Shown: positions 1 through 64,000 of the stretch, piece after piece
Layout of the letters: each line of letters starts with the position of its first letter
Position numbering within the stretch: the stretch's first letter is position 1
Assembly: GCA_018824305.1 (NCBI GenBank)
Contig: JAHJGM010000059.1
Location: 51,127 to 115,126 of the forward strand
DNA length: 64,000 bases
Direction: 5' to 3'
Source: a bacterium
GTDB lineage: Bacteria; Campylobacterota; Campylobacteria; Campylobacterales; Sulfurimonadaceae
Notes under the pieces: model-generated
The model's database searches: none
Seen by the model: the letters and a program-made list of their open reading frames with translations, nothing else
What the model was told of the DNA's origin: nothing
Translations under genes and position numbers: made by a program

Positions 1-350
1 TTTTCAAGTAACAAAACCTCTCCATTTTTTAGTTCAGAGACTTTTTGCATCGCATCCTCACCTACGACGTCACTCGCAAGCACTACATCTCTTTTTAAAA
101 GCTGAAACAAACGTTTTTGAACGGGAGCTAATGAATATTTCTCATCAAACTTTCCTTCGGGACGTCCAAAATGTGAAGCAAGGATCACTGCACACTCTTG
201 ATCTAGACAATAGTTTATCGTAGCTAGTGCCGAACGTATACGGCGATCATCGGTGATGTTGTTATACTCGTCTGTCGGGACATTAAAATCACAACGGATA
301 AATACTTTTTTATTTTTTAAATCTAAATCTTTTATACTATATAGTTCCAT
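1..350 (-). CDS. pgk: Phosphoglycerate kinase, N-terminal part (3' end lies outside the window)
   Basis: Absent from the ORF track because it runs off the window. Reverse translation from ATG (complement of 348-350) gives [66 protein letters not shown]..., the conserved PGK N-terminus (R-x-DFNVP, D-RI, SHxGRP). It sits directly downstream of gap, the usual gap-pgk order. Confidence 0.85.
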
Positions 351-360
351 TAAAACTCGC

Positions 361-1362
361 TTATTTAGAGATGTGAAGTGCCATATCGATAAGGCGGCAA
401 GAGTATCCCCATTCGTTGTCATACCATGCCATTACTTTTACCATATTGCCGCCTATGACTTGTGTCAAGTCATCAGCTACGATCGAGCTGTACGTCGAAC
501 CTACGAAATCCTGAGATACACGCATCTCTTCATCTACGAGTAAAAGCCCTTTTAGATCAGTCGCAGCTTTCTCTTTGAAAAGAGCACTCAGTTCCTCTTT
601 TGAAGTATTACGTCCAACTATTACATTTAAGTCGACCATAGAAACATCAGGAGTCGGTACACGAACACTTTGTCCGTGAAGTTTGCCTTGAAGCTGAGGA
701 AGCACAAGACCGATAGCTTTTGCTGCACCCGTAGTAGTGGGGATCATGTTGATAGCACCTGCACGTGCACGGCGTTTATCTTTAGAGTGTTTGACATCTA
801 AGATATTTTGGTCATTCGTATATGAATGAATAGTCGTCATCAGACCTTTTTCAATCTTAAATGCGTCGTCAAGAACTTTTGCAACAGGGCCAAGGCAGTT
901 CGTCGTACAAGAAGCGTTTGAAACGATAGATTGGCCGTCGTAAGTTTTTTCATTGACACCCATAACAAAAGTAGGTGTTTCTTTGTCTTGTGCAGGAGCT
1001 GAAAAAAGCACTTTTTCTATGCCGTTTTTTATATGTATCTGAGCACTCTCCTGTGATAAAAACACACCTGTACACTCTAAAACAATATCAGCACCGCAAC
1101 CTGCAAAATCAAGGTTTTTAGGGTCTCTGTCACAAAAAATCTTTACTTTATCATTTCCGATCTTAAGATAATTATTTTCTAATATCTCTACATCTTTTCC
1201 AAAATTTCCATGAACAGAATCATTATTTAAAAGATATACCATCATATCCAAACTAGCAGTATCGTTGATAGCCACTATCTCAACATCATCACGCTCCGAA
1301 GCTATACGAGCCACACAACGTCCAATACGTCCAAATCCATTAATTGCTATCTTTAATGACAT
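361..1362 (-). CDS. gap: Glyceraldehyde-3-phosphate dehydrogenase, type I
   Basis: 333 aa. NGFGRIGR Rossmann N-terminus, catalytic [10 protein letters not shown] motif and the [10 protein letters not shown]-terminal signature. Confidence 0.95.
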
Positions 1363-1442
1363 ATCATTCCTTACCCATAAACGTTAAAATTGGGGTTATT
1401 TTAGCAAAAATTTGCTATAATTTTGTTTAAAGGCGCCCTGCA

Positions 1443-1982
1443 ATGAAAACTATAGCTCTTTTTGGCGGTTCTTTCGACCCACCCCATCTTGGTCATATCG
1501 GTGTTGTTAATGCAGCGTTATCAAGTTTAGATATAGACAAAGTTATAGTCATGCCGACCTATCTAAACCCTTTTAAAGCAAAAGTCTGTGCACCGCCGGA
1601 ACTGCGTTTAAAATGGCTTAGACAGATATTTTCCGCAAATACAAAAGTGGAAGTGGATGATTTTGAACTTACATGTAAGCGTAAAGTCCCTAGTCTGGAA
1701 ACCGTGCAGCACCTAAAAAAGAGATATGAAAACATCTATCTCATCATTGGTGCGGACAACCTTGCAAGCCTAGAGAAATGGTATGCCTACGAAGAACTCT
1801 GTAAGCTTGTGACTTTTGTCATAGCTTCAAGAGACAAGATAGAGATACCGAGTGAGTATATTCACTTACATGTGGATGAACCCATAAGTTCAACTGATTT
1901 AAGAGAAAATATTAAAAAAGAGTTTTTACCTGCTGAAATAGCCGATGAAATAGAAAAATTTTACAAGGAATACAATGGATAA
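1443..1982 (+). CDS. nadD: Nicotinate-nucleotide adenylyltransferase
   Basis: 179 aa. GGSFDPPHLGH nucleotidyltransferase (H/T)xGH motif and ISSTDLR near the C-terminus. 8-nt overlap with rsfS, the usual nadD-rsfS pairing. Confidence 0.9.
   Translation: MKTIALFGGSFDPPHLGHIGVVNAALSSLDIDKVIVMPTYLNPFKAKVCAPPELRLKWLRQIFSANTKVEVDDFELTCKRKVPSLETVQHLKKRYENIYLIIGADNLASLEKWYAYEELCKLVTFVIASRDKIEIPSEYIHLHVDEPISSTDLRENIKKEFLPAEIADEIEKFYKEYNG
1669..1678. repeat. TTACATGTAA iterated palindrome, perfect copy 1 of 13
   Basis: Context aaCTTACATGTAAGcg. Inside nadD, read as L-T-C-K. Confidence 0.9.
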
Positions 1983-2295
1983 AAGAGTAGAAAAAATATC
2001 TAATATTTTAGATGCGAACAAAGCTGAGGCTATAGAGGTTTTTGATCTTAGAAATAAAGATTATTTTGTTAATTATGTCGTTATCGCTTCATCTTTAGGT
2101 CAACGCCATACGGAAGCTTTACTTGACCATCTGAAAAAAGGGCTCAAACCTGAAGAAGAGTTCTTGTACATTGATGAAAGCAGCGATTGGATAGTTGCTG
2201 ATCTTGGAGATATCCTGATCCATATCATGACTCCTGAATTTAGAGTCAAATATGATATGGAAAGTTTTTTGACCGGACTCGGAAAAGCGCAGTAA
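1975..2295 (+). CDS. rsfS: Ribosome silencing factor RsfS (iojap-like)
   Basis: 106 aa, typical RsfS length. DWIVADLGDILIHIM matches the family core (W...D.GD..vH.f). Positioned after nadD. Confidence 0.85.
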   Translation: MDKRVEKISNILDANKAEAIEVFDLRNKDYFVNYVVIASSLGQRHTEALLDHLKKGLKPEEEFLYIDESSDWIVADLGDILIHIMTPEFRVKYDMESFLTGLGKAQ

Positions 2296-2302
2296 TCAAG
2301 AA

Positions 2303-2467
2303 CTATTCTTGAGAACTGTTGCCATCTGAGCTGTCTGAATGATCTACAGAGTTCTCAAAAACTCTACTAATATCTTCTCCCCATCCATTAACGGTTGCTT
2401 TCATCTCTTTTGCAGAGCAACCTGTCAATAATACAAGTGCCGCCAAACTCATCAATATATATCTCAT
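2303..2467 (-). CDS. Small predicted lipoprotein (54 aa), unknown function
   Basis: Below the ORF-track cutoff. Reverse translation: MRYILMSLAALVLLTGCSAKEMKATVNGWGEDISRVFENSVDHSDSSDGNSSQE*. It has a signal peptide plus an LLTGC lipobox. Its ATG overlaps the TGA of the upstream gene (ATGA at 2464-2467). Confidence 0.5.
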   Translation of the reverse strand: MRYILMSLAALVLLTGCSAKEMKATVNGWGEDISRVFENSVDHSDSSDGNSSQE

Positions 2468-3273
2468 TTTTCGATCCATCCTTTTGTTATTATCTTGTTA
2501 TCATCGTCAAATATCTTAATTTTAAAAGTCTCTTCACACTTTCCGGATTTTATATCGTATACTACCATCTGCAAGATTTTTTTACAAGATTTCGGAATCT
2601 CAAAATGTCCTTTTATTCCCGTAAAAAAAGTATCTAAAGGAACTTTTTTATCCATTCCTATGACATTATCCCGACATCCAGTAAGACCGATATCGCTCAA
2701 ATAAGCAGTACCCTTTGATATCTGCAGATCATCACTGCTTACATGTGTATGAGTTCCGCAGATGGCACTTACACGTCCTTCTAACAACATCATCATAGCA
2801 CGTTTTTCACTTGTTGCTTCTGCATGAACATCTACAAATATATTTGTCACGCCATCTGTATGTAAAGCATTGACGGCATCATCGGCACATCGAAAAGCAT
2901 TATCGACATAGGGCATCCCGTAATGCCCCATAACATTTAAGACTGCCAGTTTCTCACCCTTGACTTCATAGATCTTTAGTCCTGTTCCTGCAACACCGCT
3001 TGGATAATTATGCGGGCGCAAAATCTCATATTTGTCAAAAAGATCGAATATCTCTCTTTTGTCAAAAGTGTGATTCCCGCCTGTCATCACATCCACACCC
3101 GATTTAAAAAGCTCTTCGGCATTTTTTTTCGTAAGTCCGAATCCATGTGAAGCATTTTCATAATTTGCTATCACAAAGTCGATACCATGCTCCGTACAGA
3201 GTTTTTTAAGATGTTGTTGAATCATCACTCGTCCCGGACGACCTACGATATCTCCTATAAACGCTATTTTCAC
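2464..3273 (-). CDS. YmdB-like metallophosphoesterase (TIGR00282 family, 2',3'-cyclic-nucleotide phosphodiesterase-like)
   Basis: 269 aa. The MKIAFIGDIVGRPGR N-terminus, GNH and GTHTHV metal-binding motifs are typical of YmdB-family calcineurin-like phosphoesterases. Confidence 0.85.
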   Translation of the reverse strand: MKIAFIGDIVGRPGRVMIQQHLKKLCTEHGIDFVIANYENASHGFGLTKKNAEELFKSGVDVMTGGNHTFDKREIFDLFDKYEILRPHNYPSGVAGTGLKIYEVKGEKLAVLNVMGHYGMPYVDNAFRCADDAVNALHTDGVTNIFVDVHAEATSEKRAMMMLLEGRVSAICGTHTHVSSDDLQISKGTAYLSDIGLTGCRDNVIGMDKKVPLDTFFTGIKGHFEIPKSCKKILQMVVYDIKSGKCEETFKIKIFDDDNKIITKGWIEK

Positions 3274-6263
3274 AATAAGACCTTTGACTTGGTATTTCTT
3301 AGATACTCCAATGTTGCTTTGATGATATCGTCATCATCTTTACTCTTTGCAGTTATACTCTCTTTCGTGTCGTCCTGATAGATAAACGTGATGTTTTGAG
3401 CATAAGATGTCACTGTTTTGATCTTTTTATCCAGACTTAAAAGTTTGATGACCATCAGTTCAAAGAACTGTTTTGTCACATCATCGAGTGAACCGAATCT
3501 ATCGACACTCTCCTCTTCTATCTCATATATTTCAGTTACCTCTTCTGCCTGTGAAAGACGGCGATACAGATCAAGTCTGAGCCTGTCTTCACTCACGACT
3601 GCATCGGAGATATAAGCACTGATTGCAAGTTTGATATCTACTTTTGCTTTTTTCTCCTCAACATTATTGCTGAGTTCTTTTATGGCGTCCTCAAGCATTC
3701 TGAGATAAAGCGAATAACCGATGTTTTTGATATGTCCGCTTTGTGCATCGCCCACAAGATTTCCGCCGCCTCTTATCTCTAAATCATGATACGCAAGAAC
3801 TGAACCGCTTCCTAAAAACGAGTTTGACTCTAGAGCAATCAGACGTTTTTTTGCTTCATCCGTGATATTCTCTTTGTCTTCGACGATGAAATAGGCGAAC
3901 CCCTCTACATTAGAGCGTCCTACACGTCCGCGAAGCTGATGCAGGTCTGCGATACCAAAACGGTCTGCACCGTCTATGATCATCGTATTGACCGAGGGCA
4001 TGTGGATACCTGATTCTATGATGGATGTCGCTATCATGAGGTCATATTCACGGTTTTCAAACTTCAATAGCTCTCGTTCAGTATCTGCAGATGAGACTTG
4101 CGAATGAAGCATCACCATACGAAGTTCCGGAAGCAGTGCTTTTAGCTCGCCATATTTTATAGGCATATGGTCGATCGAATTATGTACGTAAAAGACCTGC
4201 CCGCCGCGGCGGAGTTCACGAAGGATTACCTCTTTGACCAGCTTTTCGTCATAGCTTTTGACAAACGTCCTCACACCCTGACGTTCGATTGGAGGAGTCT
4301 GCAACGTACTCATAGTCTTGATGGAACTCAGCGCCTGATTGAGTGACCTAGGGATCGGTGTCGCACTCATTGAAAGCATATGGATATTGTTATAAAGTTC
4401 TTTGATCTTCTCTTTTTGTTTTACTCCGAACTTGTGTTCCTCATCTACGATTACAAGCCCGAGATTTTTAAATGTAACGCTAAAAATAGCATGAGTGCCT
4501 ACGACTACATCTATTATTCCCTCTTTTAAGGCAATCAAGATATTTTTTTTCTCTTTATCTGAAATAAATCGGTCAAGTTTTGCGACCCTGATTCCAAGTT
4601 CATCGAATCTTCTATCCAACGATTTATAATGCTGTGAACTTAAAAGTGTAGTAGGAACGATAAGAGCACTTTGATAACCAGCTTTACATGTAGCATAAAT
4701 AGCATTCATCGCGACCTCTGTTTTACCAAAGCCCACATCGCCGCTAAGAAGCCTATCCATAATATGACCGCTTGATATTTCGGTAAGGATCTCATCTATC
4801 GACTGTTTTTGATCATCCGTATAATCAAATCCGGCAGATGACTGAAAATCTCTTATCGCACTTTTTGAAAACTCTATCTTCGGAGCCTTTATCAGTGCGC
4901 GTGCCGCTGCCGTATTTACAATTGATGAAGCTATCTCGAAAAGTTTTGTTCTTACACTCTCTTTGAGCTTTGCGAAACTTCCCTTGCCGAGCCTGTCCAA
5001 AACAGGAACGGAACCGCCGCCTGCGATATATCTGTCGATATAGTCAAGATTTTCAACGGGAAGCAGGACTTTATCATCGCCGATATAGCGGATGACGATA
5101 AAATCTTTTACCCCGCCGAGTATCTCCATCTGATCGATCTTTTCAAAGATACCCACACCGTAATCTTCATGTACCACATAATCGCCCGGTTTTAGATCGT
5201 CAAGAAGAATAGATGTTTTTCTGCGACGGCGTTTTTTCTCAGGCTTGTTCAGCGATATTACAAGTTCATTATCACCGATCACATTTAAAATAATAGGACT
5301 GTAAAGAACATCGATACCTTTTAGATCAAATATGCCCGATTGCTTTATCTGAGATTCATTGGAAGCGATCAGCTTTATTTTTTTGTTTTTATGCACATTG
5401 AGTATCGTTTTTACATCTGTCACTATAACAGGATGGTATGCATCCTCCTCGGGAATGATCTCGACATTGAACATCTCTCTTGGTATCTGCGGATCGTTAA
5501 GTCCGTATGCCTCGTCTAAAACAGCATCTAGCTTATGGATGAGTTTTGATTTTTTGCCCTCTAAGAAGTTTTCTGCCAATTCTTCAAGATGCCAAAAACC
5601 AAGTGAAGCCAAATCTTTTACAAAACTGTCACTGTCGCTTTGCAGGATTTTCTCTTTTAAAGAGTTAAACTGATCTTCATCAAGAGAATAGAAGGCAGAG
5701 GTTATTTCAAAACTCTCCAGCTCTTCGCCGATAGTTCTTTGTGTTTCAAGTTCAAACTCTTTTATCTGCTCGATCTCATTGTCAAATAAAGAGATCCTGA
5801 TAGGGTTTTGAGCAGAGGGAGAATAGATATCTATAATATCACCGCGAAATGAGATCTCTCCTTCCATCTGAACGATATCTACAAACTCGTATCCCCAAAA
5901 GAACATCTGTTCTTTGAACTCTTTAAGATCGATGGTCGAACCAAATTCAAGTGTAGTCGATTGCAATAATTCCTGTTTAGGAAATGGGAACAGCAGGGTT
6001 TTAAGAGGAGAGATGACAAGCGGTTTTTTTTCGCTTTTATAATATGTTCTGAGTGCTAAAAAAAGTTCGAAAAGTTCCTCTTTGAAAGGACGAAGATCAT
6101 CTTTGAACCTTGCTCTAAAATCCGGAAAGACAATGTGATCTAATTTGAAGTATTTTGCCACATCGGCCAGTAGGGATGCCTCTTTGGAATCTTGACATAT
6201 CAAGAGATCCAAAGATGGCTTTTTTTCAGTTTTTAAGTACTCAAATAAACGTGTTTGCGGCAA
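3270..6263 (-). CDS. mfd: Transcription-repair coupling factor
   Basis: 997 aa. CarD/TRCF RNAP-interaction region (DYVVHEDYGVG), superfamily-2 helicase motifs (GDVGFGKTEVA, DEEHKFG, SATPIPR) and a TRG-like region. Confidence 0.95.
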   Translation of the reverse strand: MPQTRLFEYLKTEKKPSLDLLICQDSKEASLLADVAKYFKLDHIVFPDFRARFKDDLRPFKEELFELFLALRTYYKSEKKPLVISPLKTLLFPFPKQELLQSTTLEFGSTIDLKEFKEQMFFWGYEFVDIVQMEGEISFRGDIIDIYSPSAQNPIRISLFDNEIEQIKEFELETQRTIGEELESFEITSAFYSLDEDQFNSLKEKILQSDSDSFVKDLASLGFWHLEELAENFLEGKKSKLIHKLDAVLDEAYGLNDPQIPREMFNVEIIPEEDAYHPVIVTDVKTILNVHKNKKIKLIASNESQIKQSGIFDLKGIDVLYSPIILNVIGDNELVISLNKPEKKRRRRKTSILLDDLKPGDYVVHEDYGVGIFEKIDQMEILGGVKDFIVIRYIGDDKVLLPVENLDYIDRYIAGGGSVPVLDRLGKGSFAKLKESVRTKLFEIASSIVNTAAARALIKAPKIEFSKSAIRDFQSSAGFDYTDDQKQSIDEILTEISSGHIMDRLLSGDVGFGKTEVAMNAIYATCKAGYQSALIVPTTLLSSQHYKSLDRRFDELGIRVAKLDRFISDKEKKNILIALKEGIIDVVVGTHAIFSVTFKNLGLVIVDEEHKFGVKQKEKIKELYNNIHMLSMSATPIPRSLNQALSSIKTMSTLQTPPIERQGVRTFVKSYDEKLVKEVILRELRRGGQVFYVHNSIDHMPIKYGELKALLPELRMVMLHSQVSSADTERELLKFENREYDLMIATSIIESGIHMPSVNTMIIDGADRFGIADLHQLRGRVGRSNVEGFAYFIVEDKENITDEAKKRLIALESNSFLGSGSVLAYHDLEIRGGGNLVGDAQSGHIKNIGYSLYLRMLEDAIKELSNNVEEKKAKVDIKLAISAYISDAVVSEDRLRLDLYRRLSQAEEVTEIYEIEEESVDRFGSLDDVTKQFFELMVIKLLSLDKKIKTVTSYAQNITFIYQDDTKESITAKSKDDDDIIKATLEYLRNTKSKVLL

Positions 6264-6300
6264 ATCTTATCCTATAAAAAATTGCCGTATTTTAACATAT

Positions 6301-6696
6301 CTAGCTTACTTTAGCCGAAGAGTTTGTTTTTATTTTACTGTCACCCTCAAAAATACCTTTTGCTTCTATAATTAATTCAGATGATGTGATAGTACCTACG
6401 ACATGGCCGCCGGCTTTAATATGTACTTTGTCTGCATCGACAGTTCCATCGACCTTGCCTTGAATTATAAGATACTTCGCGATTATATTTCCTTTAACAT
6501 GCCCATTCTTACCGATGTTAACATTTTTTTTAGAGTTGATGACTCCCTCAAACTCTCCGTCAACATATAAATCGCATTCTAGGTTTACTTCTCCCTTAAT
6601 GAAAGCACCGACGGTAATGATTGTTGTACTTGCGTCTGTGCCGTTGTTGTTGTTATTACTCTCAGGTTTGATGTCGCTGTTATTAAAGATTGCCAT
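6301..6696 (-). CDS. ccmA: Bactofilin (polymer-forming cytoskeletal protein, CcmA-like)
   Basis: 131 aa. Repetitive beta-helix pattern (G.V.G.I....L.I.G.V.G.V) typical of bactofilins, with an Asn-rich N-terminal tail. It lies immediately downstream of an M23 peptidase, as csd1-ccmA does in H. pylori. An SD-like GAAGGAAG lies about 12 nt upstream of the ATG. Confidence 0.8.
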   Translation of the reverse strand: MAIFNNSDIKPESNNNNNGTDASTTIITVGAFIKGEVNLECDLYVDGEFEGVINSKKNVNIGKNGHVKGNIIAKYLIIQGKVDGTVDADKVHIKAGGHVVGTITSSELIIEAKGIFEGDSKIKTNSSAKVS

Positions 6697-7553
6697 GGTA
6701 TATTTTCTTCCTTCTCAAAAATTTCTTTGTAATTTTTCACACTCCACTTTACAAAGTAAACTGGATTTAAGGGTCTTTGTATAAATCTGATCTCATAATG
6801 TAGATGAGGACCATTGCTCATACCACTGTTTCCGGTATATGCGATGAGAGCACCTTTTTTTACAAATTGTCCTGATTTTACCACAACTTTGTTTAGATGT
6901 CCAAAATATGTTTTAAATCCGAAGCTATGGTCCAAGATAACCAAATTTCCGTATCCGCTTTTTTCATGTAAGCCTGCATATTCAACCAAACCATCAGCAG
7001 TTGCGTGCACAGGTGTATCCATTTCTGCTTTCATATCACTTCCGCGATGAAACTCACGAGTATGAAGAGTCGGATGGATACGATATCCAAAATCGCTTGT
7101 TATCCCTTTATATTCGATAGGAGAACCGTTTGGAACAAGTTTCATTAAAACTGCCACCTGTTGCGATGTAACCTTTGTCATATCCGCTCTCTCAAGAAGA
7201 GGAGTACCTTTTGGAGGGTTCAAACCGATCAAATCTTCTATGTCTTCGAGCTTATCCGAGACACTCTGCAGTTCATCTTTTTTGTCATCAAGCTTTTGCT
7301 GCGTTTGTTCAATTGAGGCTCTTAGTTCATCGTTATGCTCGTCTAAAATCCTATATGCTTCTTCCAACTTGCTCTTTTTCTGGGCTACAGCATCAACTTT
7401 ATAATCAAGATAAAGTATTGTTGTCACTGCGATCAAAGCCAATGTCATTAAAAAAACAACAGCATAAGCAATCGCTTTTTTTACAAATTTATGTAAATTT
7501 ATCTGACTGAAACTATTATCATCATGAATGGTAATCGTAAATCTTTTATCCAA
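6585..7553 (-). CDS. M23 family metallopeptidase (LytM/Csd-like) with N-terminal TM segment and coiled coil
   Basis: 322 aa. HxxxD (HRGSD) and GNSGMSNGPHLHYE M23 motifs. The N-terminal membrane anchor is followed by an E/K/Q-rich coiled coil. The last 112 nt overlap the bactofilin gene in another frame. Confidence 0.85.
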   Translation of the reverse strand: MDKRFTITIHDDNSFSQINLHKFVKKAIAYAVVFLMTLALIAVTTILYLDYKVDAVAQKKSKLEEAYRILDEHNDELRASIEQTQQKLDDKKDELQSVSDKLEDIEDLIGLNPPKGTPLLERADMTKVTSQQVAVLMKLVPNGSPIEYKGITSDFGYRIHPTLHTREFHRGSDMKAEMDTPVHATADGLVEYAGLHEKSGYGNLVILDHSFGFKTYFGHLNKVVVKSGQFVKKGALIAYTGNSGMSNGPHLHYEIRFIQRPLNPVYFVKWSVKNYKEIFEKEENIPWQSLITATSNLRVITTTTAQTQVQQSLPSVLSLREK

Positions 7554-8697
7554 TATAACCCTTTAAAAAACTCTCGGCAACACTAAATGAACCAAAAACA
7601 AGATAATCAAGATTTTCATCAATCGATGCAAAATCTTTATATGGTAGAGATAACTCTTTCAAAGTTGATTCTAAAATATCTTTCTGGACTATTCTATCCT
7701 CATCCACTTTTATGATCTCAACCGAATCTATTATAGGTTTTAATAGAGTCAAAATGGACTTAAAATCCTTATCTTTATAGGTATTATAGATAAGTGTAAC
7801 TTTTCTACCATGCAAAGAGTGCGCAATTGCACTAGCCGCCAAGGCATTATGTCCAACATCCAGATATATGTTTGATGCGACTTTACTGAGTCTGCCAAAA
7901 AGTCTAGCATCCAAAAAATCGCCCGTATTATAATCAAACCCAAGAGCTAAAAGTGCCCTGACTGCTAAAGCAAGGTTATCCTTGAGGTAATTTGTCAACT
8001 CCAATCTTTCAGCTATAGCATCGATCTTCTCGACATTCTGCGGATCCAAATCTTTTATAAACAAGAGATCACTGTTATGTTTCCGTGCTATTTCTGTTGC
8101 TATAAAGTAGACCTCTTCATGCTTTTGAAGGCCTATAATCGCTTTTTTGTCCATTACATTTAATTTTGTAGTTGCGATACTTTGTATGCTTTCCCCTAAA
8201 AATGCCTGATGATCAAAATCTATCGGCGTAAAAACAGAAAGTTCTTTATCAAATACCGCTGTTGCATCATATTCGCCTCCAAGTCCGGCTTCCATTACGA
8301 TATAGTCGCAATCAGAAAAAACTACCATTGCAAGAAGCGTCGTGTACTCGAAATAACTAAGAGCGTCTCTATCCTCTTTGCCAAGAAGTTTATAGAGTTT
8401 TTGATGTGCTGCCTCAAGTTCTTTATCATTGACATCTGCGCGGTTTTTCCATATGCGTTCATTAAATTTTAAAATATGCGGAGATGTGTAATGTCCGACT
8501 TTAAAGCCCTTATGAAAGAGTGCGGTTGCCAAAAATCTGCCCGTTGTACCTTTGCCGTTGGTGCCGACTAAATGTATTATTTTACCATGCGGCAGTTTTG
8601 ATTTTATCTTTTCATAGATGCGAGGCATTCTTTCATAATCAATTTTTTCATAAAAAAGCGGTTTATCCTCTAAAAACTGATTTAATGTTTGGCTCAT
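7546..8697 (-). CDS. folC: Folylpolyglutamate synthase / dihydrofolate synthase
   Basis: 383 aa. Mur-ligase-type P-loop GTNGKGTT followed by HYTSPHI, characteristic of FolC. Confidence 0.85.
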   Translation of the reverse strand: MSQTLNQFLEDKPLFYEKIDYERMPRIYEKIKSKLPHGKIIHLVGTNGKGTTGRFLATALFHKGFKVGHYTSPHILKFNERIWKNRADVNDKELEAAHQKLYKLLGKEDRDALSYFEYTTLLAMVVFSDCDYIVMEAGLGGEYDATAVFDKELSVFTPIDFDHQAFLGESIQSIATTKLNVMDKKAIIGLQKHEEVYFIATEIARKHNSDLLFIKDLDPQNVEKIDAIAERLELTNYLKDNLALAVRALLALGFDYNTGDFLDARLFGRLSKVASNIYLDVGHNALAASAIAHSLHGRKVTLIYNTYKDKDFKSILTLLKPIIDSVEIIKVDEDRIVQKDILESTLKELSLPYKDFASIDENLDYLVFGSFSVAESFLKGYIG

Positions 8698-10235
8698 TGA
8701 GGTTCAACTCTATTTCTTCCATTTTTCTTTGCAACATACAGGTATTCATCCGCAGAGTGTATAGTAGCTTTGCGTGAAGGAAATTTTGCCCTTTCGCTGA
8801 CACCCGCACTTACGGTTACATCTATACGTTTGCCTTGGTACATAAATTTGGAATCTTCGAGATGTTTACGTACCTTATTTGCAAAAACAATACCGCCTTT
8901 TGTGTCTGTCTCACTCAAAAGAGCCATAAACTCTTCTCCGCCGTGTCTGCCTACAACATCAACGGTTCTGCATTCAAGCCTTAAAATATTCGCAAATGTT
9001 ATTAAGACTGCATCTCCTGCTTCATGTCCAAACTCATCATTTACTTTTTTAAAAAAATCAATATCAAAAATAACTACTGAATAATTTCGTCCATATCTTT
9101 CAAATTCACTCTCTTTTATCTCTAAATAGCCATCAAGTGCACGCTTGTTAAAAAGTTTTGTTAAAAAATCTTCACGAGACGCTTTTTTGGCATCTTCCAG
9201 CTCTTTTTCCAACAGCTCTATCTTCTTACCCAAAAGCTTCACTTCATCATCTTGTGCCTGCAGATCTTTACTGAGTGCAGCCGTATTTTCTTCTAATGCA
9301 ATAGCAATGGCATAAAGTCTGTTGTGAGCGGTTTTAAAATCTAAACTGTTTTGATGATTTAAATCATCAAGGTCACTTTTGATCTCTTTTATCTCACTGT
9401 TGGATTGATTGGATTTTTCTATCATCTCAATTAATTGCAGAGACAACTTGTCAAGTACAGTGTCTAAAGATTGGATCATCTCTTTTAATGCACCTTTGTC
9501 AAGTGCTATACGAAGCCTTATCGCTGATTTAATCTCTTTTTCTATAGCTTCTGATGTCAAAAGCTCAGGATTTTTTCTTAAATTGTCGCTGATCTTTGCT
9601 ATTTTGTCATTGACGCTTGATGCGATCGAGGGAACCAAAGAGGCAATAATTATTGCCGCAATATGCTTTAAGTCACTCTCCTTTGCCCCAGACTTTTGAT
9701 GTGCCAGATTTTCAATCGTAAATTTCAGATCATTTGCATGGACTTTACCCATAGGTTTTAAATTGTTTAAAAAGGCATCGTCATAACTAGTTATAAAATT
9801 GACCCACAGTTGGCGATAGCTTTCATACTGTTCTTTTGAAGCATTTGGAGTATTGATAATATCTATACTTTTTCTTGCAAGCGCTGCTGCTTCTTTATTA
9901 TGAAGAAGTTCAATGGCTTCTAGGACTCTTTTTGTTAAAAGCTGGTTTTCAGAGAGTATCGTTGCGCAATTTGTAGGATTCATTCGATTGAGTTTAGAGA
10001 TCAAATATCTGACCAGTTCTTGAGTCGTTTTTAAATGATACTGCTTCAACTCTTGCTGATACTCTTGATTTAAAGTATTCGCATATTTATCGACTTGATT
10101 ACAATCTTCTAAGATCATCCCTGCAAGTTTAGCCTCTTTACAAAAAGCCTCTGCATAAAAATCGGGAGTCAAAAGTTTATTCTCTCTTTTTAATCTTTCA
10201 ACTGTGCTTTTAATAATACCGTTTATTGTCATCAT
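8694..10235 (-). CDS. Diguanylate cyclase (GGDEF domain) with long N-terminal helical/coiled-coil region
   Basis: 513 aa. The C-terminal GGDEF domain has active site GGEEF and an RxxD I-site (RTVD) five residues upstream. 4-nt ATGA overlaps with both neighbours (lptE upstream, folC downstream). Confidence 0.85.
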   Translation of the reverse strand: MMTINGIIKSTVERLKRENKLLTPDFYAEAFCKEAKLAGMILEDCNQVDKYANTLNQEYQQELKQYHLKTTQELVRYLISKLNRMNPTNCATILSENQLLTKRVLEAIELLHNKEAAALARKSIDIINTPNASKEQYESYRQLWVNFITSYDDAFLNNLKPMGKVHANDLKFTIENLAHQKSGAKESDLKHIAAIIIASLVPSIASSVNDKIAKISDNLRKNPELLTSEAIEKEIKSAIRLRIALDKGALKEMIQSLDTVLDKLSLQLIEMIEKSNQSNSEIKEIKSDLDDLNHQNSLDFKTAHNRLYAIAIALEENTAALSKDLQAQDDEVKLLGKKIELLEKELEDAKKASREDFLTKLFNKRALDGYLEIKESEFERYGRNYSVVIFDIDFFKKVNDEFGHEAGDAVLITFANILRLECRTVDVVGRHGGEEFMALLSETDTKGGIVFANKVRKHLEDSKFMYQGKRIDVTVSAGVSERAKFPSRKATIHSADEYLYVAKKNGRNRVEPQ

Positions 10236-10762
10236 TCAGCCTTTTTGGATCTAGCTCCCTGTGCAGAAACTTGCGCAATGAAAGCGGATATAGCCTTAGT
10301 TGCACTATATTTTATCGCTTCAAAGCGGATTTGATCTGAGATTATAGCATTTGCTTCGATTGCAAAATCATAGGTCCCTTTCGCACTATACTTCTTACTT
10401 ATCCCACTGTTTTTCATCTCAATTTTTAAAATAATTGTCGTTCTATACCCGATTACATAACCATTACTATCATACTGTATCGGAGAGTATGCAACTTTTG
10501 CGAGAGAGATAATAAGATGTGTAGTAGAATGATCTCTGTCTGTCAGTGATGTATTAAAGCTTTTTATAACAGCACTGTCCACTGCATCTTTTATAAGTAC
10601 GGTATTTTGCGGATCTATTTCTGAGATCACGACCTGTGTACTGACTTTATCACCGACGACTTCTCTTGCAAATTTAGAACTCGGAAGATATCCGCATCCC
10701 GATAGTACACCTACATGTAAGATAATAACTAAAACTGCTATAAAACTTCTTACATGTTTCAC
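10232..10762 (-). CDS. lptE: LPS-assembly lipoprotein LptE-like
   Basis: 176 aa. Signal peptide plus lipobox (LSGCGY). Size and position immediately downstream of leuS match the conserved proteobacterial leuS-lptE arrangement. The call rests mainly on synteny. Confidence 0.55.
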   Translation of the reverse strand: MKHVRSFIAVLVIILHVGVLSGCGYLPSSKFAREVVGDKVSTQVVISEIDPQNTVLIKDAVDSAVIKSFNTSLTDRDHSTTHLIISLAKVAYSPIQYDSNGYVIGYRTTIILKIEMKNSGISKKYSAKGTYDFAIEANAIISDQIRFEAIKYSATKAISAFIAQVSAQGARSKKAE

Positions 10763-10766
10763 TACA

Positions 10767-13217
10767 TTATCCTTTAACGACTATATTTACAAGTTTATTT
10801 GGAACGACTATCTCTTTTATGATCTCTTTGTCTTCTATCCATTTTTCGACACTCTCTTTAGCAAGAGCCAAAATCGCCGCATTCTCTTCACCGACGCCGA
10901 CCTCTATCTCAGAGCGTTTTTTACCGTTTACCGAAACACCCATACTGATAGTATCGACTGCAAAGACTTCATCTATGATCTTCTGCGGTGCCAAATTTTT
11001 ACAATCAAACAGATTTGAACTTAGTTCCCAGCAGATATGCGGAACTATAGGTTCTAAAATAGATGTCAATATCCAATATCCTTCAGTCCAAACATCACTG
11101 TTTTCTTGCCCCCCAAGAGCATTCATCGCTTCCATTACGCCCGCTACCATAGTATTAAAGGTATAACGCTCAGCATAGACCTCTATACTTCTTTGTAGTG
11201 CTTCATAAACTTTTTTACGGGCAAACTTTTCCTCTTTGCCAAGTTTTGCATGTTCCATGATAGGTAAAGTATCACATTTATAAGCATTTGCACTTCTGTC
11301 ATAAAAACGTTTTAAAAATCTGTATGCACCTTCGACCGCACTGTCGTTCCACTCTAGTTCCTGCGTCGGAGGAGCTGCAAAAAGGATGAAAAGTCTTGCC
11401 GTATCCGCACCGTATTTTTCTATCAAAGCATCAGGATCTACCGTATTGCCTTTTGACTTGCTCATCTTCGAACCGTCTTTTAATACCATTCCCTGAGTAA
11501 GCAGTCTTTCAAACGGTTCCGTGTTGTCTATGTATCCAAGATCTCTTAGGACTTTTGTAAAGAATCTTGAATATAAAAGGTGCAATATCGCATGCTCGAT
11601 ACCGCCGATGTAGTGATCGACATTCATCCAGTAATCGACCTCTTTTTTATCGAAACCTTTATCATTCCAAGTCGCTTGTGACGCCGTATAGCGTAAAAAG
11701 TACCATGAAGACTCCACAAAAGTATCCATAGTATCAGTTTCACGAATCGCATCACCTCCACATTTTGGACACTTACAGTTCTTCCATGTCGGATGGTTCG
11801 CTATAGGATTTCCCTCTCCCGTAAACTCAGCATCTTCGGGAAGCGTAATAGGGAGATTCTCTTTTTTCTCAGGTACGATCCCACATTTGTCACAGTGAAC
11901 TAAAGGGATCGGCGCACCCCAATATCTTTGACGTGAGATTCCCCAGTCTTTTAAACGAAAATTGATCACTTTCTTACCGAGCTCTTTGGCCTCAAAAAAG
12001 TCCATGATCTTCTGTTTCGCATCATTTGACGCTAAGCCGTCAAACTCTTTTGAATTAAACAGTACGCCCGAGTCTGTAAATGCACTGTCACTAGGAAGCT
12101 CGGCATTTTCCGGTTTTATAACAGCTTTTACACTCAGATCATACTTTTGGGCGAACTCATAGTCTCTGTCATCATGAGCCGGAACAGCCATGACAGCCCC
12201 GCTGCCGTAATCCATCAGTACAAAGTTTGCGATCCAGACAGGTATGCTCTCTCCCGTTAACGGATGTAAAACATTGATCCCGAGGGAGACACCCTGCTTG
12301 TCTTTTTGACGGTCGATGCTATTTGAGTTTTTCATATGACGGATAGATTTTGCCGTCTCTGCGTCAAACAGATCGTTTTCCAGCATGTATGTTACTATCT
12401 CATGTTCAGGGGCAAGTGCAGTATAGCTTACTCCGTAAATCGTGTCGGGACGGGTAGTAAAAACATCGAATTTTAGAAACTTACCGTTTAAAAGTTTTTG
12501 GCTTTCATCATCAAGATAGAGATCAAACTCCAGACCTGTCGATTTTCCTATCCAGTTTTCCTGCATTGTAATGACCTGTTTCGGCCATCCGTTTTCCAGG
12601 AGTTTCAGATCGTTTAAAAGCTCATCTGCATACTCTGATATTTTAAGATAATACTGATACATCTCTTTTTTCACGACTTCAGTATCACATCTCCAACAAC
12701 AACCGTCTATTACCTGCTCGTTCGCAAGTACGGTCTGATCATGCGGACACCAGTTTAAAAACCCTTTTTTACGATAAAGTATCCCTTTTTCAAACATATC
12801 GATAATAAAGCCCTGCTCGAACTTTGTATAGATAGGATCACTTGTGGCAAATTCTCTCTCTTTTGAGAATGAGAGCCCAAGATTAGAAAGTTCCCCTCTC
12901 ATATAGTCTATATTTTCATAAGTCCATTTTTTTGGATGTATCCCGTTTTTGATAGCTGCATTTTCAGCGGGCATACCAAAACTGTCAAACCCTATGGGAT
13001 GAAGAACGTTTAAACCTTGTTGGCGGTAGTAGCGTGCAAAAGCATCACCTATAGAATAGTTACGTACATGCCCCATATGCAGTCTTCCGCTTGGAAAGGG
13101 AAACATGCTAAGTATATATTTCTTATCTTTACTAAAATCGTCACTTGGCTCGAAACTAGAGTTGTCACTCCAAAATTTCTGCCATTTTTTCTCAATGGTC
13201 GAAGGGGTGTATTGCAA
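10767..13217 (-). CDS. leuS: Leucine--tRNA ligase
   Basis: 816 aa. Class I HIGH variant (HMGH) and KMSKS motifs, plus CP1 editing domain sequence. TTG start with AGGAG 7-8 nt upstream. Confidence 0.97.
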
Positions 13218-13245
13218 AAAAAATCTCCTACTTTAGGGGGTTTGT

Positions 13246-13263
13246 AGGGACACTCGTGTCCCT
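13246..13263 (-). promoter_or_regulatory. G+C-rich hairpin in the 88-nt spacer upstream of leuS (terminator of the secDF unit or a leuS leader element)
   Basis: AGGGACAC-TC-GTGTCCCT, a strikingly G+C-rich palindrome in an AT-rich genome. No U-tract follows on the minus strand. It is flanked by a second inverted repeat, CGCTCA...TGAGCG. Confidence 0.4.
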
Positions 13264-13305
13264 GCCGCTCAGATGGGTTTTGCTCATTTGAGCGTGTAAA
13301 ATCAG

Positions 13306-13644
13306 TTAATACTCTTCTCTATTTTTTGAACTCTCTATATATACAAGGCCCATTGAAAATATGTTTGCGATCAGTGCACCTATAGAAAGTGCTATTGCCC
13401 AACTCATATTGCCTACTATCTCCACATAAATAAATGCAGGGATAAGATGCATATCTGCCACAAGCGAAGCGGCTAAAAGCTCTGCTGAGAGAAGATTTCT
13501 AACACCGATCTTGAGTATTGTAGAAACAAGATTCACGCTTGCTGCTACAAATAAAGCGGTACTGGTATGCTCATATAAAAACCCGGCTATCGTTGTTAAA
13601 CTCATCAACGAAAAAAATACGTATATTACTTTTCCCCAATCCAT
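13306..13644 (-). CDS. Small integral membrane protein, unknown function
   Basis: 112 aa with three to four hydrophobic helices. A strong SD (AGGAG) lies 6 nt upstream of the ATG. It sits directly downstream of secF in the same orientation. Confidence 0.55.
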   Translation of the reverse strand: MDWGKVIYVFFSLMSLTTIAGFLYEHTSTALFVAASVNLVSTILKIGVRNLLSAELLAASLVADMHLIPAFIYVEIVGNMSWAIALSIGALIANIFSMGLVYIESSKNREEY

Positions 13645-13659
13645 GACACTCTCCTAATA

Positions 13660-14631
13660 TTAAACTGTGCCGCCCTCATACTGAGCTCTCATTTTCTCTT
13701 TTTCCAACTCACGTTTCTCTTTTTCAACCAGTTTACCACGATAAGACTTGATATCAAAACCAAACCATAAAAGTATAGGCGAAGCGACAAAGATCGATGA
13801 ATATGTACCTACAACGACACCCACAAGCATTGTAAACGAAAATGCGTGAATGATCTCACCGCCGAATAAAAACAGTGTAAGAACAACAAAGAACGTTGTA
13901 AGAGATGTCAGTGTCGTACGTGAAAGAGTACGAGTTATGGAGTCGTTTATGACTTCACTCAACTCCATCTCTTTCGTCTCTACCACACCCTCACGGATTC
14001 TGTCAAATACGATGATCGTGTCGTTGAGTGAGTATCCAAGTATCGTAAGCACTGCTGCTAGGACATCCAGATTGACATCAATGCCTACTAGCGCGATCGC
14101 ACCAAGAGAGATAGAAACATCATGAATAAGTGCGACAACAGAAGCTACTGCAAAACGCCACTCAAATCTAAATGCCACATAGATAAGGATCCCAAGTATT
14201 GCAAGCAGTAATGACATCACGCCTTTTTCTCTTAACTCACCGCCGACTTTCGGACCGACGATATCAACACGTCTTATCTCAAAATCACCGCTTCCCTGAA
14301 GCGCTTCTCTTGTCACGTCGCCGATATCTTGACCTACACTGCTAGAGGTTGTTTTCATTCTGATAACGACCTCTTGGAGCGAACCGAACTCAGTGATCGA
14401 TGCGCCGTCATAAAGAGGGTTACCCTTGAGCTGTTCTCTCATTTTATCGATCGGAGCATTCTCTTTGTATTTTACCTGTATGATCGTCCCACCGGCAAAA
14501 TCTATCCCGTAATTGAGACCTTTTGTAGCCAAAAGAGCATAAGATGAAAGAACTAAAATAATAGAGATAGCAATAGCTATTTTTGAACGCCCCATAAAGT
14601 TAAAAGGACGTGTGTATCTAAAAAATTCCAT
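13660..14631 (-). CDS. secF: Protein translocase subunit SecF
   Basis: SecF signature (LNYGIDFAGG, six TM segments). I prefer the ATG at 14631 (MEFFRYTRPF...), which overlaps the secD TAA by 1 nt, over the longer track ORF starting at 14655. Confidence 0.9.
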   Translation of the reverse strand: MEFFRYTRPFNFMGRSKIAIAISIILVLSSYALLATKGLNYGIDFAGGTIIQVKYKENAPIDKMREQLKGNPLYDGASITEFGSLQEVVIRMKTTSSSVGQDIGDVTREALQGSGDFEIRRVDIVGPKVGGELREKGVMSLLLAILGILIYVAFRFEWRFAVASVVALIHDVSISLGAIALVGIDVNLDVLAAVLTILGYSLNDTIIVFDRIREGVVETKEMELSEVINDSITRTLSRTTLTSLTTFFVVLTLFLFGGEIIHAFSFTMLVGVVVGTYSSIFVASPILLWFGFDIKSYRGKLVEKEKRELEKEKMRAQYEGGTV

Positions 14632-16205
14632 TATTTTTCCTTGATCCCGAACCAAAATAGATAGTTCTTAGTTTTTTCCAATCTGCTCTCCAGCATATCA
14701 TAGATACCGTGAGTTCCAAGTATCGCCGTTAGCATAGAAGCTAAAATACCGATAGTGATAGTTATCGCAAAACCTTTGATCGCACCCGTTCCATACGCAT
14801 AGAGTACAATAGAAGCGATTAAAGTCGTGATGTTTGCATCTAAAATCGCACGCATAGCATTTGAATAACCCTCTTTTATAGCTTTTTTCATAGAAACACC
14901 GCTATATAAAAGCTCTCTGATACGCTCGGAGATAATAACATTGGAGTCGACTGCCATACCAACAGTCAGTACGATACCCGCCATACCAGGAAGTGTCAAG
15001 GTAGCTCCAAACATTGCCATCACAGCGATGATAATAAACAGATTGGCGATCAAAGCTATGTTTGCTATAACACCCGCCATTCGATAATAAACGATCATAA
15101 AAACAAAGACTAAAATAAAACCTCCGCCAAGAGCCATCATACTTGCTTTGATGCTGTCAGCTCCCAAGCTTGGTCCGACTGAACGTTTTTCCATCAAGTA
15201 GATAGGAGCTAAAAGTGCACCTGAACGAAGCGCGATAGCTAAATCCTGTGCTTCTGCAACAGAATAGTTTCCGCTTATCTGTCCGCTTCCCCCGCCTATA
15301 CGCTCATTGATGACCGGAGCCGAGTAAACTTTTCCGTCAAGTACGATCGCAAGATGGTTCCCTACATTTTTACCCGTAAAGTCTCCGAATATTTGAGCAC
15401 CCTCTGAGTTTAGCGTGAAACTGATGACGGGACGGTTGTTTTTATCAAATCCGACTCTTGCATCTGTAAGCATCCCACCGTCTAAAATAGGTATCGAACG
15501 TACAAGATGTTTCACCTCTTTGTGCTGAGCATCCGGCAGGATGACATCGCCAAATGAAGAGGCTTCAGCCGAGCTCATCGTAGTAACACGCGCAGCACGG
15601 TCTTCATCTATCGACATAAGTTCAAGTTTTGCAGCGCGGGAGATAAGTTCACGGGCGCGTTGTTCCTCTTCTTGGGTTTTGATCCCAGGGAGTTCGACGA
15701 GTATCTTATCTTCACCTTGACGAGCGACGATCGGCTCAGCCAGACCAAACTGGTCTAGACGATTACGGATAGTCTCGATAGCCTGCGTGATAGCCTGCTG
15801 TTTCGTTTTTTCGATCTCTTCTTGAGTAAGAGAAAGTGAATAGTTCTCACCGTTCACATCGACTTTTACACCCTCTGATTTTTGTAAAAACTCCGAAACG
15901 GCTTTTGCATCATCTGCGTCCAAAAGAGAAAAAATAACACCGTTATCATTGACGGCAAGTGAATCTATCAGGATATCATTATGGTCGGTAAAATGTTTAA
16001 TACTAGAAGCCAAAGATTTTATGCGAGAGACTACAGCCTCTTCGGTCTTAACACCCAAAAGCATGTGCAATCCGCCTTGAAGGTCAAGACCGAGCGTTAT
16101 TTTAGAACCTTTTTGTGTTTGCAAGATTGAGGGGATAGAATAACCCACCCCAAACAGTATTGCAAGTACAAAGATTATAATCCTGTAATTAAGCTTCATC
16201 CTCAT
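14631..16205 (-). CDS. secD: Protein translocase subunit SecD
   Basis: 524 aa. LGLDLQGG motif, large periplasmic domain, and a C-terminal six-TM SecD/SecF block. Confidence 0.92.
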   Translation of the reverse strand: MRMKLNYRIIIFVLAILFGVGYSIPSILQTQKGSKITLGLDLQGGLHMLLGVKTEEAVVSRIKSLASSIKHFTDHNDILIDSLAVNDNGVIFSLLDADDAKAVSEFLQKSEGVKVDVNGENYSLSLTQEEIEKTKQQAITQAIETIRNRLDQFGLAEPIVARQGEDKILVELPGIKTQEEEQRARELISRAAKLELMSIDEDRAARVTTMSSAEASSFGDVILPDAQHKEVKHLVRSIPILDGGMLTDARVGFDKNNRPVISFTLNSEGAQIFGDFTGKNVGNHLAIVLDGKVYSAPVINERIGGGSGQISGNYSVAEAQDLAIALRSGALLAPIYLMEKRSVGPSLGADSIKASMMALGGGFILVFVFMIVYYRMAGVIANIALIANLFIIIAVMAMFGATLTLPGMAGIVLTVGMAVDSNVIISERIRELLYSGVSMKKAIKEGYSNAMRAILDANITTLIASIVLYAYGTGAIKGFAITITIGILASMLTAILGTHGIYDMLESRLEKTKNYLFWFGIKEK

Positions 16206-16455
16206 ACTTTCTTGATACTGAGTCTTTTACCAATTTTGCTATATTTTCTTTATCTATCGAAACAGTTAAAAACTTCTCTTCAACTTTTCTTATTTCAACG
16301 ATAAGTCCGCCTGCTGTCACGACTTTATCACCTTTTTTTAGTGACTCTATCATCTCTTTGCGAGCTTTTGCCTCTTTTTGTTGAGGACGGATGATCACAA
16401 AATACATGATCGCAATTAAAAATATAAACGGTAGCAACTGACTGAATAGTTCCAT
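16189..16455 (-). CDS. yajC: Preprotein translocase subunit YajC
   Basis: 88 aa. Single N-terminal TM, then the RPQQK...GDKVVTAGG YajC core. Located upstream of secDF. Confidence 0.85.
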   Translation of the reverse strand: MELFSQLLPFIFLIAIMYFVIIRPQQKEAKARKEMIESLKKGDKVVTAGGLIVEIRKVEEKFLTVSIDKENIAKLVKDSVSRKYEDEA

Positions 16456-16524
16456 AAATGACCTTTATCGTAAAAATTGTCGTTATTATACAAAACTAAA
16501 CATAAACAAAGATATAATTTTGGC

Positions 16525-17754
16525 ATGAAAAACCATATTGATAGTATTAATCCATACTTTAAAGATATTTTCTTAGCATTATTCACCGCATCGATGTTCA
16601 GTGCTTTTATCTATTTAGAACATTTTTCTCTTACATGTAAGCTTTGTAACTCTCTCTTTGCCCTTATCGCTATCGCATCGCTTCTCTACAGCTCAAAAAG
16701 AGTCATACTTCTTAGCGGCTTTTTTATAGGATTGTTTTGGTTTTACTGGATCGGTTTTAGTTTTAAATATTACGGATTGCCGACTTGGTTCGAGCCGCTC
16801 GTAGCATTTGGTTTTGGCATCATCTATATGCTTTTTTTCGGAACGCTCGCCCTTACTAAGAGGGTCTGCATCAGAGCTATTATCTTTTTCGGACTGAGTT
16901 TCATCGAGCCTTTTGGCTTTAACTGGATGAAGATCGAGCTGCTTTTTGTCAACAGCTATTTTGGGATATCCAAACTTGATCTGGCACTTATTTTAACTGC
17001 TTTGACACTGCCGATTTTTTTCAAAGGCAGAGTCAAATATCTTCCTCTTTTGCTTTTAGTTGCTGCCCTCTCGTTTTCACATCAAAAGCTCAAACTTCCC
17101 TCTTTAAAAATAGACCTTGTCGCTACAAATCTTAATCAAGATGAAAAGTGGGACGAAAGAAATCTTCAAAATATCATCAATATGAATCTTTCGTACATAG
17201 ACGATGCGATTGACCAAAAATATGATGTCGTTGTTTTACCTGAATCCGCTTTTCCGCTATATCTTAACCATGCTAGCAAGTTGCTATCCTATCTCAGTGA
17301 AAAATCAAAAGAGATCTCTATCATCACCGGTGCGGTGATCTCGGAGAAGGGCAAACATTTCAATGTGACCTATCATTTTGAGGACGGAAACTACACTATT
17401 GCAAAAAAGATGGTCTTGGTCCCTTTTGGCGAATATGTCCCTCTTCCGAAATTTGCACAGAAATGGGTAAGCGATACTTTTTTTGGCGGTGCTTCAGATT
17501 TCTCAGTCGCTTCAGAACCGACAGATTTTGAGATAAAAGGGATGAAATTCAGAAATGCCATATGCTACGAAGCTACTAAGGATGAACTGTATTTCAGCAA
17601 TCCTAAGTATATAATAGCCATTAGTAATAACGCATGGTTTTTGCCTTCGATCGAGCCTACATTGCAAAAATTACTGTTAAAATACTACTCAAAAAAATAT
17701 GGTACCATTATATTTCATGCGGCCAACCGTGCCGGAACTAATATAATTAGATAA
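16525..17754 (+). CDS. lnt: Apolipoprotein N-acyltransferase
   Basis: Multi-TM N-terminal half plus a C-terminal nitrilase/CN-hydrolase domain (VVLPESAF, ICYE catalytic Cys). The track ORF starts at TTG 16477, only 21 nt from divergent yajC. The ATG at 16525 leaves room for two promoters, so I prefer it. The start remains uncertain. Confidence 0.8.
   Translation: MKNHIDSINPYFKDIFLALFTASMFSAFIYLEHFSLTCKLCNSLFALIAIASLLYSSKRVILLSGFFIGLFWFYWIGFSFKYYGLPTWFEPLVAFGFGIIYMLFFGTLALTKRVCIRAIIFFGLSFIEPFGFNWMKIELLFVNSYFGISKLDLALILTALTLPIFFKGRVKYLPLLLLVAALSFSHQKLKLPSLKIDLVATNLNQDEKWDERNLQNIINMNLSYIDDAIDQKYDVVVLPESAFPLYLNHASKLLSYLSEKSKEISIITGAVISEKGKHFNVTYHFEDGNYTIAKKMVLVPFGEYVPLPKFAQKWVSDTFFGGASDFSVASEPTDFEIKGMKFRNAICYEATKDELYFSNPKYIIAISNNAWFLPSIEPTLQKLLLKYYSKKYGTIIFHAANRAGTNIIR
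16631..16640. repeat. TTACATGTAA iterated palindrome, perfect copy 2
   Basis: Context tCTTACATGTAAGc. Inside lnt, read as L-T-C-K. Confidence 0.9.
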
Positions 17755-17757
17755 CTA

Positions 17758-17767
17758 TTACATGTAA
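17758..17767. repeat. TTACATGTAA iterated palindrome, perfect copy 3 (the only intergenic copy)
   Basis: Context taTTACATGTAAGGAttattATG. The 3' end of the motif runs into the cysK SD (AAGGA). Confidence 0.9.
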
Positions 17768-17775
17768 GGATTATT

Positions 17776-18699
17776 ATGAATATTGCACAAAATATAACTG
17801 AACTTATAGGCAACACCCCCTTAGTCAGACTTTCAAAACTCTCTAAAGAGACCGGTGCTACGATACTTGCAAAATGTGAATTCATGAATCCTACCAGTTC
17901 CGTAAAAGACCGTATCGGGTTTAATATGATAAAAACTGCCATGGATAAGGGTCTTATCAATAAAGAAACGACCATCATCGAACCGACAAGCGGAAATACC
18001 GGTATTGCACTTGCTTCCATCTGTGCAGCACTTGATCTTAGACTTATTCTGACGATGCCTGAATCCATGAGTTTAGAGAGGCGCAAAGTCTTAAAAGCTT
18101 TAGGGGCAGACCTTGTCCTGACACCTGCGGCTGAGGGGATGAAAGGTGCGATCGATAAAGCCGATGCACTGACAAAAGAGATAGACAACTCCATCATACT
18201 TCAGCAATTTGCAAATCCTGCAAATCCGGAGATACACAAAAAGACAACGGCACTGGAGATACTAAGAGATACGGACAATAACGTCGATGCATTTATTGCA
18301 GCGGTAGGAACAGGCGGCACCCTTACTGGGACATCCACCGTACTCAAACAAGAACTTCCAAACATTAAGATCTTTGCCGTTGAGCCGAGTGATTCGGCTG
18401 TTCTCTCAGGAGAACGTCCGGGACCTCATAAAATACAGGGGATCGGTGCAGGATTTATACCCAAGATCCTGGATGTGACTATCTATAATGAGGTCATAAA
18501 GGTAAGCAATGAGGATGCCATAGCTACGGCAAAGATGCTGGCTTCAACAGAAGGGCTTTTAGTAGGTATCTCTGCCGGGGCAAACGTTTACGCAGCGATA
18601 CAAGTAGCAAACAGAGAAGAGTTTCAAGGTAAAACAATAGTCACAATACTATGTGATACCGGAGAAAGATATCTCAGTACAACACTTTTTGATGAGTAA
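17776..18699 (+). CDS. cysK: Cysteine synthase A (O-acetylserine sulfhydrylase)
   Basis: 307 aa. PLP-lysine motif SVKDR, the TSGNTG substrate loop and the GTGGT PLP-phosphate loop. Confidence 0.88.
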   Translation: MNIAQNITELIGNTPLVRLSKLSKETGATILAKCEFMNPTSSVKDRIGFNMIKTAMDKGLINKETTIIEPTSGNTGIALASICAALDLRLILTMPESMSLERRKVLKALGADLVLTPAAEGMKGAIDKADALTKEIDNSIILQQFANPANPEIHKKTTALEILRDTDNNVDAFIAAVGTGGTLTGTSTVLKQELPNIKIFAVEPSDSAVLSGERPGPHKIQGIGAGFIPKILDVTIYNEVIKVSNEDAIATAKMLASTEGLLVGISAGANVYAAIQVANREEFQGKTIVTILCDTGERYLSTTLFDE

Positions 18700-19270
18700 A
18701 AATCTGCTTGAGACCATCAAGATCATAGATGGAGAGATACAAAACCTTTCATATCATCAAGCACGATATGAGACTTCTCTGAGATCACTTAATCTGCCTG
18801 CAAAATATGATCTAAAAGAGTTTATAACTCCGCCGGATAAAGGTATTTACAGATGCAGAGTCATCTATAATGAAAATGATGTACGAGTCGAATATTTTTC
18901 TTATGAATACGCCCCTATAGATTCTCTTAAACTCGTTACAGCAAATACGATCGAATACTCTTTAAAATATGAAGACAGAGATGAACTCAATACTCTTTTT
19001 GATATGAGAGAGAGTTGTGATGATATCCTGATAGTGAAAAACTCTCTTTTGACAGACACATCAAAAGCAAATATCGCTCTTTTTGATGGATCTACATGGT
19101 ACACTCCCTCACAACCTCTTTTATACGGGACAACAAGAGCGAGATATCTCGATGCGGGCAAGATCATTGCAAAGCCTTTACATGTAAATGAAATCGCAAA
19201 CTTTAGCCAAGTCGCCGTGCTCAATGCCATGGTTGATTTTTGTATTGTTAAAAATGGTATAATTTCATAA
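18692..19270 (+). CDS. Aminotransferase class IV family protein (aminodeoxychorismate lyase-like)
   Basis: About 192 aa from ATG 18692 (8-nt overlap with cysK). The pattern ETI...G....L..H..R...S and the C-terminal LLxGxTR block resemble PabC / branched-chain class IV fold enzymes. The family call is by eye. Confidence 0.55.
   Translation: MSKNLLETIKIIDGEIQNLSYHQARYETSLRSLNLPAKYDLKEFITPPDKGIYRCRVIYNENDVRVEYFSYEYAPIDSLKLVTANTIEYSLKYEDRDELNTLFDMRESCDDILIVKNSLLTDTSKANIALFDGSTWYTPSQPLLYGTTRARYLDAGKIIAKPLHVNEIANFSQVAVLNAMVDFCIVKNGIIS
19178..19187. repeat. TTACATGTAA iterated palindrome, perfect copy 4
   Basis: Inside the class IV aminotransferase-like gene, read as P-L-H-V-N. Confidence 0.9.
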
Positions 19271-19294
19271 AAACTTTGAGAATAAGGCTATTTT

Positions 19295-19753
19295 ATGCTG
19301 TTTGATATCATAAAAAATGACGATTTTAGAAAATTAATGCAAAGCCATATTGAAGAGCTGATTGTCTATTTTTTTAAAAATGAGCAAAATTTCGGAATAC
19401 TCTGCAATATCGACGAGATCTCTTTTGAGCCTGAACTTCCCACATATATAGCATCGGAATTCAGACCGATGACACTCTTCTTTTTAGCAGGATATACATT
19501 TGAAACCGCTCATATAGATGACAACAGACTTATATTTGAAGCGGGTTTTGGCGCTGAGAATATAGGAAGTTTTGTAAGCGTGCCCCTGCTGAGCATTCTT
19601 CAGATAATCGTTGATGAAACACCTATCTTCGTCAATGTCGCTACATATGAAAAAAACAGAGAAGAGAAAAAAGTAACAAGTGATAAAGACGGTATAAAAA
19701 ACTCTATGGAAGCACTGCTTTCAAATCCTGAAAACATGAAATTTAAAAAGTAA
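19295..19753 (+). CDS. Hypothetical protein, possibly SspB-like (ClpXP adaptor fold)
   Basis: 152 aa with SD TAAGG upstream. The segment LIFEAGFGAENIGSFVSVPLLSILQI resembles the SspB core (vrFnArFGG.pr.vsvPl.AvlaIy). It is followed by an acidic/basic disordered tail. Tentative. Confidence 0.4.
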   Translation: MLFDIIKNDDFRKLMQSHIEELIVYFFKNEQNFGILCNIDEISFEPELPTYIASEFRPMTLFFLAGYTFETAHIDDNRLIFEAGFGAENIGSFVSVPLLSILQIIVDETPIFVNVATYEKNREEKKVTSDKDGIKNSMEALLSNPENMKFKK

Positions 19754-19755
19754 GT

Positions 19756-19776
19756 AAAGGGTCTTCAAGACCCTTT
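19756..19776. terminator. Bidirectional stem-loop between convergent genes (SspB-like gene and lysR)
   Basis: AAAGGGTCTT-C-AAGACCCTTT, a 21-nt near-perfect palindrome with a G+C core. It is flanked by A/T runs on both strands and lies in the 36-nt gap between two convergent stop codons. Confidence 0.65.
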
Positions 19777-19789
19777 ACTTCTATGGAAG

Positions 19790-20686
19790 TTACACTTTTA
19801 TTGCAAGAAGGAAGTTGACGACATTGTCGATGAATGCATCGTGTTTACGCTCTTTTGAGTATGCGATATAAAATTTACGCGTGATCTTATAGTTTTTGAT
19901 CCTTGCTTCATACAATGTGCCGTTTTCGATCTCATTGGAGATAACATGGCGTGAAACTACAGATACGACAGGGCGTCCCGTTTTTGAAGCATGAGTAATA
20001 GACTCTTTTATAGCCGTCGTACTTGCAACCACTCCGATCACATTGAAACTGCTACACTCGACACCGATCTCTTCAAATACTTCAGCAGTCAGTTTTCTAG
20101 TATGAGAGTTTTCATCTCTGCATATCCAGTCAAACTTATACATATCTTCTCTTCTTAAGTTTTTAGGAATCGGCTGATTTGAAAACATGACGAGCTCATC
20201 TTCCACCCATTCTCTATAGATGATGCCGTCATGAAAAATCGGAGACTCTATCAAAGCTATATCTATTTTTTTATCTTCAAGCTGTTCGATAACCTCAGCT
20301 GAAAGAGCTACCTGCATATGAACTTCGTTATCTATTTTATCTTTTATCGCACCTATGTATGATGGTAAGATATAGTTACCGATCGCATAAGATGAACCCA
20401 TAACGAAAGTAAAATCTTTATTTATTATTTTTAAAAGCTCTTTTTCACTGTTTGAAATAGCCTTCTCTAAACGTGTTGCAATACGGAAAAGGTCTTCTCC
20501 CTCTTTTGTGAGACGGATACCGTTTTTCTTTCGTTCTACGACTTTTGTATCCAAATAATCTTCAATAAATTTAATCTGCTGAGTAACTGCAGGTTGGGAT
20601 ATTCCAAGCTTTGCCGATGCTTTAGAAAAACTTTTTTCTTTTACTACGGTCAAGAAGGTTTGTAGCTTTGCAAAATCTTTTAGCAT
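19790..20686 (-). CDS. LysR family transcriptional regulator
   Basis: 298 aa. N-terminal winged HTH (FSKASAKLGISQPAVTQQIKFIE) plus a LysR substrate-binding domain. Confidence 0.9.
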   Translation of the reverse strand: MLKDFAKLQTFLTVVKEKSFSKASAKLGISQPAVTQQIKFIEDYLDTKVVERKKNGIRLTKEGEDLFRIATRLEKAISNSEKELLKIINKDFTFVMGSSYAIGNYILPSYIGAIKDKIDNEVHMQVALSAEVIEQLEDKKIDIALIESPIFHDGIIYREWVEDELVMFSNQPIPKNLRREDMYKFDWICRDENSHTRKLTAEVFEEIGVECSSFNVIGVVASTTAIKESITHASKTGRPVVSVVSRHVISNEIENGTLYEARIKNYKITRKFYIAYSKERKHDAFIDNVVNFLLAIKV

Positions 20687-20718
20687 AATAATTCCTATAA
20701 GTATAATGAATAATAAAA

Positions 20719-20737
20719 TTATAACTCAAAATTATAA
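20719..20737. promoter_or_regulatory. Candidate LysR-type binding dyad in the divergent lysR / helicase intergenic region
   Basis: TTATAA-CTCAAAA-TTATAA (an ATAA-N7-TTAT core). It fits the T-N11-A style dyad used by LysR regulators and sits about 35-50 nt from the lysR start. The background is AT-rich, so chance occurrence is plausible. Confidence 0.3.
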
Positions 20738-20821
20738 TGAATGCAATAGTTTTGTAATAAAGCATATTTTTTTAGGTATAATTAAAGACTAAATCAAATA
20801 TTCAGATAGCGATGTGATAAT

Positions 20822-22870
20822 ATGGAAAAGATTTTTAGCAAACTAAATGCTGCACAGATAGATGCTGTAAAGCAGACAGAGGGTCCGGTACTCATTCTTG
20901 CAGGTGCCGGAAGCGGTAAGACGACGACGATTACCTCCAGACTTGCCTATCTCCTTAAAGAGGTAGGTATACCGGCAAGTAATACGCTTACGCTCACTTT
21001 TACAAATAAAGCTGCCAACGAGATGCGTGAGCGTGCTTTAAATATGATAGACAATAAATCTTACCCACCGTTACTATGTACATTTCACAAATTCGGGCTG
21101 TTGTTTTTAAAGTTTAATATCCATCTTCTAGGACGTGATAACAACTTCGTCGTCATAGATACCGATGATAAGAAAAAGATCTTGAAAAAACTCAATGCAG
21201 AGATACCCACACCTCTTATCGCAAGCGAAATATCAAGATATAAAAACTCACTATTGACACCTGATGATGCTTATAAACAAGCAGAGATGACCATTTATCA
21301 GCAGATCGCGAATGTTTATGAAGAGTATGAGCGCTATTTGCTAGAAAATAATCTTGTAGATTTTGATGACCTCTTGGCACTTCCATACAAACTTCTGTGT
21401 GAAAACGAGGAACTTGCTCTAAAGACTAGTCAGAAATACCAATACATCATGATAGACGAGTATCAAGACACTAATGAACTGCAGCTGAAACTGATACAAA
21501 AACTCTGTTCGACTCACAATAACCTTTGTGTCGTAGGAGATGATGATCAAAGCATCTACGGATGGCGCGGGGCACATATTAGAAATATCTTGGAGTTTGA
21601 TCAGGATTTCAAAGATGCTTATGTTGTAAAGCTCGAAGAGAACTACCGTTCACGCGAACCGATACTAAAAGTCGCAAATGCCCTTATCGAACACAACCGC
21701 TCACGTCTTGGAAAAAAACTGCTAAGCACACGCGGCAACGGTGAGGATGTCAGAACACTCAATTCTGACGATGAAAACGAAGAAGCAAGAAAGATAGCCG
21801 ATCAGATCATAAAACTGATCGACAAAGGTATCGCGCCGCGTGAGATAGCGATCCTTTACCGCGTCAATGCGCTGAGCCGTTCTATCGAAGATGGACTTAA
21901 CCGTGCAAATGTCCCCTATAAGCTTGTCGGCGGACTAAGGTTCTATGATCGTGCAGAGGTAAAAGACCTTATCTCATACCTTCGCGTTATCACGAACTTC
22001 CATGACAACTTCTCCTTTAAGAGGATCATGAACAAGCCTAAACGCGGTCTTGGAAAAGCGACGATAGATAAACTGGAACTCGCAGCGATAGAAAAAGACG
22101 TATCGATGTTTGAATACATCGACAGACACTCTTTGGCTGAGCTTGAAGATCTGGTAAAGAAGAAAAATGCACAGACATTAAAAAGTTTTATCGAGGATAT
22201 CAAAGAAGCTCATAGAGTTTCACAAGAAGCGATGTATACATTCGTGGATTTTATCGAAGAGACTTTCCATATCAAAGATATCTATAACACTCTCCCCGAC
22301 GGACAGGAAAGACTACTCAACATAGATGAGTTTTATGGACTCTTCCGTGAAAATGTCAAAAACCAGCCTGAAGTGACTTTAGACGAGTTTTTAAATGAAC
22401 TTACTCTCCAAAGCGATCAGGATGAGATAGAGGGTGAGAGCATCTACATGATGAGTATTCATGCCTCAAAGGGTCTGGAGTTCGAGCATCTCTTTATCAT
22501 AGGACTGGAAGAGGGATTTTTGCCTCTTATCGGTGACGGAAGCGATCTGGAAGAGGAGCGCCGTCTTGGCTATGTAGCTTTTACCAGAGCAAAAGAGACA
22601 CTGACCCTCTCTCACGCCAACAGCAGGTTTTACAAAGGCAGAAGAAGCGACCTTGGAAAAAGCAGATTCTTCAATGAAGCGGGACTTTGCGAAGGCTCGC
22701 TTGTCGTAGAGAAAAGCACGACCTTTAAAAAAGGCGATCTTGTCCGTCACAAGATCTTCGGTGCAGGACGCATTACCGGTGTCAGCAAAGCCGGAAAAGA
22801 GTTCAAACTCAGCATCAACTTCGGCGGTAACAACCGCGAGATATTAGCCTCTTTTGTAGAAAAACTGTGA
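20822..22870 (+). CDS. UvrD/PcrA/Rep family ATP-dependent DNA helicase
   Basis: 682 aa. SF1 helicase motifs: GAGSGKTT (Walker A), DEYQDTN, VGDDDQSIYGWRGA, HASKGLEF, and YVAFTRAK near the C-terminus. Confidence 0.9.
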   Translation: MEKIFSKLNAAQIDAVKQTEGPVLILAGAGSGKTTTITSRLAYLLKEVGIPASNTLTLTFTNKAANEMRERALNMIDNKSYPPLLCTFHKFGLLFLKFNIHLLGRDNNFVVIDTDDKKKILKKLNAEIPTPLIASEISRYKNSLLTPDDAYKQAEMTIYQQIANVYEEYERYLLENNLVDFDDLLALPYKLLCENEELALKTSQKYQYIMIDEYQDTNELQLKLIQKLCSTHNNLCVVGDDDQSIYGWRGAHIRNILEFDQDFKDAYVVKLEENYRSREPILKVANALIEHNRSRLGKKLLSTRGNGEDVRTLNSDDENEEARKIADQIIKLIDKGIAPREIAILYRVNALSRSIEDGLNRANVPYKLVGGLRFYDRAEVKDLISYLRVITNFHDNFSFKRIMNKPKRGLGKATIDKLELAAIEKDVSMFEYIDRHSLAELEDLVKKKNAQTLKSFIEDIKEAHRVSQEAMYTFVDFIEETFHIKDIYNTLPDGQERLLNIDEFYGLFRENVKNQPEVTLDEFLNELTLQSDQDEIEGESIYMMSIHASKGLEFEHLFIIGLEEGFLPLIGDGSDLEEERRLGYVAFTRAKETLTLSHANSRFYKGRRSDLGKSRFFNEAGLCEGSLVVEKSTTFKKGDLVRHKIFGAGRITGVSKAGKEFKLSINFGGNNREILASFVEKL

Positions 22871-23691
22871 ATAGACTGATCGTAGCGTACAAGCCGACAT
22901 GGGTCGGTTCAAATAAATTTTTATCGCAGTTAAAAAGAAAGTACAAAGAGAAAAAAGCCGGATTTTCAGGGACACTCGACCCCTTTGCAAAAGGCGTTTT
23001 GATCATCGGTTTTGGTTCTCACACAAAACTTTTCCGTTTTTTAAACAAGACTCCAAAACGGTACCGTGCTACGCTTTGGTTGGGAGCACACTCGGATAGT
23101 CTGGACATAGAACTGGTAGATACGATAGAAGAGATAAAACCTTTTGATGAAAATACAGTAAAAGAAGCAATAAAAAAGCTTGAAGGAACATTGACCTATG
23201 AGCCTCCCATCTTTAGTGCAAAAAAAATAGACGGACAACGCGCTTACGACTTGGCACGTGCAGGCAAAGAGGTCGTTTTAAACCAGATAACTTCGACTAT
23301 ATATGAGACAAAGTTCATCTCATACTGCCATCCTTTTGTAACTTTTGAAGCGACAGTCTCAGAGGGTACCTATATCCGCTCTCTTGGGCGCATCGTTGCA
23401 AACAGCCTGCATGTAAGCCATGGAAGTCTGAGTGCATTGGAGCGACTTAGCGAGGGGCAATTCGTATATGAAGATGAAAAACCGCTGGATATTAAAAAAT
23501 CTCTCAATATCCCGCAAAATTTTTATCTTGGAGATAAAGAAAACATCTTTTACGGCAAACCTTTACATGTAGAAGATTTAAAAATAAAAGATGGCGGCTA
23601 TTACTACTTGGATAATAATGATACAATTACGATAATAAATGTGTCTGAGAACAAAGTCAAATATGAACTAAACAAGGTTGAAGCATGCTAA
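22867..23691 (+). CDS. truB: tRNA pseudouridine(55) synthase
   Basis: 274 aa. The GTLDPFAKGVL catalytic-Asp motif is typical of TruB. 4-nt overlap with the helicase gene. Confidence 0.9.
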   Translation: MNRLIVAYKPTWVGSNKFLSQLKRKYKEKKAGFSGTLDPFAKGVLIIGFGSHTKLFRFLNKTPKRYRATLWLGAHSDSLDIELVDTIEEIKPFDENTVKEAIKKLEGTLTYEPPIFSAKKIDGQRAYDLARAGKEVVLNQITSTIYETKFISYCHPFVTFEATVSEGTYIRSLGRIVANSLHVSHGSLSALERLSEGQFVYEDEKPLDIKKSLNIPQNFYLGDKENIFYGKPLHVEDLKIKDGGYYYLDNNDTITIINVSENKVKYELNKVEAC

Positions 23692-23921
23692 TTTTATCTC
23701 GTAAATTAGACGAATCTATAATCATTGGCGAAAACATAGAGATAAAGATAATCTCTATTGACAAAGGGATGGTAAAACTCGGTATCGAAGCACCATCTTC
23801 CGTATCGATCTTAAGAAGTGAACTTATCAAAGAGGTAGAAAATTCCAACAAGGCGGCATCTGTACATGTAGATGATTCCGTACTTGAAAGTTTCTACAAA
23901 AAGTTTCCAAAAAAAGCATGA
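23685..23921 (+). CDS. csrA: Carbon storage regulator CsrA
   Basis: 78 aa. MLILSRKLDESIIIG...IKI...I....VKLGIEAP is the canonical CsrA sequence. csrA-ispE-smpB order as in H. pylori. Confidence 0.93.
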   Translation: MLILSRKLDESIIIGENIEIKIISIDKGMVKLGIEAPSSVSILRSELIKEVENSNKAASVHVDDSVLESFYKKFPKKA

Positions 23922-24697
23922 AGATATACAAAGCCTACGCCAAAGTAAACATTTTTTTAAAGATCACCGGAACCAGAGGAGATTATCACGAGATCATCTC
24001 CCGTTTTATGAAAGTCTCCTCTCTTTATGATGAACTTTCGTTTGTTCCAAAAAACAGTGAAAAATTCGAACTGATCGGGGATTTCAACTGCCCGACTGAA
24101 CAAAACACCATCTATAAAGCATATATCGCCCTAAAAGAGTACACAAAATCAGAATCTCTCACGAAGTTGTTAAAAAACTACGGCGTACATGTAAACAAAA
24201 AAATCCCCTCTTTTGCAGGTCTTGGCGGAGGCAGCAGCGATGCGGCGACATTTTTAAGGATGTGCAACGAAGTGCTTCATCTTGGTCTTTCAAAAAGCGA
24301 ACTTGCAGGTATCGGGGCAAAAGTGGGTGCCGATGTGCCGTTTTTTGTTTATGACTTTGACAGTGCCAATGTAAGCGGCATCGGAGAAATAGTAGAAAAG
24401 TTCAATGAAGAGCCTCTTGATTTGGAGATAATAACTCCTAAGATAGAAATATCGACGCCAAAGGTCTATACGACTTATCGAGAACTCTACTTTAATCCCA
24501 TAAACGGATTTAAAGCGGATGAATTGAAGCGTATGAAATCGATAGATATCCTCAAAAAAATGAGTATAGATGAGGCGAACGACCTCTTTAAACCTGCACT
24601 TCACAACTATCCTAAGCTCAAAGAGAGTTACAAACACGGGTATTTTTTCAGCGGAAGCGGAAGCAGTTTTTTCAGTATGAAGGAAATCAATGGGTAA
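23918..24697 (+). CDS. ispE: 4-diphosphocytidyl-2-C-methyl-D-erythritol kinase
   Basis: 259 aa. [10 protein letters not shown]-terminus and the GHMP-kinase motif [14 protein letters not shown]. Confidence 0.88.
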
Positions 24698-25142
24698 AAC
24701 GATAGCCAAGAATAAAAAAGCTTTTCATGATTATCATATCGAGGAAAAATTTGAAGCGGGACTTGTGCTAAGCGGCAGTGAGATAAAAGGGATCCGAGCC
24801 TCCAGAGTCAATCTCAAAGACAGTTTCATCCGTTTTGTCAAAGGGGAAGCATTTTTATTTAATGCTCACATCGGCAAGCTAGAGACGACGCATCATTACT
24901 TCGGGCATGAAGAGAGAGGCAACAGAAAACTCCTTCTGCATAAAAAAGAGCTTGCCAAACTCAAAGAAGCCGTAGAAAAAGATGGCTATACGATAGTGCC
25001 CTTAGAACTCTACCTCAACAATAGAAATCTGGCAAAACTGCAGATCGCTATAGCAAGAGGGAAAAACCTGCATGACAAACGTCACGATTTAAAAGAAAAA
25101 GATATGAAAAGAGATATTGAGCGAGCTTTAAAAGACTACTAA
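24690..25142 (+). CDS. smpB: SsrA-binding protein
   Basis: 150 aa. [26 protein letters not shown] is the conserved SmpB N-terminus, with a basic C-terminal tail. Confidence 0.95.
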
Positions 25143-25534
25143 AGCTTTTTCAAAAACTCCGATATCTCCGTAAATCCCATACTCTTCTCTTTTATTTTTT
25201 CATCTTCATAGTTTACGGTATAGATCATAGGTATGACCGCTGATTCATACTGTTTTGGAAAGTTGTGCTCTTCACGGTTCAAGATAAGAGGGATGAACTT
25301 TTTATGGATCAGGTCATTCATCTGTTCTTTTGCAAGTTTTCTTTTTTCAAGCTTTTTGCACCATGGACAATAGTTTGCCACCATTACGAATAAAAGATCT
25401 TTTTTCTCCATCTTTGCTTTTGCAATAGCCGTTTTATAATCCGTCTCATAGCCCCGCATGACAGCAAACTCTTTATAACTCTGAGCAGATGCCAAAGTAC
25501 CTAAAAAAAGCATCAATACAAATAACTTTCTCAT
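25139..25534 (-). CDS. Periplasmic thioredoxin-fold protein (CxxC = CPWC)
   Basis: 131 aa. Signal peptide, then a [12 protein letters not shown] thioredoxin-type CxxC motif. 4-nt overlap with the upstream secreted-protein gene. Confidence 0.6.
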
Positions 25535-25974
25535 TCATTATCCTCTTTATACTGTTTTGCAAAACTCTCTAACAAATCGTCGATGTTTTCGTTCATATCT
25601 TCATCAATATTAAATACTTCAAATATCTTTTCAGCAGAATATGTCACGGCAAATACCTCTTCACCGTCATCGATCCTTTTAACCTCTTCGCCCACAAGCA
25701 GCTTTACATGTACGGCAGGTTCTTCGCCGATAGGGACTCCCGTGATCAAAAATGCAATAGAGCGCTGTGGATAGTCTTTCATGCTGATCCCGAGTGTCGT
25801 CATCTTGGCTTTAAGTTTTTGCAATATGATCTCTTTAAACTTTTGCGGCACATAATCGTTATGGATCTCCACAACAGGATATGCCCTTTTTAAACCCGTT
25901 AACATAAACGGTGTGTTTGCAAAAGAGTTTACATGTAATAGTACCGCTATGAGCAGTATTTTAAAAATATTCAT
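25531..25974 (-). CDS. Secreted/periplasmic hypothetical protein
   Basis: 147 aa. N-terminal signal peptide (MNIFKILLIAVLLHVNSFA), acidic C-terminus, and SD AAGGA 8 nt upstream. I recognise no family. Confidence 0.45.
   Translation of the reverse strand: MNIFKILLIAVLLHVNSFANTPFMLTGLKRAYPVVEIHNDYVPQKFKEIILQKLKAKMTTLGISMKDYPQRSIAFLITGVPIGEEPAVHVKLLVGEEVKRIDDGEEVFAVTYSAEKIFEVFNIDEDMNENIDDLLESFAKQYKEDNE
25929..25938. repeat. TTACATGTAA iterated palindrome, perfect copy 5
   Basis: Inside the signal peptide of the 147-aa secreted protein (minus strand), read as L-L-H-V-N. Confidence 0.9.
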
Positions 25975-26032
25975 TTTATTTCCTTTATTTCTTACGATTC
26001 AACTTCGCAATTATATAGGATTTATTCTCTAC

Positions 26033-29000
26033 TCAAGAGCTTTCATTGTTCATTTTTGTATCAAATATGTAAGCAAACATAGGGACATAGACCAAGGTCA
26101 GCAGCGTACCTACTAAAAGTCCGCCTATCGCCACATCCGCAAGAGGACTCAAACGCTCTAATCCCACAGCTTGTTCCAGTGCGATAGGGATCATCCCGGC
26201 AATGGTTCCAAAAGCGGTCATCATAACGGGACGAAATCTTACCTTTACAGACTCCATCGCACTCTCATACGCTTCTTCACCGCTCGCACGATAATTTTGG
26301 TAAAAGTCGATGAGCAAGACCGCATTTTTGATGATAATGCCAAAAAGCAGAAGTATCCCAAGCAGACTCGGCATACAGCTCGGCTTTTCAAAGATAAGCA
26401 TCGACCATGAAGCACCGATGAGAGAGAGCGGCAGAACGATTATCATAATAAACGCCATCCTTACAGAGCGATAGATAGCAATAAGCGTCATAATGAGCAT
26501 AACGATACCAAGACCAATGGCTTTTAACATGCGTTTAAAGCTGTCGTTTATCTGTGCGATATCTCCGGTTTGACTCATCTGGATATCATCAAGCTTAGCA
26601 TCTTTGAGCGCGGCTTCTGCATCGGCTGTGATATGCGTCACGGGGCGTTTTGCACGGTAGCCGTTCACATCAAGACTGTAAAGCATCCTGTCTCTTTCTA
26701 TCTTTGCAAAAGTCAGGTGACGTTTGATCTTCGCGATCTGCTCAAGCGGTATCTCTCCCGCAGCTGTTTTGATCGGAAGAAGTCTCAGCGTCTCGATATT
26801 TTGCGAAAACTTGCCTTTGAGATAGAGTCTTACAAACTGCGTGTTCATAGACTCTAAATTTGCATTTAGTCCTACTATCTCGCCTTTTATAGGCAGCTGC
26901 TGTGCGATCTGATACGGCGTAATCCCGTAACTAAGCGCTTTATTCTCGTCAATATCAAGTTCTATCTCCGTAAAATCTCTATCCCAGCTTGTAGAGACCG
27001 ATGTCAATCCATGAACATCCTCTATCGCTTTTTGAACCTTGTGTGATGTTTCTGAGAGTCCCTCTACTACAGGGGACTGAAGTCTAACATCCAAACTGGC
27101 TTTTATCGAAGAGACTGCTGTTGCTCCAAAATCATAGACATCATTCCTTTTTACACCCTCAATATGGGATATCTTCTCTCTTATAATATCCTCAAGCTCC
27201 CAGATGCTCTCTTTCCTATCAAAACGGTTGACCGCATTAATGGTTATCGTCGCTTCTGCAGGGATGTTTCCGCTTCCAAGACTCAGCACTCCCGCTTCGG
27301 TACCAAATGCGACCGAACTCATCTTTGCCCAAGGCTGTTTGTCTATCCACGCTATTACAGATCTTATTTTTGCCTCCGCACTCTCAACACTCTCGTTTGC
27401 GCTAAAAGCCACCTGTGCTTTTATGATACCCGTATCCATAGGAGGCATCGCATCTTTACCGATCGTGGGCATAATGTTTTTCATACTCAAAGCCAGTACA
27501 ATTATCACGCCCGCTGTCAGCATGATGCGGCGAAGGATCCTGAACTTTCCGTTTGAAAATCTGATGATCCCCACATAAGGAGTCACCAATCTACCTATTG
27601 TCTTTTGATAGATAAGCTCAAAGATATTCTCTATTTTTGTTTTGCTTGTTCCGTTTTTATATAACCAAGCAGAAAGCAGAGGTATAAAAGTGATGGATAA
27701 AAAGTAACTCACTAAAAGTGCGATGATAAGAGTTTCGATCAGAGGTCTAAATATCTTCTGCGGAAACCCGCCTACAAACATCAGGGGAAAGAGGATGACG
27801 ATAGTGGCGATAGTACCTGAGAATATAGGACTGAGTACCTCTCTTGTTCCGTTTTGAACAGCGGTCTTAAGGTCTTCATGTTTCTCTTTGAGATGTCTTT
27901 CTATGTTTTCTAGAATCACGACTGCATCATCTGTCAGCATTCCAAGAGCAAGTATGATAGCCGTATAAATGACTATGTTTAATTCCCCTCCTGTAAGCCA
28001 GATGATCGCCATCGTGGAGAAAAATACCATTGGGATAGAAAGACCCGCGGCGATAATAGCTCTAAAGTTACCCAAAAATATCATGATCACCAAAAGCGTG
28101 TAGATAACGGCATCTTTTAGAGCTTCTAGCATATTGGTGTTTGCCTGTTCTATCAGGTCTCTTTGCGTATCGCTTATCTCAAAGTTGATATTTGGGTACT
28201 CTGCCTGTAGTTTTTTCATCTCCAGACGTGTCGCCTTACTGACATCCAAGACACTTCCTCCCGGAGCACGCTGTACAGCAAGAGCGATGGCATCTTTGCC
28301 GTTACCGATATAACCGCTTGTACGTTTTTTATAGCTCCAGCTGACATCTGCGACATCGCTGAGTTTTACATTCGGTAAAATAGGAAGCTGTTTTAATCTC
28401 TCTGTATTGTCTTTTTCGCCGTAGAAAGTCACCGTGTAAAAGTCGTTATCCCCTTTTATAAAACCAAGAGGCATATCGCGGTTTAGAACCTGCAGCGATT
28501 TTGTTATCGTCTCGAAATTCACGCCGTATCTTTTTGCTTTAAATGGATCGACCTCTATGTTTATAGAGCTTTCATACCCGCCAAACACCTCTACGTTCCC
28601 GATACTCTCATTGCTTAAAAGATAGGGTTTTATGAAACTGTCCGCGATCTTGCGGATATCTACCAGATCGATATTGGAGTTTTTCGGACTCAGCGATATC
28701 ACATCCACCGGAAGCGTAAAATCACCAGCGGTGTAGATAGCAGGAGTCATCCCGGAGGGAAGTTTTGCTTTTGCGATTGAAAGAGCATTCGCGACATCCA
28801 CAGCTGCGGCATTGAGACTCTTTTTATAATCAAAATCAACTTTTACGATAGAGAAATTCGCAACATTTATGCTGCTCACATCAGTCACTAAACCTAAACG
28901 TGATATCTCCTCCTCTATCGGTTTTGATACAGTACTGGCTGCCACTTGCGCCGTTGCACCCGGGACTTTTGTGATGACGATCACCTGTGGCGGATTTGCG

Positions 29001-29113
29001 TCTGGAAAAAGATTTTTCGGCAGAGTCACAAGAGCCATGATCCCCATAACAAAAAATGCCGCAATAATGGAGTAAAGAAGATAGGGCCGTTTATAAAAAT
29101 ACTCGAATATCAT
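26033..29113 (-). CDS. RND efflux transporter permease (AcrB/CzcA superfamily)
   Basis: 1026 aa. Twelve-TM topology with two large periplasmic loops and the conserved RND TM4 region (LGMLTDDAVVILENI). Confidence 0.92.
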   Translation of the reverse strand: MIFEYFYKRPYLLYSIIAAFFVMGIMALVTLPKNLFPDANPPQVIVITKVPGATAQVAASTVSKPIEEEISRLGLVTDVSSINVANFSIVKVDFDYKKSLNAAAVDVANALSIAKAKLPSGMTPAIYTAGDFTLPVDVISLSPKNSNIDLVDIRKIADSFIKPYLLSNESIGNVEVFGGYESSINIEVDPFKAKRYGVNFETITKSLQVLNRDMPLGFIKGDNDFYTVTFYGEKDNTERLKQLPILPNVKLSDVADVSWSYKKRTSGYIGNGKDAIALAVQRAPGGSVLDVSKATRLEMKKLQAEYPNINFEISDTQRDLIEQANTNMLEALKDAVIYTLLVIMIFLGNFRAIIAAGLSIPMVFFSTMAIIWLTGGELNIVIYTAIILALGMLTDDAVVILENIERHLKEKHEDLKTAVQNGTREVLSPIFSGTIATIVILFPLMFVGGFPQKIFRPLIETLIIALLVSYFLSITFIPLLSAWLYKNGTSKTKIENIFELIYQKTIGRLVTPYVGIIRFSNGKFRILRRIMLTAGVIIVLALSMKNIMPTIGKDAMPPMDTGIIKAQVAFSANESVESAEAKIRSVIAWIDKQPWAKMSSVAFGTEAGVLSLGSGNIPAEATITINAVNRFDRKESIWELEDIIREKISHIEGVKRNDVYDFGATAVSSIKASLDVRLQSPVVEGLSETSHKVQKAIEDVHGLTSVSTSWDRDFTEIELDIDENKALSYGITPYQIAQQLPIKGEIVGLNANLESMNTQFVRLYLKGKFSQNIETLRLLPIKTAAGEIPLEQIAKIKRHLTFAKIERDRMLYSLDVNGYRAKRPVTHITADAEAALKDAKLDDIQMSQTGDIAQINDSFKRMLKAIGLGIVMLIMTLIAIYRSVRMAFIMIIVLPLSLIGASWSMLIFEKPSCMPSLLGILLLFGIIIKNAVLLIDFYQNYRASGEEAYESAMESVKVRFRPVMMTAFGTIAGMIPIALEQAVGLERLSPLADVAIGGLLVGTLLTLVYVPMFAYIFDTKMNNESS

Positions 29114-29116
29114 AAA

Positions 29117-30166
29117 CTATTCCTTCACTTTTAAGGCATAACCGCTGACAAGTCTAAGAAGGATATCAGGCTTAGCTACTACGATATCTTTGCCCTCTAG
29201 TGACTCTTTGATAACGACACCCTGCTGTGCACTCTGCAAGATATGAACTTCCTGTGCATCAGCTTGACTACCCTTGATGATCAGTACATAGCTTTTGCCA
29301 TCTCTGTTTAGCAGTGCATCAAAGGGAAGAAGTGTCCCTTTGTCATCAAACACAACCACATCGACCTCTATCCTGTCTCCGCTTGTCAAGTTATCTGCAC
29401 CGACATAGACCTTATACTCAGCAAGACCAGCGGATGTGCTTCCAAGAGGCAGCGTCTCATAGGTCTTAGAGTTGAACACGACACCTTTTATTTTAAGATC
29501 GCTTGGGACTCTTACCATAAGATAGAAGCCGTTTTTCGCACTTATGTTGATAAGCGCTTTTCCCGGCATACTCACAGCACCCTCGTTATCAAACGTCTTT
29601 GTTATAACACCATCGACCGGTGACGTGATAGTCGCATAAGAGAGGCTGTTATTCAACTCTATCGCTTTTTGTTTGAGTGATGCTATCTGAGCTTCTATAT
29701 TGGCTATTGAACTCAACTCTTTTTGCGACTCCTCGATCGAAGCGCCCTGCATTTTTAAAAGATCACTCGTTCTTTGATGCGTCGCCTGCAGATTTTCAAG
29801 AGAGACATTAGCCGCTTTTAACTGCTCATTTACACTCGCAAGATTACTTCCTATCTCTGTCGTATCCAGTCGAGCGATGATATCGCCTTTGCTTACATGT
29901 AAGCCGCTTGATTTGATGCTTATTATCCTAGCGGCGATACGTGAAGAGAGTTTTACGTCTTTATCGTTACTCACCTCTGCAAGATAAGGCAGAGTCAACT
30001 TTGCATCAACCATCTTCGGACTCATCTTGCTGACAACAATTGGATATATCACTGCCTGTGGAGAAGCAGCATCTTTTTGTTTTGCATTTTTGATCGTCTT
30101 TACACCTGCGACTATGATCGCGACTGCGGCTGCTACACCGATCGCTATTTTTACTGCTTTATTCAT
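29117..30166 (-). CDS. Efflux RND periplasmic adaptor subunit (membrane fusion protein)
   Basis: 349 aa. N-terminal anchor, alpha-helical hairpin region, and lipoyl/beta-barrel motifs (ITSPVDGVI). Located between the TolC-like and RND genes. Confidence 0.85.
   Translation of the reverse strand: MNKAVKIAIGVAAAVAIIVAGVKTIKNAKQKDAASPQAVIYPIVVSKMSPKMVDAKLTLPYLAEVSNDKDVKLSSRIAARIISIKSSGLHVSKGDIIARLDTTEIGSNLASVNEQLKAANVSLENLQATHQRTSDLLKMQGASIEESQKELSSIANIEAQIASLKQKAIELNNSLSYATITSPVDGVITKTFDNEGAVSMPGKALINISAKNGFYLMVRVPSDLKIKGVVFNSKTYETLPLGSTSAGLAEYKVYVGADNLTSGDRIEVDVVVFDDKGTLLPFDALLNRDGKSYVLIIKGSQADAQEVHILQSAQQGVVIKESLEGKDIVVAKPDILLRLVSGYALKVKE
29891..29904. repeat. TTACATGTAA iterated palindrome, perfect copy 6, extended to the 14-nt palindrome GCTTACATGTAAGC
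   Basis: Inside the efflux adaptor gene (minus strand), read as G-L-H-V-S. Confidence 0.9.
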
Positions 30167-31440
30167 TTTACTATCTCCTCAATATTGTTTGCATAGATGA
30201 CGGCTAACTGCATTAGCGTCTGCCAACTGTTTGCTTCTGTTTTATATAGATTAGCTTCCTCTTGGACTACGTCATCTTCATATCTTAAATACTCTTCGGT
30301 AGAGAGTCTCGCATTTGCATAGTTTAGTTTTGCGATCTCAAGAAGTTTTTTCTTCTCCTCTATACTCTTTGTATAAAGTTTTTTTGAATTCTCAAGTAAA
30401 GGCAGAGATTCCTCTAGCATCTTTGCTTTTGATGTAAGTTCATCGCTTAATTTTTGCAGCTCTATCTCGCCTGAGTTGACTTCAAGCTTTGCTAAAGAGA
30501 TATTGTCATACTGACTCATTGCAAATATCGGGATATTGAGTACCACACCGACATCGCCGTACTCTTCAGTTACGGAATCATACGAGTTATAGGACTCGCC
30601 GTAACTTTTCACGTAACTTCCATGTGCATATAGTGAAGGATACAACTTCTCTTTTTGTGCTTTAAGATCCAGCCTGTCGGCTTTTATCTTCTCACGCATA
30701 GGCGCTAAAGATTCCAGAGCGTTTTTTGTGATATCTCCGCTTTTTTGCATCATCACAGCATCATCAAGCGCTATCCCCGTCAAAGTTTCTATAGTACTTA
30801 TAACGGTTTTCTTTTGGATATCTATATTGTTGTTTGCAATATCTATCTGATTTAATCTGTCATTTATCATATAAAGTGCTGATGCTGCGTCGCGGCCGTT
30901 ATCGACTTTTATCTCTACTGTCTTTTTTGTTTCCAGCAGTGATCTTTTTTTACCTTCAAGTGCCCTTCCAAGAGTATTTAAATATATCAGATTTGCATTT
31001 GCGCCCACTAGGACCGCTTCATTTTTTATGAGGTTTATCCTCTTCTTTTTCTTTGCACTTTGCTGCATCGCCTTTGCTTTGTCTGCCATGGTAAATATAG
31101 ATTTTACAAAGATGGGCATCGTCGCAGACACCCCTGCTGCATAGATGTTGTAACTAAACGGCTGTGCAGGATGAGTGGGGTTTTGCACCAATGCAAGCAT
31201 ATGGTTAGGTGCTAAAGGTATCATCCCCGTAGGAAGCGAATAATTATCATACTTTCCAAAGAGATCGACTTCAGGATAGAGCTTTGAATAAGCCTGATCC
31301 TCATGTATCTGTGTCATCTTAACAAGCATCTCATCAGACTTGGTCTGTGAATGTGATTTGAGTGCATCGAAGAGTTCGCTGATGTTCTGTGCATTAAGCA
31401 TAAACGGAACTATCAATGATAAAAGTACTCTTTTCATCAT
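30163..31440 (-). CDS. TolC family outer membrane efflux protein
   Basis: 425 aa. Signal peptide and two repeated coiled-coil/beta segments typical of outer membrane factors. 4-nt overlaps with tetR and the adaptor gene. Confidence 0.8.
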   Translation of the reverse strand: MMKRVLLSLIVPFMLNAQNISELFDALKSHSQTKSDEMLVKMTQIHEDQAYSKLYPEVDLFGKYDNYSLPTGMIPLAPNHMLALVQNPTHPAQPFSYNIYAAGVSATMPIFVKSIFTMADKAKAMQQSAKKKKRINLIKNEAVLVGANANLIYLNTLGRALEGKKRSLLETKKTVEIKVDNGRDAASALYMINDRLNQIDIANNNIDIQKKTVISTIETLTGIALDDAVMMQKSGDITKNALESLAPMREKIKADRLDLKAQKEKLYPSLYAHGSYVKSYGESYNSYDSVTEEYGDVGVVLNIPIFAMSQYDNISLAKLEVNSGEIELQKLSDELTSKAKMLEESLPLLENSKKLYTKSIEEKKKLLEIAKLNYANARLSTEEYLRYEDDVVQEEANLYKTEANSWQTLMQLAVIYANNIEEIVK

Positions 31441-32066
31441 TTAACCTCCAACATAATTTTTATCTTTTTAAATATATAGTCAGATATCTCATCCATAGGA
31501 CAATCACTGCATGTATTGATCTCATCAGTCATCTGGGCCGCTTTTTTACGAAGCGGAGCCGTCGTCACAAGAAGATTGACAGTTCCGATGATCATAAAAT
31601 GTATCACCATCGGGATAACATTATTAAAAATACCCTCTTTCTCGCCTCTTTGAAGTATCTCGCTTAAAAGTTTAAAAAGTCTTCTCATACTTGAAAACAT
31701 CATCTGGGGGATATGTGCCCCGTTATCACTCAGCTCTCTTAAAAGTAATGCAGGAAAATAGGGTTGTTTGTTTGCAAAATCAGCGTAAGTCTTGATAAAA
31801 GCTTCAAGCTCATCAATAGGGCTCTTGCAGATTTTATTTGCTTCTATGACCTTTGTATAGATCGCTGAGAGCACCTCGTTCATCACGATCTCATAAAGTC
31901 CCGCTTTATTTTTAAAGTAGTAATAAATAAGTGCTTTGTTTACATCACTTACATTTGCAATCTCATCAACGGTCGTGGCATCAAAGCCGTTTTTTGAAAA
32001 CAGCATCATAGAGTTTTCGATGATCTTTGCCTTTGTCGCTTCTGCATCGCGTTTTTGTTTTGACAT
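31437..32066 (-). CDS. TetR/AcrR family transcriptional regulator, first gene of the efflux operon
   Basis: N-terminal TetR HTH (FSKNGFDATTVDEIANVSDVNKALIYYYFKNK). Of two in-frame ATGs (32072, 32066) I prefer 32066, because the SD AAGGA (complement of 32072-32076) abuts the first ATG and lies 5 nt from the second. Confidence 0.9.
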   Translation of the reverse strand: MSKQKRDAEATKAKIIENSMMLFSKNGFDATTVDEIANVSDVNKALIYYYFKNKAGLYEIVMNEVLSAIYTKVIEANKICKSPIDELEAFIKTYADFANKQPYFPALLLRELSDNGAHIPQMMFSSMRRLFKLLSEILQRGEKEGIFNNVIPMVIHFMIIGTVNLLVTTAPLRKKAAQMTDEINTCSDCPMDEISDYIFKKIKIMLEVK

Positions 32067-32075
32067 ATGCATCCT

Positions 32076-32101
32076 TAATTAACTAACTAGTTAGTTAATT
32101 A
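32076..32101 (-). promoter_or_regulatory. Perfect 26-nt palindrome, candidate TetR operator overlapping the -10 box and leader of the tetR-efflux operon
   Basis: TAATTAACTAACTAGTTAGTTAATTA is a perfect inverted repeat (13+13, no spacer). On the minus strand a TATAAT (complement of 32098-32103) overlaps its upstream end, and the SD AAGGA (32072-32076) abuts its downstream end. Confidence 0.6.
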
Positions 32102-32202
32102 TATACAAAAAAGAGTAAAAAGACAATCTAATATTGTTTGTTAAAGAGTAATTTTGATTTATGGGAGTAGAGTTTGAATATTTGAAAGTTAGAGAAGTGG
32201 AA

Positions 32203-32227
32203 CTTAGAAGAATTATTTTCTTCTAAG
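32203..32227 (-). terminator. Stem-loop overlapping the rplS stop codon, candidate terminator of the rpsP-rimM-trmD-rplS operon
   Basis: CTTAGAAGAA-TTATT-TTCTTCTAAG, a perfect 10-bp stem with a 5-nt loop that contains the rplS TAA. The downstream U-tract is weak (TTCC...). Confidence 0.45.
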
Positions 32228-32572
32228 TTCTTTGATACGAGCTTTTTTACCAGCAAGGTCACGAAGATAAAACAGTTTTGCACGACGTACACGACCACGA
32301 CGAATAACTGTAATCTCATTTATACTATCAGTATAGATTGGGAAGATTCTCTCTATTCCAACACCGTTAGCGCCAATTTTACGAACAGTAACAGTTCTAC
32401 CAGTTCCCTCACCACGAATTGCTATACAAACACCTTCGTAATTTTGAACACGAGTTTTGTCACCCTCTTTAATATTTACCGCTAAACGAACAGTATCACC
32501 TGCACGAAAATCTGGAATGTTTTTCTCAGCTATTTGTGCTTTTTCGAAATTTTCAATATACTTATTTCTCAT
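32213..32572 (-). CDS. rplS: 50S ribosomal protein L19
   Basis: 119 aa. FRAGDTV.V...I.EG.K.R.Q.YEGV is the canonical L19 sequence. Confidence 0.97.
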
Positions 32573-33266
32573 AAGATTTCCTTGTATTGTGCTTCAAATG
32601 CTTCTCCGGACGAAAAAAAGCGGTCTTACATTCTGATAAAGCAAATTTTAGTGTGCGAATTTTACTATGATTTCCCTTTAAAAATTCTGATGGAATATTT
32701 TTTTCTCTATAAATTTGCGGTTTAGTAAAAGAGGGAGCTTCAAGAAGTTCACTTTCGAAGCTTTCTACCTCCAAAGACTCACTGTTTCCAAGTACACCAT
32801 CGACGTTTCGCACAATGGCATCACACATCACTAACGAGGGCAATTCACCGCCTGTGAGGATGTAATCTCCGATGCTGAAAACTTCGTCTGCATACTCTTC
32901 TATGACTCTCTCATCGATCCCCTCATATCTTCCGCTTACAAAGACGATATGTTTTTTATTTGCAAGACGTTTCGCATCATTTTGAGCAAATCTTTTTGCA
33001 ACGGGAGTGACAAAGATCACATACGCATCCTCATCCTCTTTTTTTATACTGTCTAAAGTATCATAAAGGGGCTGTGGTTGCATAAGCATTCCTGCTCCGC
33101 CGCCAAATGCAGTGTCATCGACTTTCTTATGCTTTGAGTCACTGAAATCTCTCGGATTGACGTAACTGATGCTAAAAAGATCTTTTTCGATTGCACGTGA
33201 AAGAATGGAATCCCCGAAATACCCGTCTATAAGGTTTGAAAAAAGAGTTACAAATGTAAAACGCAT
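32562..33266 (-). CDS. trmD: tRNA (guanine37-N1)-methyltransferase
   Basis: 234 aa. Conserved TrmD motifs ([38 protein letters not shown]). Confidence 0.95.
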
Positions 33267-33806
33267 TTATGATGCTTTTAAGATATCAAGTCCACCGCTG
33301 ACTTCTATGACTTTGTTCTCTATATCAACCGAGACGACAAAATGATCTTGATATGGAATCAAAAAAGATTTCGGCAGATCCTGTTGTACTAAAGCACTGT
33401 CAGTGATTATTTCAAGATAATCAGTTGCACCGATACGCTCGACTTCATCGACTACGCCGAGAAGTTGTCCGTTCTCATACACTTTACAATCTTCGATATC
33501 AAAATAAAAGTATTGTCCATCTTCAAGATCAATGTTTTTTCTTGTATCTTCGTAAGTCGTATAGATCTTTTCATTTGTGAAACGTTTTGCATCTTCTGGA
33601 GTGTTAACTCCCGCAATTTTTATAAGAGAGCGATCCAAATCAACTTTACTGAGTTCGATAGTACGTTTTTTACTGATAAAAAACTTTGCACCTACAGTAA
33701 ATTGTTCAGGGAAATCACTTTTGATATGAAGTTTCATATCGCCGCCAAGACCAACGGCCTTGCCTATTGTAGCGATATGAAGAAGTTTATCGGATTGGTT
33801 CGACAT
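33267..33806 (-). CDS. rimM: Ribosome maturation factor RimM
   Basis: IGKAVGLGGDMKLH is the RimM N-terminal motif, with a PRC barrel C-terminus. The start is ambiguous (ATG at 33806 or 33827). Both overlap the upstream KH-domain gene. Confidence 0.85.
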   Translation of the reverse strand: MSNQSDKLLHIATIGKAVGLGGDMKLHIKSDFPEQFTVGAKFFISKKRTIELSKVDLDRSLIKIAGVNTPEDAKRFTNEKIYTTYEDTRKNIDLEDGQYFYFDIEDCKVYENGQLLGVVDEVERIGATDYLEIITDSALVQQDLPKSFLIPYQDHFVVSVDIENKVIEVSGGLDILKAS

Positions 33807-34026
33807 TGATACGGTAACTCTTACCATCTTTAGCTTTACAGCCAGAGATCACTGTCTTGATCGCACCGATCATTTTTCCCTCTTTGCCTATCAGTTTACC
33901 AACGTCAACTTGATTGGCATAGAGTACGATTTCAACTAAATCGTCACTTTCTTTTGACTCAACTTTTATCTCATTTGGATAAGTAGCTATTAAACGGGCA
34001 AATTCAGCGACGAAGTTAGTTATCAT
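33787..34026 (-). CDS. KH domain RNA-binding protein (UPF0109/YlqC-like)
   Basis: 79 aa. The GKLIGKEGKMIGAIKTV KH GxxG loop, and the conserved position between rpsP and rimM. Confidence 0.8.
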   Translation of the reverse strand: MITNFVAEFARLIATYPNEIKVESKESDDLVEIVLYANQVDVGKLIGKEGKMIGAIKTVISGCKAKDGKSYRINVEPIR

Positions 34027-34028
34027 TG

Positions 34029-34256
34029 TTATTTACCAGTTATTTTTTTAACACGGCTACTCATTGTAGCACCAACGCTTAACCAGTAGTCTAGACGCTC
34101 TGCATCAAACTTCAAAGTTTTTTCTTCAGTCATCGGGTTGTAGTAACCGATTAGTTCGATCCAGCCACCATCTCTACGTTTACGAGAATCTGTTACCACG
34201 ATACGGTAAAATGGTTTTTTGTTACGACCCATACGAGTAAGTCTAATTGTTGTCAT
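34029..34256 (-). CDS. rpsP: 30S ribosomal protein S16
   Basis: 75 aa. [27 protein letters not shown] is the canonical S16 sequence. Confidence 0.97.
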
Positions 34257-34431
34257 TAGTTTTTCCTTGGAATAATATAGTATAGGGGGAATGTAGCAAA
34301 ATAAAATTATTGTAGTTTTATTGTGCCTCTTACCGCCTTATGGCGTTATATACAGCTCACAATCACAGAGGGATTATTTTGAGAGCCAAAACGATAACGG
34401 AATTGTACTAAAATTTTATAAAAATGTAAAG

Positions 34432-35784
34432 TTATCTTCTCAGCGCGTTGATTCCGCCGCCGCCCATCTGACTCATCATGTTCTGTAGATCCTGCATCCC
34501 TTTTTTACTAGAGAACTTTTTCGCCATTTTCCCTGCATTTTTAAACTGTTTTAACACACGGTTGACTTCAGCTTGACTCAGTCCGCACCCTTGCGCGATT
34601 CTCTGTTTACGGGAGTTGTTTAAAAGTTCCGGGTCTTCACGCTCTTTTAGAGTCATAGACGAGACCATCGCTTTTATCTGTTTAAGCTCTTTAGAGTTAT
34701 CAAGGTCAAAATCTTTTAAAGCGTTGCTCATACCGGACATACCGGGGATCATACCCATGAGAGATTTCATACTCCCCATCTTCTTCATACTTTCCATCTG
34801 CTCTAAAAAATCATTGAAGTTAAACTGACCTTTTTTGATCTTTTTCGTAAGAGCTTTTGCCTGTTTTTCATCTATGATGTTCGATGTTTTTTCAGCAAGA
34901 CCTTCGATATCTCCAAGACCCATCAAACGGTTTACGATTCTCTCAGGTATGAATACCTCAAGGTCTTCCATCTTTTCACCGCTACCGATAAAACGAAGAG
35001 GAACCTGCACTTGAGATGAAAGTCCAAGTGCCACACCGCCTTTTGAATCACCGTCATATTTACTTAAGATAACACCGTCGATGCCTATCTGCTCTTTAAA
35101 GCTAATAGCCGTTCTTACAGAATCTTGACCTGTGAGTGAATCGGCAACGTAAAAGATCTCATCGGGATCAGCTACTTTTTTTACTTCTTTAAGCTCGCTC
35201 ATCAGCTCTTCATCGATCGCTAGACGACCAGCCGTATCTATGAGCACAACATCGAAAAGTTTTGTATCTGCATATTTCAGTGCTGCTTTTACAACATCTA
35301 CAGGATTTTTAGTCGCTTCATCTTCATAAAGTTCTACTTCTATCTTTGCTGTTATCTGGCGAAGCTGCTCGACTGCAGCTAAACGCTGTAAGTCAGCTGC
35401 GACGACTAGGACTTTTTTCTTTTTGTTTTTAAGGTAAAGAGCCAACTTTCCTGTTGTAGTAGTTTTACCAGAACCCTGAAGACCTGTCATCAAGATGATA
35501 GTAGGAGGATTTGGTGCAAATACAAAACCTTTTTTACCGCCTACTTCAAGAATAGAATATATAGTCTCTTTTAAAGCATCAAGAAATTGATCTTTTCCGA
35601 TCCCTTTTGCTTTTGTTTTTAGCTCTACATCTTGGATCAGATCTTTTACGACTTTATGATTTACATCAGCTTTCAAAAGAGCTTTTTTCAACTCACCCGT
35701 TGCTTTGATAAGAGATTTTTCATCATCATGAAAACGTATCTTTTTTATTGCAGATGTAAACGATTCGGTCAATGTATCAAACAT
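34432..35784 (-). CDS. ffh: Signal recognition particle protein Ffh
   Basis: 450 aa. N domain, SRP GTPase motifs (GLQGSGKTTT, DTAGR, SKYDGD), and a Met-rich M domain. Confidence 0.97.
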   Translation of the reverse strand: MFDTLTESFTSAIKKIRFHDDEKSLIKATGELKKALLKADVNHKVVKDLIQDVELKTKAKGIGKDQFLDALKETIYSILEVGGKKGFVFAPNPPTIILMTGLQGSGKTTTTGKLALYLKNKKKKVLVVAADLQRLAAVEQLRQITAKIEVELYEDEATKNPVDVVKAALKYADTKLFDVVLIDTAGRLAIDEELMSELKEVKKVADPDEIFYVADSLTGQDSVRTAISFKEQIGIDGVILSKYDGDSKGGVALGLSSQVQVPLRFIGSGEKMEDLEVFIPERIVNRLMGLGDIEGLAEKTSNIIDEKQAKALTKKIKKGQFNFNDFLEQMESMKKMGSMKSLMGMIPGMSGMSNALKDFDLDNSKELKQIKAMVSSMTLKEREDPELLNNSRKQRIAQGCGLSQAEVNRVLKQFKNAGKMAKKFSSKKGMQDLQNMMSQMGGGGINALRR

Positions 35785-35838
35785 AAAACTATCCTAAATA
35801 TAATTTTTTAAAAGTGTGGAATTCTATCAAAAACCTGC

Positions 35839-36576
35839 TTATGATTCAAAATGCTTGAATGCCGTAGGCTCAGGTGCTTCAAATGTCATGCCTAAAAGTA
35901 CTACTTTTCTTGCATGTAACATAACGCGTTTATATCTTCTTCCACCGTACTGCTCATCGCCGATGATCGGAAAATCTATACTTCTTAGGTGTGCACGGAT
36001 CTGGTGAGTACGTCCGTGATGGATCACACATTTTACCTTCGTCTTTTTACCGCTTACTATCTCAGGTGTGACCTCTGTACGTGCAGATTTGCCTTTTTTT
36101 GAAACCTTGGTATACGCTTTATTATTCTTTTTTTCTGTGATCAATGCTTTGTCTATATCGACACTCTCGACTAAGATACCGTCGACCCAAGCCGAATACT
36201 CTTTATAGACTTTGTCGTTTTTAAACTCTTTTATCGCTTTTTCACGAAACTCTTCGTTTTTTACAAGCATAAGGACTCCGCTTGTCTCACGGTCAAGTCT
36301 GTGAAGAAGTTTTGCATCTTTGAATTGGCGTTCGATCTCATCAGAATTCACAAAAGCTGGCTTATCCACTACAATAAGATCATCATTTTGAAATATTGGT
36401 CTTATCTTTTCTACTTTTTCGATCTTAAATTTAGTTGCTTTGTCGATGTCTGCACGAGCGATCATGACCTTTTTATTGCTTGCATACACAAGACCTCTGT
36501 CTATAAGAGATTTCGCCTCAGAGTTAGATATTCCCTCTTGTTGTGCCAATACTTTATACGCTTTATCTTTTTCCAT
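35839..36576 (-). CDS. RluA family pseudouridine synthase with N-terminal S4-like domain
   Basis: 245 aa. Catalytic HRLDRETSGVL motif and a C-terminal HQIRAH motif. Confidence 0.85.
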   Translation of the reverse strand: MEKDKAYKVLAQQEGISNSEAKSLIDRGLVYASNKKVMIARADIDKATKFKIEKVEKIRPIFQNDDLIVVDKPAFVNSDEIERQFKDAKLLHRLDRETSGVLMLVKNEEFREKAIKEFKNDKVYKEYSAWVDGILVESVDIDKALITEKKNNKAYTKVSKKGKSARTEVTPEIVSGKKTKVKCVIHHGRTHQIRAHLRSIDFPIIGDEQYGGRRYKRVMLHARKVVLLGMTFEAPEPTAFKHFES

Positions 36577-36603
36577 TATCTATTCCTTGAGTAAAATCTT
36601 GTT

Positions 36604-37767
36604 TTAACTCTCTATATATTTTATCACTCTATCTAAATCTATCTTCTCATCTACTGATGAAGGGGGAAGATCATCCGCCTCTTGTAAAGCTGTAAAAAGC
36701 TCATCATCTTCGATATACTGTACATGATGAACATACTTAAACAACTCTCTTTGATCATAAAAATGCTTTCCGGTTATGATCTTGCATCCAAAGTGAGCCG
36801 GTTCAAGCGGATTGTGACCGCCAACATCGGCTTTAAACGCTCCGCCTAAGACGGCAATATCACTTATCCTATAGATGTTGTTCAGCTCACCCATCATGTC
36901 TACTAAAACCACATCCGTAGATAAACTTTTGTCTTCACTAAAACGGCTTACATGTAAAGCATTTTCATTACAAAAATTAAGAAGCAGTCTATAGACCTCT
37001 TCAAACCTTTCGGGATGACGCGGAACGACTATGAGTTTAGCTTTATTCTCTTGCAGATATTTTTTATATCCCGCAAGTATTATTTTTTCTTCACCATCAT
37101 GCGTACTTGCTGCTACTATTGTTTTAGTTGATGGTTTTTCATACTCTTTACTCTCTTTTATCACTTGTGCCAGCTTTATGTTTCCGACAACTTCGACATT
37201 TTTTGCACCGAGTGTAGCAAATCTAAGAGCATCTATCTCGCTTTGACAAAATATGATATTTACATGTGATAAAAGACGTTTATAAAACCATCCCATCTTC
37301 ATATATTTTTTCACACTTTTGTCCGATATACGAGCATTTAAAAGTACGACTTTGCCTCCGCGTGCAGAGACTACGGCAAAAAGCATATACCAAAATTCCG
37401 CTTCTAAAACTACGAGTATTTTTTGCGGTTTTATCCAAAGGGGCAAAAACATCTCGTATGGAAGATATCTCAGATCCACTCCATATTTTTTTGCTTCATT
37501 TTGCCCGGTATGGGTTATGGTGGTTATCTTCACATTCTCTTTATCGATTTTATCCAAAATCGGTTTTAATGCCCTGCTCTCACCGAGTGAGCAAACATGA
37601 AACCAGATACCGTTACTATTTTTAAATCCTGGATTATTAAAAAGAAAAAAGCGGGACGGAACAGATTCTTTGTATTTTTTCTTAAAAGACAAAGATATCA
37701 AAAGCGGCAGTGCTAAAATATACAGCACTACGCTTAAGAGATAATAGATGAAGGAAAATGGCTTCAA
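36604..37767 (-). CDS. waaA: 3-deoxy-D-manno-octulosonic acid (Kdo) transferase
   Basis: 387 aa. N-terminal anchor, WFHVCSLGE motif, and a C-terminal glycosyltransferase region (GGHNPLEPA). Adjacent to an HP0958-like gene, as in H. pylori. Confidence 0.85.
   Translation of the reverse strand: MKPFSFIYYLLSVVLYILALPLLISLSFKKKYKESVPSRFFLFNNPGFKNSNGIWFHVCSLGESRALKPILDKIDKENVKITTITHTGQNEAKKYGVDLRYLPYEMFLPLWIKPQKILVVLEAEFWYMLFAVVSARGGKVVLLNARISDKSVKKYMKMGWFYKRLLSHVNIIFCQSEIDALRFATLGAKNVEVVGNIKLAQVIKESKEYEKPSTKTIVAASTHDGEEKIILAGYKKYLQENKAKLIVVPRHPERFEEVYRLLLNFCNENALHVSRFSEDKSLSTDVVLVDMMGELNNIYRISDIAVLGGAFKADVGGHNPLEPAHFGCKIITGKHFYDQRELFKYVHHVQYIEDDELFTALQEADDLPPSSVDEKIDLDRVIKYIES
36948..36957. repeat. 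TTACATGTAA iterated palindrome, perfect copy 7
   Basis: Inside waaA (minus strand), read as A-L-H-V-S. Confidence 0.9.
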
Positions 37768-37770
37768 GCC

Positions 37771-38487
37771 TTACGCTTCTTCGCCCTCGGCGATATATAA
37801 TATACGGCCACAATGTGGACATGTAGTGATCTCTTCACCTTTGATGACATCTGCATAAACTTTATCGTTTACATGCATGTAACATCCCATACAAGCTTGT
37901 TCTTTAACTTCGACAGCCGTAGTGTTTTTAGCCCAACGACGAATCTTTTGATAAAAAGCCAAACCTTTTTGGTTCATTCCGCCGACTAATTTCTCTTTTC
38001 TTGCAAACACTTCATGACGCGCTTTTTCAATACCTGCTATTTTTTCATCGACATCAGCTTTGATCCCAACAAGGTTTGTATCTAGTTCATCTCTTTTTTG
38101 AGTCAATTCTTCATGTTTAGCTTTTTTTGCCGTGATCAGTTTGTCTAAACGTACGATCTCTTCATTTGCAAAAGTTACTTGCTCTTTAGCTATCTCTTCT
38201 TCAAGTTGTAAAGATTTCATTTCACGTTCAGTTTTTATTTCTGAAGCTTTTTTCTTGTTGTCTTCTAGCTTTGCAGAAAGTTCTGCTAAATGAAGCTCAT
38301 TTTTATGTTTTTTTAACTCTTCATTTTTCATCTCATCTTCTAGAGAAGAGATTTCGCTGTCTAAACTGCCTTTTGTTGCAAGAGTTGCTTCATACTTATA
38401 GTTTACCTCATCTATCTGAGGTTCAAAAGCATCTATTTCTTTATCGACTGCTGAGAGGTCTATTAGTTGTTTTAAGTGTTTGTTCAT
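37771..38487 (-). CDS. Coiled-coil C4 zinc-ribbon protein (DUF164 family, HP0958-like)
   Basis: 238 aa. A long heptad-rich coiled coil followed by CMGC...CPHCGRIL (a four-Cys zinc ribbon). The waaA / this gene / Nif3 order is the same as H. pylori HP0957-HP0959 (from memory). Confidence 0.7.
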   Translation of the reverse strand: MNKHLKQLIDLSAVDKEIDAFEPQIDEVNYKYEATLATKGSLDSEISSLEDEMKNEELKKHKNELHLAELSAKLEDNKKKASEIKTEREMKSLQLEEEIAKEQVTFANEEIVRLDKLITAKKAKHEELTQKRDELDTNLVGIKADVDEKIAGIEKARHEVFARKEKLVGGMNQKGLAFYQKIRRWAKNTTAVEVKEQACMGCYMHVNDKVYADVIKGEEITTCPHCGRILYIAEGEEA

Positions 38488-38531
38488 CTATTTCCTTTTT
38501 GGATGCATGCGACAATATCCCTTTATTACAC

Positions 38532-39254
38532 CTATATATATGTGAAAGGGTTTTTTGATTGTGAAATTATAACCGCTAATCCTAAATTTTCCAAATATGT
38601 TGCTAAAATTTTTCCAAAAAACTGTTCACTCTCATAATGACCTATATCGATCATGGACAAATTTATGGTTTTTGCCTCCATCGCATCATGATACTTTATA
38701 TCACCCGTCAAGAAGCACTCAGCATCTATGGAGCGCATTAGTGAAGCTCCTGAACCAGTTGTCAAAGCAACTGTTTTTATCCTTTCATGTGCCTTAACAC
38801 ATTTTACATAAGGTAGACCAAAAGCTGTAGAAATTTTATGCGCAAAATCATCAAAATTTTCATCAATTTTCATATAAGCTATAAAACCCTCTTTTTTTAC
38901 TATCTCCAGACCCAAGATTTTTGTCGCTACATACTCATTTAAATGTGTCTGATCAAAATTTGTATGCATCGCGATATTTGAGATATTTTTTTGCACCATT
39001 TTTCTAATGAGATGCGCAGGGTATTGATTGAACTGCAACTGCTTGATCCCGCCGAATATAAGCGGATGATGGGTAACTAATAAAGAGTTCTCGTCCATCT
39101 CTTCTATCAGCTTTTCATCTACATCGATACTGAGATATACCTTTTCTACATCTTCATTCAAGTCACCTAATAATAATCCCGAATTATCCCAGCTTTCTTG
39201 CAGAGCAAAAGGGGATATCTCATTGAGATAATTATAGATATCTATCGTTTTCAT
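38532..39254 (-). CDS. Nif3-like dinuclear metal centre protein (GTP cyclohydrolase I type 2 family)
   Basis: 240 aa. WDNSGLLLGD, VTHHPLIF and GHYESE motifs are typical of NIF3/YbgI. Confidence 0.85.
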   Translation of the reverse strand: MKTIDIYNYLNEISPFALQESWDNSGLLLGDLNEDVEKVYLSIDVDEKLIEEMDENSLLVTHHPLIFGGIKQLQFNQYPAHLIRKMVQKNISNIAMHTNFDQTHLNEYVATKILGLEIVKKEGFIAYMKIDENFDDFAHKISTAFGLPYVKCVKAHERIKTVALTTGSGASLMRSIDAECFLTGDIKYHDAMEAKTINLSMIDIGHYESEQFFGKILATYLENLGLAVIISQSKNPFTYI

Positions 39255-39997
39255 GCATAACTCCTAGCACGTTTACATCTGACGTAAACTGCCTTTGTCT
39301 TAAAGCCGGAATCCTCTTTAAACTCAAACATATTGGTACTTTGCATCAGGTCGACAAGCTTTTTAAATCCATAGTTGCGAGAATCAAATTCCGGTATCTT
39401 ATTGACGATTTTTTGTCCTACCGAACCAAGATATGACCATCCCGTATAATCCGAAGTATCATCGACCGCATTGCGTAAGATCGCTAAAAGTCTGATATCT
39501 TTAGAGATATCTTTGATCTCTTTTGGTTTTACGTTTTTCTCTATCTCTTCTGTTATCTCATCTCTTAGATTTTCCGTATAAATAAACTTATCACACGCAC
39601 TCATAAAAGATTTAGGTGTCTTTTTTTCTCCAAATCCGTAAACAGTGAGTCCGCTCTCTCTGATCCTTGATGCCAGACGCGTGAAATCGCTGTCGCTTGA
39701 GACTATGCAAAAACCATCGAACTTCTCGGTATATAAAAGATCCATGGCATCGATGATCATCGCAGAATCGGTCGCATTTTTACCTGTTGTATAGGCAAAC
39801 TGCTGCATCGGATGGATACCGTGTTCAAGCAAAACGTTTTTCCACCCTTTTAGCTTCGTATCCGTCCAGTCTCCGTAAATTCTTTTTACGCTTGCAACGC
39901 CGTAGTTCGCGATCTCATCCAGCAGACCCTCTATGATCCTTGCCTGAGAGTTGTCCGCGTCTATTAAAACTGCTAGTCTTTTTTGTTCACTGCTCAA
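39251..39997 (-). CDS. NYN-domain (LabA-like) predicted ribonuclease with C-terminal OST-HTH/LOTUS domain
   Basis: 248 aa. LIDADN...SSDSDF acidic NYN/PIN-like catalytic pattern. The C-terminal W..L..VG..I....P.FD.RNYGFKKL block is typical of LOTUS domains. 4-nt overlaps on both sides. Confidence 0.8.
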   Translation of the reverse strand: MSSEQKRLAVLIDADNSQARIIEGLLDEIANYGVASVKRIYGDWTDTKLKGWKNVLLEHGIHPMQQFAYTTGKNATDSAMIIDAMDLLYTEKFDGFCIVSSDSDFTRLASRIRESGLTVYGFGEKKTPKSFMSACDKFIYTENLRDEITEEIEKNVKPKEIKDISKDIRLLAILRNAVDDTSDYTGWSYLGSVGQKIVNKIPEFDSRNYGFKKLVDLMQSTNMFEFKEDSGFKTKAVYVRCKRARSYA

Positions 39998-40587
39998 ACT
40001 CTATCCTTGATCTTTTGTATCTCTGCTTTTGCTTCTTCCAGCTCAGGGTTTAGTTCCAACGCTTTTTCATACATCTCTAAAGCTTCATTGTTTTGTTTCA
40101 TATCTACAAGCAGGTTCGCATAATTATAATATGTGACCTCATAATCCGGGTCTATTTCCAAAGATCTCTTATAGTGTTCTTCTGCTTTTGTAAAATCACC
40201 GATTTTTCTGTATAAAGAAGCGAGTGCATTATGGATTGTATCATTATCTTCATCTAGACCTAAAGCTTCCTTATAGTATGAAATCGCTTCGTTCTCTTTC
40301 TTTTCCTGCGCCATGATGTAGCCCATTTTTCCGAGTATGTCAGAATTTTTCGGGTCTTTTACATTTGCTTCATCAAGAAGAGCAAAGGCTTTTGGCAGGT
40401 CTCCATCCAAAAAAGCTTCATCCGCTTTTGTTACAAGCTGCTGCGGGTCAAAAGGCGAAAATCCGTTTTGCGAAGGCTGAGACGGACGAGCATCTTGATC
40501 ATTGTCTTCGAGCGTCTGTACATGTTGATAAACTTTATACGAAAAAAATGCGGCCAGACCGAGCATAAGAATTTGAAAGAGTGTCAT
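39994..40587 (-). CDS. Membrane-anchored tetratricopeptide repeat (TPR) protein
   Basis: 197 aa. One N-terminal TM helix, then three to four TPR units (A..YY..AL..DP....A..NLA pattern). Confidence 0.75.
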   Translation of the reverse strand: MTLFQILMLGLAAFFSYKVYQHVQTLEDNDQDARPSQPSQNGFSPFDPQQLVTKADEAFLDGDLPKAFALLDEANVKDPKNSDILGKMGYIMAQEKKENEAISYYKEALGLDEDNDTIHNALASLYRKIGDFTKAEEHYKRSLEIDPDYEVTYYNYANLLVDMKQNNEALEMYEKALELNPELEEAKAEIQKIKDRV

Positions 40588-40668
40588 TAAGTTCCTTTTT
40601 TGTTATTATAACCATTTTGTAACCATCTCTACGATATAATAAGTAAAATTTAATTAATACGGTTTTAT

Positions 40669-42771
40669 ATGATGATAAATTTAAAAGACCCTAGTTTATA
40701 CAACAATCGCGAGCTTTCTTGGCTTCAGTTTAACACAAGAGTATTGAAACAAGCCCAAGATGCATCTCTTCCTTTATTGGAAAGACTAAAATTCTTAGCT
40801 ATCTACGGAACAAATCTTGACGAGTTTTATATGATCCGCGTTGCGGGGCTCAAAAAACTTTTTAGTGTCGGTGTCATCGTCTCAGGTGCCGACAGATTGA
40901 CACCTTTGCAACAACTCATAGATATCAGAACTTACCTTCACCAAGAGCAGCAGGTCGTCGAGTATTGTATGACCGACATCTTTAAATCTCTCGAACAAGA
41001 GGGGATATTTCTAAAAAAATACAAAGATCTAAACAGCAGTGAAAAGAAAGTTATCAATAAGAAATTTTTTGAAGCGATCTATCCTATTATCATCCCTATC
41101 GCCGTTGATGCGACCCACCCGTTCCCGCATCTTAATAACCTCAGTTTCGGGATCATCGTCAAACTTTTGGACAAAGACGACAACACGGTAGAGAGATTTG
41201 GGATCGTGCGTGTTCCTCGTGTCTTATCAAGATTTGTACAGCTGACCGAGAGTATCTATGTTCCTGTTGAAGATGTGGTTGCCGAACATATAGAAGATAT
41301 CTTTCCGGGTTATAAACTTTTAAAAAGCATCCCTTTCAGGATCACAAGAAATGCCGACATCGCGATAGAGGAAGAGGAAGCGGATGATTTCCTTGAGATC
41401 CTTGAAGAGGGTCTGAAACTTCGTAGAAAAGGCGAGATCGTAAGACTTGAGGTGGGTTCTGATGCCGATGATGAGATCATAGATTTTTTTAACAGCCATA
41501 TCAACGTATTTAAAAACGATATCTATAGATTTCACACGATCTTAAACCTTTCATCTCTTTGGCAGATAGTCGGCAACAAGGATTTTGCACACCTTTTAAA
41601 TGAGCCGTTCAATCCAAAAATCCTGCCGCCTCTCAACTCAAATGAAAATATTTTCAATATTTTAGAGACGCAGGACATCACCCTTTACCATCCCTATGAG
41701 AGTTTTGAACCGATAGTAAGAATGATCCAGACTGCTGCAAAAGACCCAGATGTCGTGACGATCAAGATGACTCTGTATCGTGCAGGTCCGCAGTCTCCAA
41801 TCGTTCAGTCATTGATGAACGCAGCAGAATCAGGCAAACAGGTCACCGTTATGGTCGAGCTAAAAGCAAGGTTTGACGAAGAGAACAACCTCATCTGGGC
41901 AAAAGCTCTTGAAAAAGCGGGAGCTCACGTTATCTATGGGATCTTCGGTTTCAAAGTCCATGCAAAAGCGACGCTTATCACAAGACGTACGAACGGAAAA
42001 CTCAAACAATACGCGCATATCGGTACAGGAAACTACAATCCAAGCAGTGCGAAAATATACACAGACATCAGCTATATGACGGCAAAAGATGAGATCACAA
42101 ATGATTTGACGCGCTTTTTCCACTTTTTGACAGGTTTTAGCAAAAAAGGCAAACTAGAAAAACTCTACATGTCACCGGCTCAGGTCAAACCGAAACTTCT
42201 CTCGCTTATCAATAATGAGACAAGAAAAGGAAAAGCCGGAGAGATCATCGCGAAGATGAACTCTTTAGTTGATGACGATGTGATCCGTGCGCTTTACAAA
42301 GCAAGTCAGGCAGGCGTGAAGATCGAGCTTATCATCCGCGGTGTATGCTGTCTCAAACCGGGGATCGAGGGTGTAAGTGACAACATCAGAGTCACATCTA
42401 TCATCGGTAAATACCTTGAACATGCAAGGATCTTTTACTTTAAAAATACGGCGCCTCATCTGTTCATCTCCAGTGCGGACTGGATGCCTCGAAATCTTAT
42501 GAGACGTATTGAACTTTTAACGGGTATCGACGATAAAGAGAATGCTCAAAAGCTTCTTCAGATCCTACAGCTTCAATGCACGGACAATACTCTGTCTCAC
42601 GAGCTTATGAGTGATGGAAGCTATCGTAAGATAAAAGCGGATCCTGCAACTCCTTTAGTCAACAACCATAAGATCATCGAAGACCACATGAGCAGTATGC
42701 AAAAAGCACTCAAGAAAGAGTCTCCAAACTATGTACAACAACTTGCCTACAGACTCTTAAAGGACTCGTAA
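40669..42771 (+). CDS. ppk: Polyphosphate kinase 1
   Basis: 700 aa. NRELSWLQFNTRVL N-terminus and two PLD-like HKD-type segments (KVHAKATLI; the YLEHARIFYF region). Confidence 0.95.
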   Translation: MMINLKDPSLYNNRELSWLQFNTRVLKQAQDASLPLLERLKFLAIYGTNLDEFYMIRVAGLKKLFSVGVIVSGADRLTPLQQLIDIRTYLHQEQQVVEYCMTDIFKSLEQEGIFLKKYKDLNSSEKKVINKKFFEAIYPIIIPIAVDATHPFPHLNNLSFGIIVKLLDKDDNTVERFGIVRVPRVLSRFVQLTESIYVPVEDVVAEHIEDIFPGYKLLKSIPFRITRNADIAIEEEEADDFLEILEEGLKLRRKGEIVRLEVGSDADDEIIDFFNSHINVFKNDIYRFHTILNLSSLWQIVGNKDFAHLLNEPFNPKILPPLNSNENIFNILETQDITLYHPYESFEPIVRMIQTAAKDPDVVTIKMTLYRAGPQSPIVQSLMNAAESGKQVTVMVELKARFDEENNLIWAKALEKAGAHVIYGIFGFKVHAKATLITRRTNGKLKQYAHIGTGNYNPSSAKIYTDISYMTAKDEITNDLTRFFHFLTGFSKKGKLEKLYMSPAQVKPKLLSLINNETRKGKAGEIIAKMNSLVDDDVIRALYKASQAGVKIELIIRGVCCLKPGIEGVSDNIRVTSIIGKYLEHARIFYFKNTAPHLFISSADWMPRNLMRRIELLTGIDDKENAQKLLQILQLQCTDNTLSHELMSDGSYRKIKADPATPLVNNHKIIEDHMSSMQKALKKESPNYVQQLAYRLLKDS

Positions 42772-43298
42772 TGGTTCATAACTTTAAAGATATAACACCG
42801 GCTGTCGGTGAGAAAAGCTGGATAGCACCCTCAGCCGATGTCATCGGTGATGTAACCATAGGCGAAGATTGTTCTATCTGGTTTGGGTGTGTCGTTCGCG
42901 GCGATGTCCATTACATCACCATAGGTGACAGGACAAATATCCAAGACCTCAGCATGTTACATGTAACGCATTACAAGAAAGCCGATAAAAGCGACGGGAA
43001 CCCGACTATCATCGGTAACGATGTGACTGTCGGTCACCGTGTCATGCTTCACGGCTGTACCATAGAAGACGCGTGTCTTATCGGGATGAGCGCGACCATA
43101 CTTGACGGTGCGGTTATAGGAAAAGAATCCATAGTCGGTGCGGGAGCGCTTGTCACAAAGAACAAAGTATTTCCTCCCCGCTCACTTATCATGGGAAGTC
43201 CTGCAAAACTCGTAAAAGAACTGAGTGATGAAGAGGTCAAAGAGCTTTATGCATCAGCTTCAAGATATGTGAAGTTCAAAGAGGACTATCGTAGCTAA
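42771..43298 (+). CDS. Gamma carbonic anhydrase family / hexapeptide-repeat protein (YrdA/PaaY-like)
   Basis: 175 aa. Left-handed beta-helix hexapeptide repeats with the conserved GDV..I.IG..TNIQD and H..H His ligands. Confidence 0.8.
   Translation: MVHNFKDITPAVGEKSWIAPSADVIGDVTIGEDCSIWFGCVVRGDVHYITIGDRTNIQDLSMLHVTHYKKADKSDGNPTIIGNDVTVGHRVMLHGCTIEDACLIGMSATILDGAVIGKESIVGAGALVTKNKVFPPRSLIMGSPAKLVKELSDEEVKELYASASRYVKFKEDYRS
42957..42966. repeat. TTACATGTAA iterated palindrome, perfect copy 8 (12-nt palindrome GTTACATGTAAC)
   Basis: Inside the gamma-CA-like gene, read as M-L-H-V-T. Confidence 0.9.
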
Positions 43299-43916
43299 AT
43301 GCCGCACCTTGATCCGCTTATCTTAGTAGACATCTTAGGGATTATCGCTTTTACGATAAGCGGTTTTTTAGTCGGAGCCAGAAATAATCTGGACATACTC
43401 GGACTCGTCATCGCAGCCTCACTTACCGCTCTTGGCGGTGGAATCGTGCGAGACACCATCCTCAGCGTCACACCATTTGCTTTTAAAACACTCTACCCTG
43501 CAACTGCACTTTTTGTAGTCATATTTCTGGCATTTCTCATCAAGATACATAGATTCGGAAGTATCGAGAAAAAATGGCTTTTTGTCATTAGCGATACCAT
43601 CGGACTCGTTGCTTTTAGTATCACGGGAGCACTGCTGGCTCTACATGCAGGATATAATTTTTTCGGAGTCATCATCCTCAGTTTCATCACGGCGATGGGC
43701 GGAGGAGTCATAAGAGATATCCTCATAAACCAAGTCCCGGCGGTACTTATCAGCGACTTCTACGGCTCTGTCTCGGTCATAGTCTCCATACTTCTGCTGC
43801 TCTTACATGTAAGTGATCTTTTAAACCAAACGACCATACTTTTGGTGGCAATGTTCTCTATCGCGCTTAGACTTGTGGCTTATAAATATAAATGGCAGTT
43901 GCCGACTATAACATAA
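43299..43916 (+). CDS. Trimeric intracellular cation channel (TRIC) family / UPF0126 membrane protein
   Basis: 205 aa. Internal duplication of a three-TM unit, each ending in the glycine motif GGG(I/V)(V/I)RD (GGGIVRDTIL and GGGVIRDILI). Confidence 0.75.
   Translation: MPHLDPLILVDILGIIAFTISGFLVGARNNLDILGLVIAASLTALGGGIVRDTILSVTPFAFKTLYPATALFVVIFLAFLIKIHRFGSIEKKWLFVISDTIGLVAFSITGALLALHAGYNFFGVIILSFITAMGGGVIRDILINQVPAVLISDFYGSVSVIVSILLLLLHVSDLLNQTTILLVAMFSIALRLVAYKYKWQLPTIT
43803..43812. repeat. TTACATGTAA iterated palindrome, perfect copy 9
   Basis: Context tCTTACATGTAAGt. Inside the TRIC-family gene, read as L-L-H-V-S. Confidence 0.9.
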
Positions 43917-43929
43917 AAATATTTCTTTA

Positions 43930-45168
43930 CTATTCTTGCCCATACACGTGATAACTATTTTTCCCTTGTCCTTTTGCAATATACATCGCAGCATCAGCAG
44001 TACTCATCAATGTCTTAACATTAGTAGAAAATCGTGGGAAACAACTGATCCCGATACTAACACCTACTTTAATAGTGTGCCCTTCAAGTACAGCAGGAGT
44101 TGAAATAGCATGAATAATCTTTTTAGCGATCTGTCCTACTGGTTCATGGTCAGAAGCGCTTTCGATAATAATAGCAAATTCATCACCGCCGATTCTAAAA
44201 ATATTGTCATTTTGTCGCATCGTAGATGTAAGAATCTCACTCACATTCCTCAGTAATATATCTCCAACATGATGACCAAGTTTATCATTGACTATTTTAA
44301 AGTCATCTAAATCAAGTATAAGCAGATAACAAGATGTTCCATATCGTTGAGCATTGCTCATTACTTGAGCAATCCGTTCTTCAAAAAAATGACGATTTGC
44401 AATACCTGTGACACGGTCATAGTAAGCCAACTGCTGCATCGTCATATCTCTGTTATTAATTTGTGTCATCATTTCGCCAAATGCACGAGATAGGCTTCCA
44501 ACTTCATCTTCGGTATCAATTGAAAACGACGTCGTATAATCCTGACTCTTCATTATCTTTTGAGTCGCTATCATCAAATATGTCAATGGCTCCGTAATAG
44601 TCCGACTGATGTGCAACGATACTAAACGAGCAAAAAGAAGCCCCATTATCGCTATAATTATAACTATAATCGCATACCAAAGCATTCGGGTGTAAAAACC
44701 ATCCAAGCTACTAATTAAAATTAAAGAACCGACAAGTTCAGAACGCAGATAGATTGGTTTTTTTATAACAATCACAGATGATGTTATCGTTTCTCTTGAT
44801 GTTGTTGGCGCGTTTGATAATGCAACATAAAGCTTTTTTGCATTTTGCTTACGATAATAACTCTGAAAAATCGTTCCGTCACTTAAAATCAAATGAGCTT
44901 CTATCATCTCTTTTGCACCGTGAAGTGACGAAAGGGTCTCTTCTGCAACGGCATTATCACGAAATGCCACTGCAGCAGCAGAACTCTCAGCAATGATATC
45001 GGCTTGAACTCGAATCTCTTCTATAACAGCAGTTCTCATTGCATAAAACTCATATGTCATCAAAACTATAACAACAGGGATAAATGCTATAAAAATAGCA
45101 AATAAATTAGAATACATCAATTTATTTTGAATCGACTGTTTACTCATCCAATCTTTTAAAAACCTCAT
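43930..45168 (-). CDS. Membrane diguanylate cyclase, YfiN/TpbB-like architecture (TM, periplasmic sensor, TM, HAMP, GGDEF)
   Basis: 412 aa. Two TM helices flank a roughly 110-aa periplasmic region, followed by a HAMP linker. The GGDEF domain has an intact GGDEF active site and an RxxD I-site (RQND) five residues upstream. Confidence 0.85.
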   Translation of the reverse strand: MRFLKDWMSKQSIQNKLMYSNLFAIFIAFIPVVIVLMTYEFYAMRTAVIEEIRVQADIIAESSAAAVAFRDNAVAEETLSSLHGAKEMIEAHLILSDGTIFQSYYRKQNAKKLYVALSNAPTTSRETITSSVIVIKKPIYLRSELVGSLILISSLDGFYTRMLWYAIIVIIIAIMGLLFARLVSLHISRTITEPLTYLMIATQKIMKSQDYTTSFSIDTEDEVGSLSRAFGEMMTQINNRDMTMQQLAYYDRVTGIANRHFFEERIAQVMSNAQRYGTSCYLLILDLDDFKIVNDKLGHHVGDILLRNVSEILTSTMRQNDNIFRIGGDEFAIIIESASDHEPVGQIAKKIIHAISTPAVLEGHTIKVGVSIGISCFPRFSTNVKTLMSTADAAMYIAKGQGKNSYHVYGQE

Positions 45169-45674
45169 TTTGTAACCCTTCTTGCAAGTCTTAAAAGCCT
45201 TGAACTAATACTCAGATTTGTATCTTTAAGCTTTCTCAAGCTAATATCAAACGCCAATTTTTTATTTTCTCGTATTATCATAATGTGGCTATCGGAGATA
45301 TTCGGATTATCTGTAACCACAAGAATCGGTAAATCGGAGACAGCTTTTGCAATCTTTTCCTCTTCTAAAAAATTCACATCATCAAGAAAAAGCACTTGGC
45401 ACTCTTTTGCCTCATTAATGTTACTTATATTTTGTATTTTTAAAGAGTGATCTTCAATACTTTTGTCTTTTAATGCATCAAGTGCAGTACCAAAATTACT
45501 TCGCTCATAAAAACAAATATGAATATCTTTTATTTCTTTATTTTTCGGCCATTCAGTCAATAACGCAAAATTATATATATATGCAACTTTGATCGTGTCC
45601 TCCGGAAGAGGTGCAGCACTTAATTTCAGCATAAAACCTGCAGTAAGTAAAATAATTAACAATATCTGTCTCAT
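45165..45674 (-). CDS. YfiR family periplasmic protein (DUF4154)
   Basis: 169 aa. Signal peptide, then KVAYIYNFALLTEWP, CQVLFL, ILVVTD and SSRLLRLA blocks that follow the YfiR/DUF4154 consensus. ATGA overlaps with both neighbours. Confidence 0.75.
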   Translation of the reverse strand: MRQILLIILLTAGFMLKLSAAPLPEDTIKVAYIYNFALLTEWPKNKEIKDIHICFYERSNFGTALDALKDKSIEDHSLKIQNISNINEAKECQVLFLDDVNFLEEEKIAKAVSDLPILVVTDNPNISDSHIMIIRENKKLAFDISLRKLKDTNLSISSRLLRLARRVTK

Positions 45675-47653
45675 CGGAAGTTGTACTCCAATTGAATCCA
45701 GAAATTGCGACCATCCCGAGGATATTGCATCTCATCTGTATACCACGGCACTATCACATCGCCATAATGCTTATCGGTAATATTACGAACCGTAAAAGAA
45801 AAAACGGTATTGGGAATAGCATTACGCGATATAAGGTTAACATTAGCGATGGTATAGCTATCTGCATAAGTATTACGCGCATCTGTTGAAAGAACACGCT
45901 TTCCTAAATACTGCATTTCAAAGCCCATTCGTAGTTTTTCATCCACAAGCGGTGTCGAGAGATTCAGCTTAGCAATGTCATGCGGTGCATTTATTAATGG
46001 AAGTTTCGTATCAACATCATATGCATCTTGATAAGCATAACTAGCATGAACTCTAGTACCGTCGTTCCAATGCTTTTTAAACTCCACTTCTGCACCGCGA
46101 GCCAATATATCCGATGTATCAAAAGAGATCCTGTCGCTTATGCGGTACTGATACGCCGATGCGAGCAGCTCCGTCTGCCATCCTAATCCTTGTTCCCATA
46201 CTAACTCTGTTGTCTGTGCATGTTCAGGTTTATCTACATAGCCTTCACTTATCGTCGCCTGACGATTTGTCATTCCCGTGGAAAATTTAAAAACTGTATT
46301 TTTGAACGCTTTGTAGATCAGTGCCGCCTGCGGACTAAAAGAATGAAATCCGTTATTGTTGCTTTGCTCATAACGGAACCCGTAATTCAAATTAAAATCA
46401 GGAAAAATGGAAAAATCATCATACAGATAAACACTGGTCGTTTTACGGGGTTCATAGTCATACGGATAAGATTCTTCGATTTGACCTGTAGTGTCATTGC
46501 GGTATTTATCAAAAGAACTCCACTCATAATCATTACGGTACTCAAAACCAAGCGAGAAAGTATGATTTTCAAACCATGAACTGATGAATTTAAGATCGCC
46601 GCCGTGCCAGCGTGCGTTTGTCCCATAGAGTTCTGTAATGCCCCAATTCTCGAAGTATACCGGATCATCATACCTATAAAGATAATGTCCGTACCACACA
46701 GATGCGGACAATTTTAGATCTTGCGAAAGATCGATATTTGCCGATAAGCGGATAAATGCGTTTTCATCCTGAATCATTGGAGATTTGTCGGAAATGATTC
46801 CATCTTGGGGATAAGAGGGGATATGAAGATCCCTCGTACTTCGCGCAGCTAAAAGCGAAAAATTTTCATAAGAGGTTTTAAGAAAAAAGCGTTGGTTACG
46901 CTCCCCGTTTTGATCTTTTTGAGTTGTATCAACAGCATTGACTTGGTAGGTAAAATCTCGTCCGTCCGAGATGTAATCAGAAGCGGAAAACAAAATATCC
47001 AAACCGTTTTCAAGTTTTTTACCATATGTGGCACGCTTAGTACGGCTGTTATGGCTTCCATATCCACCGGCGACCTGAACAGCATCTATATCTTTACCTT
47101 TTTTAGTAATAATGTTTATTACTCCAAGCAGTGCTCCGTTACCGTATCCCGATGAACCGCCACCCGGAATGTACTCAACCCTATCAATTAAAGAGACGTC
47201 TAGGAGACTATCGTTACCGAGATACGCCTGCCCATACATACTGTCATCGGCGCGGTAGCCGTCGATAAGTACGATAATCCGTCCGGCATACTCTCCCGGC
47301 GCACTAAAACCGCGTCCTCCGATATATGTATACTCATAATCATGAAATATTTGAATTCCTCGCATACTGCCTAGTATATCGCCAAGCGTGCGATATCCGT
47401 AATCTCCAATATCCTTCGCAGTAACGATCGACACCGCAGATGCAGCGTTACTGATTTGATTGGCTATATGGTTGGCAGGAATATATTCTGTTTGAAGAAG
47501 TTCTTCCAAAGGGATCATTGTTGCATCGACTATTGTAGTATTATCCTGTGATGCAGACAGAGATGAAGCCAGTAAAAACTGAAGTAAAAAAAGATAAACA
47601 GCTTTTATTCTGCTCAAACTTGTATGTTTTATATAAACAATTTTTCTTAGCAT
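45671..47653 (-). CDS. TonB-dependent outer membrane receptor
   Basis: 660 aa. Signal peptide, plug domain (VSIVTAKDI..YGYRTLGDIL, IDRVEYIPGGGSSGYG) and a C-terminal 22-strand-type beta-barrel rich in alternating aromatic residues. It ends ...QLEYNFR. Confidence 0.85.
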   Translation of the reverse strand: MLRKIVYIKHTSLSRIKAVYLFLLQFLLASSLSASQDNTTIVDATMIPLEELLQTEYIPANHIANQISNAASAVSIVTAKDIGDYGYRTLGDILGSMRGIQIFHDYEYTYIGGRGFSAPGEYAGRIIVLIDGYRADDSMYGQAYLGNDSLLDVSLIDRVEYIPGGGSSGYGNGALLGVINIITKKGKDIDAVQVAGGYGSHNSRTKRATYGKKLENGLDILFSASDYISDGRDFTYQVNAVDTTQKDQNGERNQRFFLKTSYENFSLLAARSTRDLHIPSYPQDGIISDKSPMIQDENAFIRLSANIDLSQDLKLSASVWYGHYLYRYDDPVYFENWGITELYGTNARWHGGDLKFISSWFENHTFSLGFEYRNDYEWSSFDKYRNDTTGQIEESYPYDYEPRKTTSVYLYDDFSIFPDFNLNYGFRYEQSNNNGFHSFSPQAALIYKAFKNTVFKFSTGMTNRQATISEGYVDKPEHAQTTELVWEQGLGWQTELLASAYQYRISDRISFDTSDILARGAEVEFKKHWNDGTRVHASYAYQDAYDVDTKLPLINAPHDIAKLNLSTPLVDEKLRMGFEMQYLGKRVLSTDARNTYADSYTIANVNLISRNAIPNTVFSFTVRNITDKHYGDVIVPWYTDEMQYPRDGRNFWIQLEYNFR

Positions 47654-47811
47654 TAACAGACTGTTTTCTCCCTGTTAGTTTTATTTACATTTTACAAAAA
47701 CAATAGGGACAAAACAGTTCCATAATAGTGCCATAAAAGGAACCGATATGGAACTTTTCTAATATTCTCACTTATAAAGTTTATCTATTTACAATATAAG
47801 ACAAGCGTTTT

Positions 47812-48072
47812 TTAGTTGATTCTGACGGATCTTACATGTAAGCGATCTTTTAAAATCAGGCTGGTATAGATATGACCGACTTTATACTTGTATCTCATCA
47901 TTTCAGGAGCTATCAGTTGTGAACGAAATTGATTTGTTTTTATATTTCTGAAGATTGCTTTGTAGTAGTTTGGATGCTCTTTGATATTTATGTCAGTGAC
48001 TATGACAAATTCAAAAGGTTGGTTAGGGAATTTTGAGAAAAACTCGAGGATTGTTGAGTTGTTTTGCGCCAA
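47812..48072 (-). CDS. Hypothetical 86-aa protein, no recognised family
   Basis: TTG start preceded by a strong SD (GGAGGA, 7 nt spacer). Basic and aromatic-rich, with no signal peptide. It lies between argJ and the TonB-receptor operon. Confidence 0.4.
   Translation of the reverse strand: MAQNNSTILEFFSKFPNQPFEFVIVTDINIKEHPNYYKAIFRNIKTNQFRSQLIAPEMMRYKYKVGHIYTSLILKDRLHVRSVRIN
47832..47841. repeat. TTACATGTAA iterated palindrome, perfect copy 10
   Basis: Context tCTTACATGTAAGc. Inside the 86-aa ORF (minus strand), read as R-L-H-V-R. Confidence 0.9.
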
Positions 48073-48086
48073 TTTTCAATCCTCCA

Positions 48087-48122
48087 GTAACATTTATTCT
48101 TGCCCTGTAACATTTGTTCTTG
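48087..48122 (-). repeat. Tandem direct repeat (16 nt, 15/16 identical, 20-nt period) abutting the SD of the 86-aa ORF
   Basis: Plus strand: GTAACATTTATTCTTG (48087-48102), CCCT, GTAACATTTGTTCTTG (48107-48122). Minus strand: CAAGAACAAATGTTAC-AGGG-CAAGAATAAATGTTAC-TGGAGGA-TTGAAAA-TTG(start). Confidence 0.7.
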
Positions 48123-48132
48123 TAAATGACAA

Positions 48133-49314
48133 TTACGTCCTATAATCCGCATTGATCTTGACATACTCATATCCGAGATCACATCCGTATGCAGTGAAAC
48201 ACCCTTTGCCAACACCTAAGTCACAACTAATTGTGAACGCAGGCAGTTTCATGATCGCTGCTGCTTCTACTTCCATCTCTTTGTTAAAAAAGATCTCGCC
48301 TTTGTCATAAACACAAAGATCGTTGAAAGAGACTTTTAGAGTTTCTTCTTTACATGTAACACCGCTTGCTCCGACAGTAGAGGCGATACGTCCCCAGTTT
48401 GGATCTTCTCCGTAAAGTGCAGTCTTGACCAAAAGCGAATCACTGAGCGCTTTTGCTACTTTTTCAGCTTCTTTATCATTTTTTGCGCCTGTTACGTTAT
48501 ATGTCACAAGTTTAGTAGCACCCTCGCCGTCTCTTACCATCTCTTTTGCCAAGAACAGCATGATCTCGTGAAGTGCTTCTTTGAATGCTTCTTTGTTGTA
48601 AACACCGCTTTTTTTGTTTGCAAAAAGCATCACGGTGTCGTTGGTCGAAGTATCTCCATCCACACTTGCCGCATTAAAAGTCGTTTTTACTGTTTTATCG
48701 AGTATCTTCTGCATCTTTTTTTTGCTTACATCAGCATCTGTCGTGATGAAACAAAGCATCGTCGCCATCGCAGGATTTATCATCCCAGCACCCTTTGCCA
48801 TCGCACCGATATGAAACTTGCTTCCATCTTCCAAAACTACTTCAAATGCGATAGTCTTAGAAAAACTGTCCGTCGTCATGATCGCTTTGCTTGCGTTTAC
48901 GGGTTCTCTTTTTGTGATGTCAAACTTTGTCGTACCTGCGATGATCTTCTCTTTTGGTATTCTCACGCCAATAACGCCAGTTGAGCTCATCACCGGGTTT
49001 ACAAGCCCCTCGATCTCTATGGAAGAAAGTATCTCATCTATGTCAGAGACTCCTTTGCTTCCCGTCATCGCGTTTGCATTTCTAGAGTTGATGACCAAAA
49101 AATTCGTTTTAAAATCACCCTTCTTTTTAAAGTGTTTTATAGGCGCTGCCGCCATTTTGTTCGTTGTAAATGTAGACGCGATCTCACACAATGTGTCACT
49201 ATAAATAAAAGCCATATCCAAAGCATCGTTTGCTTTTAGACCAGCATGGATTCCATCGGCATAAAAGCCATCAGCTGCACAAACACCACTATCAATTCTA
49301 TTTAATTTATACAT
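48133..49314 (-). CDS. argJ: Bifunctional ornithine acetyltransferase / N-acetylglutamate synthase
   Basis: 393 aa. Autoproteolytic site context (PAMATMLCFITTDA) and the conserved GEDPNWGRI block. Confidence 0.93.
   Translation of the reverse strand: MYKLNRIDSGVCAADGFYADGIHAGLKANDALDMAFIYSDTLCEIASTFTTNKMAAAPIKHFKKKGDFKTNFLVINSRNANAMTGSKGVSDIDEILSSIEIEGLVNPVMSSTGVIGVRIPKEKIIAGTTKFDITKREPVNASKAIMTTDSFSKTIAFEVVLEDGSKFHIGAMAKGAGMINPAMATMLCFITTDADVSKKKMQKILDKTVKTTFNAASVDGDTSTNDTVMLFANKKSGVYNKEAFKEALHEIMLFLAKEMVRDGEGATKLVTYNVTGAKNDKEAEKVAKALSDSLLVKTALYGEDPNWGRIASTVGASGVTCKEETLKVSFNDLCVYDKGEIFFNKEMEVEAAAIMKLPAFTISCDLGVGKGCFTAYGCDLGYEYVKINADYRT
48350..48359. repeat. TTACATGTAA iterated palindrome, perfect copy 11
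   Basis: Inside argJ (minus strand), read as V-T-C-K. Confidence 0.9.
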
Positions 49315-50437
49315 ATTTTAATTCCTCCGGCTTTTTACGCTTCATTACTATATCTTTTGTCATTGTGATACCGTGTTGAGTTCCGATCACAAGCAGACTG
49401 CACTCGCTTGTTATGAGGACATCGCCTTTTGGCATCGTCACAAATTTTCCATCTTTTTTCGTTATACCCACGACTGAAACGTTGGCTATCTCTCTTAAAT
49501 GCGACTCTCTCAGTTTTTTCAGTACCATCCAACTGAATTTCGGGACATATATCTGTTCCATATCAAGCGGAGTATCGTTCCTATATAAGAACTCTTCGAG
49601 CAGGTTTTCCATATCAGGACGAGCCGCCATTGTACTGACACGCTGAGCCGTTAGTTTTGTCGGAGAAACAACGGTATCGGCTCCCAGTTTTTTCAGCTTT
49701 TCAACATCGCTCATGCTCTCTGCAGAACTGATGATGTAATATGGACGAGGAAGGTTATGTTCTTTCTCAAACAGCCTCACAGATGCGATGATCGCGATGT
49801 TGTCGGCAATGTTATCAGAAAGAGTGATGATCCCTTTTCCCGATGAAAGGTGTGCCTTGAGCATAGCAACTTCCGTATGCGGTTCAGCTTGTAAATAGTA
49901 TGGATATTTATATTTTTTTGCCAACTCATCCATATCCTCTCTGTGGTCTACCACAACAAAAGGTATATGATTTTTACGAAGCTGTTTTGTGACCTCTATA
50001 CTGTAATCATTATGGAAACATACAAGAAAATGATTTTTTAAACGTGCAATCTTATATAACATACGGCGTTCCTTTAATACTTTGGAAATAACTCCCTTGT
50101 TTAACTCTGATACCAATGTACCTATTGCACTAGAGAAGACGGCAAAACCGCTGATAATAAGTGTAATAGTGAATATACGTCCGGCTTGTGATATTGGAAA
50201 TATCTCTCCGTATCCGACAGTTGTAAATGTTATACCGGTTTGATAGATCGCATCCATTAACGGAAAATCATCGATCAGCATATAGCCGAATGTTCCGATC
50301 AACATTATAAGTACGGTCAAAATTAGAGGTAGGCGGAATGGTTTGAGGTGCCCATAAAGCTCCGGGAGGAGCTTTACATCAGGCTTTGGAGGTGTCTCCC
50401 AATGGATAAACTTACGAATCCTAGCAAAAAGATTCAA
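49307..50437 (-). CDS. Potassium channel protein with RCK (TrkA-N/TrkA-C) domains
   Basis: 376 aa. Two TM helices plus a pore loop with selectivity filter TTVGYGE, followed by a cytoplasmic RCK-like domain. 8-nt overlap with argJ. Confidence 0.8.
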   Translation of the reverse strand: MNLFARIRKFIHWETPPKPDVKLLPELYGHLKPFRLPLILTVLIMLIGTFGYMLIDDFPLMDAIYQTGITFTTVGYGEIFPISQAGRIFTITLIISGFAVFSSAIGTLVSELNKGVISKVLKERRMLYKIARLKNHFLVCFHNDYSIEVTKQLRKNHIPFVVVDHREDMDELAKKYKYPYYLQAEPHTEVAMLKAHLSSGKGIITLSDNIADNIAIIASVRLFEKEHNLPRPYYIISSAESMSDVEKLKKLGADTVVSPTKLTAQRVSTMAARPDMENLLEEFLYRNDTPLDMEQIYVPKFSWMVLKKLRESHLREIANVSVVGITKKDGKFVTMPKGDVLITSECSLLVIGTQHGITMTKDIVMKRKKPEELKYV

Positions 50438-50453
50438 TACATATCCCTACGTG

Positions 50454-50642
50454 TTACGAGTTTTTCTTAAGTGTGCGAAGCTCTTTTGCAGAAATTTTAA
50501 GTTTTTTCGTTGTACCATCTTCCAATGTTACACGAACGACTCTCAAGTTTGGTAAAAAACGACGTTTAGTTCTGTTTTTTGCATGAGAAACATTATTTCC
50601 ACTCATTGGGCCTTTACCACTAATAGCACATCTTCTTGCCAT
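50454..50642 (-). CDS. rpmB: 50S ribosomal protein L28
   Basis: 62 aa. [33 protein letters not shown] is the canonical L28 sequence. Confidence 0.95.
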
Positions 50643-50806
50643 ATCTAGGCTCCCTTGTACAAAAATTTAAGTTGCGGATTATAGCAAATAAAAACAAAAG
50701 TGCAACTTAAGCTGATAATTAAATTGCATTTATTTCTATATTTAATTATCTATTAAACTCTAAAGAGATAAAATCATCAATAACTAACTCACCGATTGGA
50801 ACAAAA

Positions 50807-51613
50807 ATGGTTACTACCGAAGATATTAAAGATTATATCAAAAAGATCCCGCCTCCGCCAGATATACTTTATAAGACTGTTGCCTGTGTCAATTCAGGAG
50901 ATCTAGTCAAAGCAGCCAAAATCGCTGAACAGGACTTAGCACTTAAATCATATCTTAAAAATCTTGTGAACAAACCTATATATGGATTTAGAAACGAAGT
51001 CAATGAAATATCTCAGATCTTTGGGATCCTTGGTGTAAATGCAGCAAAACAATCACTTTATAACTATATGCTTTCTCTTCTTTCACCTAAAAAATGGGTT
51101 TTATTTAAAATGAACCAAGTTCTTTTTTATGATCTTCAAGCTGATCTTAGCAGGAAATGGCATGATATTCTGGTTCATCTGAAAATAGATGACAAAGATA
51201 TTGAAAGTGCCATAACACTTTTACCATCAAGCATTATCGTATGTGAAGCACTCTTTAAGGATCACATCGAAAACGTCAGACTGCTCAAAGCTACAAAAGA
51301 TCTGGATTACAACACTATCTTAAAAAGACTTGCTCAATTAGATCTATTTGATATATGTAAACACATCGCCAAAACTTGGGATCTGCCAGATACCATAGGC
51401 AATATCGTACTTGCTGCCTCCGGAGTCAAAGAGGAAAGTGATCCAAAAATAAACCTTCTAGGAAAATGGATGCACCTGCTCCTTTTTTATGAACTGTCAC
51501 AACCAAATTTCGTAGAAGCCGGGTTAAATAACTTTATCGAGTTTAATGTTGAATATGTAAGCGATATTTATGAAGATTTTATGCAATTAATGAATATGGA
51601 AGTGGGACTATGA
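50807..51613 (+). CDS. HDOD domain-containing signalling protein
   Basis: 268 aa. The pattern IP.PPDIL......V.......AAKIAEQD.AL..YL..LVN...YGF...V..ISQIFGILGV follows the HDOD consensus (lP.lP..........d........i..Dp.L...lL..vNS..yg....i.s...Ai..LG). By eye only. Confidence 0.6.
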   Translation: MVTTEDIKDYIKKIPPPPDILYKTVACVNSGDLVKAAKIAEQDLALKSYLKNLVNKPIYGFRNEVNEISQIFGILGVNAAKQSLYNYMLSLLSPKKWVLFKMNQVLFYDLQADLSRKWHDILVHLKIDDKDIESAITLLPSSIIVCEALFKDHIENVRLLKATKDLDYNTILKRLAQLDLFDICKHIAKTWDLPDTIGNIVLAASGVKEESDPKINLLGKWMHLLLFYELSQPNFVEAGLNNFIEFNVEYVSDIYEDFMQLMNMEVGL

Positions 51614-53004
51614 GAGCAGTTGTAAAAGATGGGATCGGGGTATTTTATCCTCAAGGTTTTTTGGACGGCAACAATGCTCCATCGTTTTTGACGGTTGAAG
51701 ATATACATGCGACAGAACAGTTAAAAGTAGATATGCTTCTGGTATCACTAAAAAAAGTGATCTTTTTCAATCTCAACGGTATTGATGTCTTTGTAAAACT
51801 GCTCCTAAGAATCCGAACAAAAAACCATATATCTGTAGGTATCTGTGACTATAATCAGAAAAAATTCGACGCTATTTTGACATACTACAAAGGAAACATC
51901 TCATTTTCATTATTTAAAACACAAAAAATTGCAGAGCTTTTCTCTACTTCTTATAAAAACCAAGACAAAACGGTACTCTTATATAGTGAAGACCCGTCTC
52001 AACGTTCCGCGCTTGCGATCGAACTTTATGACCGCGGACACAACCCGATAATCGCACAGACAAAAGAAGATTTTGAAGCAAAGTCCGTAAATCCCGATGC
52101 ATACTATGACATAATAGACAACACTATGTTGGGTCTTATGGGACAAAAAATAGCTACCCGCGTCACGGGAAATGCAATTATCTACACCGTATCCGGATTT
52201 TTGGATGCCGAGATCGGAAACACGTTTAACATCGCTTATCACGCGAACTCCTTAAATGTTGGGTTCAGACTTTTTATATTTGATGCATACAAAGTCCTTT
52301 CTATGAATATACATGCGGTTAACTTTCTCTCAAAACTCTGTTCTTCTGCTGCTGAGTACAATGCGACCATATGTTTTGTGGGTATGACATTTGAAAAGAC
52401 TCCTACTGCATTTAAAGAGGACCTTGAAGATTCCGGGATGATGTTCTTTGACAATATGGATGATATTTTACAGGACAAAGAACTGTTACAAGAGCTTGGC
52501 GGAAGCAGTGCCGCTTCAACTAAGCACAAGCGTTCACTTACAAAAATAGTCGTCCAGGAACTCCCTGATTTTATTGAAGCTACTGTTTCTACAATAGGGA
52601 TGATGACAAATGCCACTGCAGTAAAAAAATCTGCAGAGATCCAAAAGCTTTTTATAGATGATATGCAGACCAAAATGGCAAGTTCTATCGGTTTTTATGG
52701 GGATATTGACGGTATGATCATCCTTATATTTCAAAAAGAGGTCGCTAAGAAGAGTTGTGCTTTGCTGATCGGTGAAGAGACCGATGATGTCAATCAGATA
52801 CTAGATGCTCTTGCCGAGTTTGTCAATATCATCGGAGGACGTGCAAAAACTTTGCTCTCGGAGAAACGTATCAGTATCGACATCACGCTTCCGAGGACTT
52901 ATGACAATGTTGCGAATCTTTTAGAAGTAGTCGATAGTAAAAAAGGGGTGCAGGTCGATATGAGTTTTAACAACGCCAGCTTCACTTTTTTCCTGACACG
53001 ATAA
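51610..53004 (+). CDS. Multi-domain signalling protein: STAS-like N-terminus, central region, C-terminal CheX/CheC-like phosphatase domain
   Basis: 464 aa. The C-terminal ~150 aa resemble CheX (ALAEFVNIIGGRAKTLL carries the ExxN motif of the CheX ELGNM site; IDITLPRT parallels VDITPPTV). The N-terminus (G.GVFYPQGFLDGNNA...VSLKKVIFFNLNGIDVFVKLL) and a second segment (IYTVSGFLDAEIGN...) look STAS-like. ATGA overlap with the HDOD gene. Confidence 0.55.
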   Translation: MRAVVKDGIGVFYPQGFLDGNNAPSFLTVEDIHATEQLKVDMLLVSLKKVIFFNLNGIDVFVKLLLRIRTKNHISVGICDYNQKKFDAILTYYKGNISFSLFKTQKIAELFSTSYKNQDKTVLLYSEDPSQRSALAIELYDRGHNPIIAQTKEDFEAKSVNPDAYYDIIDNTMLGLMGQKIATRVTGNAIIYTVSGFLDAEIGNTFNIAYHANSLNVGFRLFIFDAYKVLSMNIHAVNFLSKLCSSAAEYNATICFVGMTFEKTPTAFKEDLEDSGMMFFDNMDDILQDKELLQELGGSSAASTKHKRSLTKIVVQELPDFIEATVSTIGMMTNATAVKKSAEIQKLFIDDMQTKMASSIGFYGDIDGMIILIFQKEVAKKSCALLIGEETDDVNQILDALAEFVNIIGGRAKTLLSEKRISIDITLPRTYDNVANLLEVVDSKKGVQVDMSFNNASFTFFLTR

Positions 53005-53076
53005 TCATGAAAAAGAACCTAAGCTTTTAAAACAAAGAGTTTTGGTAAAATTTCGAAAAAATAAAAAAGGCAATTT

Positions 53077-53718
53077 ATGCTCGTAGCTCCTAGTGTATTA
53101 TCCGCGGACTTTGGTAACTTGGCAAATGATGTAAAAGCGATCTGTGACGCGGGATGTGATCTGGTTCACGTTGACGTGATGGACGGACACTTCGTTCCAA
53201 ACTTGACTATCGGACCTGTTGTGGTCTCAGCGATCGCAAAAGCAGCTACAAAACCACTTGATATACACCTGATGGTCCAAAACAATACATTTTTCGTAGA
53301 ACTTTTTGCGCCTTTAAAACCCGAATATATCTCTTTTCATATAGAAGAGGAAAAACATCCTCACAGACTCATCCAAAAGATACGTTCACTTGGCATAAAA
53401 CCGGGGATCGTTTTAAATCCACATACTCCGCCTGAAGCAATAGAGTACATCTTAGAAGATCTTGATATGGTTTTGGTGATGAGTGTAAATCCGGGATTTG
53501 GCGGACAAAGTTTTATACCTAATGTCGTTAAGAAAATCAAACGCTTAAAAGAGCTTCGCGATGCCATCAATCCGAACTGTCTTATAGAGATCGACGGAGG
53601 CGTAACGGATAAAAATGTTGAGATGCTTCGTGATGCAGGTGTTGATATCTGTGTTGCAGGAAGTTATGTATTTAAACATGACTCATATAAAGAAGCGATA
53701 GATAGTCTGCATATATGA
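53077..53718 (+). CDS. rpe: Ribulose-phosphate 3-epimerase
   Basis: 213 aa. APS.LSADF, HVDVMDGHFVPN, and the VMSVNPGFGGQ and DGG motifs. Confidence 0.93.
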   Translation: MLVAPSVLSADFGNLANDVKAICDAGCDLVHVDVMDGHFVPNLTIGPVVVSAIAKAATKPLDIHLMVQNNTFFVELFAPLKPEYISFHIEEEKHPHRLIQKIRSLGIKPGIVLNPHTPPEAIEYILEDLDMVLVMSVNPGFGGQSFIPNVVKKIKRLKELRDAINPNCLIEIDGGVTDKNVEMLRDAGVDICVAGSYVFKHDSYKEAIDSLHI

Positions 53719-54299
53719 GAACAAAAATCTGTGGAATAACCTCTTATGAAGATGCGACGGCAGCCATAGATGCAGGTGCAGATGCTTTGGGATTTGTTTT
53801 TTATAATGAATCGCCCCGCTACATAAACAAAGAGGATGCAAAAGAGATCATTAAAAAGCTCCCTCCATTTGTAGAGAAAGTCGCTCTATTTGTCAATGAA
53901 GATGCTAGAACGATTGATGAAATCTGTTCATACACAGGCTGTACATTGGCACAGATCCATTTTGAAGCCGATGCCGAACTTTATACTTCACTAAAAACTC
54001 CACATGTAAAAGTCGTACGCGCACAAAAAAAAGAGGATCTGCTAAGATACAGTGATGAGTACAGGCTCGTCGATGCTTACTGTGAAAGCTACGGCGGAGC
54101 AGGTAAAAGAATAAATATCGAATGGTTTGAAGATATCGACTGTTCCAAGATCATCCTTGCCGGAGGATTGGATCCGATGAATGTATCGGAAGTTAAAAAA
54201 TATGGCTTTTACGGAGTTGACGTAAGCAGCGGCGTTGAAAAAAGCAAAGGTAAAAAAGACTATACAAAAGTAAGTGAGTTTATAAAAAATGCTAAGTGA
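53715..54299 (+). CDS. trpF: N-(5'-phosphoribosyl)anthranilate isomerase
   Basis: 194 aa. KICGIT N-terminus, GADALGFVF and LAGGL motifs of TrpF. Confidence 0.85.
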   Translation: MRTKICGITSYEDATAAIDAGADALGFVFYNESPRYINKEDAKEIIKKLPPFVEKVALFVNEDARTIDEICSYTGCTLAQIHFEADAELYTSLKTPHVKVVRAQKKEDLLRYSDEYRLVDAYCESYGGAGKRINIEWFEDIDCSKIILAGGLDPMNVSEVKKYGFYGVDVSSGVEKSKGKKDYTKVSEFIKNAK

Positions 54300-55086
54300 C
54301 TTTGTACTCGATAAAAAAAGTCTGTCAAAACTCTCTACAAGCGGTCTTGCCTATGAGAGCATAAAATCTCAAACAGGTTCTGAAGATATAGATTTTACAC
54401 TAGAACTATGGCGTGCTCAGGGACTTGATATTGTAAGAGATAAAGCTTTATACTATTACGCTACAAAGTTCATCCCCATTAAAGATGCCGTTTTTTGTAT
54501 AGTCGATGTCGAGACAAACGGCTCAAAGACGGATAAGCATCAGATCATTGAGATAGGTGCAGTGAAAGTCTGTAACGGAGAGATCATAGCCACTTACGAG
54601 AGCTTAGTGCATTGTGTAGACATCAACAAACATATCACAGATATCACGGGTATCAGTGTAGAAGACACGAAGAACGCACCGCCGCTAAAACAGGTAATGC
54701 AAGAGTTTAGAGTTTTTTTGGCAGACAGTGTCTTTGTGGCACATGATGTAAAGTTTGACTTTAAATTCATCTCTTCAATGATGGAAAAAATCGGGTTAAG
54801 TCCTATTTTAAACAGACATCTGTGCAGTATAAATCTAGCTGAAAGGACAATAGAGTCCTATAGATACGGTCTCTCTTATCTAAACGACCTATTAAAACTT
54901 CATGAAGATGCTACGCATCACAGAGCATTATCAGATGCAATAACAACAGCAAGACTCTTTATAAAGTCTCTTGGTTTACTTGATGAGAATGTAGTAACGG
55001 TTGAGGACTTGATAAATTTTTCTAAAAATGAGAGAAGATTGAAAAGACCGAAGTTCGATCCTCTTTTAAAAGATGAAGAGGAGTAA
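54289..55086 (+). CDS. DEDDh 3'-5' exonuclease (DNA polymerase III epsilon / DnaQ-like) with about 65-aa N-terminal extension
   Basis: 265 aa. Exo I (VDVETNG), Exo II (VAHDVKFDFKF) and Exo III (HRALSDA) motifs. Confidence 0.8.
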   Translation: MLSDFVLDKKSLSKLSTSGLAYESIKSQTGSEDIDFTLELWRAQGLDIVRDKALYYYATKFIPIKDAVFCIVDVETNGSKTDKHQIIEIGAVKVCNGEIIATYESLVHCVDINKHITDITGISVEDTKNAPPLKQVMQEFRVFLADSVFVAHDVKFDFKFISSMMEKIGLSPILNRHLCSINLAERTIESYRYGLSYLNDLLKLHEDATHHRALSDAITTARLFIKSLGLLDENVVTVEDLINFSKNERRLKRPKFDPLLKDEEE

Positions 55087-55089
55087 AAA

Positions 55090-56025
55090 TTACTCCGAAA
55101 ACTCACCTATGCTGACAAGTCTTTCATAACGTTGCTGCATTCTGTCTTCATCTGAAAGTTTACGCAACTCTTTTAATTGATTTAAAAAGTAGTTGCCAAG
55201 AGCGTTCGCTGCCCCCTCTTTATCACGATGAGCACCGATCATAGGTTCATCGATAACATCATCTATAAGATTCAACTCTTTTAAGTCTTCACTCGTGATC
55301 TTAAGAGCTTTTGTCGCAGTCTCTACTTTTGTAGGATCATTCCAAAGAATTGCAGAACAACCCTCAGGGGAGATAACACTAAATATAGAGTAACGCATCA
55401 TTGCAAGTCTGTCTGCAACACCGATAGCGAGTGCTCCGCCGCTTCCGCCCTCACCTATGACTACAGATACCGTCTGTGTGTTCAGTTTAGAAAGTTCTAA
55501 AAGGTTTCTAGCGATCGCTTCACTTTGATTTCTCTCTTCAGCACCAAGACCAGGGTATGCACCCGGAGTGTCTATAAGCATCAAAACAGGAATATGAAAC
55601 TTCTCTGCCATCTGTGCAGCACGAAGAGCTTTACGATACCCCTCAGGATTTGGCATACCAAAATTGCGTTTTAACTTATTTTTTGTCCCGCGCCCTTTTT
55701 GCTCACCGATAACCATGACTTTTTCTTCACCGATGTAGCCAAGGTAACAGACAATAGCAGGATCATCTCTAAAATGACGATCTCCGTGGATTTCATACAT
55801 ATCACGCATCAAAATATTGATATAATCAAGTGCATACGGACGATCTTGATGACGAGCAAGTTGTAGTTTTTGAAAAGGAGAAAGATTTTTATAAGTCTTT
55901 GAAACTTCTTTGTCTAAATCTTTTTTTAAAATTTTTACAGCGTGGTCGTCACGACGCACTTCTGCAGAAACTATCTCCTCTTGTATCTGTTTAATTTTTT
56001 GTTCAAAATCAAGATATGTTGCCAA
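55090..56025 (-). CDS. accA: Acetyl-CoA carboxylase carboxyltransferase subunit alpha
   Basis: 311 aa. Conserved AccA blocks ([28 protein letters not shown]). Confidence 0.95.
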
Positions 56026-56034
56026 AAAGAGTCC

Positions 56035-57252
56035 TTAGATTTTTTTGAAAATTACAACGCCGTTTGTCCCGCCAAAACCAAATGAGTTACTCATAACTAC
56101 GTTTAGTTCAGCCTTACGCGCTTTGTTTGGAACATAGTCCAAATCACAATTTTCATCAGGTGTTTCATAGTTAATTGTCGGAGGGATGATACCATCACGC
56201 ATTGCCATTAGACATGTAACTGCTTCGATACCCCCAGCAGCACCAAGACAGTGACCGATTTGGCCTTTGATCGAACTCATCGGTGGACAATTTTGTGCTC
56301 CGCCGAGAAGTTCTTTCAGTGCAGCCGTCTCATTTTTGTCATTGATAGGTGTACTTGTACCGTGAGCATTTACATAGTCAAGTTTCGGCTCACCTGCCAT
56401 TTTATATGCAGCTTTCATAGCGCGTAATGGGCCGTCAAGACTTGGTGTAGTGATATGACTTGCATCACCGCTTTCACCAAAACCGATGACCTCTGCGTAG
56501 ATGTGTGCACCGCGTGCTACTGCTGCCTCATACTCTTCAAGTACAAGTGCTCCTGCACCCTCACCCATAACAAAACCGTCACGACCTGCATCAAAAGGAC
56601 GAGAAGCATGTTTTGGATCTTCGTTTCTTGTAGAAAGTGCTTTCATAGCAGCAAATCCACCGACACCGGCACCGATAATAGCAGATTCTGCAGCAACGAC
56701 CAACATTCGCTCAGCACCGTTACACATAATTGTTTTACAAGCTTCACCTATTGCATGAGTACCTGCAGCACAAGCTGTAACCGATGAAAGGTTAGGACCT
56801 TTTAAATCATGTGCGATAGAGACAAATCCGCCAAGCATATTTACAAGAGCTGAGGGGATAAAGAATGGCGATATACGACGAGAACCTTTTGTTTCAATAA
56901 TAATAGAGTTTCTCTCAATAGCAGGAAGTCCGCCGATACCTGAAGCTGCAGAGATACCAAAACGCTCATGGTCAATATCTCCAGAAAACTTAGCATCTTC
57001 CATCGCTTCTTGTGCTGCTTTAAGACCTAAGTGAATAAATCTATCCGCTTTTTTAACCTCTTTAGCATCCATTACAGTAACTGGATCAAAATCTTTAACC
57101 TCACCAGCAATTTTTACAGAGTAATCACTTGGATCAAATATAGTAATAGTATCTATCCCACATTCACCGTTACACATAGCTTTAAATGAACTTTCTCTGT
57201 CATTTCCCAGTGAATTTATCATCCCTATACCAGTTACTACAACTCTTCTCAT
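56035..57252 (-). CDS. fabF: Beta-ketoacyl-ACP synthase II
   Basis: 405 aa. Active-site Cys context (SVTACAAG), HGTSTP and GHCLGAAG motifs. Confidence 0.95.
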   Translation of the reverse strand: MRRVVVTGIGMINSLGNDRESSFKAMCNGECGIDTITIFDPSDYSVKIAGEVKDFDPVTVMDAKEVKKADRFIHLGLKAAQEAMEDAKFSGDIDHERFGISAASGIGGLPAIERNSIIIETKGSRRISPFFIPSALVNMLGGFVSIAHDLKGPNLSSVTACAAGTHAIGEACKTIMCNGAERMLVVAAESAIIGAGVGGFAAMKALSTRNEDPKHASRPFDAGRDGFVMGEGAGALVLEEYEAAVARGAHIYAEVIGFGESGDASHITTPSLDGPLRAMKAAYKMAGEPKLDYVNAHGTSTPINDKNETAALKELLGGAQNCPPMSSIKGQIGHCLGAAGGIEAVTCLMAMRDGIIPPTINYETPDENCDLDYVPNKARKAELNVVMSNSFGFGGTNGVVIFKKI

Positions 57253-57349
57253 ATTTTTTAGCTCCTATATTATTTATATTCTGTAAATACTCTTAGAAAT
57301 ACTTTTTGTTTAAAATCACATCTAAAAATATATCATTGCTACATCAAAC

Positions 57350-57370
57350 ATTGAGGCTTTAAGCCTCAAT
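57350..57370 (-). terminator. Stem-loop just downstream of acpP (terminator/attenuator between acpP and fabF)
   Basis: ATTGAGGCTT-T-AAGCCTCAAT, 10-nt arms, 9 nt after the acpP stop, followed on the minus strand by GTTTGATG. A partial terminator after acpP is common in fab clusters. Confidence 0.5.
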
Positions 57371-57378
57371 CAAAGTAA

Positions 57379-57609
57379 TTATTTACTTTGGATGTAATCG
57401 ATTACATCTTTAACAGTTTGAATTTTTTCTGCTTCATCATCAGGAATTTCAATATCAAACTTCTCTTCAAGTGCCATTACTAATTCAACAACATCAAGGC
57501 TATCTGCACCTAAATCTTCAACAAATTTAGAATCCTCTTTAACTTCGTCTGGGTTAACGCTTAATTGTTCAACAACAACTTCTTTAATATCATCGATTAG
57601 TGCCATCAT
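57379..57609 (-). CDS. acpP: Acyl carrier protein
   Basis: 76 aa. LGADSLD phosphopantetheine attachment motif. Confidence 0.97.
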
Positions 57610-57775
57610 AGCTCCTATTTTTAAGTATAAAATCTTGGAATTGTAACATATTTTGCTTAAATAACTACGTAATTTATCTGATGATTTGAAGTGAAAGAGA
57701 GAATAGAATCAAACTTTAATTGATGGGTTTTAATATAAATGCCCAAAGTACGAATGGACATAAGAGCCAAGCTCC

Positions 57776-58522
57776 TTATGCCATGTTCATTCCGCCGTTT
57801 ACTTTTAATGTTTCACCTGTGATATAACTTGAGTGATCCGAAAGTAAAAATGCAGTAGCTTCAGCTACTTCTTTAGCATCTCCAAAACGTCCCATTGGGA
57901 TCTTAGATGTAAACGAGTTTTTGATCTCATCGCTTAAAACATCCGTCATCTCAGTAGCAATAAAGCCCGGAGTAAGTGAGTTGTAACGGATACCGCTGCT
58001 TGCCGCTTCGATTGCAAAGCTTTTTGTCATCGCTATCACTCCGCCTTTACTCGCTGCATAATTTGTCTGACCGCCGTTACCTGTCTCACCTACTATAGAA
58101 GAGATGTTTACGATCGAGCCGAACTTTTTCTTTCTCATCACTTTCATCGCTTCGCGACAACCGATAAATGCAGATGTAAGGTTCGCGTTGATTACAGACA
58201 TAAAATCTTCGACTTTCATACGAAGTGCAAGTTTATCGTTTGTGATGCCTGCATTGTTTACAAGATATGAAAGTTCTCCGTCGCTGTCTACTATAGTTTT
58301 GATAGCATCGACAAATGCCTCTTCATTGCTTACGTCAAAACCTATGACCGCCGCAACACCGCCTGCCGCTTCGATCTCGGCTTTTACCGCGTCGGCTTCT
58401 GCCGCTCCGCTTCTATAGTTGATCCACACTTTCAGACCGTACGTCGCTAAAACTTTTGCTATCTCTGCACCGATACCGCGGCTTGAACCCGTTACTAAAA
58501 CATTTTTTCCACTGAATCTCAT
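57776..58522 (-). CDS. fabG: 3-oxoacyl-ACP reductase
   Basis: 248 aa. SDR motifs TGSSRGIG, NNAG and YAASK. fabG-acpP-fabF-accA order. Confidence 0.93.
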   Translation of the reverse strand: MRFSGKNVLVTGSSRGIGAEIAKVLATYGLKVWINYRSGAAEADAVKAEIEAAGGVAAVIGFDVSNEEAFVDAIKTIVDSDGELSYLVNNAGITNDKLALRMKVEDFMSVINANLTSAFIGCREAMKVMRKKKFGSIVNISSIVGETGNGGQTNYAASKGGVIAMTKSFAIEAASSGIRYNSLTPGFIATEMTDVLSDEIKNSFTSKIPMGRFGDAKEVAEATAFLLSDHSSYITGETLKVNGGMNMA

Positions 58523-58673
58523 TATTACTCCTTAATTTTATTTCATAAAATGAAGGGAACCCTATATTTCAATACGCTAAAGCAACTAAGTCACTTTAGC
58601 TACGTTAACACTGTGTTCTCTTCTACAGAGAGTCCATCGCACTAGTGCGATAATTCCCTTTTATTTTTACACA

Positions 58674-60149
58674 TTATATTAGACTGTGATCCATCTCTTT
58701 TGGTATTGCGATATTCATTAGTTTTAAAATTGTCGGTGCTATGTTGTTAAGTCCGCCTGTTTCAACTTTACTCACACCATCAGCCATAACAAAACACCAG
58801 ACTTTTCCGACTGTATGATTTGTAAGCACGTTGCCGTTGCCGTCTTTCATCTCTTCACAGTTACCATGATCCGAAGTGATGACAAGGGCATAATCTTTCT
58901 CTTTTGCCTTAGCAACGATGCGTCCAAGTTGTGCATCAACCGTTTCTACGGCTTTCACAGCAGCATCAAAATCTCCCGTATGTCCTACCATATCGCCGTT
59001 TGCAAAGTTGACGACCACAAAATCATAATCATCATCCATCGCTTGTACGACTGCATCTCCGACTGCGGGTGCACTCATTTCAGGCTTCATATCATATGTT
59101 CTGACATTTGGACTTGGAATAAGAACACGTGTTTCATTGACACACGGCTCATCGATCCCGCCGTTTAAAAAGAATGTAACGTGAGCGTACTTTTCAGTCT
59201 CAGCCGTATGAAGCTGACGAAGACCATTTCTTGATATCACTTCTGCCAGAGTATTTTTCGGTGACTCTTTTTTAAATAATACAGGGTATGTAAAACTTTT
59301 ATCGTATTCCGTGATAGTCGCAAGATTGACTGAAATATATTTTCTCTCAAAGCCCTCAAAGTTTTTATCGCCGATTGCCGTTACAAGTTCTCGCATCCTG
59401 TCGCTTCTAAAGTTAATGGTAAGTACACCATCACCGTCTTTAAAACCGTCATATCCGTCAAATGCCGTCGGTTCTATAAATTCATCGGTAATATTTTTGC
59501 TGTAAGAGTTCTCTATGTAATCTTCTACACTGTAGTCGCTCTTTGGAATCGCATTAACGATCGCGTTATATCCGGCTTTGACCCTTTCCCATCTGTTATC
59601 TCTGTCCATTGAATAAAAACGTCCGCTGATAGAAGCTATTTTGATATTATCTCCGATATGTGCTTGAACCTGATTGAGAAAAAGTGTTGCAGAGGTTGGA
59701 GAGACATCACGACCATCCGTAATAAGGTGTAAAAATACCTCTTTGCCTTGTGATGAAGCGATGTCGGCTATGCCCATAAAATGATCGATATGAGAATGAA
59801 CACCTCCATCACTCATAAGACCTATAAGATGTAATCTTTTTGATTTTTTGAGCAAAGCTTTAAACTCTGCATTGTCACCGAAACTGTGTTCATCAAGAGC
59901 TAAAGAGATTTTCACCAGATCCTGATACAAAACACGTCCGCTGCCTATAGTCATATGTCCGACTTCCGAGTTGCCCATCTGTCCCTGAGGAAGACCGACA
60001 CTGAGTCCAAAAGTATCTATAAGTGAATGCGGCACATTTTTAAAAAGGTCATCATAAGTCGGTTTAACTGCATTGTAAAATGCGTTGTACTCTTTTTTTG
60101 ATGAGTACCCTATCCCGTCTGTAATAACTAAAACTGCTTTTTTAGACAA
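58674..60149 (-). CDS. gpmI: 2,3-bisphosphoglycerate-independent phosphoglycerate mutase
   Basis: 491 aa. ITDGIG, MGNSEVGH catalytic Ser context, GGVHSH, and SDHGN near the C-terminus. Confidence 0.93.
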   Translation of the reverse strand: MSKKAVLVITDGIGYSSKKEYNAFYNAVKPTYDDLFKNVPHSLIDTFGLSVGLPQGQMGNSEVGHMTIGSGRVLYQDLVKISLALDEHSFGDNAEFKALLKKSKRLHLIGLMSDGGVHSHIDHFMGIADIASSQGKEVFLHLITDGRDVSPTSATLFLNQVQAHIGDNIKIASISGRFYSMDRDNRWERVKAGYNAIVNAIPKSDYSVEDYIENSYSKNITDEFIEPTAFDGYDGFKDGDGVLTINFRSDRMRELVTAIGDKNFEGFERKYISVNLATITEYDKSFTYPVLFKKESPKNTLAEVISRNGLRQLHTAETEKYAHVTFFLNGGIDEPCVNETRVLIPSPNVRTYDMKPEMSAPAVGDAVVQAMDDDYDFVVVNFANGDMVGHTGDFDAAVKAVETVDAQLGRIVAKAKEKDYALVITSDHGNCEEMKDGNGNVLTNHTVGKVWCFVMADGVSKVETGGLNNIAPTILKLMNIAIPKEMDHSLI

Positions 60150-60243
60150 TTGGTTTCCTTTGTATATGTTTGAAAATTTTCATTTTTAAACAAAAGATTA
60201 GTGCGATTATACTATAATCTCCATTTTAAATTGATTTAGGACA

Positions 60244-61311
60244 TTGCTTTTGCTCTATTGGCTTCACCTATACTTTGATATAAACATTCTCAACTACATA
60301 ACTATACGCGCTGGTATTGCATTTTTTTTAGGTCTGATTTTTACTCTTTTTTTAATGCCGAAATTCATTAAATGGGCTAAAAAAAGTTCAAGTGTACAAC
60401 CCATAAACAACTGGGTTCCGGAAGCTCATCAACTAAAATCAAAGACTCCTACAATGGGCGGGATAGTTTTCATCATATCGACACTTCTTGCATCAGTCCT
60501 TACCGTCAAACTGACAAATATCTATGTCATAGGCGCTCTTGCGACGATCATGACTTTTGCACTTATCGGTTTTCAAGATGACATGGCAAAGATAAAAAAT
60601 AAACTCAACACAGCAGGACTTTCCGCCAAAGCAAAACTTTTTGCTCAGGTTTTAAGTGCAGGAGGCGTAGCAGTATTTTTGTATATCTTTGCGGATTTCG
60701 ACACAGAACTCTATATCCCGTTCATTAAAAATCCTCTTATAGATATGGGCATGTTTTCTATCTTTTTTTGGGCGATCGTCATGGTCTCTGCATCAAATGC
60801 CGTCAATCTTACGGACGGGCTTGACGGACTGGCGACAGTTCCCTCCATCGCTGCTCTTTCATCCCTGAGTCTTATCGTCTATGCAACCGGAAACAGCGTC
60901 TTTAGCGACTACCTTTTAATCCCTCACTACAATGTCGGCGAAGTGGTTATCATCGCTGCGGCGCTCATCGGTTCACTGGCAGGATTCTTATGGTTTAACT
61001 GTCATCCTGCGGAAGTATTTATGGGAGACAGCGGTTCGCTTACGCTTGGAGCATTTATTGCCTACATGGCTATAATCAGCAAGGTCGAGATACTGCTTGT
61101 GCTGATCGGTCTTATCTTCGTCATCGAGACGCTTTCCGTGATCCTTCAGGTGGGAAGTTTCAAACTGCGTAAAAAACGCATCTTTTTAATGGCCCCCATC
61201 CACCACCATTTCGAGATGAAAAACTGGTCGGAAAATAAGATCATCGTAAGGTTTTGGATCATTGCCATCATCTCTAACCTCATCGCGATCATCACTCTAA
61301 AGATACGTTAA
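60244..61311 (+). CDS. mraY: Phospho-N-acetylmuramoyl-pentapeptide transferase
   Basis: 355 aa. YITIRAG N-terminus, [19 protein letters not shown] and MGDSGSL motifs. The track start is TTG 60244. The in-frame TTG at 60250 has better spacing (8 nt) from AGGA at 60238-60241 and may be the true start. Confidence 0.93.
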
Positions 61312-62532
61312 ATGGGCACGGTATCTCTTTTTGGATATGGCGGCACGACAAAAGCACTTGCCAAGAACATAAAAAATGTCATTTTTTACGATGATAAAGT
61401 CACTAAGCCCTTTACCGACGAAAACGGTTTTAAAGTAAGACCCTCAAGCGACTTTGACCCGAAATATTCAGCTTTGGAGATAACGTCACCGGGTATACCG
61501 CCGCACAATCCTTTGATCCAAAAAGCACAAAATCTCATCAGCGAGTATGACTATTTAGCCGACGTGATGCCTTTTTCCATCTGGATAAGCGGTACAAACG
61601 GCAAGACTACGACAACACAGATGACGCAGTATCTTCTGCGCGAATATGGAAGTATCGAGGGTGGAAACATCGGTACGGCACTGGCAAAACTTGACACCGC
61701 TGCTTCTATGTGGGTGCTGGAAACAAGTAGTTTCACTCTTCACTATACCAATAAAGCAAGACCGAATATATATGTACTGCTTCCGCTCTCACCCGATCAT
61801 CTCTCTTGGCACGGTGATATGCAGGCATATACCCACGACAAGCTCAAACCTCTCAAGATGATGAAAGACGGAGAGATAGCCATAATCCCCAAAATCTACA
61901 AAGACTCTCTTATCTCAAAAGCAAATATTCTCTTTTATGAAGATGAGAACGAGCTGGCAAAGATATTTGGCATAGATATCCAAAAAATAAACTTCAAAGG
62001 TGTATTTTTACTTGACGCTCTTTTGGCACTTTGTATCAAAAAGATACTTTTTAACACTCTAGATTATGAGGGTATCAACTCCTTTGTGATCGATCCTCAT
62101 CGTCAAGAGGAGCTAAGAGACTCTTATGATAGACTTTGGGTCAATGATACCAAAGCGACAAATCTTGATGCGACGATCGGCGCACTTAAAAGATACAAGG
62201 AACACCATATCCATCTGATCCTTGGCGGAGATGACAAAGGTGTCGATCTGACACAGCTTTTTGAATTCCTCCAAGAGTTACATGTAAAGTACCCTGCGGG
62301 TGTAAGCATCTATGCGATAGGTTCAAATCAGGAAAAACTTCTTAAGCTATCCAATGATTTCGGTCTTACATGTAAGGGATGCGATATCTTGGCAAATGCC
62401 GTAGAAGAGATAGCAAAAGTTCTTAAAACAGGAGAGGTTGCACTGCTCTCTCCTGCAGCTGCAAGCCTAGATCAATTTACCTCTTATGCACAGCGTGGAG
62501 AGATGTTCAAAGAGTTTGTCAAAGCTCTTTGA
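61312..62532 (+). CDS. murD: UDP-N-acetylmuramoylalanine--D-glutamate ligase
   Basis: 406 aa. Mur ligase P-loop GTNGKTTT. The start abuts the mraY stop (mraY-murD order). Confidence 0.88.
   Translation: MGTVSLFGYGGTTKALAKNIKNVIFYDDKVTKPFTDENGFKVRPSSDFDPKYSALEITSPGIPPHNPLIQKAQNLISEYDYLADVMPFSIWISGTNGKTTTTQMTQYLLREYGSIEGGNIGTALAKLDTAASMWVLETSSFTLHYTNKARPNIYVLLPLSPDHLSWHGDMQAYTHDKLKPLKMMKDGEIAIIPKIYKDSLISKANILFYEDENELAKIFGIDIQKINFKGVFLLDALLALCIKKILFNTLDYEGINSFVIDPHRQEELRDSYDRLWVNDTKATNLDATIGALKRYKEHHIHLILGGDDKGVDLTQLFEFLQELHVKYPAGVSIYAIGSNQEKLLKLSNDFGLTCKGCDILANAVEEIAKVLKTGEVALLSPAAASLDQFTSYAQRGEMFKEFVKAL
62278..62287. repeat. TTACATGTAA iterated palindrome, perfect copy 12
   Basis: Inside murD, read as E-L-H-V-K. 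Confidence 0.9.
62366..62375. repeat. TTACATGTAA iterated palindrome, perfect copy 13
   Basis: Context tCTTACATGTAAGg. Inside murD, 88 nt after copy 12, read as L-T-C-K. Confidence 0.9.
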
Positions 62533-62673
62533 TACCCCGCACTACCTTCTCATTTATACACCTCTTTTTTTTCTTTGATTAATAATTAAACAAGATTACT
62601 TTCTATACAATGGATGTAAGTAGTATAATTTATTTACTAAGATAATTTAGTGCTATATTTGTGGGGGTGTAAT

Positions 62674-64000
62674 TTGTTAGAAAAAGAAACGGAGCTTCAA
62701 AAAAAATTTTGGGAGATCTTCTCAAAACAGGATAGGCAAAAGATTGAAGAGTTTCAAACGTATATGGATAAATTTGCTGTCAATTTCAATCTTTACAAAG
62801 ATGGAAATTTTATAGAAAGATCACTGCCCTTTGACGTAGTACCTCGTATCATCTCCAAGCAAGAGTTCAATAAAATCGAAAAAGGTCTGCAACAAAGAGT
62901 ACATGCATTGAACCTATTTTTAGAAGACCTTTACACAGATGCAAAAATAGTCAAAGAGGGCATAATTCCAGAAGAGTTTGTGCATCAGGCAAAAGGCTAT
63001 CTCAAAGAGTTTAAAGGCTTTTCTCCCTCTAAAAAGATCAGAACCCATATAAATGGAATCGATCTTGTAAAAGATACCGTCAATGACGAATGGGTGATAT
63101 TAGAAGACAACTTAAGAGTTCCGAGTGGTTCTAGTTATCCTTTATCTATCCGTGACACCTATAGAAAGATCTACCCCGATTTTTTTGAACAGCTGAAAAT
63201 CGAGCCCATAAAACAATACCCTAGCTACATTGCAAATGCAATGAACTATGTAAACTGCGGCGGTATAAACGTAGTACTTACTCCCGGCAGGTTCAATGCG
63301 GCTTATTATGAACACAGTTACCTTGCAAAAAAAATGGATGCACAACTCGTACGTGCACATGAGTTGAAGGTCGTAGATAAAAAGCTCTACTTTAAAAACT
63401 ATAACGGAAAACTTATCCGCGTCGGTTCAGTCTATAGAAGACTCGATGATGATTTCCTCGATCCGACATTTTTTAATCCTGACAGTCTCATTGGAGTTCC
63501 GGGCATCATTGAAGCATATCTTGCAGGCAATGTTGCAATTATGAATGCGATCGGAAACAGTGTCGCCGATGACAAAGGAATATACTATTTTGTTCCAAAA
63601 ATGATCAAATACTATCTGGGCGAAGAACCGATCCTAAAGAATGCTCCGACATATCTGCCATATTTTGAAGAGGATATGGAGTATATCTTTAACAATATAG
63701 AAAAACTGGTCATCAAAGATGTCGCAGAAGCCGGAGGATACGGAGTCCTGTTTGGTCATACTATGACAAAACTCCAGCTTGAAGATATCAAAGGGATCAT
63801 CAAAGCAAATCCTAGGAGGTTCATCGCGCAAGAACTGATAGAGTTTTACGACGAACAGTGCTATTTAAATGAAGAGCTGCATGAAAGAAAAGCCGATTTT
63901 AGGGCTTATGTCGTCATGGGTGAAGATATAAAAGTATGGCAGTGCGGTCTTACTAGGTATGCGATCGAAGCAGGAAACTATTTAGTCAACTCGTCACAAG
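62674..64000 (+). CDS. Circularly permuted type 2 ATP-grasp protein (partial; continues beyond the window)
   Basis: Absent from the ORF track (no stop in the window). Translation contains SLPFDVVPRIISKQEF...LQQRVHALNLFLEDLY, ILEDNLRVPSGSSY, VYRRLDDDFLDP and NAIGNSVADDKGIYYFVPKMIKYYLGEEPIL, which match the CP_ATPgrasp_2 family consensus as I remember it. The frame opens after TAA at 62638-62640. The start is uncertain (TTG 62674 with GGGGG upstream, or GTG 62650). A perfect TATAAT lies at 62624-62629. Confidence 0.85.
   Translation, partial: MLEKETELQKKFWEIFSKQDRQKIEEFQTYMDKFAVNFNLYKDGNFIERSLPFDVVPRIISKQEFNKIEKGLQQRVHALNLFLEDLYTDAKIVKEGIIPEEFVHQAKGYLKEFKGFSPSKKIRTHINGIDLVKDTVNDEWVILEDNLRVPSGSSYPLSIRDTYRKIYPDFFEQLKIEPIKQYPSYIANAMNYVNCGGINVVLTPGRFNAAYYEHSYLAKKMDAQLVRAHELKVVDKKLYFKNYNGKLIRVGSVYRRLDDDFLDPTFFNPDSLIGVPGIIEAYLAGNVAIMNAIGNSVADDKGIYYFVPKMIKYYLGEEPILKNAPTYLPYFEEDMEYIFNNIEKLVIKDVAEAGGYGVLFGHTMTKLQLEDIKGIIKANPRRFIAQELIEFYDEQCYLNEELHERKADFRAYVVMGEDIKVWQCGLTRYAIEAGNYLVNSSQ

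Follow-up and report, generated by a model that had tools for sequence, protein, structure and literature searches.

The question raised by this locus is why a single 10-nt palindrome, TTACATGTAA, recurs in gene after gene. A preliminary description of the window (the whole 64,000-nt stretch of DNA analysed here) reported 13 exact copies, and our recount finds all 13, together with the extensions it listed: six copies lengthen to CTTACATGTAAG, the one at 29893 to GCTTACATGTAAGC and the one at 42957 to GTTACATGTAAC. Against these 13, dinucleotide shuffles of the window predict 0.07 copies, Markov models of orders 1–4 predict 0.08–0.30 and an order-3 simulation 0.04, so that the word exceeds chance more than 100-fold. 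No other 10-mer palindrome in the window is over-represented, the runner-up having 3 copies. Its specificity is sharp. One-mismatch copies are still in excess (12 vs 2.8 expected) and two-mismatch copies are at expectation (38 vs 40.6), and all 30 one-mismatch neighbours together give fewer copies than the exact word.

The word is nested, with an inner core ACATGT inside a core TACATGTA inside the whole 10-mer, which this clade extends to YTTACATGTAAR; beyond ±2 nt the flanks show no conservation. As already counted by eye, there are 28 ACATGT in the window, 20 of them with a 5' TT (TTACATGT). The density, about 0.2 per kb or 1 per 5 kb, and all that is said below of whole genomes are extrapolated from 64–74 kb of this genome and 5–22 kb per relative (2–4 kb at some loci). 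The sites are as follows.

1669–1678: exact copy in nadD (1443–1982, + strand), frame cTT ACA TGT AAg, read L-T-C-K
16631–16640: exact copy in lnt (16477–17754, + strand), read L-T-C-K
17758–17767: exact copy in the 21-nt spacer from lnt to a PALP/CysK-like gene (17776–18699), the sole clearly intergenic copy
19178–19187: exact copy in an aminotransferase class IV-like gene (18653–19270, + strand), read L-H-V-N
25929–25938: exact copy in a hypothetical gene of 147 aa (25531–25974, − strand), read L-H-V-N
29893–29902: exact copy, lengthened as above, in an RND efflux adaptor gene (29117–30166, − strand), read L-H-V-S
36948–36957: exact copy in waaA/kdtA (36604–37767, − strand), read L-H-V-S
42957–42966: exact copy, lengthened as above, in a gamma-carbonic-anhydrase-like (gamma-CA) gene (42771–43298, + strand), read L-H-V-T
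43803–43812: exact copy in a UPF0126/PF03458 membrane-protein gene (43299–43916, + strand), read L-H-V-S
47832–47841: exact copy in an unconserved 86-aa ORF (47812–48072, − strand) between argJ and a TonB-dependent receptor gene
48350–48359: exact copy in argJ (48133–49314, − strand), read V-T-C-K
62278–62287: exact copy in murD (61312–62532, + strand), read L-H-V-K
62366–62375: exact copy in murD, 88 nt from the preceding copy, read L-T-C-K
37869–37882: expanded palindrome TTACATGCATGTAA, present as first described, in a zinc-ribbon protein gene (37771–38487, − strand); its outer half-sites are identical to those of TTACATGTAA and its centre is longer
621–57912: twelve one-mismatch copies, starting at 4684 and 24185 (as first described), at 10711, 23563, 25704 and 35910 (first placed 1 or 10 nt off) and at 621, 4468, 6962, 8154, 37260 and 57903 (additional)

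The preliminary description placed 12 of the 13 exact copies within coding sequences, and for 11 of them this is well supported. The twelfth, at 47832, falls in the 86-aa ORF, for which no homologue was detectable (best tblastn E = 0.19 over 23 aa); this copy is therefore left out of the total and may be intergenic or non-coding.

That selection or drive targets the DNA word and not the proteins had been proposed, and the enrichment does act at the DNA level. Shuffling synonymous codons yields 0.65 copies in ORFs (maximum 4 in 1000), whereas 12 are observed. The word is read in two frames, on both gene strands and in unrelated proteins, eight times as LHV and four times as xTCK, just as first described; its remaining frame contains TAA on both strands. 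The window's proteins contain 12 LHV tripeptides where 2.5 are expected and 5 TCK where 0.6 are, an over-representation of 5- to 8-fold. LHV is encoded almost solely as TTA CAT GTA, its Leu being TTA in 11 of 12 cases, a minor codon that supplies 19% of Leu. In orthologue alignments, the His and Cys residues at word sites are confined to word-bearing lineages.

The argJ site (48350) illustrates this: more than 30 relatives have an ancestral-like GVE[A/C]xE, and GVTCKE is found only in the window and in relatives L055 and L056, with L058 matching the word at 9 of 10 positions. At the first murD site (62278), LNL or LSL has given way to LHV; Sulfurovum, Arcobacter and Helicobacter have LNL, LSL, YDI or LNI, four relatives (L003, L004, L006, L007) have the exact word and L001 matches 9 of 10. 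At the second (62366), L001 is exact, L003 matches 9 of 10 and L002 8 of 10 (L-P-C-K). The PF03458 site (43803) changes from LLELF to LLHVS: distant relatives have LLELF, VLQYF or similar, L055 and L056 the exact word. Elsewhere, L195 keeps the exact word in lnt (16631) and 9 of 10 positions at 19178, where L194 has ATACATGTAA; in waaA/kdtA (36948), L190 is exact, L058 matches 9 of 10, and the word is lost in L055 (LAVS). The one-mismatch copy at 25704 (TTACATGTAC) is an exact word in L190.

Across relatives, TTACATGTAA is enriched in the window's Sulfurimonas-like clade (clade A) and in a separate clade B, where its outer positions are looser. About 60 other Sulfurimonas-like loci lack it, as do Sulfurovum, Arcobacter and Helicobacter, and not one copy is present in relatives whose composition and codon usage are similar. 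Enrichment, like the imposed His and Cys, is lineage-specific, two points that the preliminary description had put forward for checking. Orthologous sites are exact in clade-A relatives in 7 of 13 cases, whereas for control 10-mers the figure is about 12% (binomial p = 3e-4); the sites are thus conserved above background. The gamma-CA gene shows how a copy can arise. About 70 relatives conserve H-V-T-H there as M[IV]HVTH, and among these roughly 70 loci the change of I/V to L (TTA) that finishes the word is confined to the window, its relative L190 and three clade-B loci (L085, L078, L080); the word was gained convergently at this pre-site. In L190, 13.4 kb of core sequence hold 4 copies and an 8.7-kb Tn7-like island holds none, the word being missing from this newly acquired DNA.

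The word can also disappear. Sulfurimonas sp. HSL-1716 is the closest cultured relative, its Ppk and PcrA being 94% identical, and it is nested inside the clade by identity. Its 44 kb contain one copy, within an AbiH gene, and none of 7 orthologous sites is exact; all 7 are eroded. The breaks at 16631, 43803 and 48350 include synonymous changes that retain T-C or L-H-V. In lnt the word has become TTACATGCAG (L-T-C-R, with a synonymous TGT>TGC), in the PF03458 gene TTG CAT GTA A (a synonymous break shared with L190), and in argJ GTG ACA TGC AAA (VTCK retained, two synonymous breaks); H-V is retained in GCACATGCGA at 29893, and the waaA/kdtA copy is lost. HSL-1716 has thus lost the word and kept its protein 'scars'. 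Its higher GC content in the compared regions (0.42–0.43 vs 0.39) could quicken the decay of an AT-rich word.

Other members of the radiation carry a repertoire of hyper-abundant words that is family-wide. Locus L099 has (C)TTACGTAA(G), 8 copies in 15 kb, and AAACGCAG reaches 27 copies in 21.6 kb (16 on +, 11 on −); further lineage words are TTCCACATGCC, CTCACGCA (6+/6−) and AGATTCTA (7+/9−). All six words put through the synonymous shuffle exceed its maximum (TTACGTAA, AAACGCAG, CCACATGC, CTCACGCA, AGATTCTA and, for clade B, TACATGTA). The Markov test is the one support for CAGATGC, abundant in strain CS5, and for ACATGTA, the word of a contig that shares an identical PcrA with S. denitrificans DSM 1251. 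O/E ranges from 25-fold to more than 100-fold. The asymmetric words are found on both strands, sense and antisense, in several frames and without skew in single loci (16:11, 3:6, 6:6, 7:9); 8–11-mers such as AAACGCAG and TTCCACATGCC reach 1.25 per kb. Unlike words occur in contigs of one metagenome series, even under one sample id (e.g. Ga0256829, Ga0256837). Because other lineages carry their own words, TTACATGTAA is one dialect of a family-wide phenomenon resembling DUS, USS and HIP1. A literature search found no such words or uptake sequences described in Sulfurimonas or Campylobacterota. These different words, the loss in a close cultured relative and a shortage of the CATG tetramer in the window (O/E 0.64) go beyond the preliminary description; its likeness to HIP1 and uptake sequences is supported by the agreement of the tests run.

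What, then, is the word for? As a lineage-specific and hyper-abundant genomic word it belongs in one class with the DUS of Neisseria, the USS of Pasteurellaceae and the HIP1 of cyanobacteria, and the mechanisms named at the outset (uptake signal, methylation-linked repair, binding site) are live candidates. By analogy with those systems we tentatively favour, at a probability of roughly 0.45, a tag that marks self DNA for natural transformation and may be read via methylation; both links are inferred. The process that makes and keeps the copies is sequence-specific and has DNA, not proteins, as its target: it works on near-matches wherever present, in either permissible frame, even where amino acids must change to L-H-V or T-C-K. 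The word would be read in natural transformation, at DNA binding and uptake or at recombination, and fragments bearing it would be preferentially taken up or recombined; it would therefore spread through the core genome by molecular drive and be kept by the same bias. We propose an accessory, exchangeable specificity factor, which would account for unrelated words in sister lineages and for word decay after its loss. The most plausible candidate, from the precedents of C. jejuni RAATTY and HIP1, would be a DNA methyltransferase whose mark is read; an exchangeable factor of this type would place palindromic words beside asymmetric ones. Against this reading, competence, methyltransferase and restriction genes are absent from the 64-kb window.

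The DUS of Neisseriaceae and USS of Pasteurellaceae are 9–12 nt long, enriched about 100-fold or more, and found on both strands and within genes in several frames, in poorly conserved protein segments where particular residues are forced; they form lineage-specific dialects and are missing from recently acquired DNA. The TTACATGTAA system shares all these traits of size, enrichment, placement, forced residues, dialects and absence from acquired DNA, and also a sharp exact-match preference that fits drive. However, DUS and USS are asymmetric, occur about once per kb and change by 1–3 nt between genera. The palindromic form of TTACATGTAA and its fivefold lower density argue against the self-DNA tag, the dialects of its close relatives are unrelated in sequence, and uptake specificity, a ComP-like receptor and competence are putative in its clade. 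The 8–12 specified bases of these words, which exceed typical methyltransferase sites, argue against the methylation reading. The RAATTY motif is, unlike TTACATGTAA, a degenerate 6-mer that an AT-rich genome contains often in any case, and it is not known to be driven to excess. Nevertheless, it is a palindromic motif of the same phylum that marks self DNA: C. jejuni restricts uptake to DNA methylated at RAATTY, with specificity supplied by the methyltransferase CtsM (PMC10046745).

HIP1 (GCGATCGC) and the alternate HIPs are likewise short, palindromic, hyper-abundant and mostly within genes, with HIP1 over-represented 15- to 300-fold; its orthologous sites are conserved above background, its core is nested in outer bases where deviants tend to fall, and certain lineages have a different word or none, all as for TTACATGTAA. 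It is a GC-rich 8-mer of cyanobacteria reaching about 1 per gene, whereas TTACATGTAA is an AT-rich word of 10–12 bp in Campylobacterota whose cognate methyltransferase is putative; alternate HIPs are described as GC-rich palindromes, and sister lineages of TTACATGTAA have asymmetric words. HIP1 function is debated among methyltransferases, repair, nucleoid structure and, lately, a methylation-dependent boost of natural transformation. Methylated HIP1 raises transformation up to more than 100-fold (bioRxiv 10.1101/2024.09.10.611283), and HIP abundance follows both cognate methyltransferases (PMC4390886) and uptake-machinery genes (bioRxiv 10.64898/2026.06.24.733823).

Rather unlikely, though the strongest rival, is a repair drive with no uptake role, the word being a by-product. 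Here a methyltransferase would mark ACATGT or CATG, and Vsr-like or methyl-directed mismatch activity would turn near-matches into the word. The nested palindrome (cf. CGATCG in HIP1) fits this, as do the looser outer positions in clade B and the one-mismatch variants, 5 of 12 of which are altered at position 1 or 10; HIP1 deviants likewise favour outer positions (Elhai, PMC4390886). Patchy distribution and the loss in HSL-1716 would suit an accessory gene, and the dialect TTACGTAA includes ACGT/TACGTA, also a typical methyltransferase core. However, known VSP-type drives give modest enrichment in 4–5-bp contexts, not more than 100-fold for a 10-mer; the asymmetric words are not naturally explained; CATG is under-represented in the window, where no methyltransferase or Vsr gene was seen; and Xu et al. 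hold that HIP1 site conservation favours selection over neutral repair. The same repair scheme is Elhai's model for HIP1.

Less probable still, the word may be bound by a dimeric protein that associates with the nucleoid or organises the chromosome, in the style of parS, Noc-binding sites (NBS) or matS or as proposed for HIP1 periodicity, with selection for chromosome structure keeping the word. A 10-bp palindrome fits a dimeric protein, the sites are conserved above background and lie within genes like parS and NBS, and for HIP1 Xu et al. put forward a role in the nucleoid. Yet the surplus of exact copies over all one-mismatch neighbours is unusual where affinity-selected sites tolerate degeneracy; several hundred sites per genome, extrapolated from local density, would require implausibly strong selection at each; and unrelated sister words, the presence of asymmetric ones on either strand and complete loss from a relative with 94% identity suit a core chromosome function poorly.

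We give equally little credence to Chi-like control of recombination or nucleases, in which the word would modulate AddAB/RecBCD-type processing or shield self DNA from a nuclease, and would build up by improving repair or survival of DNA ends. Chi, at 5–8 nt, is lineage-specific, unrelated between taxa, core-enriched and absent from islands, a parallel to the words here that KOPS shares in being short, lineage-specific and core-enriched. However, Chi and KOPS are oriented and strand-skewed, Chi towards the leading strand, whereas a palindrome has no orientation and the asymmetric sister dialects are unskewed. Both also have far lower O/E, that of Chi usually falling well below the range seen here. 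A Chi-like component has been suggested for HIP1 by Kamoku and Nielsen (bioRxiv 10.1101/2024.09.10.611283).

The tests run refute an artefact of chance or codon usage, of a peptide motif that recurs, or of scattered repeats (MITE, REP): every null model falls short of the observed count by one to two orders of magnitude, two frames and both gene strands are used in unrelated proteins, no flanks are conserved beyond ±2 nt, and relatives of like composition and codon usage have no copies at all. A single site lends it something: the gamma-CA copy at 42957 lies on the conserved peptide H-V-T-H, and part of that copy is therefore protein-driven.

A recount of the window by pattern search recovered exactly the 13 copies of the 10-nt palindrome TTACATGTAA that the preliminary description had read by eye, at the same positions. 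The expected number is 0.07 in dinucleotide-preserving shuffles (mean; never more than 1), 0.08-0.30 under Markov models of orders 1-4 and 0.04 in an order-3 simulation (n = 100). The observed-to-expected ratio is above 100, in a window of 39.3% G+C. No other 10-mer palindrome is over-represented, the runner-up having 3 copies. The preference for the exact word is sharp: in order-3 simulation of the window, one-mismatch variants number 12 against 2.8 expected, about 4-fold, and two-mismatch variants, at 38 against 40.6, are not enriched. Nested counts fall from 28 for ACATGT to 19 for TACATGTA, 13 for TTACATGTAA and 6 for CTTACATGTAAG, and the flanks show no conservation beyond ±2 nt. The 12- and 14-mer extensions of individual copies, the expanded palindrome at 37869, the two murD copies 88 nt apart and the 8 LHV and 4 TCK readings are all as first described. 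The six copies said to match at 9 of 10 positions also exist, but four had been misplaced by 1 or 10 nt, and six additional ones are present. The density in the window is 0.2 per kb; the 9.6 kb beyond its start hold one further copy, at a position matching a called triose-phosphate-isomerase gene, and the counts cover 64-74 kb of the source genome.

The open reading frames (ORFs) of the window are ordinary housekeeping genes: gapA, nadD, mfd, leuS, secDF, lnt, pcrA, an RND efflux operon, ffh, waaA, ppk, argJ, fabF, mraY, murD and others. The number of copies within ORFs, put at 12 of 13 in the preliminary description, becomes 11-12, because the copy at 47832 sits in a doubtful 86-aa ORF with no detectable homologue in the related loci (best tblastn E = 0.19 over 23 aa) and may therefore be non-coding. 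Copies in ORFs use two reading frames and both gene strands in 10 well-supported, unrelated genes; the third frame contains TAA, and does so on both strands because the word is a palindrome. We shuffled synonymous codons inside each ORF, preserving every protein and the codon usage. In 1000 shuffles the word appeared 0.65 times on average and at most 4 times, compared with 12 observed in ORFs, in agreement with the earlier proposal that the force acts on the DNA word and not on the proteins. The tripeptides LHV and TCK, encoded in the two usable frames, occur 12 and 5 times in the window proteins against 2.5 and 0.6 expected, and 11 of the 12 LHV are spelled TTA CAT GTx, TTA being just 19% of leucine codons.

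Counts in related loci, which span 5-22 kb each and in some cases only 2-4 kb, show the enrichment to be lineage-specific. The nearest relatives by match are Sulfurimonadaceae and Campylobacterales MAGs, and, among named organisms, Sulfurimonas sp. HSL-1716 comes nearest, its Ppk and PcrA being 94% identical. Around murD, the word is enriched in six relative loci (L001-L004, L006, L007) and absent from the Sulfurovum, Arcobacter and Helicobacter loci; Clostridia and other distant loci contain one copy in about 700 kb. Around ppk, 16 copies in total were found in 80 metagenomic loci (1.08 Mb, Ppk 71-90% identical), mainly in two separate groups on a neighbour-joining tree of this single gene, which defines our clades. 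Clade A comprises the window and the relatives L055 and L056, with L058 weaker, and has the consensus Y-T-TACATGTA-A-R. Clade B (L077, L102, L085, L080 and L078) is nested in a large word-free radiation. In clade B the enriched unit is shorter, TACATGTA or ACATGTA. The same holds for an S. denitrificans-like contig (L194, from GCA_028694595.1), which shares an identical PcrA with S. denitrificans DSM 1251; it has 17 copies of ACATGTA where 2 are expected, and 14 of ACATGT where 3-4 are expected. The enrichment of these units and of TACATGTA (5 against 0.3) in L194/L198 (OW818672.1) makes it probable that a looser form of the word is present in S. denitrificans or in one of its very close relatives.

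Two candidate occurrences elsewhere were set aside. The 17 copies of ACATGT in the relative locus L061 have inconsistent flanks, and a GCTTACATGTAAGC scan of viral contigs for word-rich phages yielded 51 loci, none with more than one copy of the 10-mer. One 55-kb viral contig of about 59% G+C, IMGVR_UViG_3300020042_006565, has three copies of this 14-bp palindrome with unrelated flanks (L142:10566, L173:3729, L184:7139); these are probably operator-like phage sites, unrelated to the Sulfurimonas word.

Alignments of murD, argJ and a PF03458 membrane protein show the LHV and TCK residues to be specific to word-bearing lineages. At the first murD site the word is exact in L003, L004, L006 and L007 and matches at 9 of 10 positions in L001; Sulfurovum, Arcobacter and Helicobacter have LNL, LSL, YDI or LNI. 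In argJ, more than 30 relatives encode GVE[A/C]xE, and GVTCKE, through GTT ACA TGT AAA, is found only in the window, L055 and L056, the same three loci that alone have LLHVS in the PF03458 protein. In a gamma-carbonic-anhydrase-like gene, H-V-T-H is conserved as M[IV]HVTH in about 70 loci, and the change of I/V to Leu(TTA) needed to complete the word is confined to the window, its relative L190 and the distant clade-B loci L085, L078 and L080. In this gene the two groups created the word convergently, at a pre-existing near-match.

The word is maintained in clade-A relatives, whose nucleotide sequences are about 78-82% identical: the exact 10-mer stands at 7 of 13 orthologous sites, compared with about 12% of control 10-mers in the same alignments (binomial p = 3e-4, from a small sample of relatives that are not fully independent). 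Although HSL-1716 is a nearer relative of the window than L055 and L190 are, its two loci (L189 and L193; CP147918.1: 1893537-1934611) contain one copy in 44 kb, within an accessory AbiH gene. All seven of its orthologous sites are broken (Fisher p = 0.044 in comparison with the other relatives, with the same limits of sample size and independence). At three of the seven, the changes include synonymous ones that retain T-C or L-H-V: TTA CAT GTA A has become TTG CAT GTA A, with LHV retained; GTT ACA TGT AAA has become GTG ACA TGC AAA, with VTCK retained; and cTT ACA TGT AAg has become cTT ACA TGC AGa. HSL-1716 has lost the word, the scars in its proteins outlasting the DNA; the G+C content of these regions is also somewhat higher, at 0.42-0.43 against 0.39 in the window. 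Newly acquired DNA was sampled in L190, which has four copies in a 13.4-kb core and none in the adjacent 8.7-kb Tn7-like island (13430-22100); this island carries TnsA, TnsB-like, TniB, TniQ and type I restriction-modification genes and is inserted after the PF03458 gene.

An unbiased word scan across all Campylobacterota loci of 10 kb or longer, with an order-3 Markov null and Bonferroni correction, revealed other words in the same radiation.

Other hyper-abundant words in related loci
L099 (Ga0272440_1000556), 729-13291: (C)TTACGTAA(G), 8 copies in 15.4 kb, usually as CTTACGTAAG
L106: AAACGCAG, 27 copies in 21.6 kb against about 1 expected, 16 on the + strand and 11 on the - strand, all within ORFs
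L101, L094, L104, L084, L111, L062: AAACGCAG, enriched
L119, L081, L199 (closed 2.43-Mb genome): TTCCACATGCC, both strands, 9-12 copies against 0.1-0.4 expected
L131: CTCACGCA, 12 copies, 6 on each strand
L123, L095: AGATTCTA, both strands, 16 and 10 copies
L075: TAAACGCC, both strands, 8 copies
L191 (Sulfurimonas sp. CS5): CAGATGC, both strands, 17 copies against 2.6 expected, Markov test only

All of these bar CAGATGC exceed the synonymous-shuffle maximum. Those that are asymmetric run both sense and antisense and use several frames. The words track clades of the Ppk tree, yet TACATGTA, AAACGCAG and CCACATGC recur in separate clades, the asymmetric AAACGCAG in two. Within a single metagenome series, and even under a single sample id, contigs differ in the word they carry. 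The L099 word has the outer half-sites of the window's word and lacks the central AT; neither locus contains the word of the other. The expanded palindrome TTACATGCATGTAA of the window (37869-37882, within a zinc-ribbon protein gene) joins the same half-sites through a 6-nt centre. Together with the L099 word, whose centre is 2 nt shorter, it hints that the outer TTAC/GTAA arms matter.

Several further candidates were not counted. AAGTACTT (7 copies in L008, a 21-kb Sulfurovaceae MAG locus) is suggestive and failed the Markov and Bonferroni test, as did TAGATCTA in locus L128; CACCCTCA, also in L128, lies mostly in one antisense frame and may be peptide-driven. AGTACT, present 9-11 times in L111 and L112, is likewise suggestive and failed the same test.

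Hyper-abundant genomic words are, to our knowledge, well documented only in Neisseriaceae, Pasteurellaceae and cyanobacteria, where drive versus selection is still argued. The tests agree with the likeness to HIP1 and uptake sequences that had been proposed. Like DUS and USS, which are words of 9-12 nt, TTACATGTAA is enriched by orders of magnitude with a preference for exact matches (over 64-74 kb), lies on both strands and in several frames, and distorts peptides in unrelated genes. It is also lineage-specific with dialects, far more divergent here than those of DUS. The density in the window is well below the roughly 1 per kb of DUS and USS, and some sister words reach 0.5-1.25 per kb. HIP1 is a palindrome enriched 15- to 300-fold, mostly in ORFs, at sites conserved beyond background, all of which we see here; HIP1 deviants are biased to the outermost bases, and 5 of the 12 one-mismatch deviants in the window fall at position 1 or 10 against 20% expected, a small number (hand-estimated binomial p ~0.07). 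Chi and KOPS, in contrast, are asymmetric and strand-skewed, and REP, MITE and ERIC elements are long, conserved and mostly intergenic. The parS, NBS and matS sites are few, degenerate palindromes, clustered or intergenic. In the window, exact copies dominate over near-copies, and their spacing across the 64 kb looks random by eye.

In all, the exact word is enriched on a 100-fold scale, irrespective of frame and strand and at the expense of amino acids. It is gained convergently at near-matches, conserved beyond background, missing from newly acquired DNA and decayed where it has been lost, and sister lineages have unrelated dialects. This is the DUS/USS and HIP1 type of pattern, not that of regulators, repeats or codon effects. 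HIP1 abundance has been linked to cognate methyltransferases (PMC4390886), its site conservation to selection (PMC5861425), and the word itself to methylation-dependent enhancement of natural transformation (bioRxiv 10.1101/2024.09.10.611283) and to co-evolution with the DNA-uptake machinery (bioRxiv 10.64898/2026.06.24.733823). C. jejuni, which belongs to the phylum of the window, restricts its uptake to DNA that is methylated at the RAATTY palindrome (PMC10046745). Pattern and literature together lead us to favor, by analogy and with a probability of about 0.45, the reading that TTACATGTAA is a self-DNA tag read during natural transformation, probably via a specificity factor that varies between lineages, for instance a methyltransferase.

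None of the genes in the 64-kb window is a methyltransferase, restriction or competence gene, and 74 kb of the source genome hold no methyltransferase. A regex scan for methyltransferase motifs in all Campylobacterota loci returned two ORFs only, in L116, unrelated to any word. A search for Sulfurimonas methylomes turned up only m5C motifs of S. denitrificans (CGCG, CCNGG, GATC, CCGG), from a method that cannot assay ACATGT. The window has no tRNA or Rfam family, and we judge a 10-bp palindrome too short for a stable RNA hairpin.

A pure methylation-linked repair drive would account for the nested palindrome and for the deviants at outer positions, but it sits poorly with 10-mers enriched over 100-fold and with asymmetric words of 8-11 nt that reach 1.25 per kb, and we consider it unlikely. 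Still less probable is a binding site for a nucleoid protein. Such a site would be consistent with palindromy; it is at odds with exact copies outnumbering near-exact ones, with dialects unrelated to each other and with the disappearance of the word from a relative of 94% identity. A Chi-like role, equally improbable, is contradicted by the palindromy of TTACATGTAA and by the absence of strand skew in the sister words within loci. Chance, codon usage and repeat elements are excluded by the null models, the synonymous shuffle and the unconserved flanks.

The alternation of palindromic and asymmetric words among close relatives, and the outright loss of a word, would be best explained if the specificity behind a self-DNA tag were mobile and fast-changing. 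We raise, as a tentative and rather doubtful extension, the idea that Sulfurimonas and its relatives possess a rapidly switching repertoire of self-DNA tags, 7-12 nt long and palindromic or asymmetric. Each would be set by a specificity factor open to horizontal exchange, such as a methyltransferase that leaves a mark for the transformation machinery to read. The word would then act as a genetic barrier between populations that share a vent or aquifer. Words would arise by convergent gain, be kept up by drive and decay when the factor is lost, as in HSL-1716. If true, Campylobacterota would have their first uptake-signal-like system, and no known dialect system would be as diverse; if words gate gene flow, it would bear on how co-existing Sulfurimonas populations at vents and in aquifers stay distinct.

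The kind of feature is known; what is new here is that it is AT-rich, 10-12 bp long, in a new phylum and with an unusually diverse repertoire of dialects. The papers we could search contained nothing on TTACATGTAA, on the sister words (AAACGCAG included) or on iterated palindromes or uptake signals in Epsilonproteobacteria, Campylobacterota or Sulfurimonas. Compared with the known systems, at least 8 unrelated words, palindromic and asymmetric together, occur among lineages whose housekeeping proteins are 72-95% identical; one pre-site gained the word convergently in two clades; and HSL-1716 is a natural loss experiment, its protein scars outliving the DNA word. Genomes that are closed or cultured lie on both sides (ACATGTA in the S. 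denitrificans-like contig, CAGATGC in CS5, none in HSL-1716), so comparative genomics could find the responsible gene, and S. denitrificans or a very close relative would offer a tractable test organism.

Two minor observations concern the window itself. A stretch of about 145 nt just downstream of argJ (47988-48132) is 80% identical in nucleotides to L116 and 77% identical over 95 nt to L112; no more than 25-26 nt of it (48107-48132) are shared with L111, with L099 and with the opposite strand of L112. It has no tRNA or Rfam match and may be an inverted-repeat element or a terminator. Several 4-bp palindromes are under-represented by maximal-order Markov observed-to-expected ratio (GGCC 0.29, CTAG 0.59, CCGG 0.60, GCGC 0.62, CATG 0.64), which suggests past restriction pressure. 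CATG is the center of TTACATGTAA, so the word thrives on a background that disfavors its own center.
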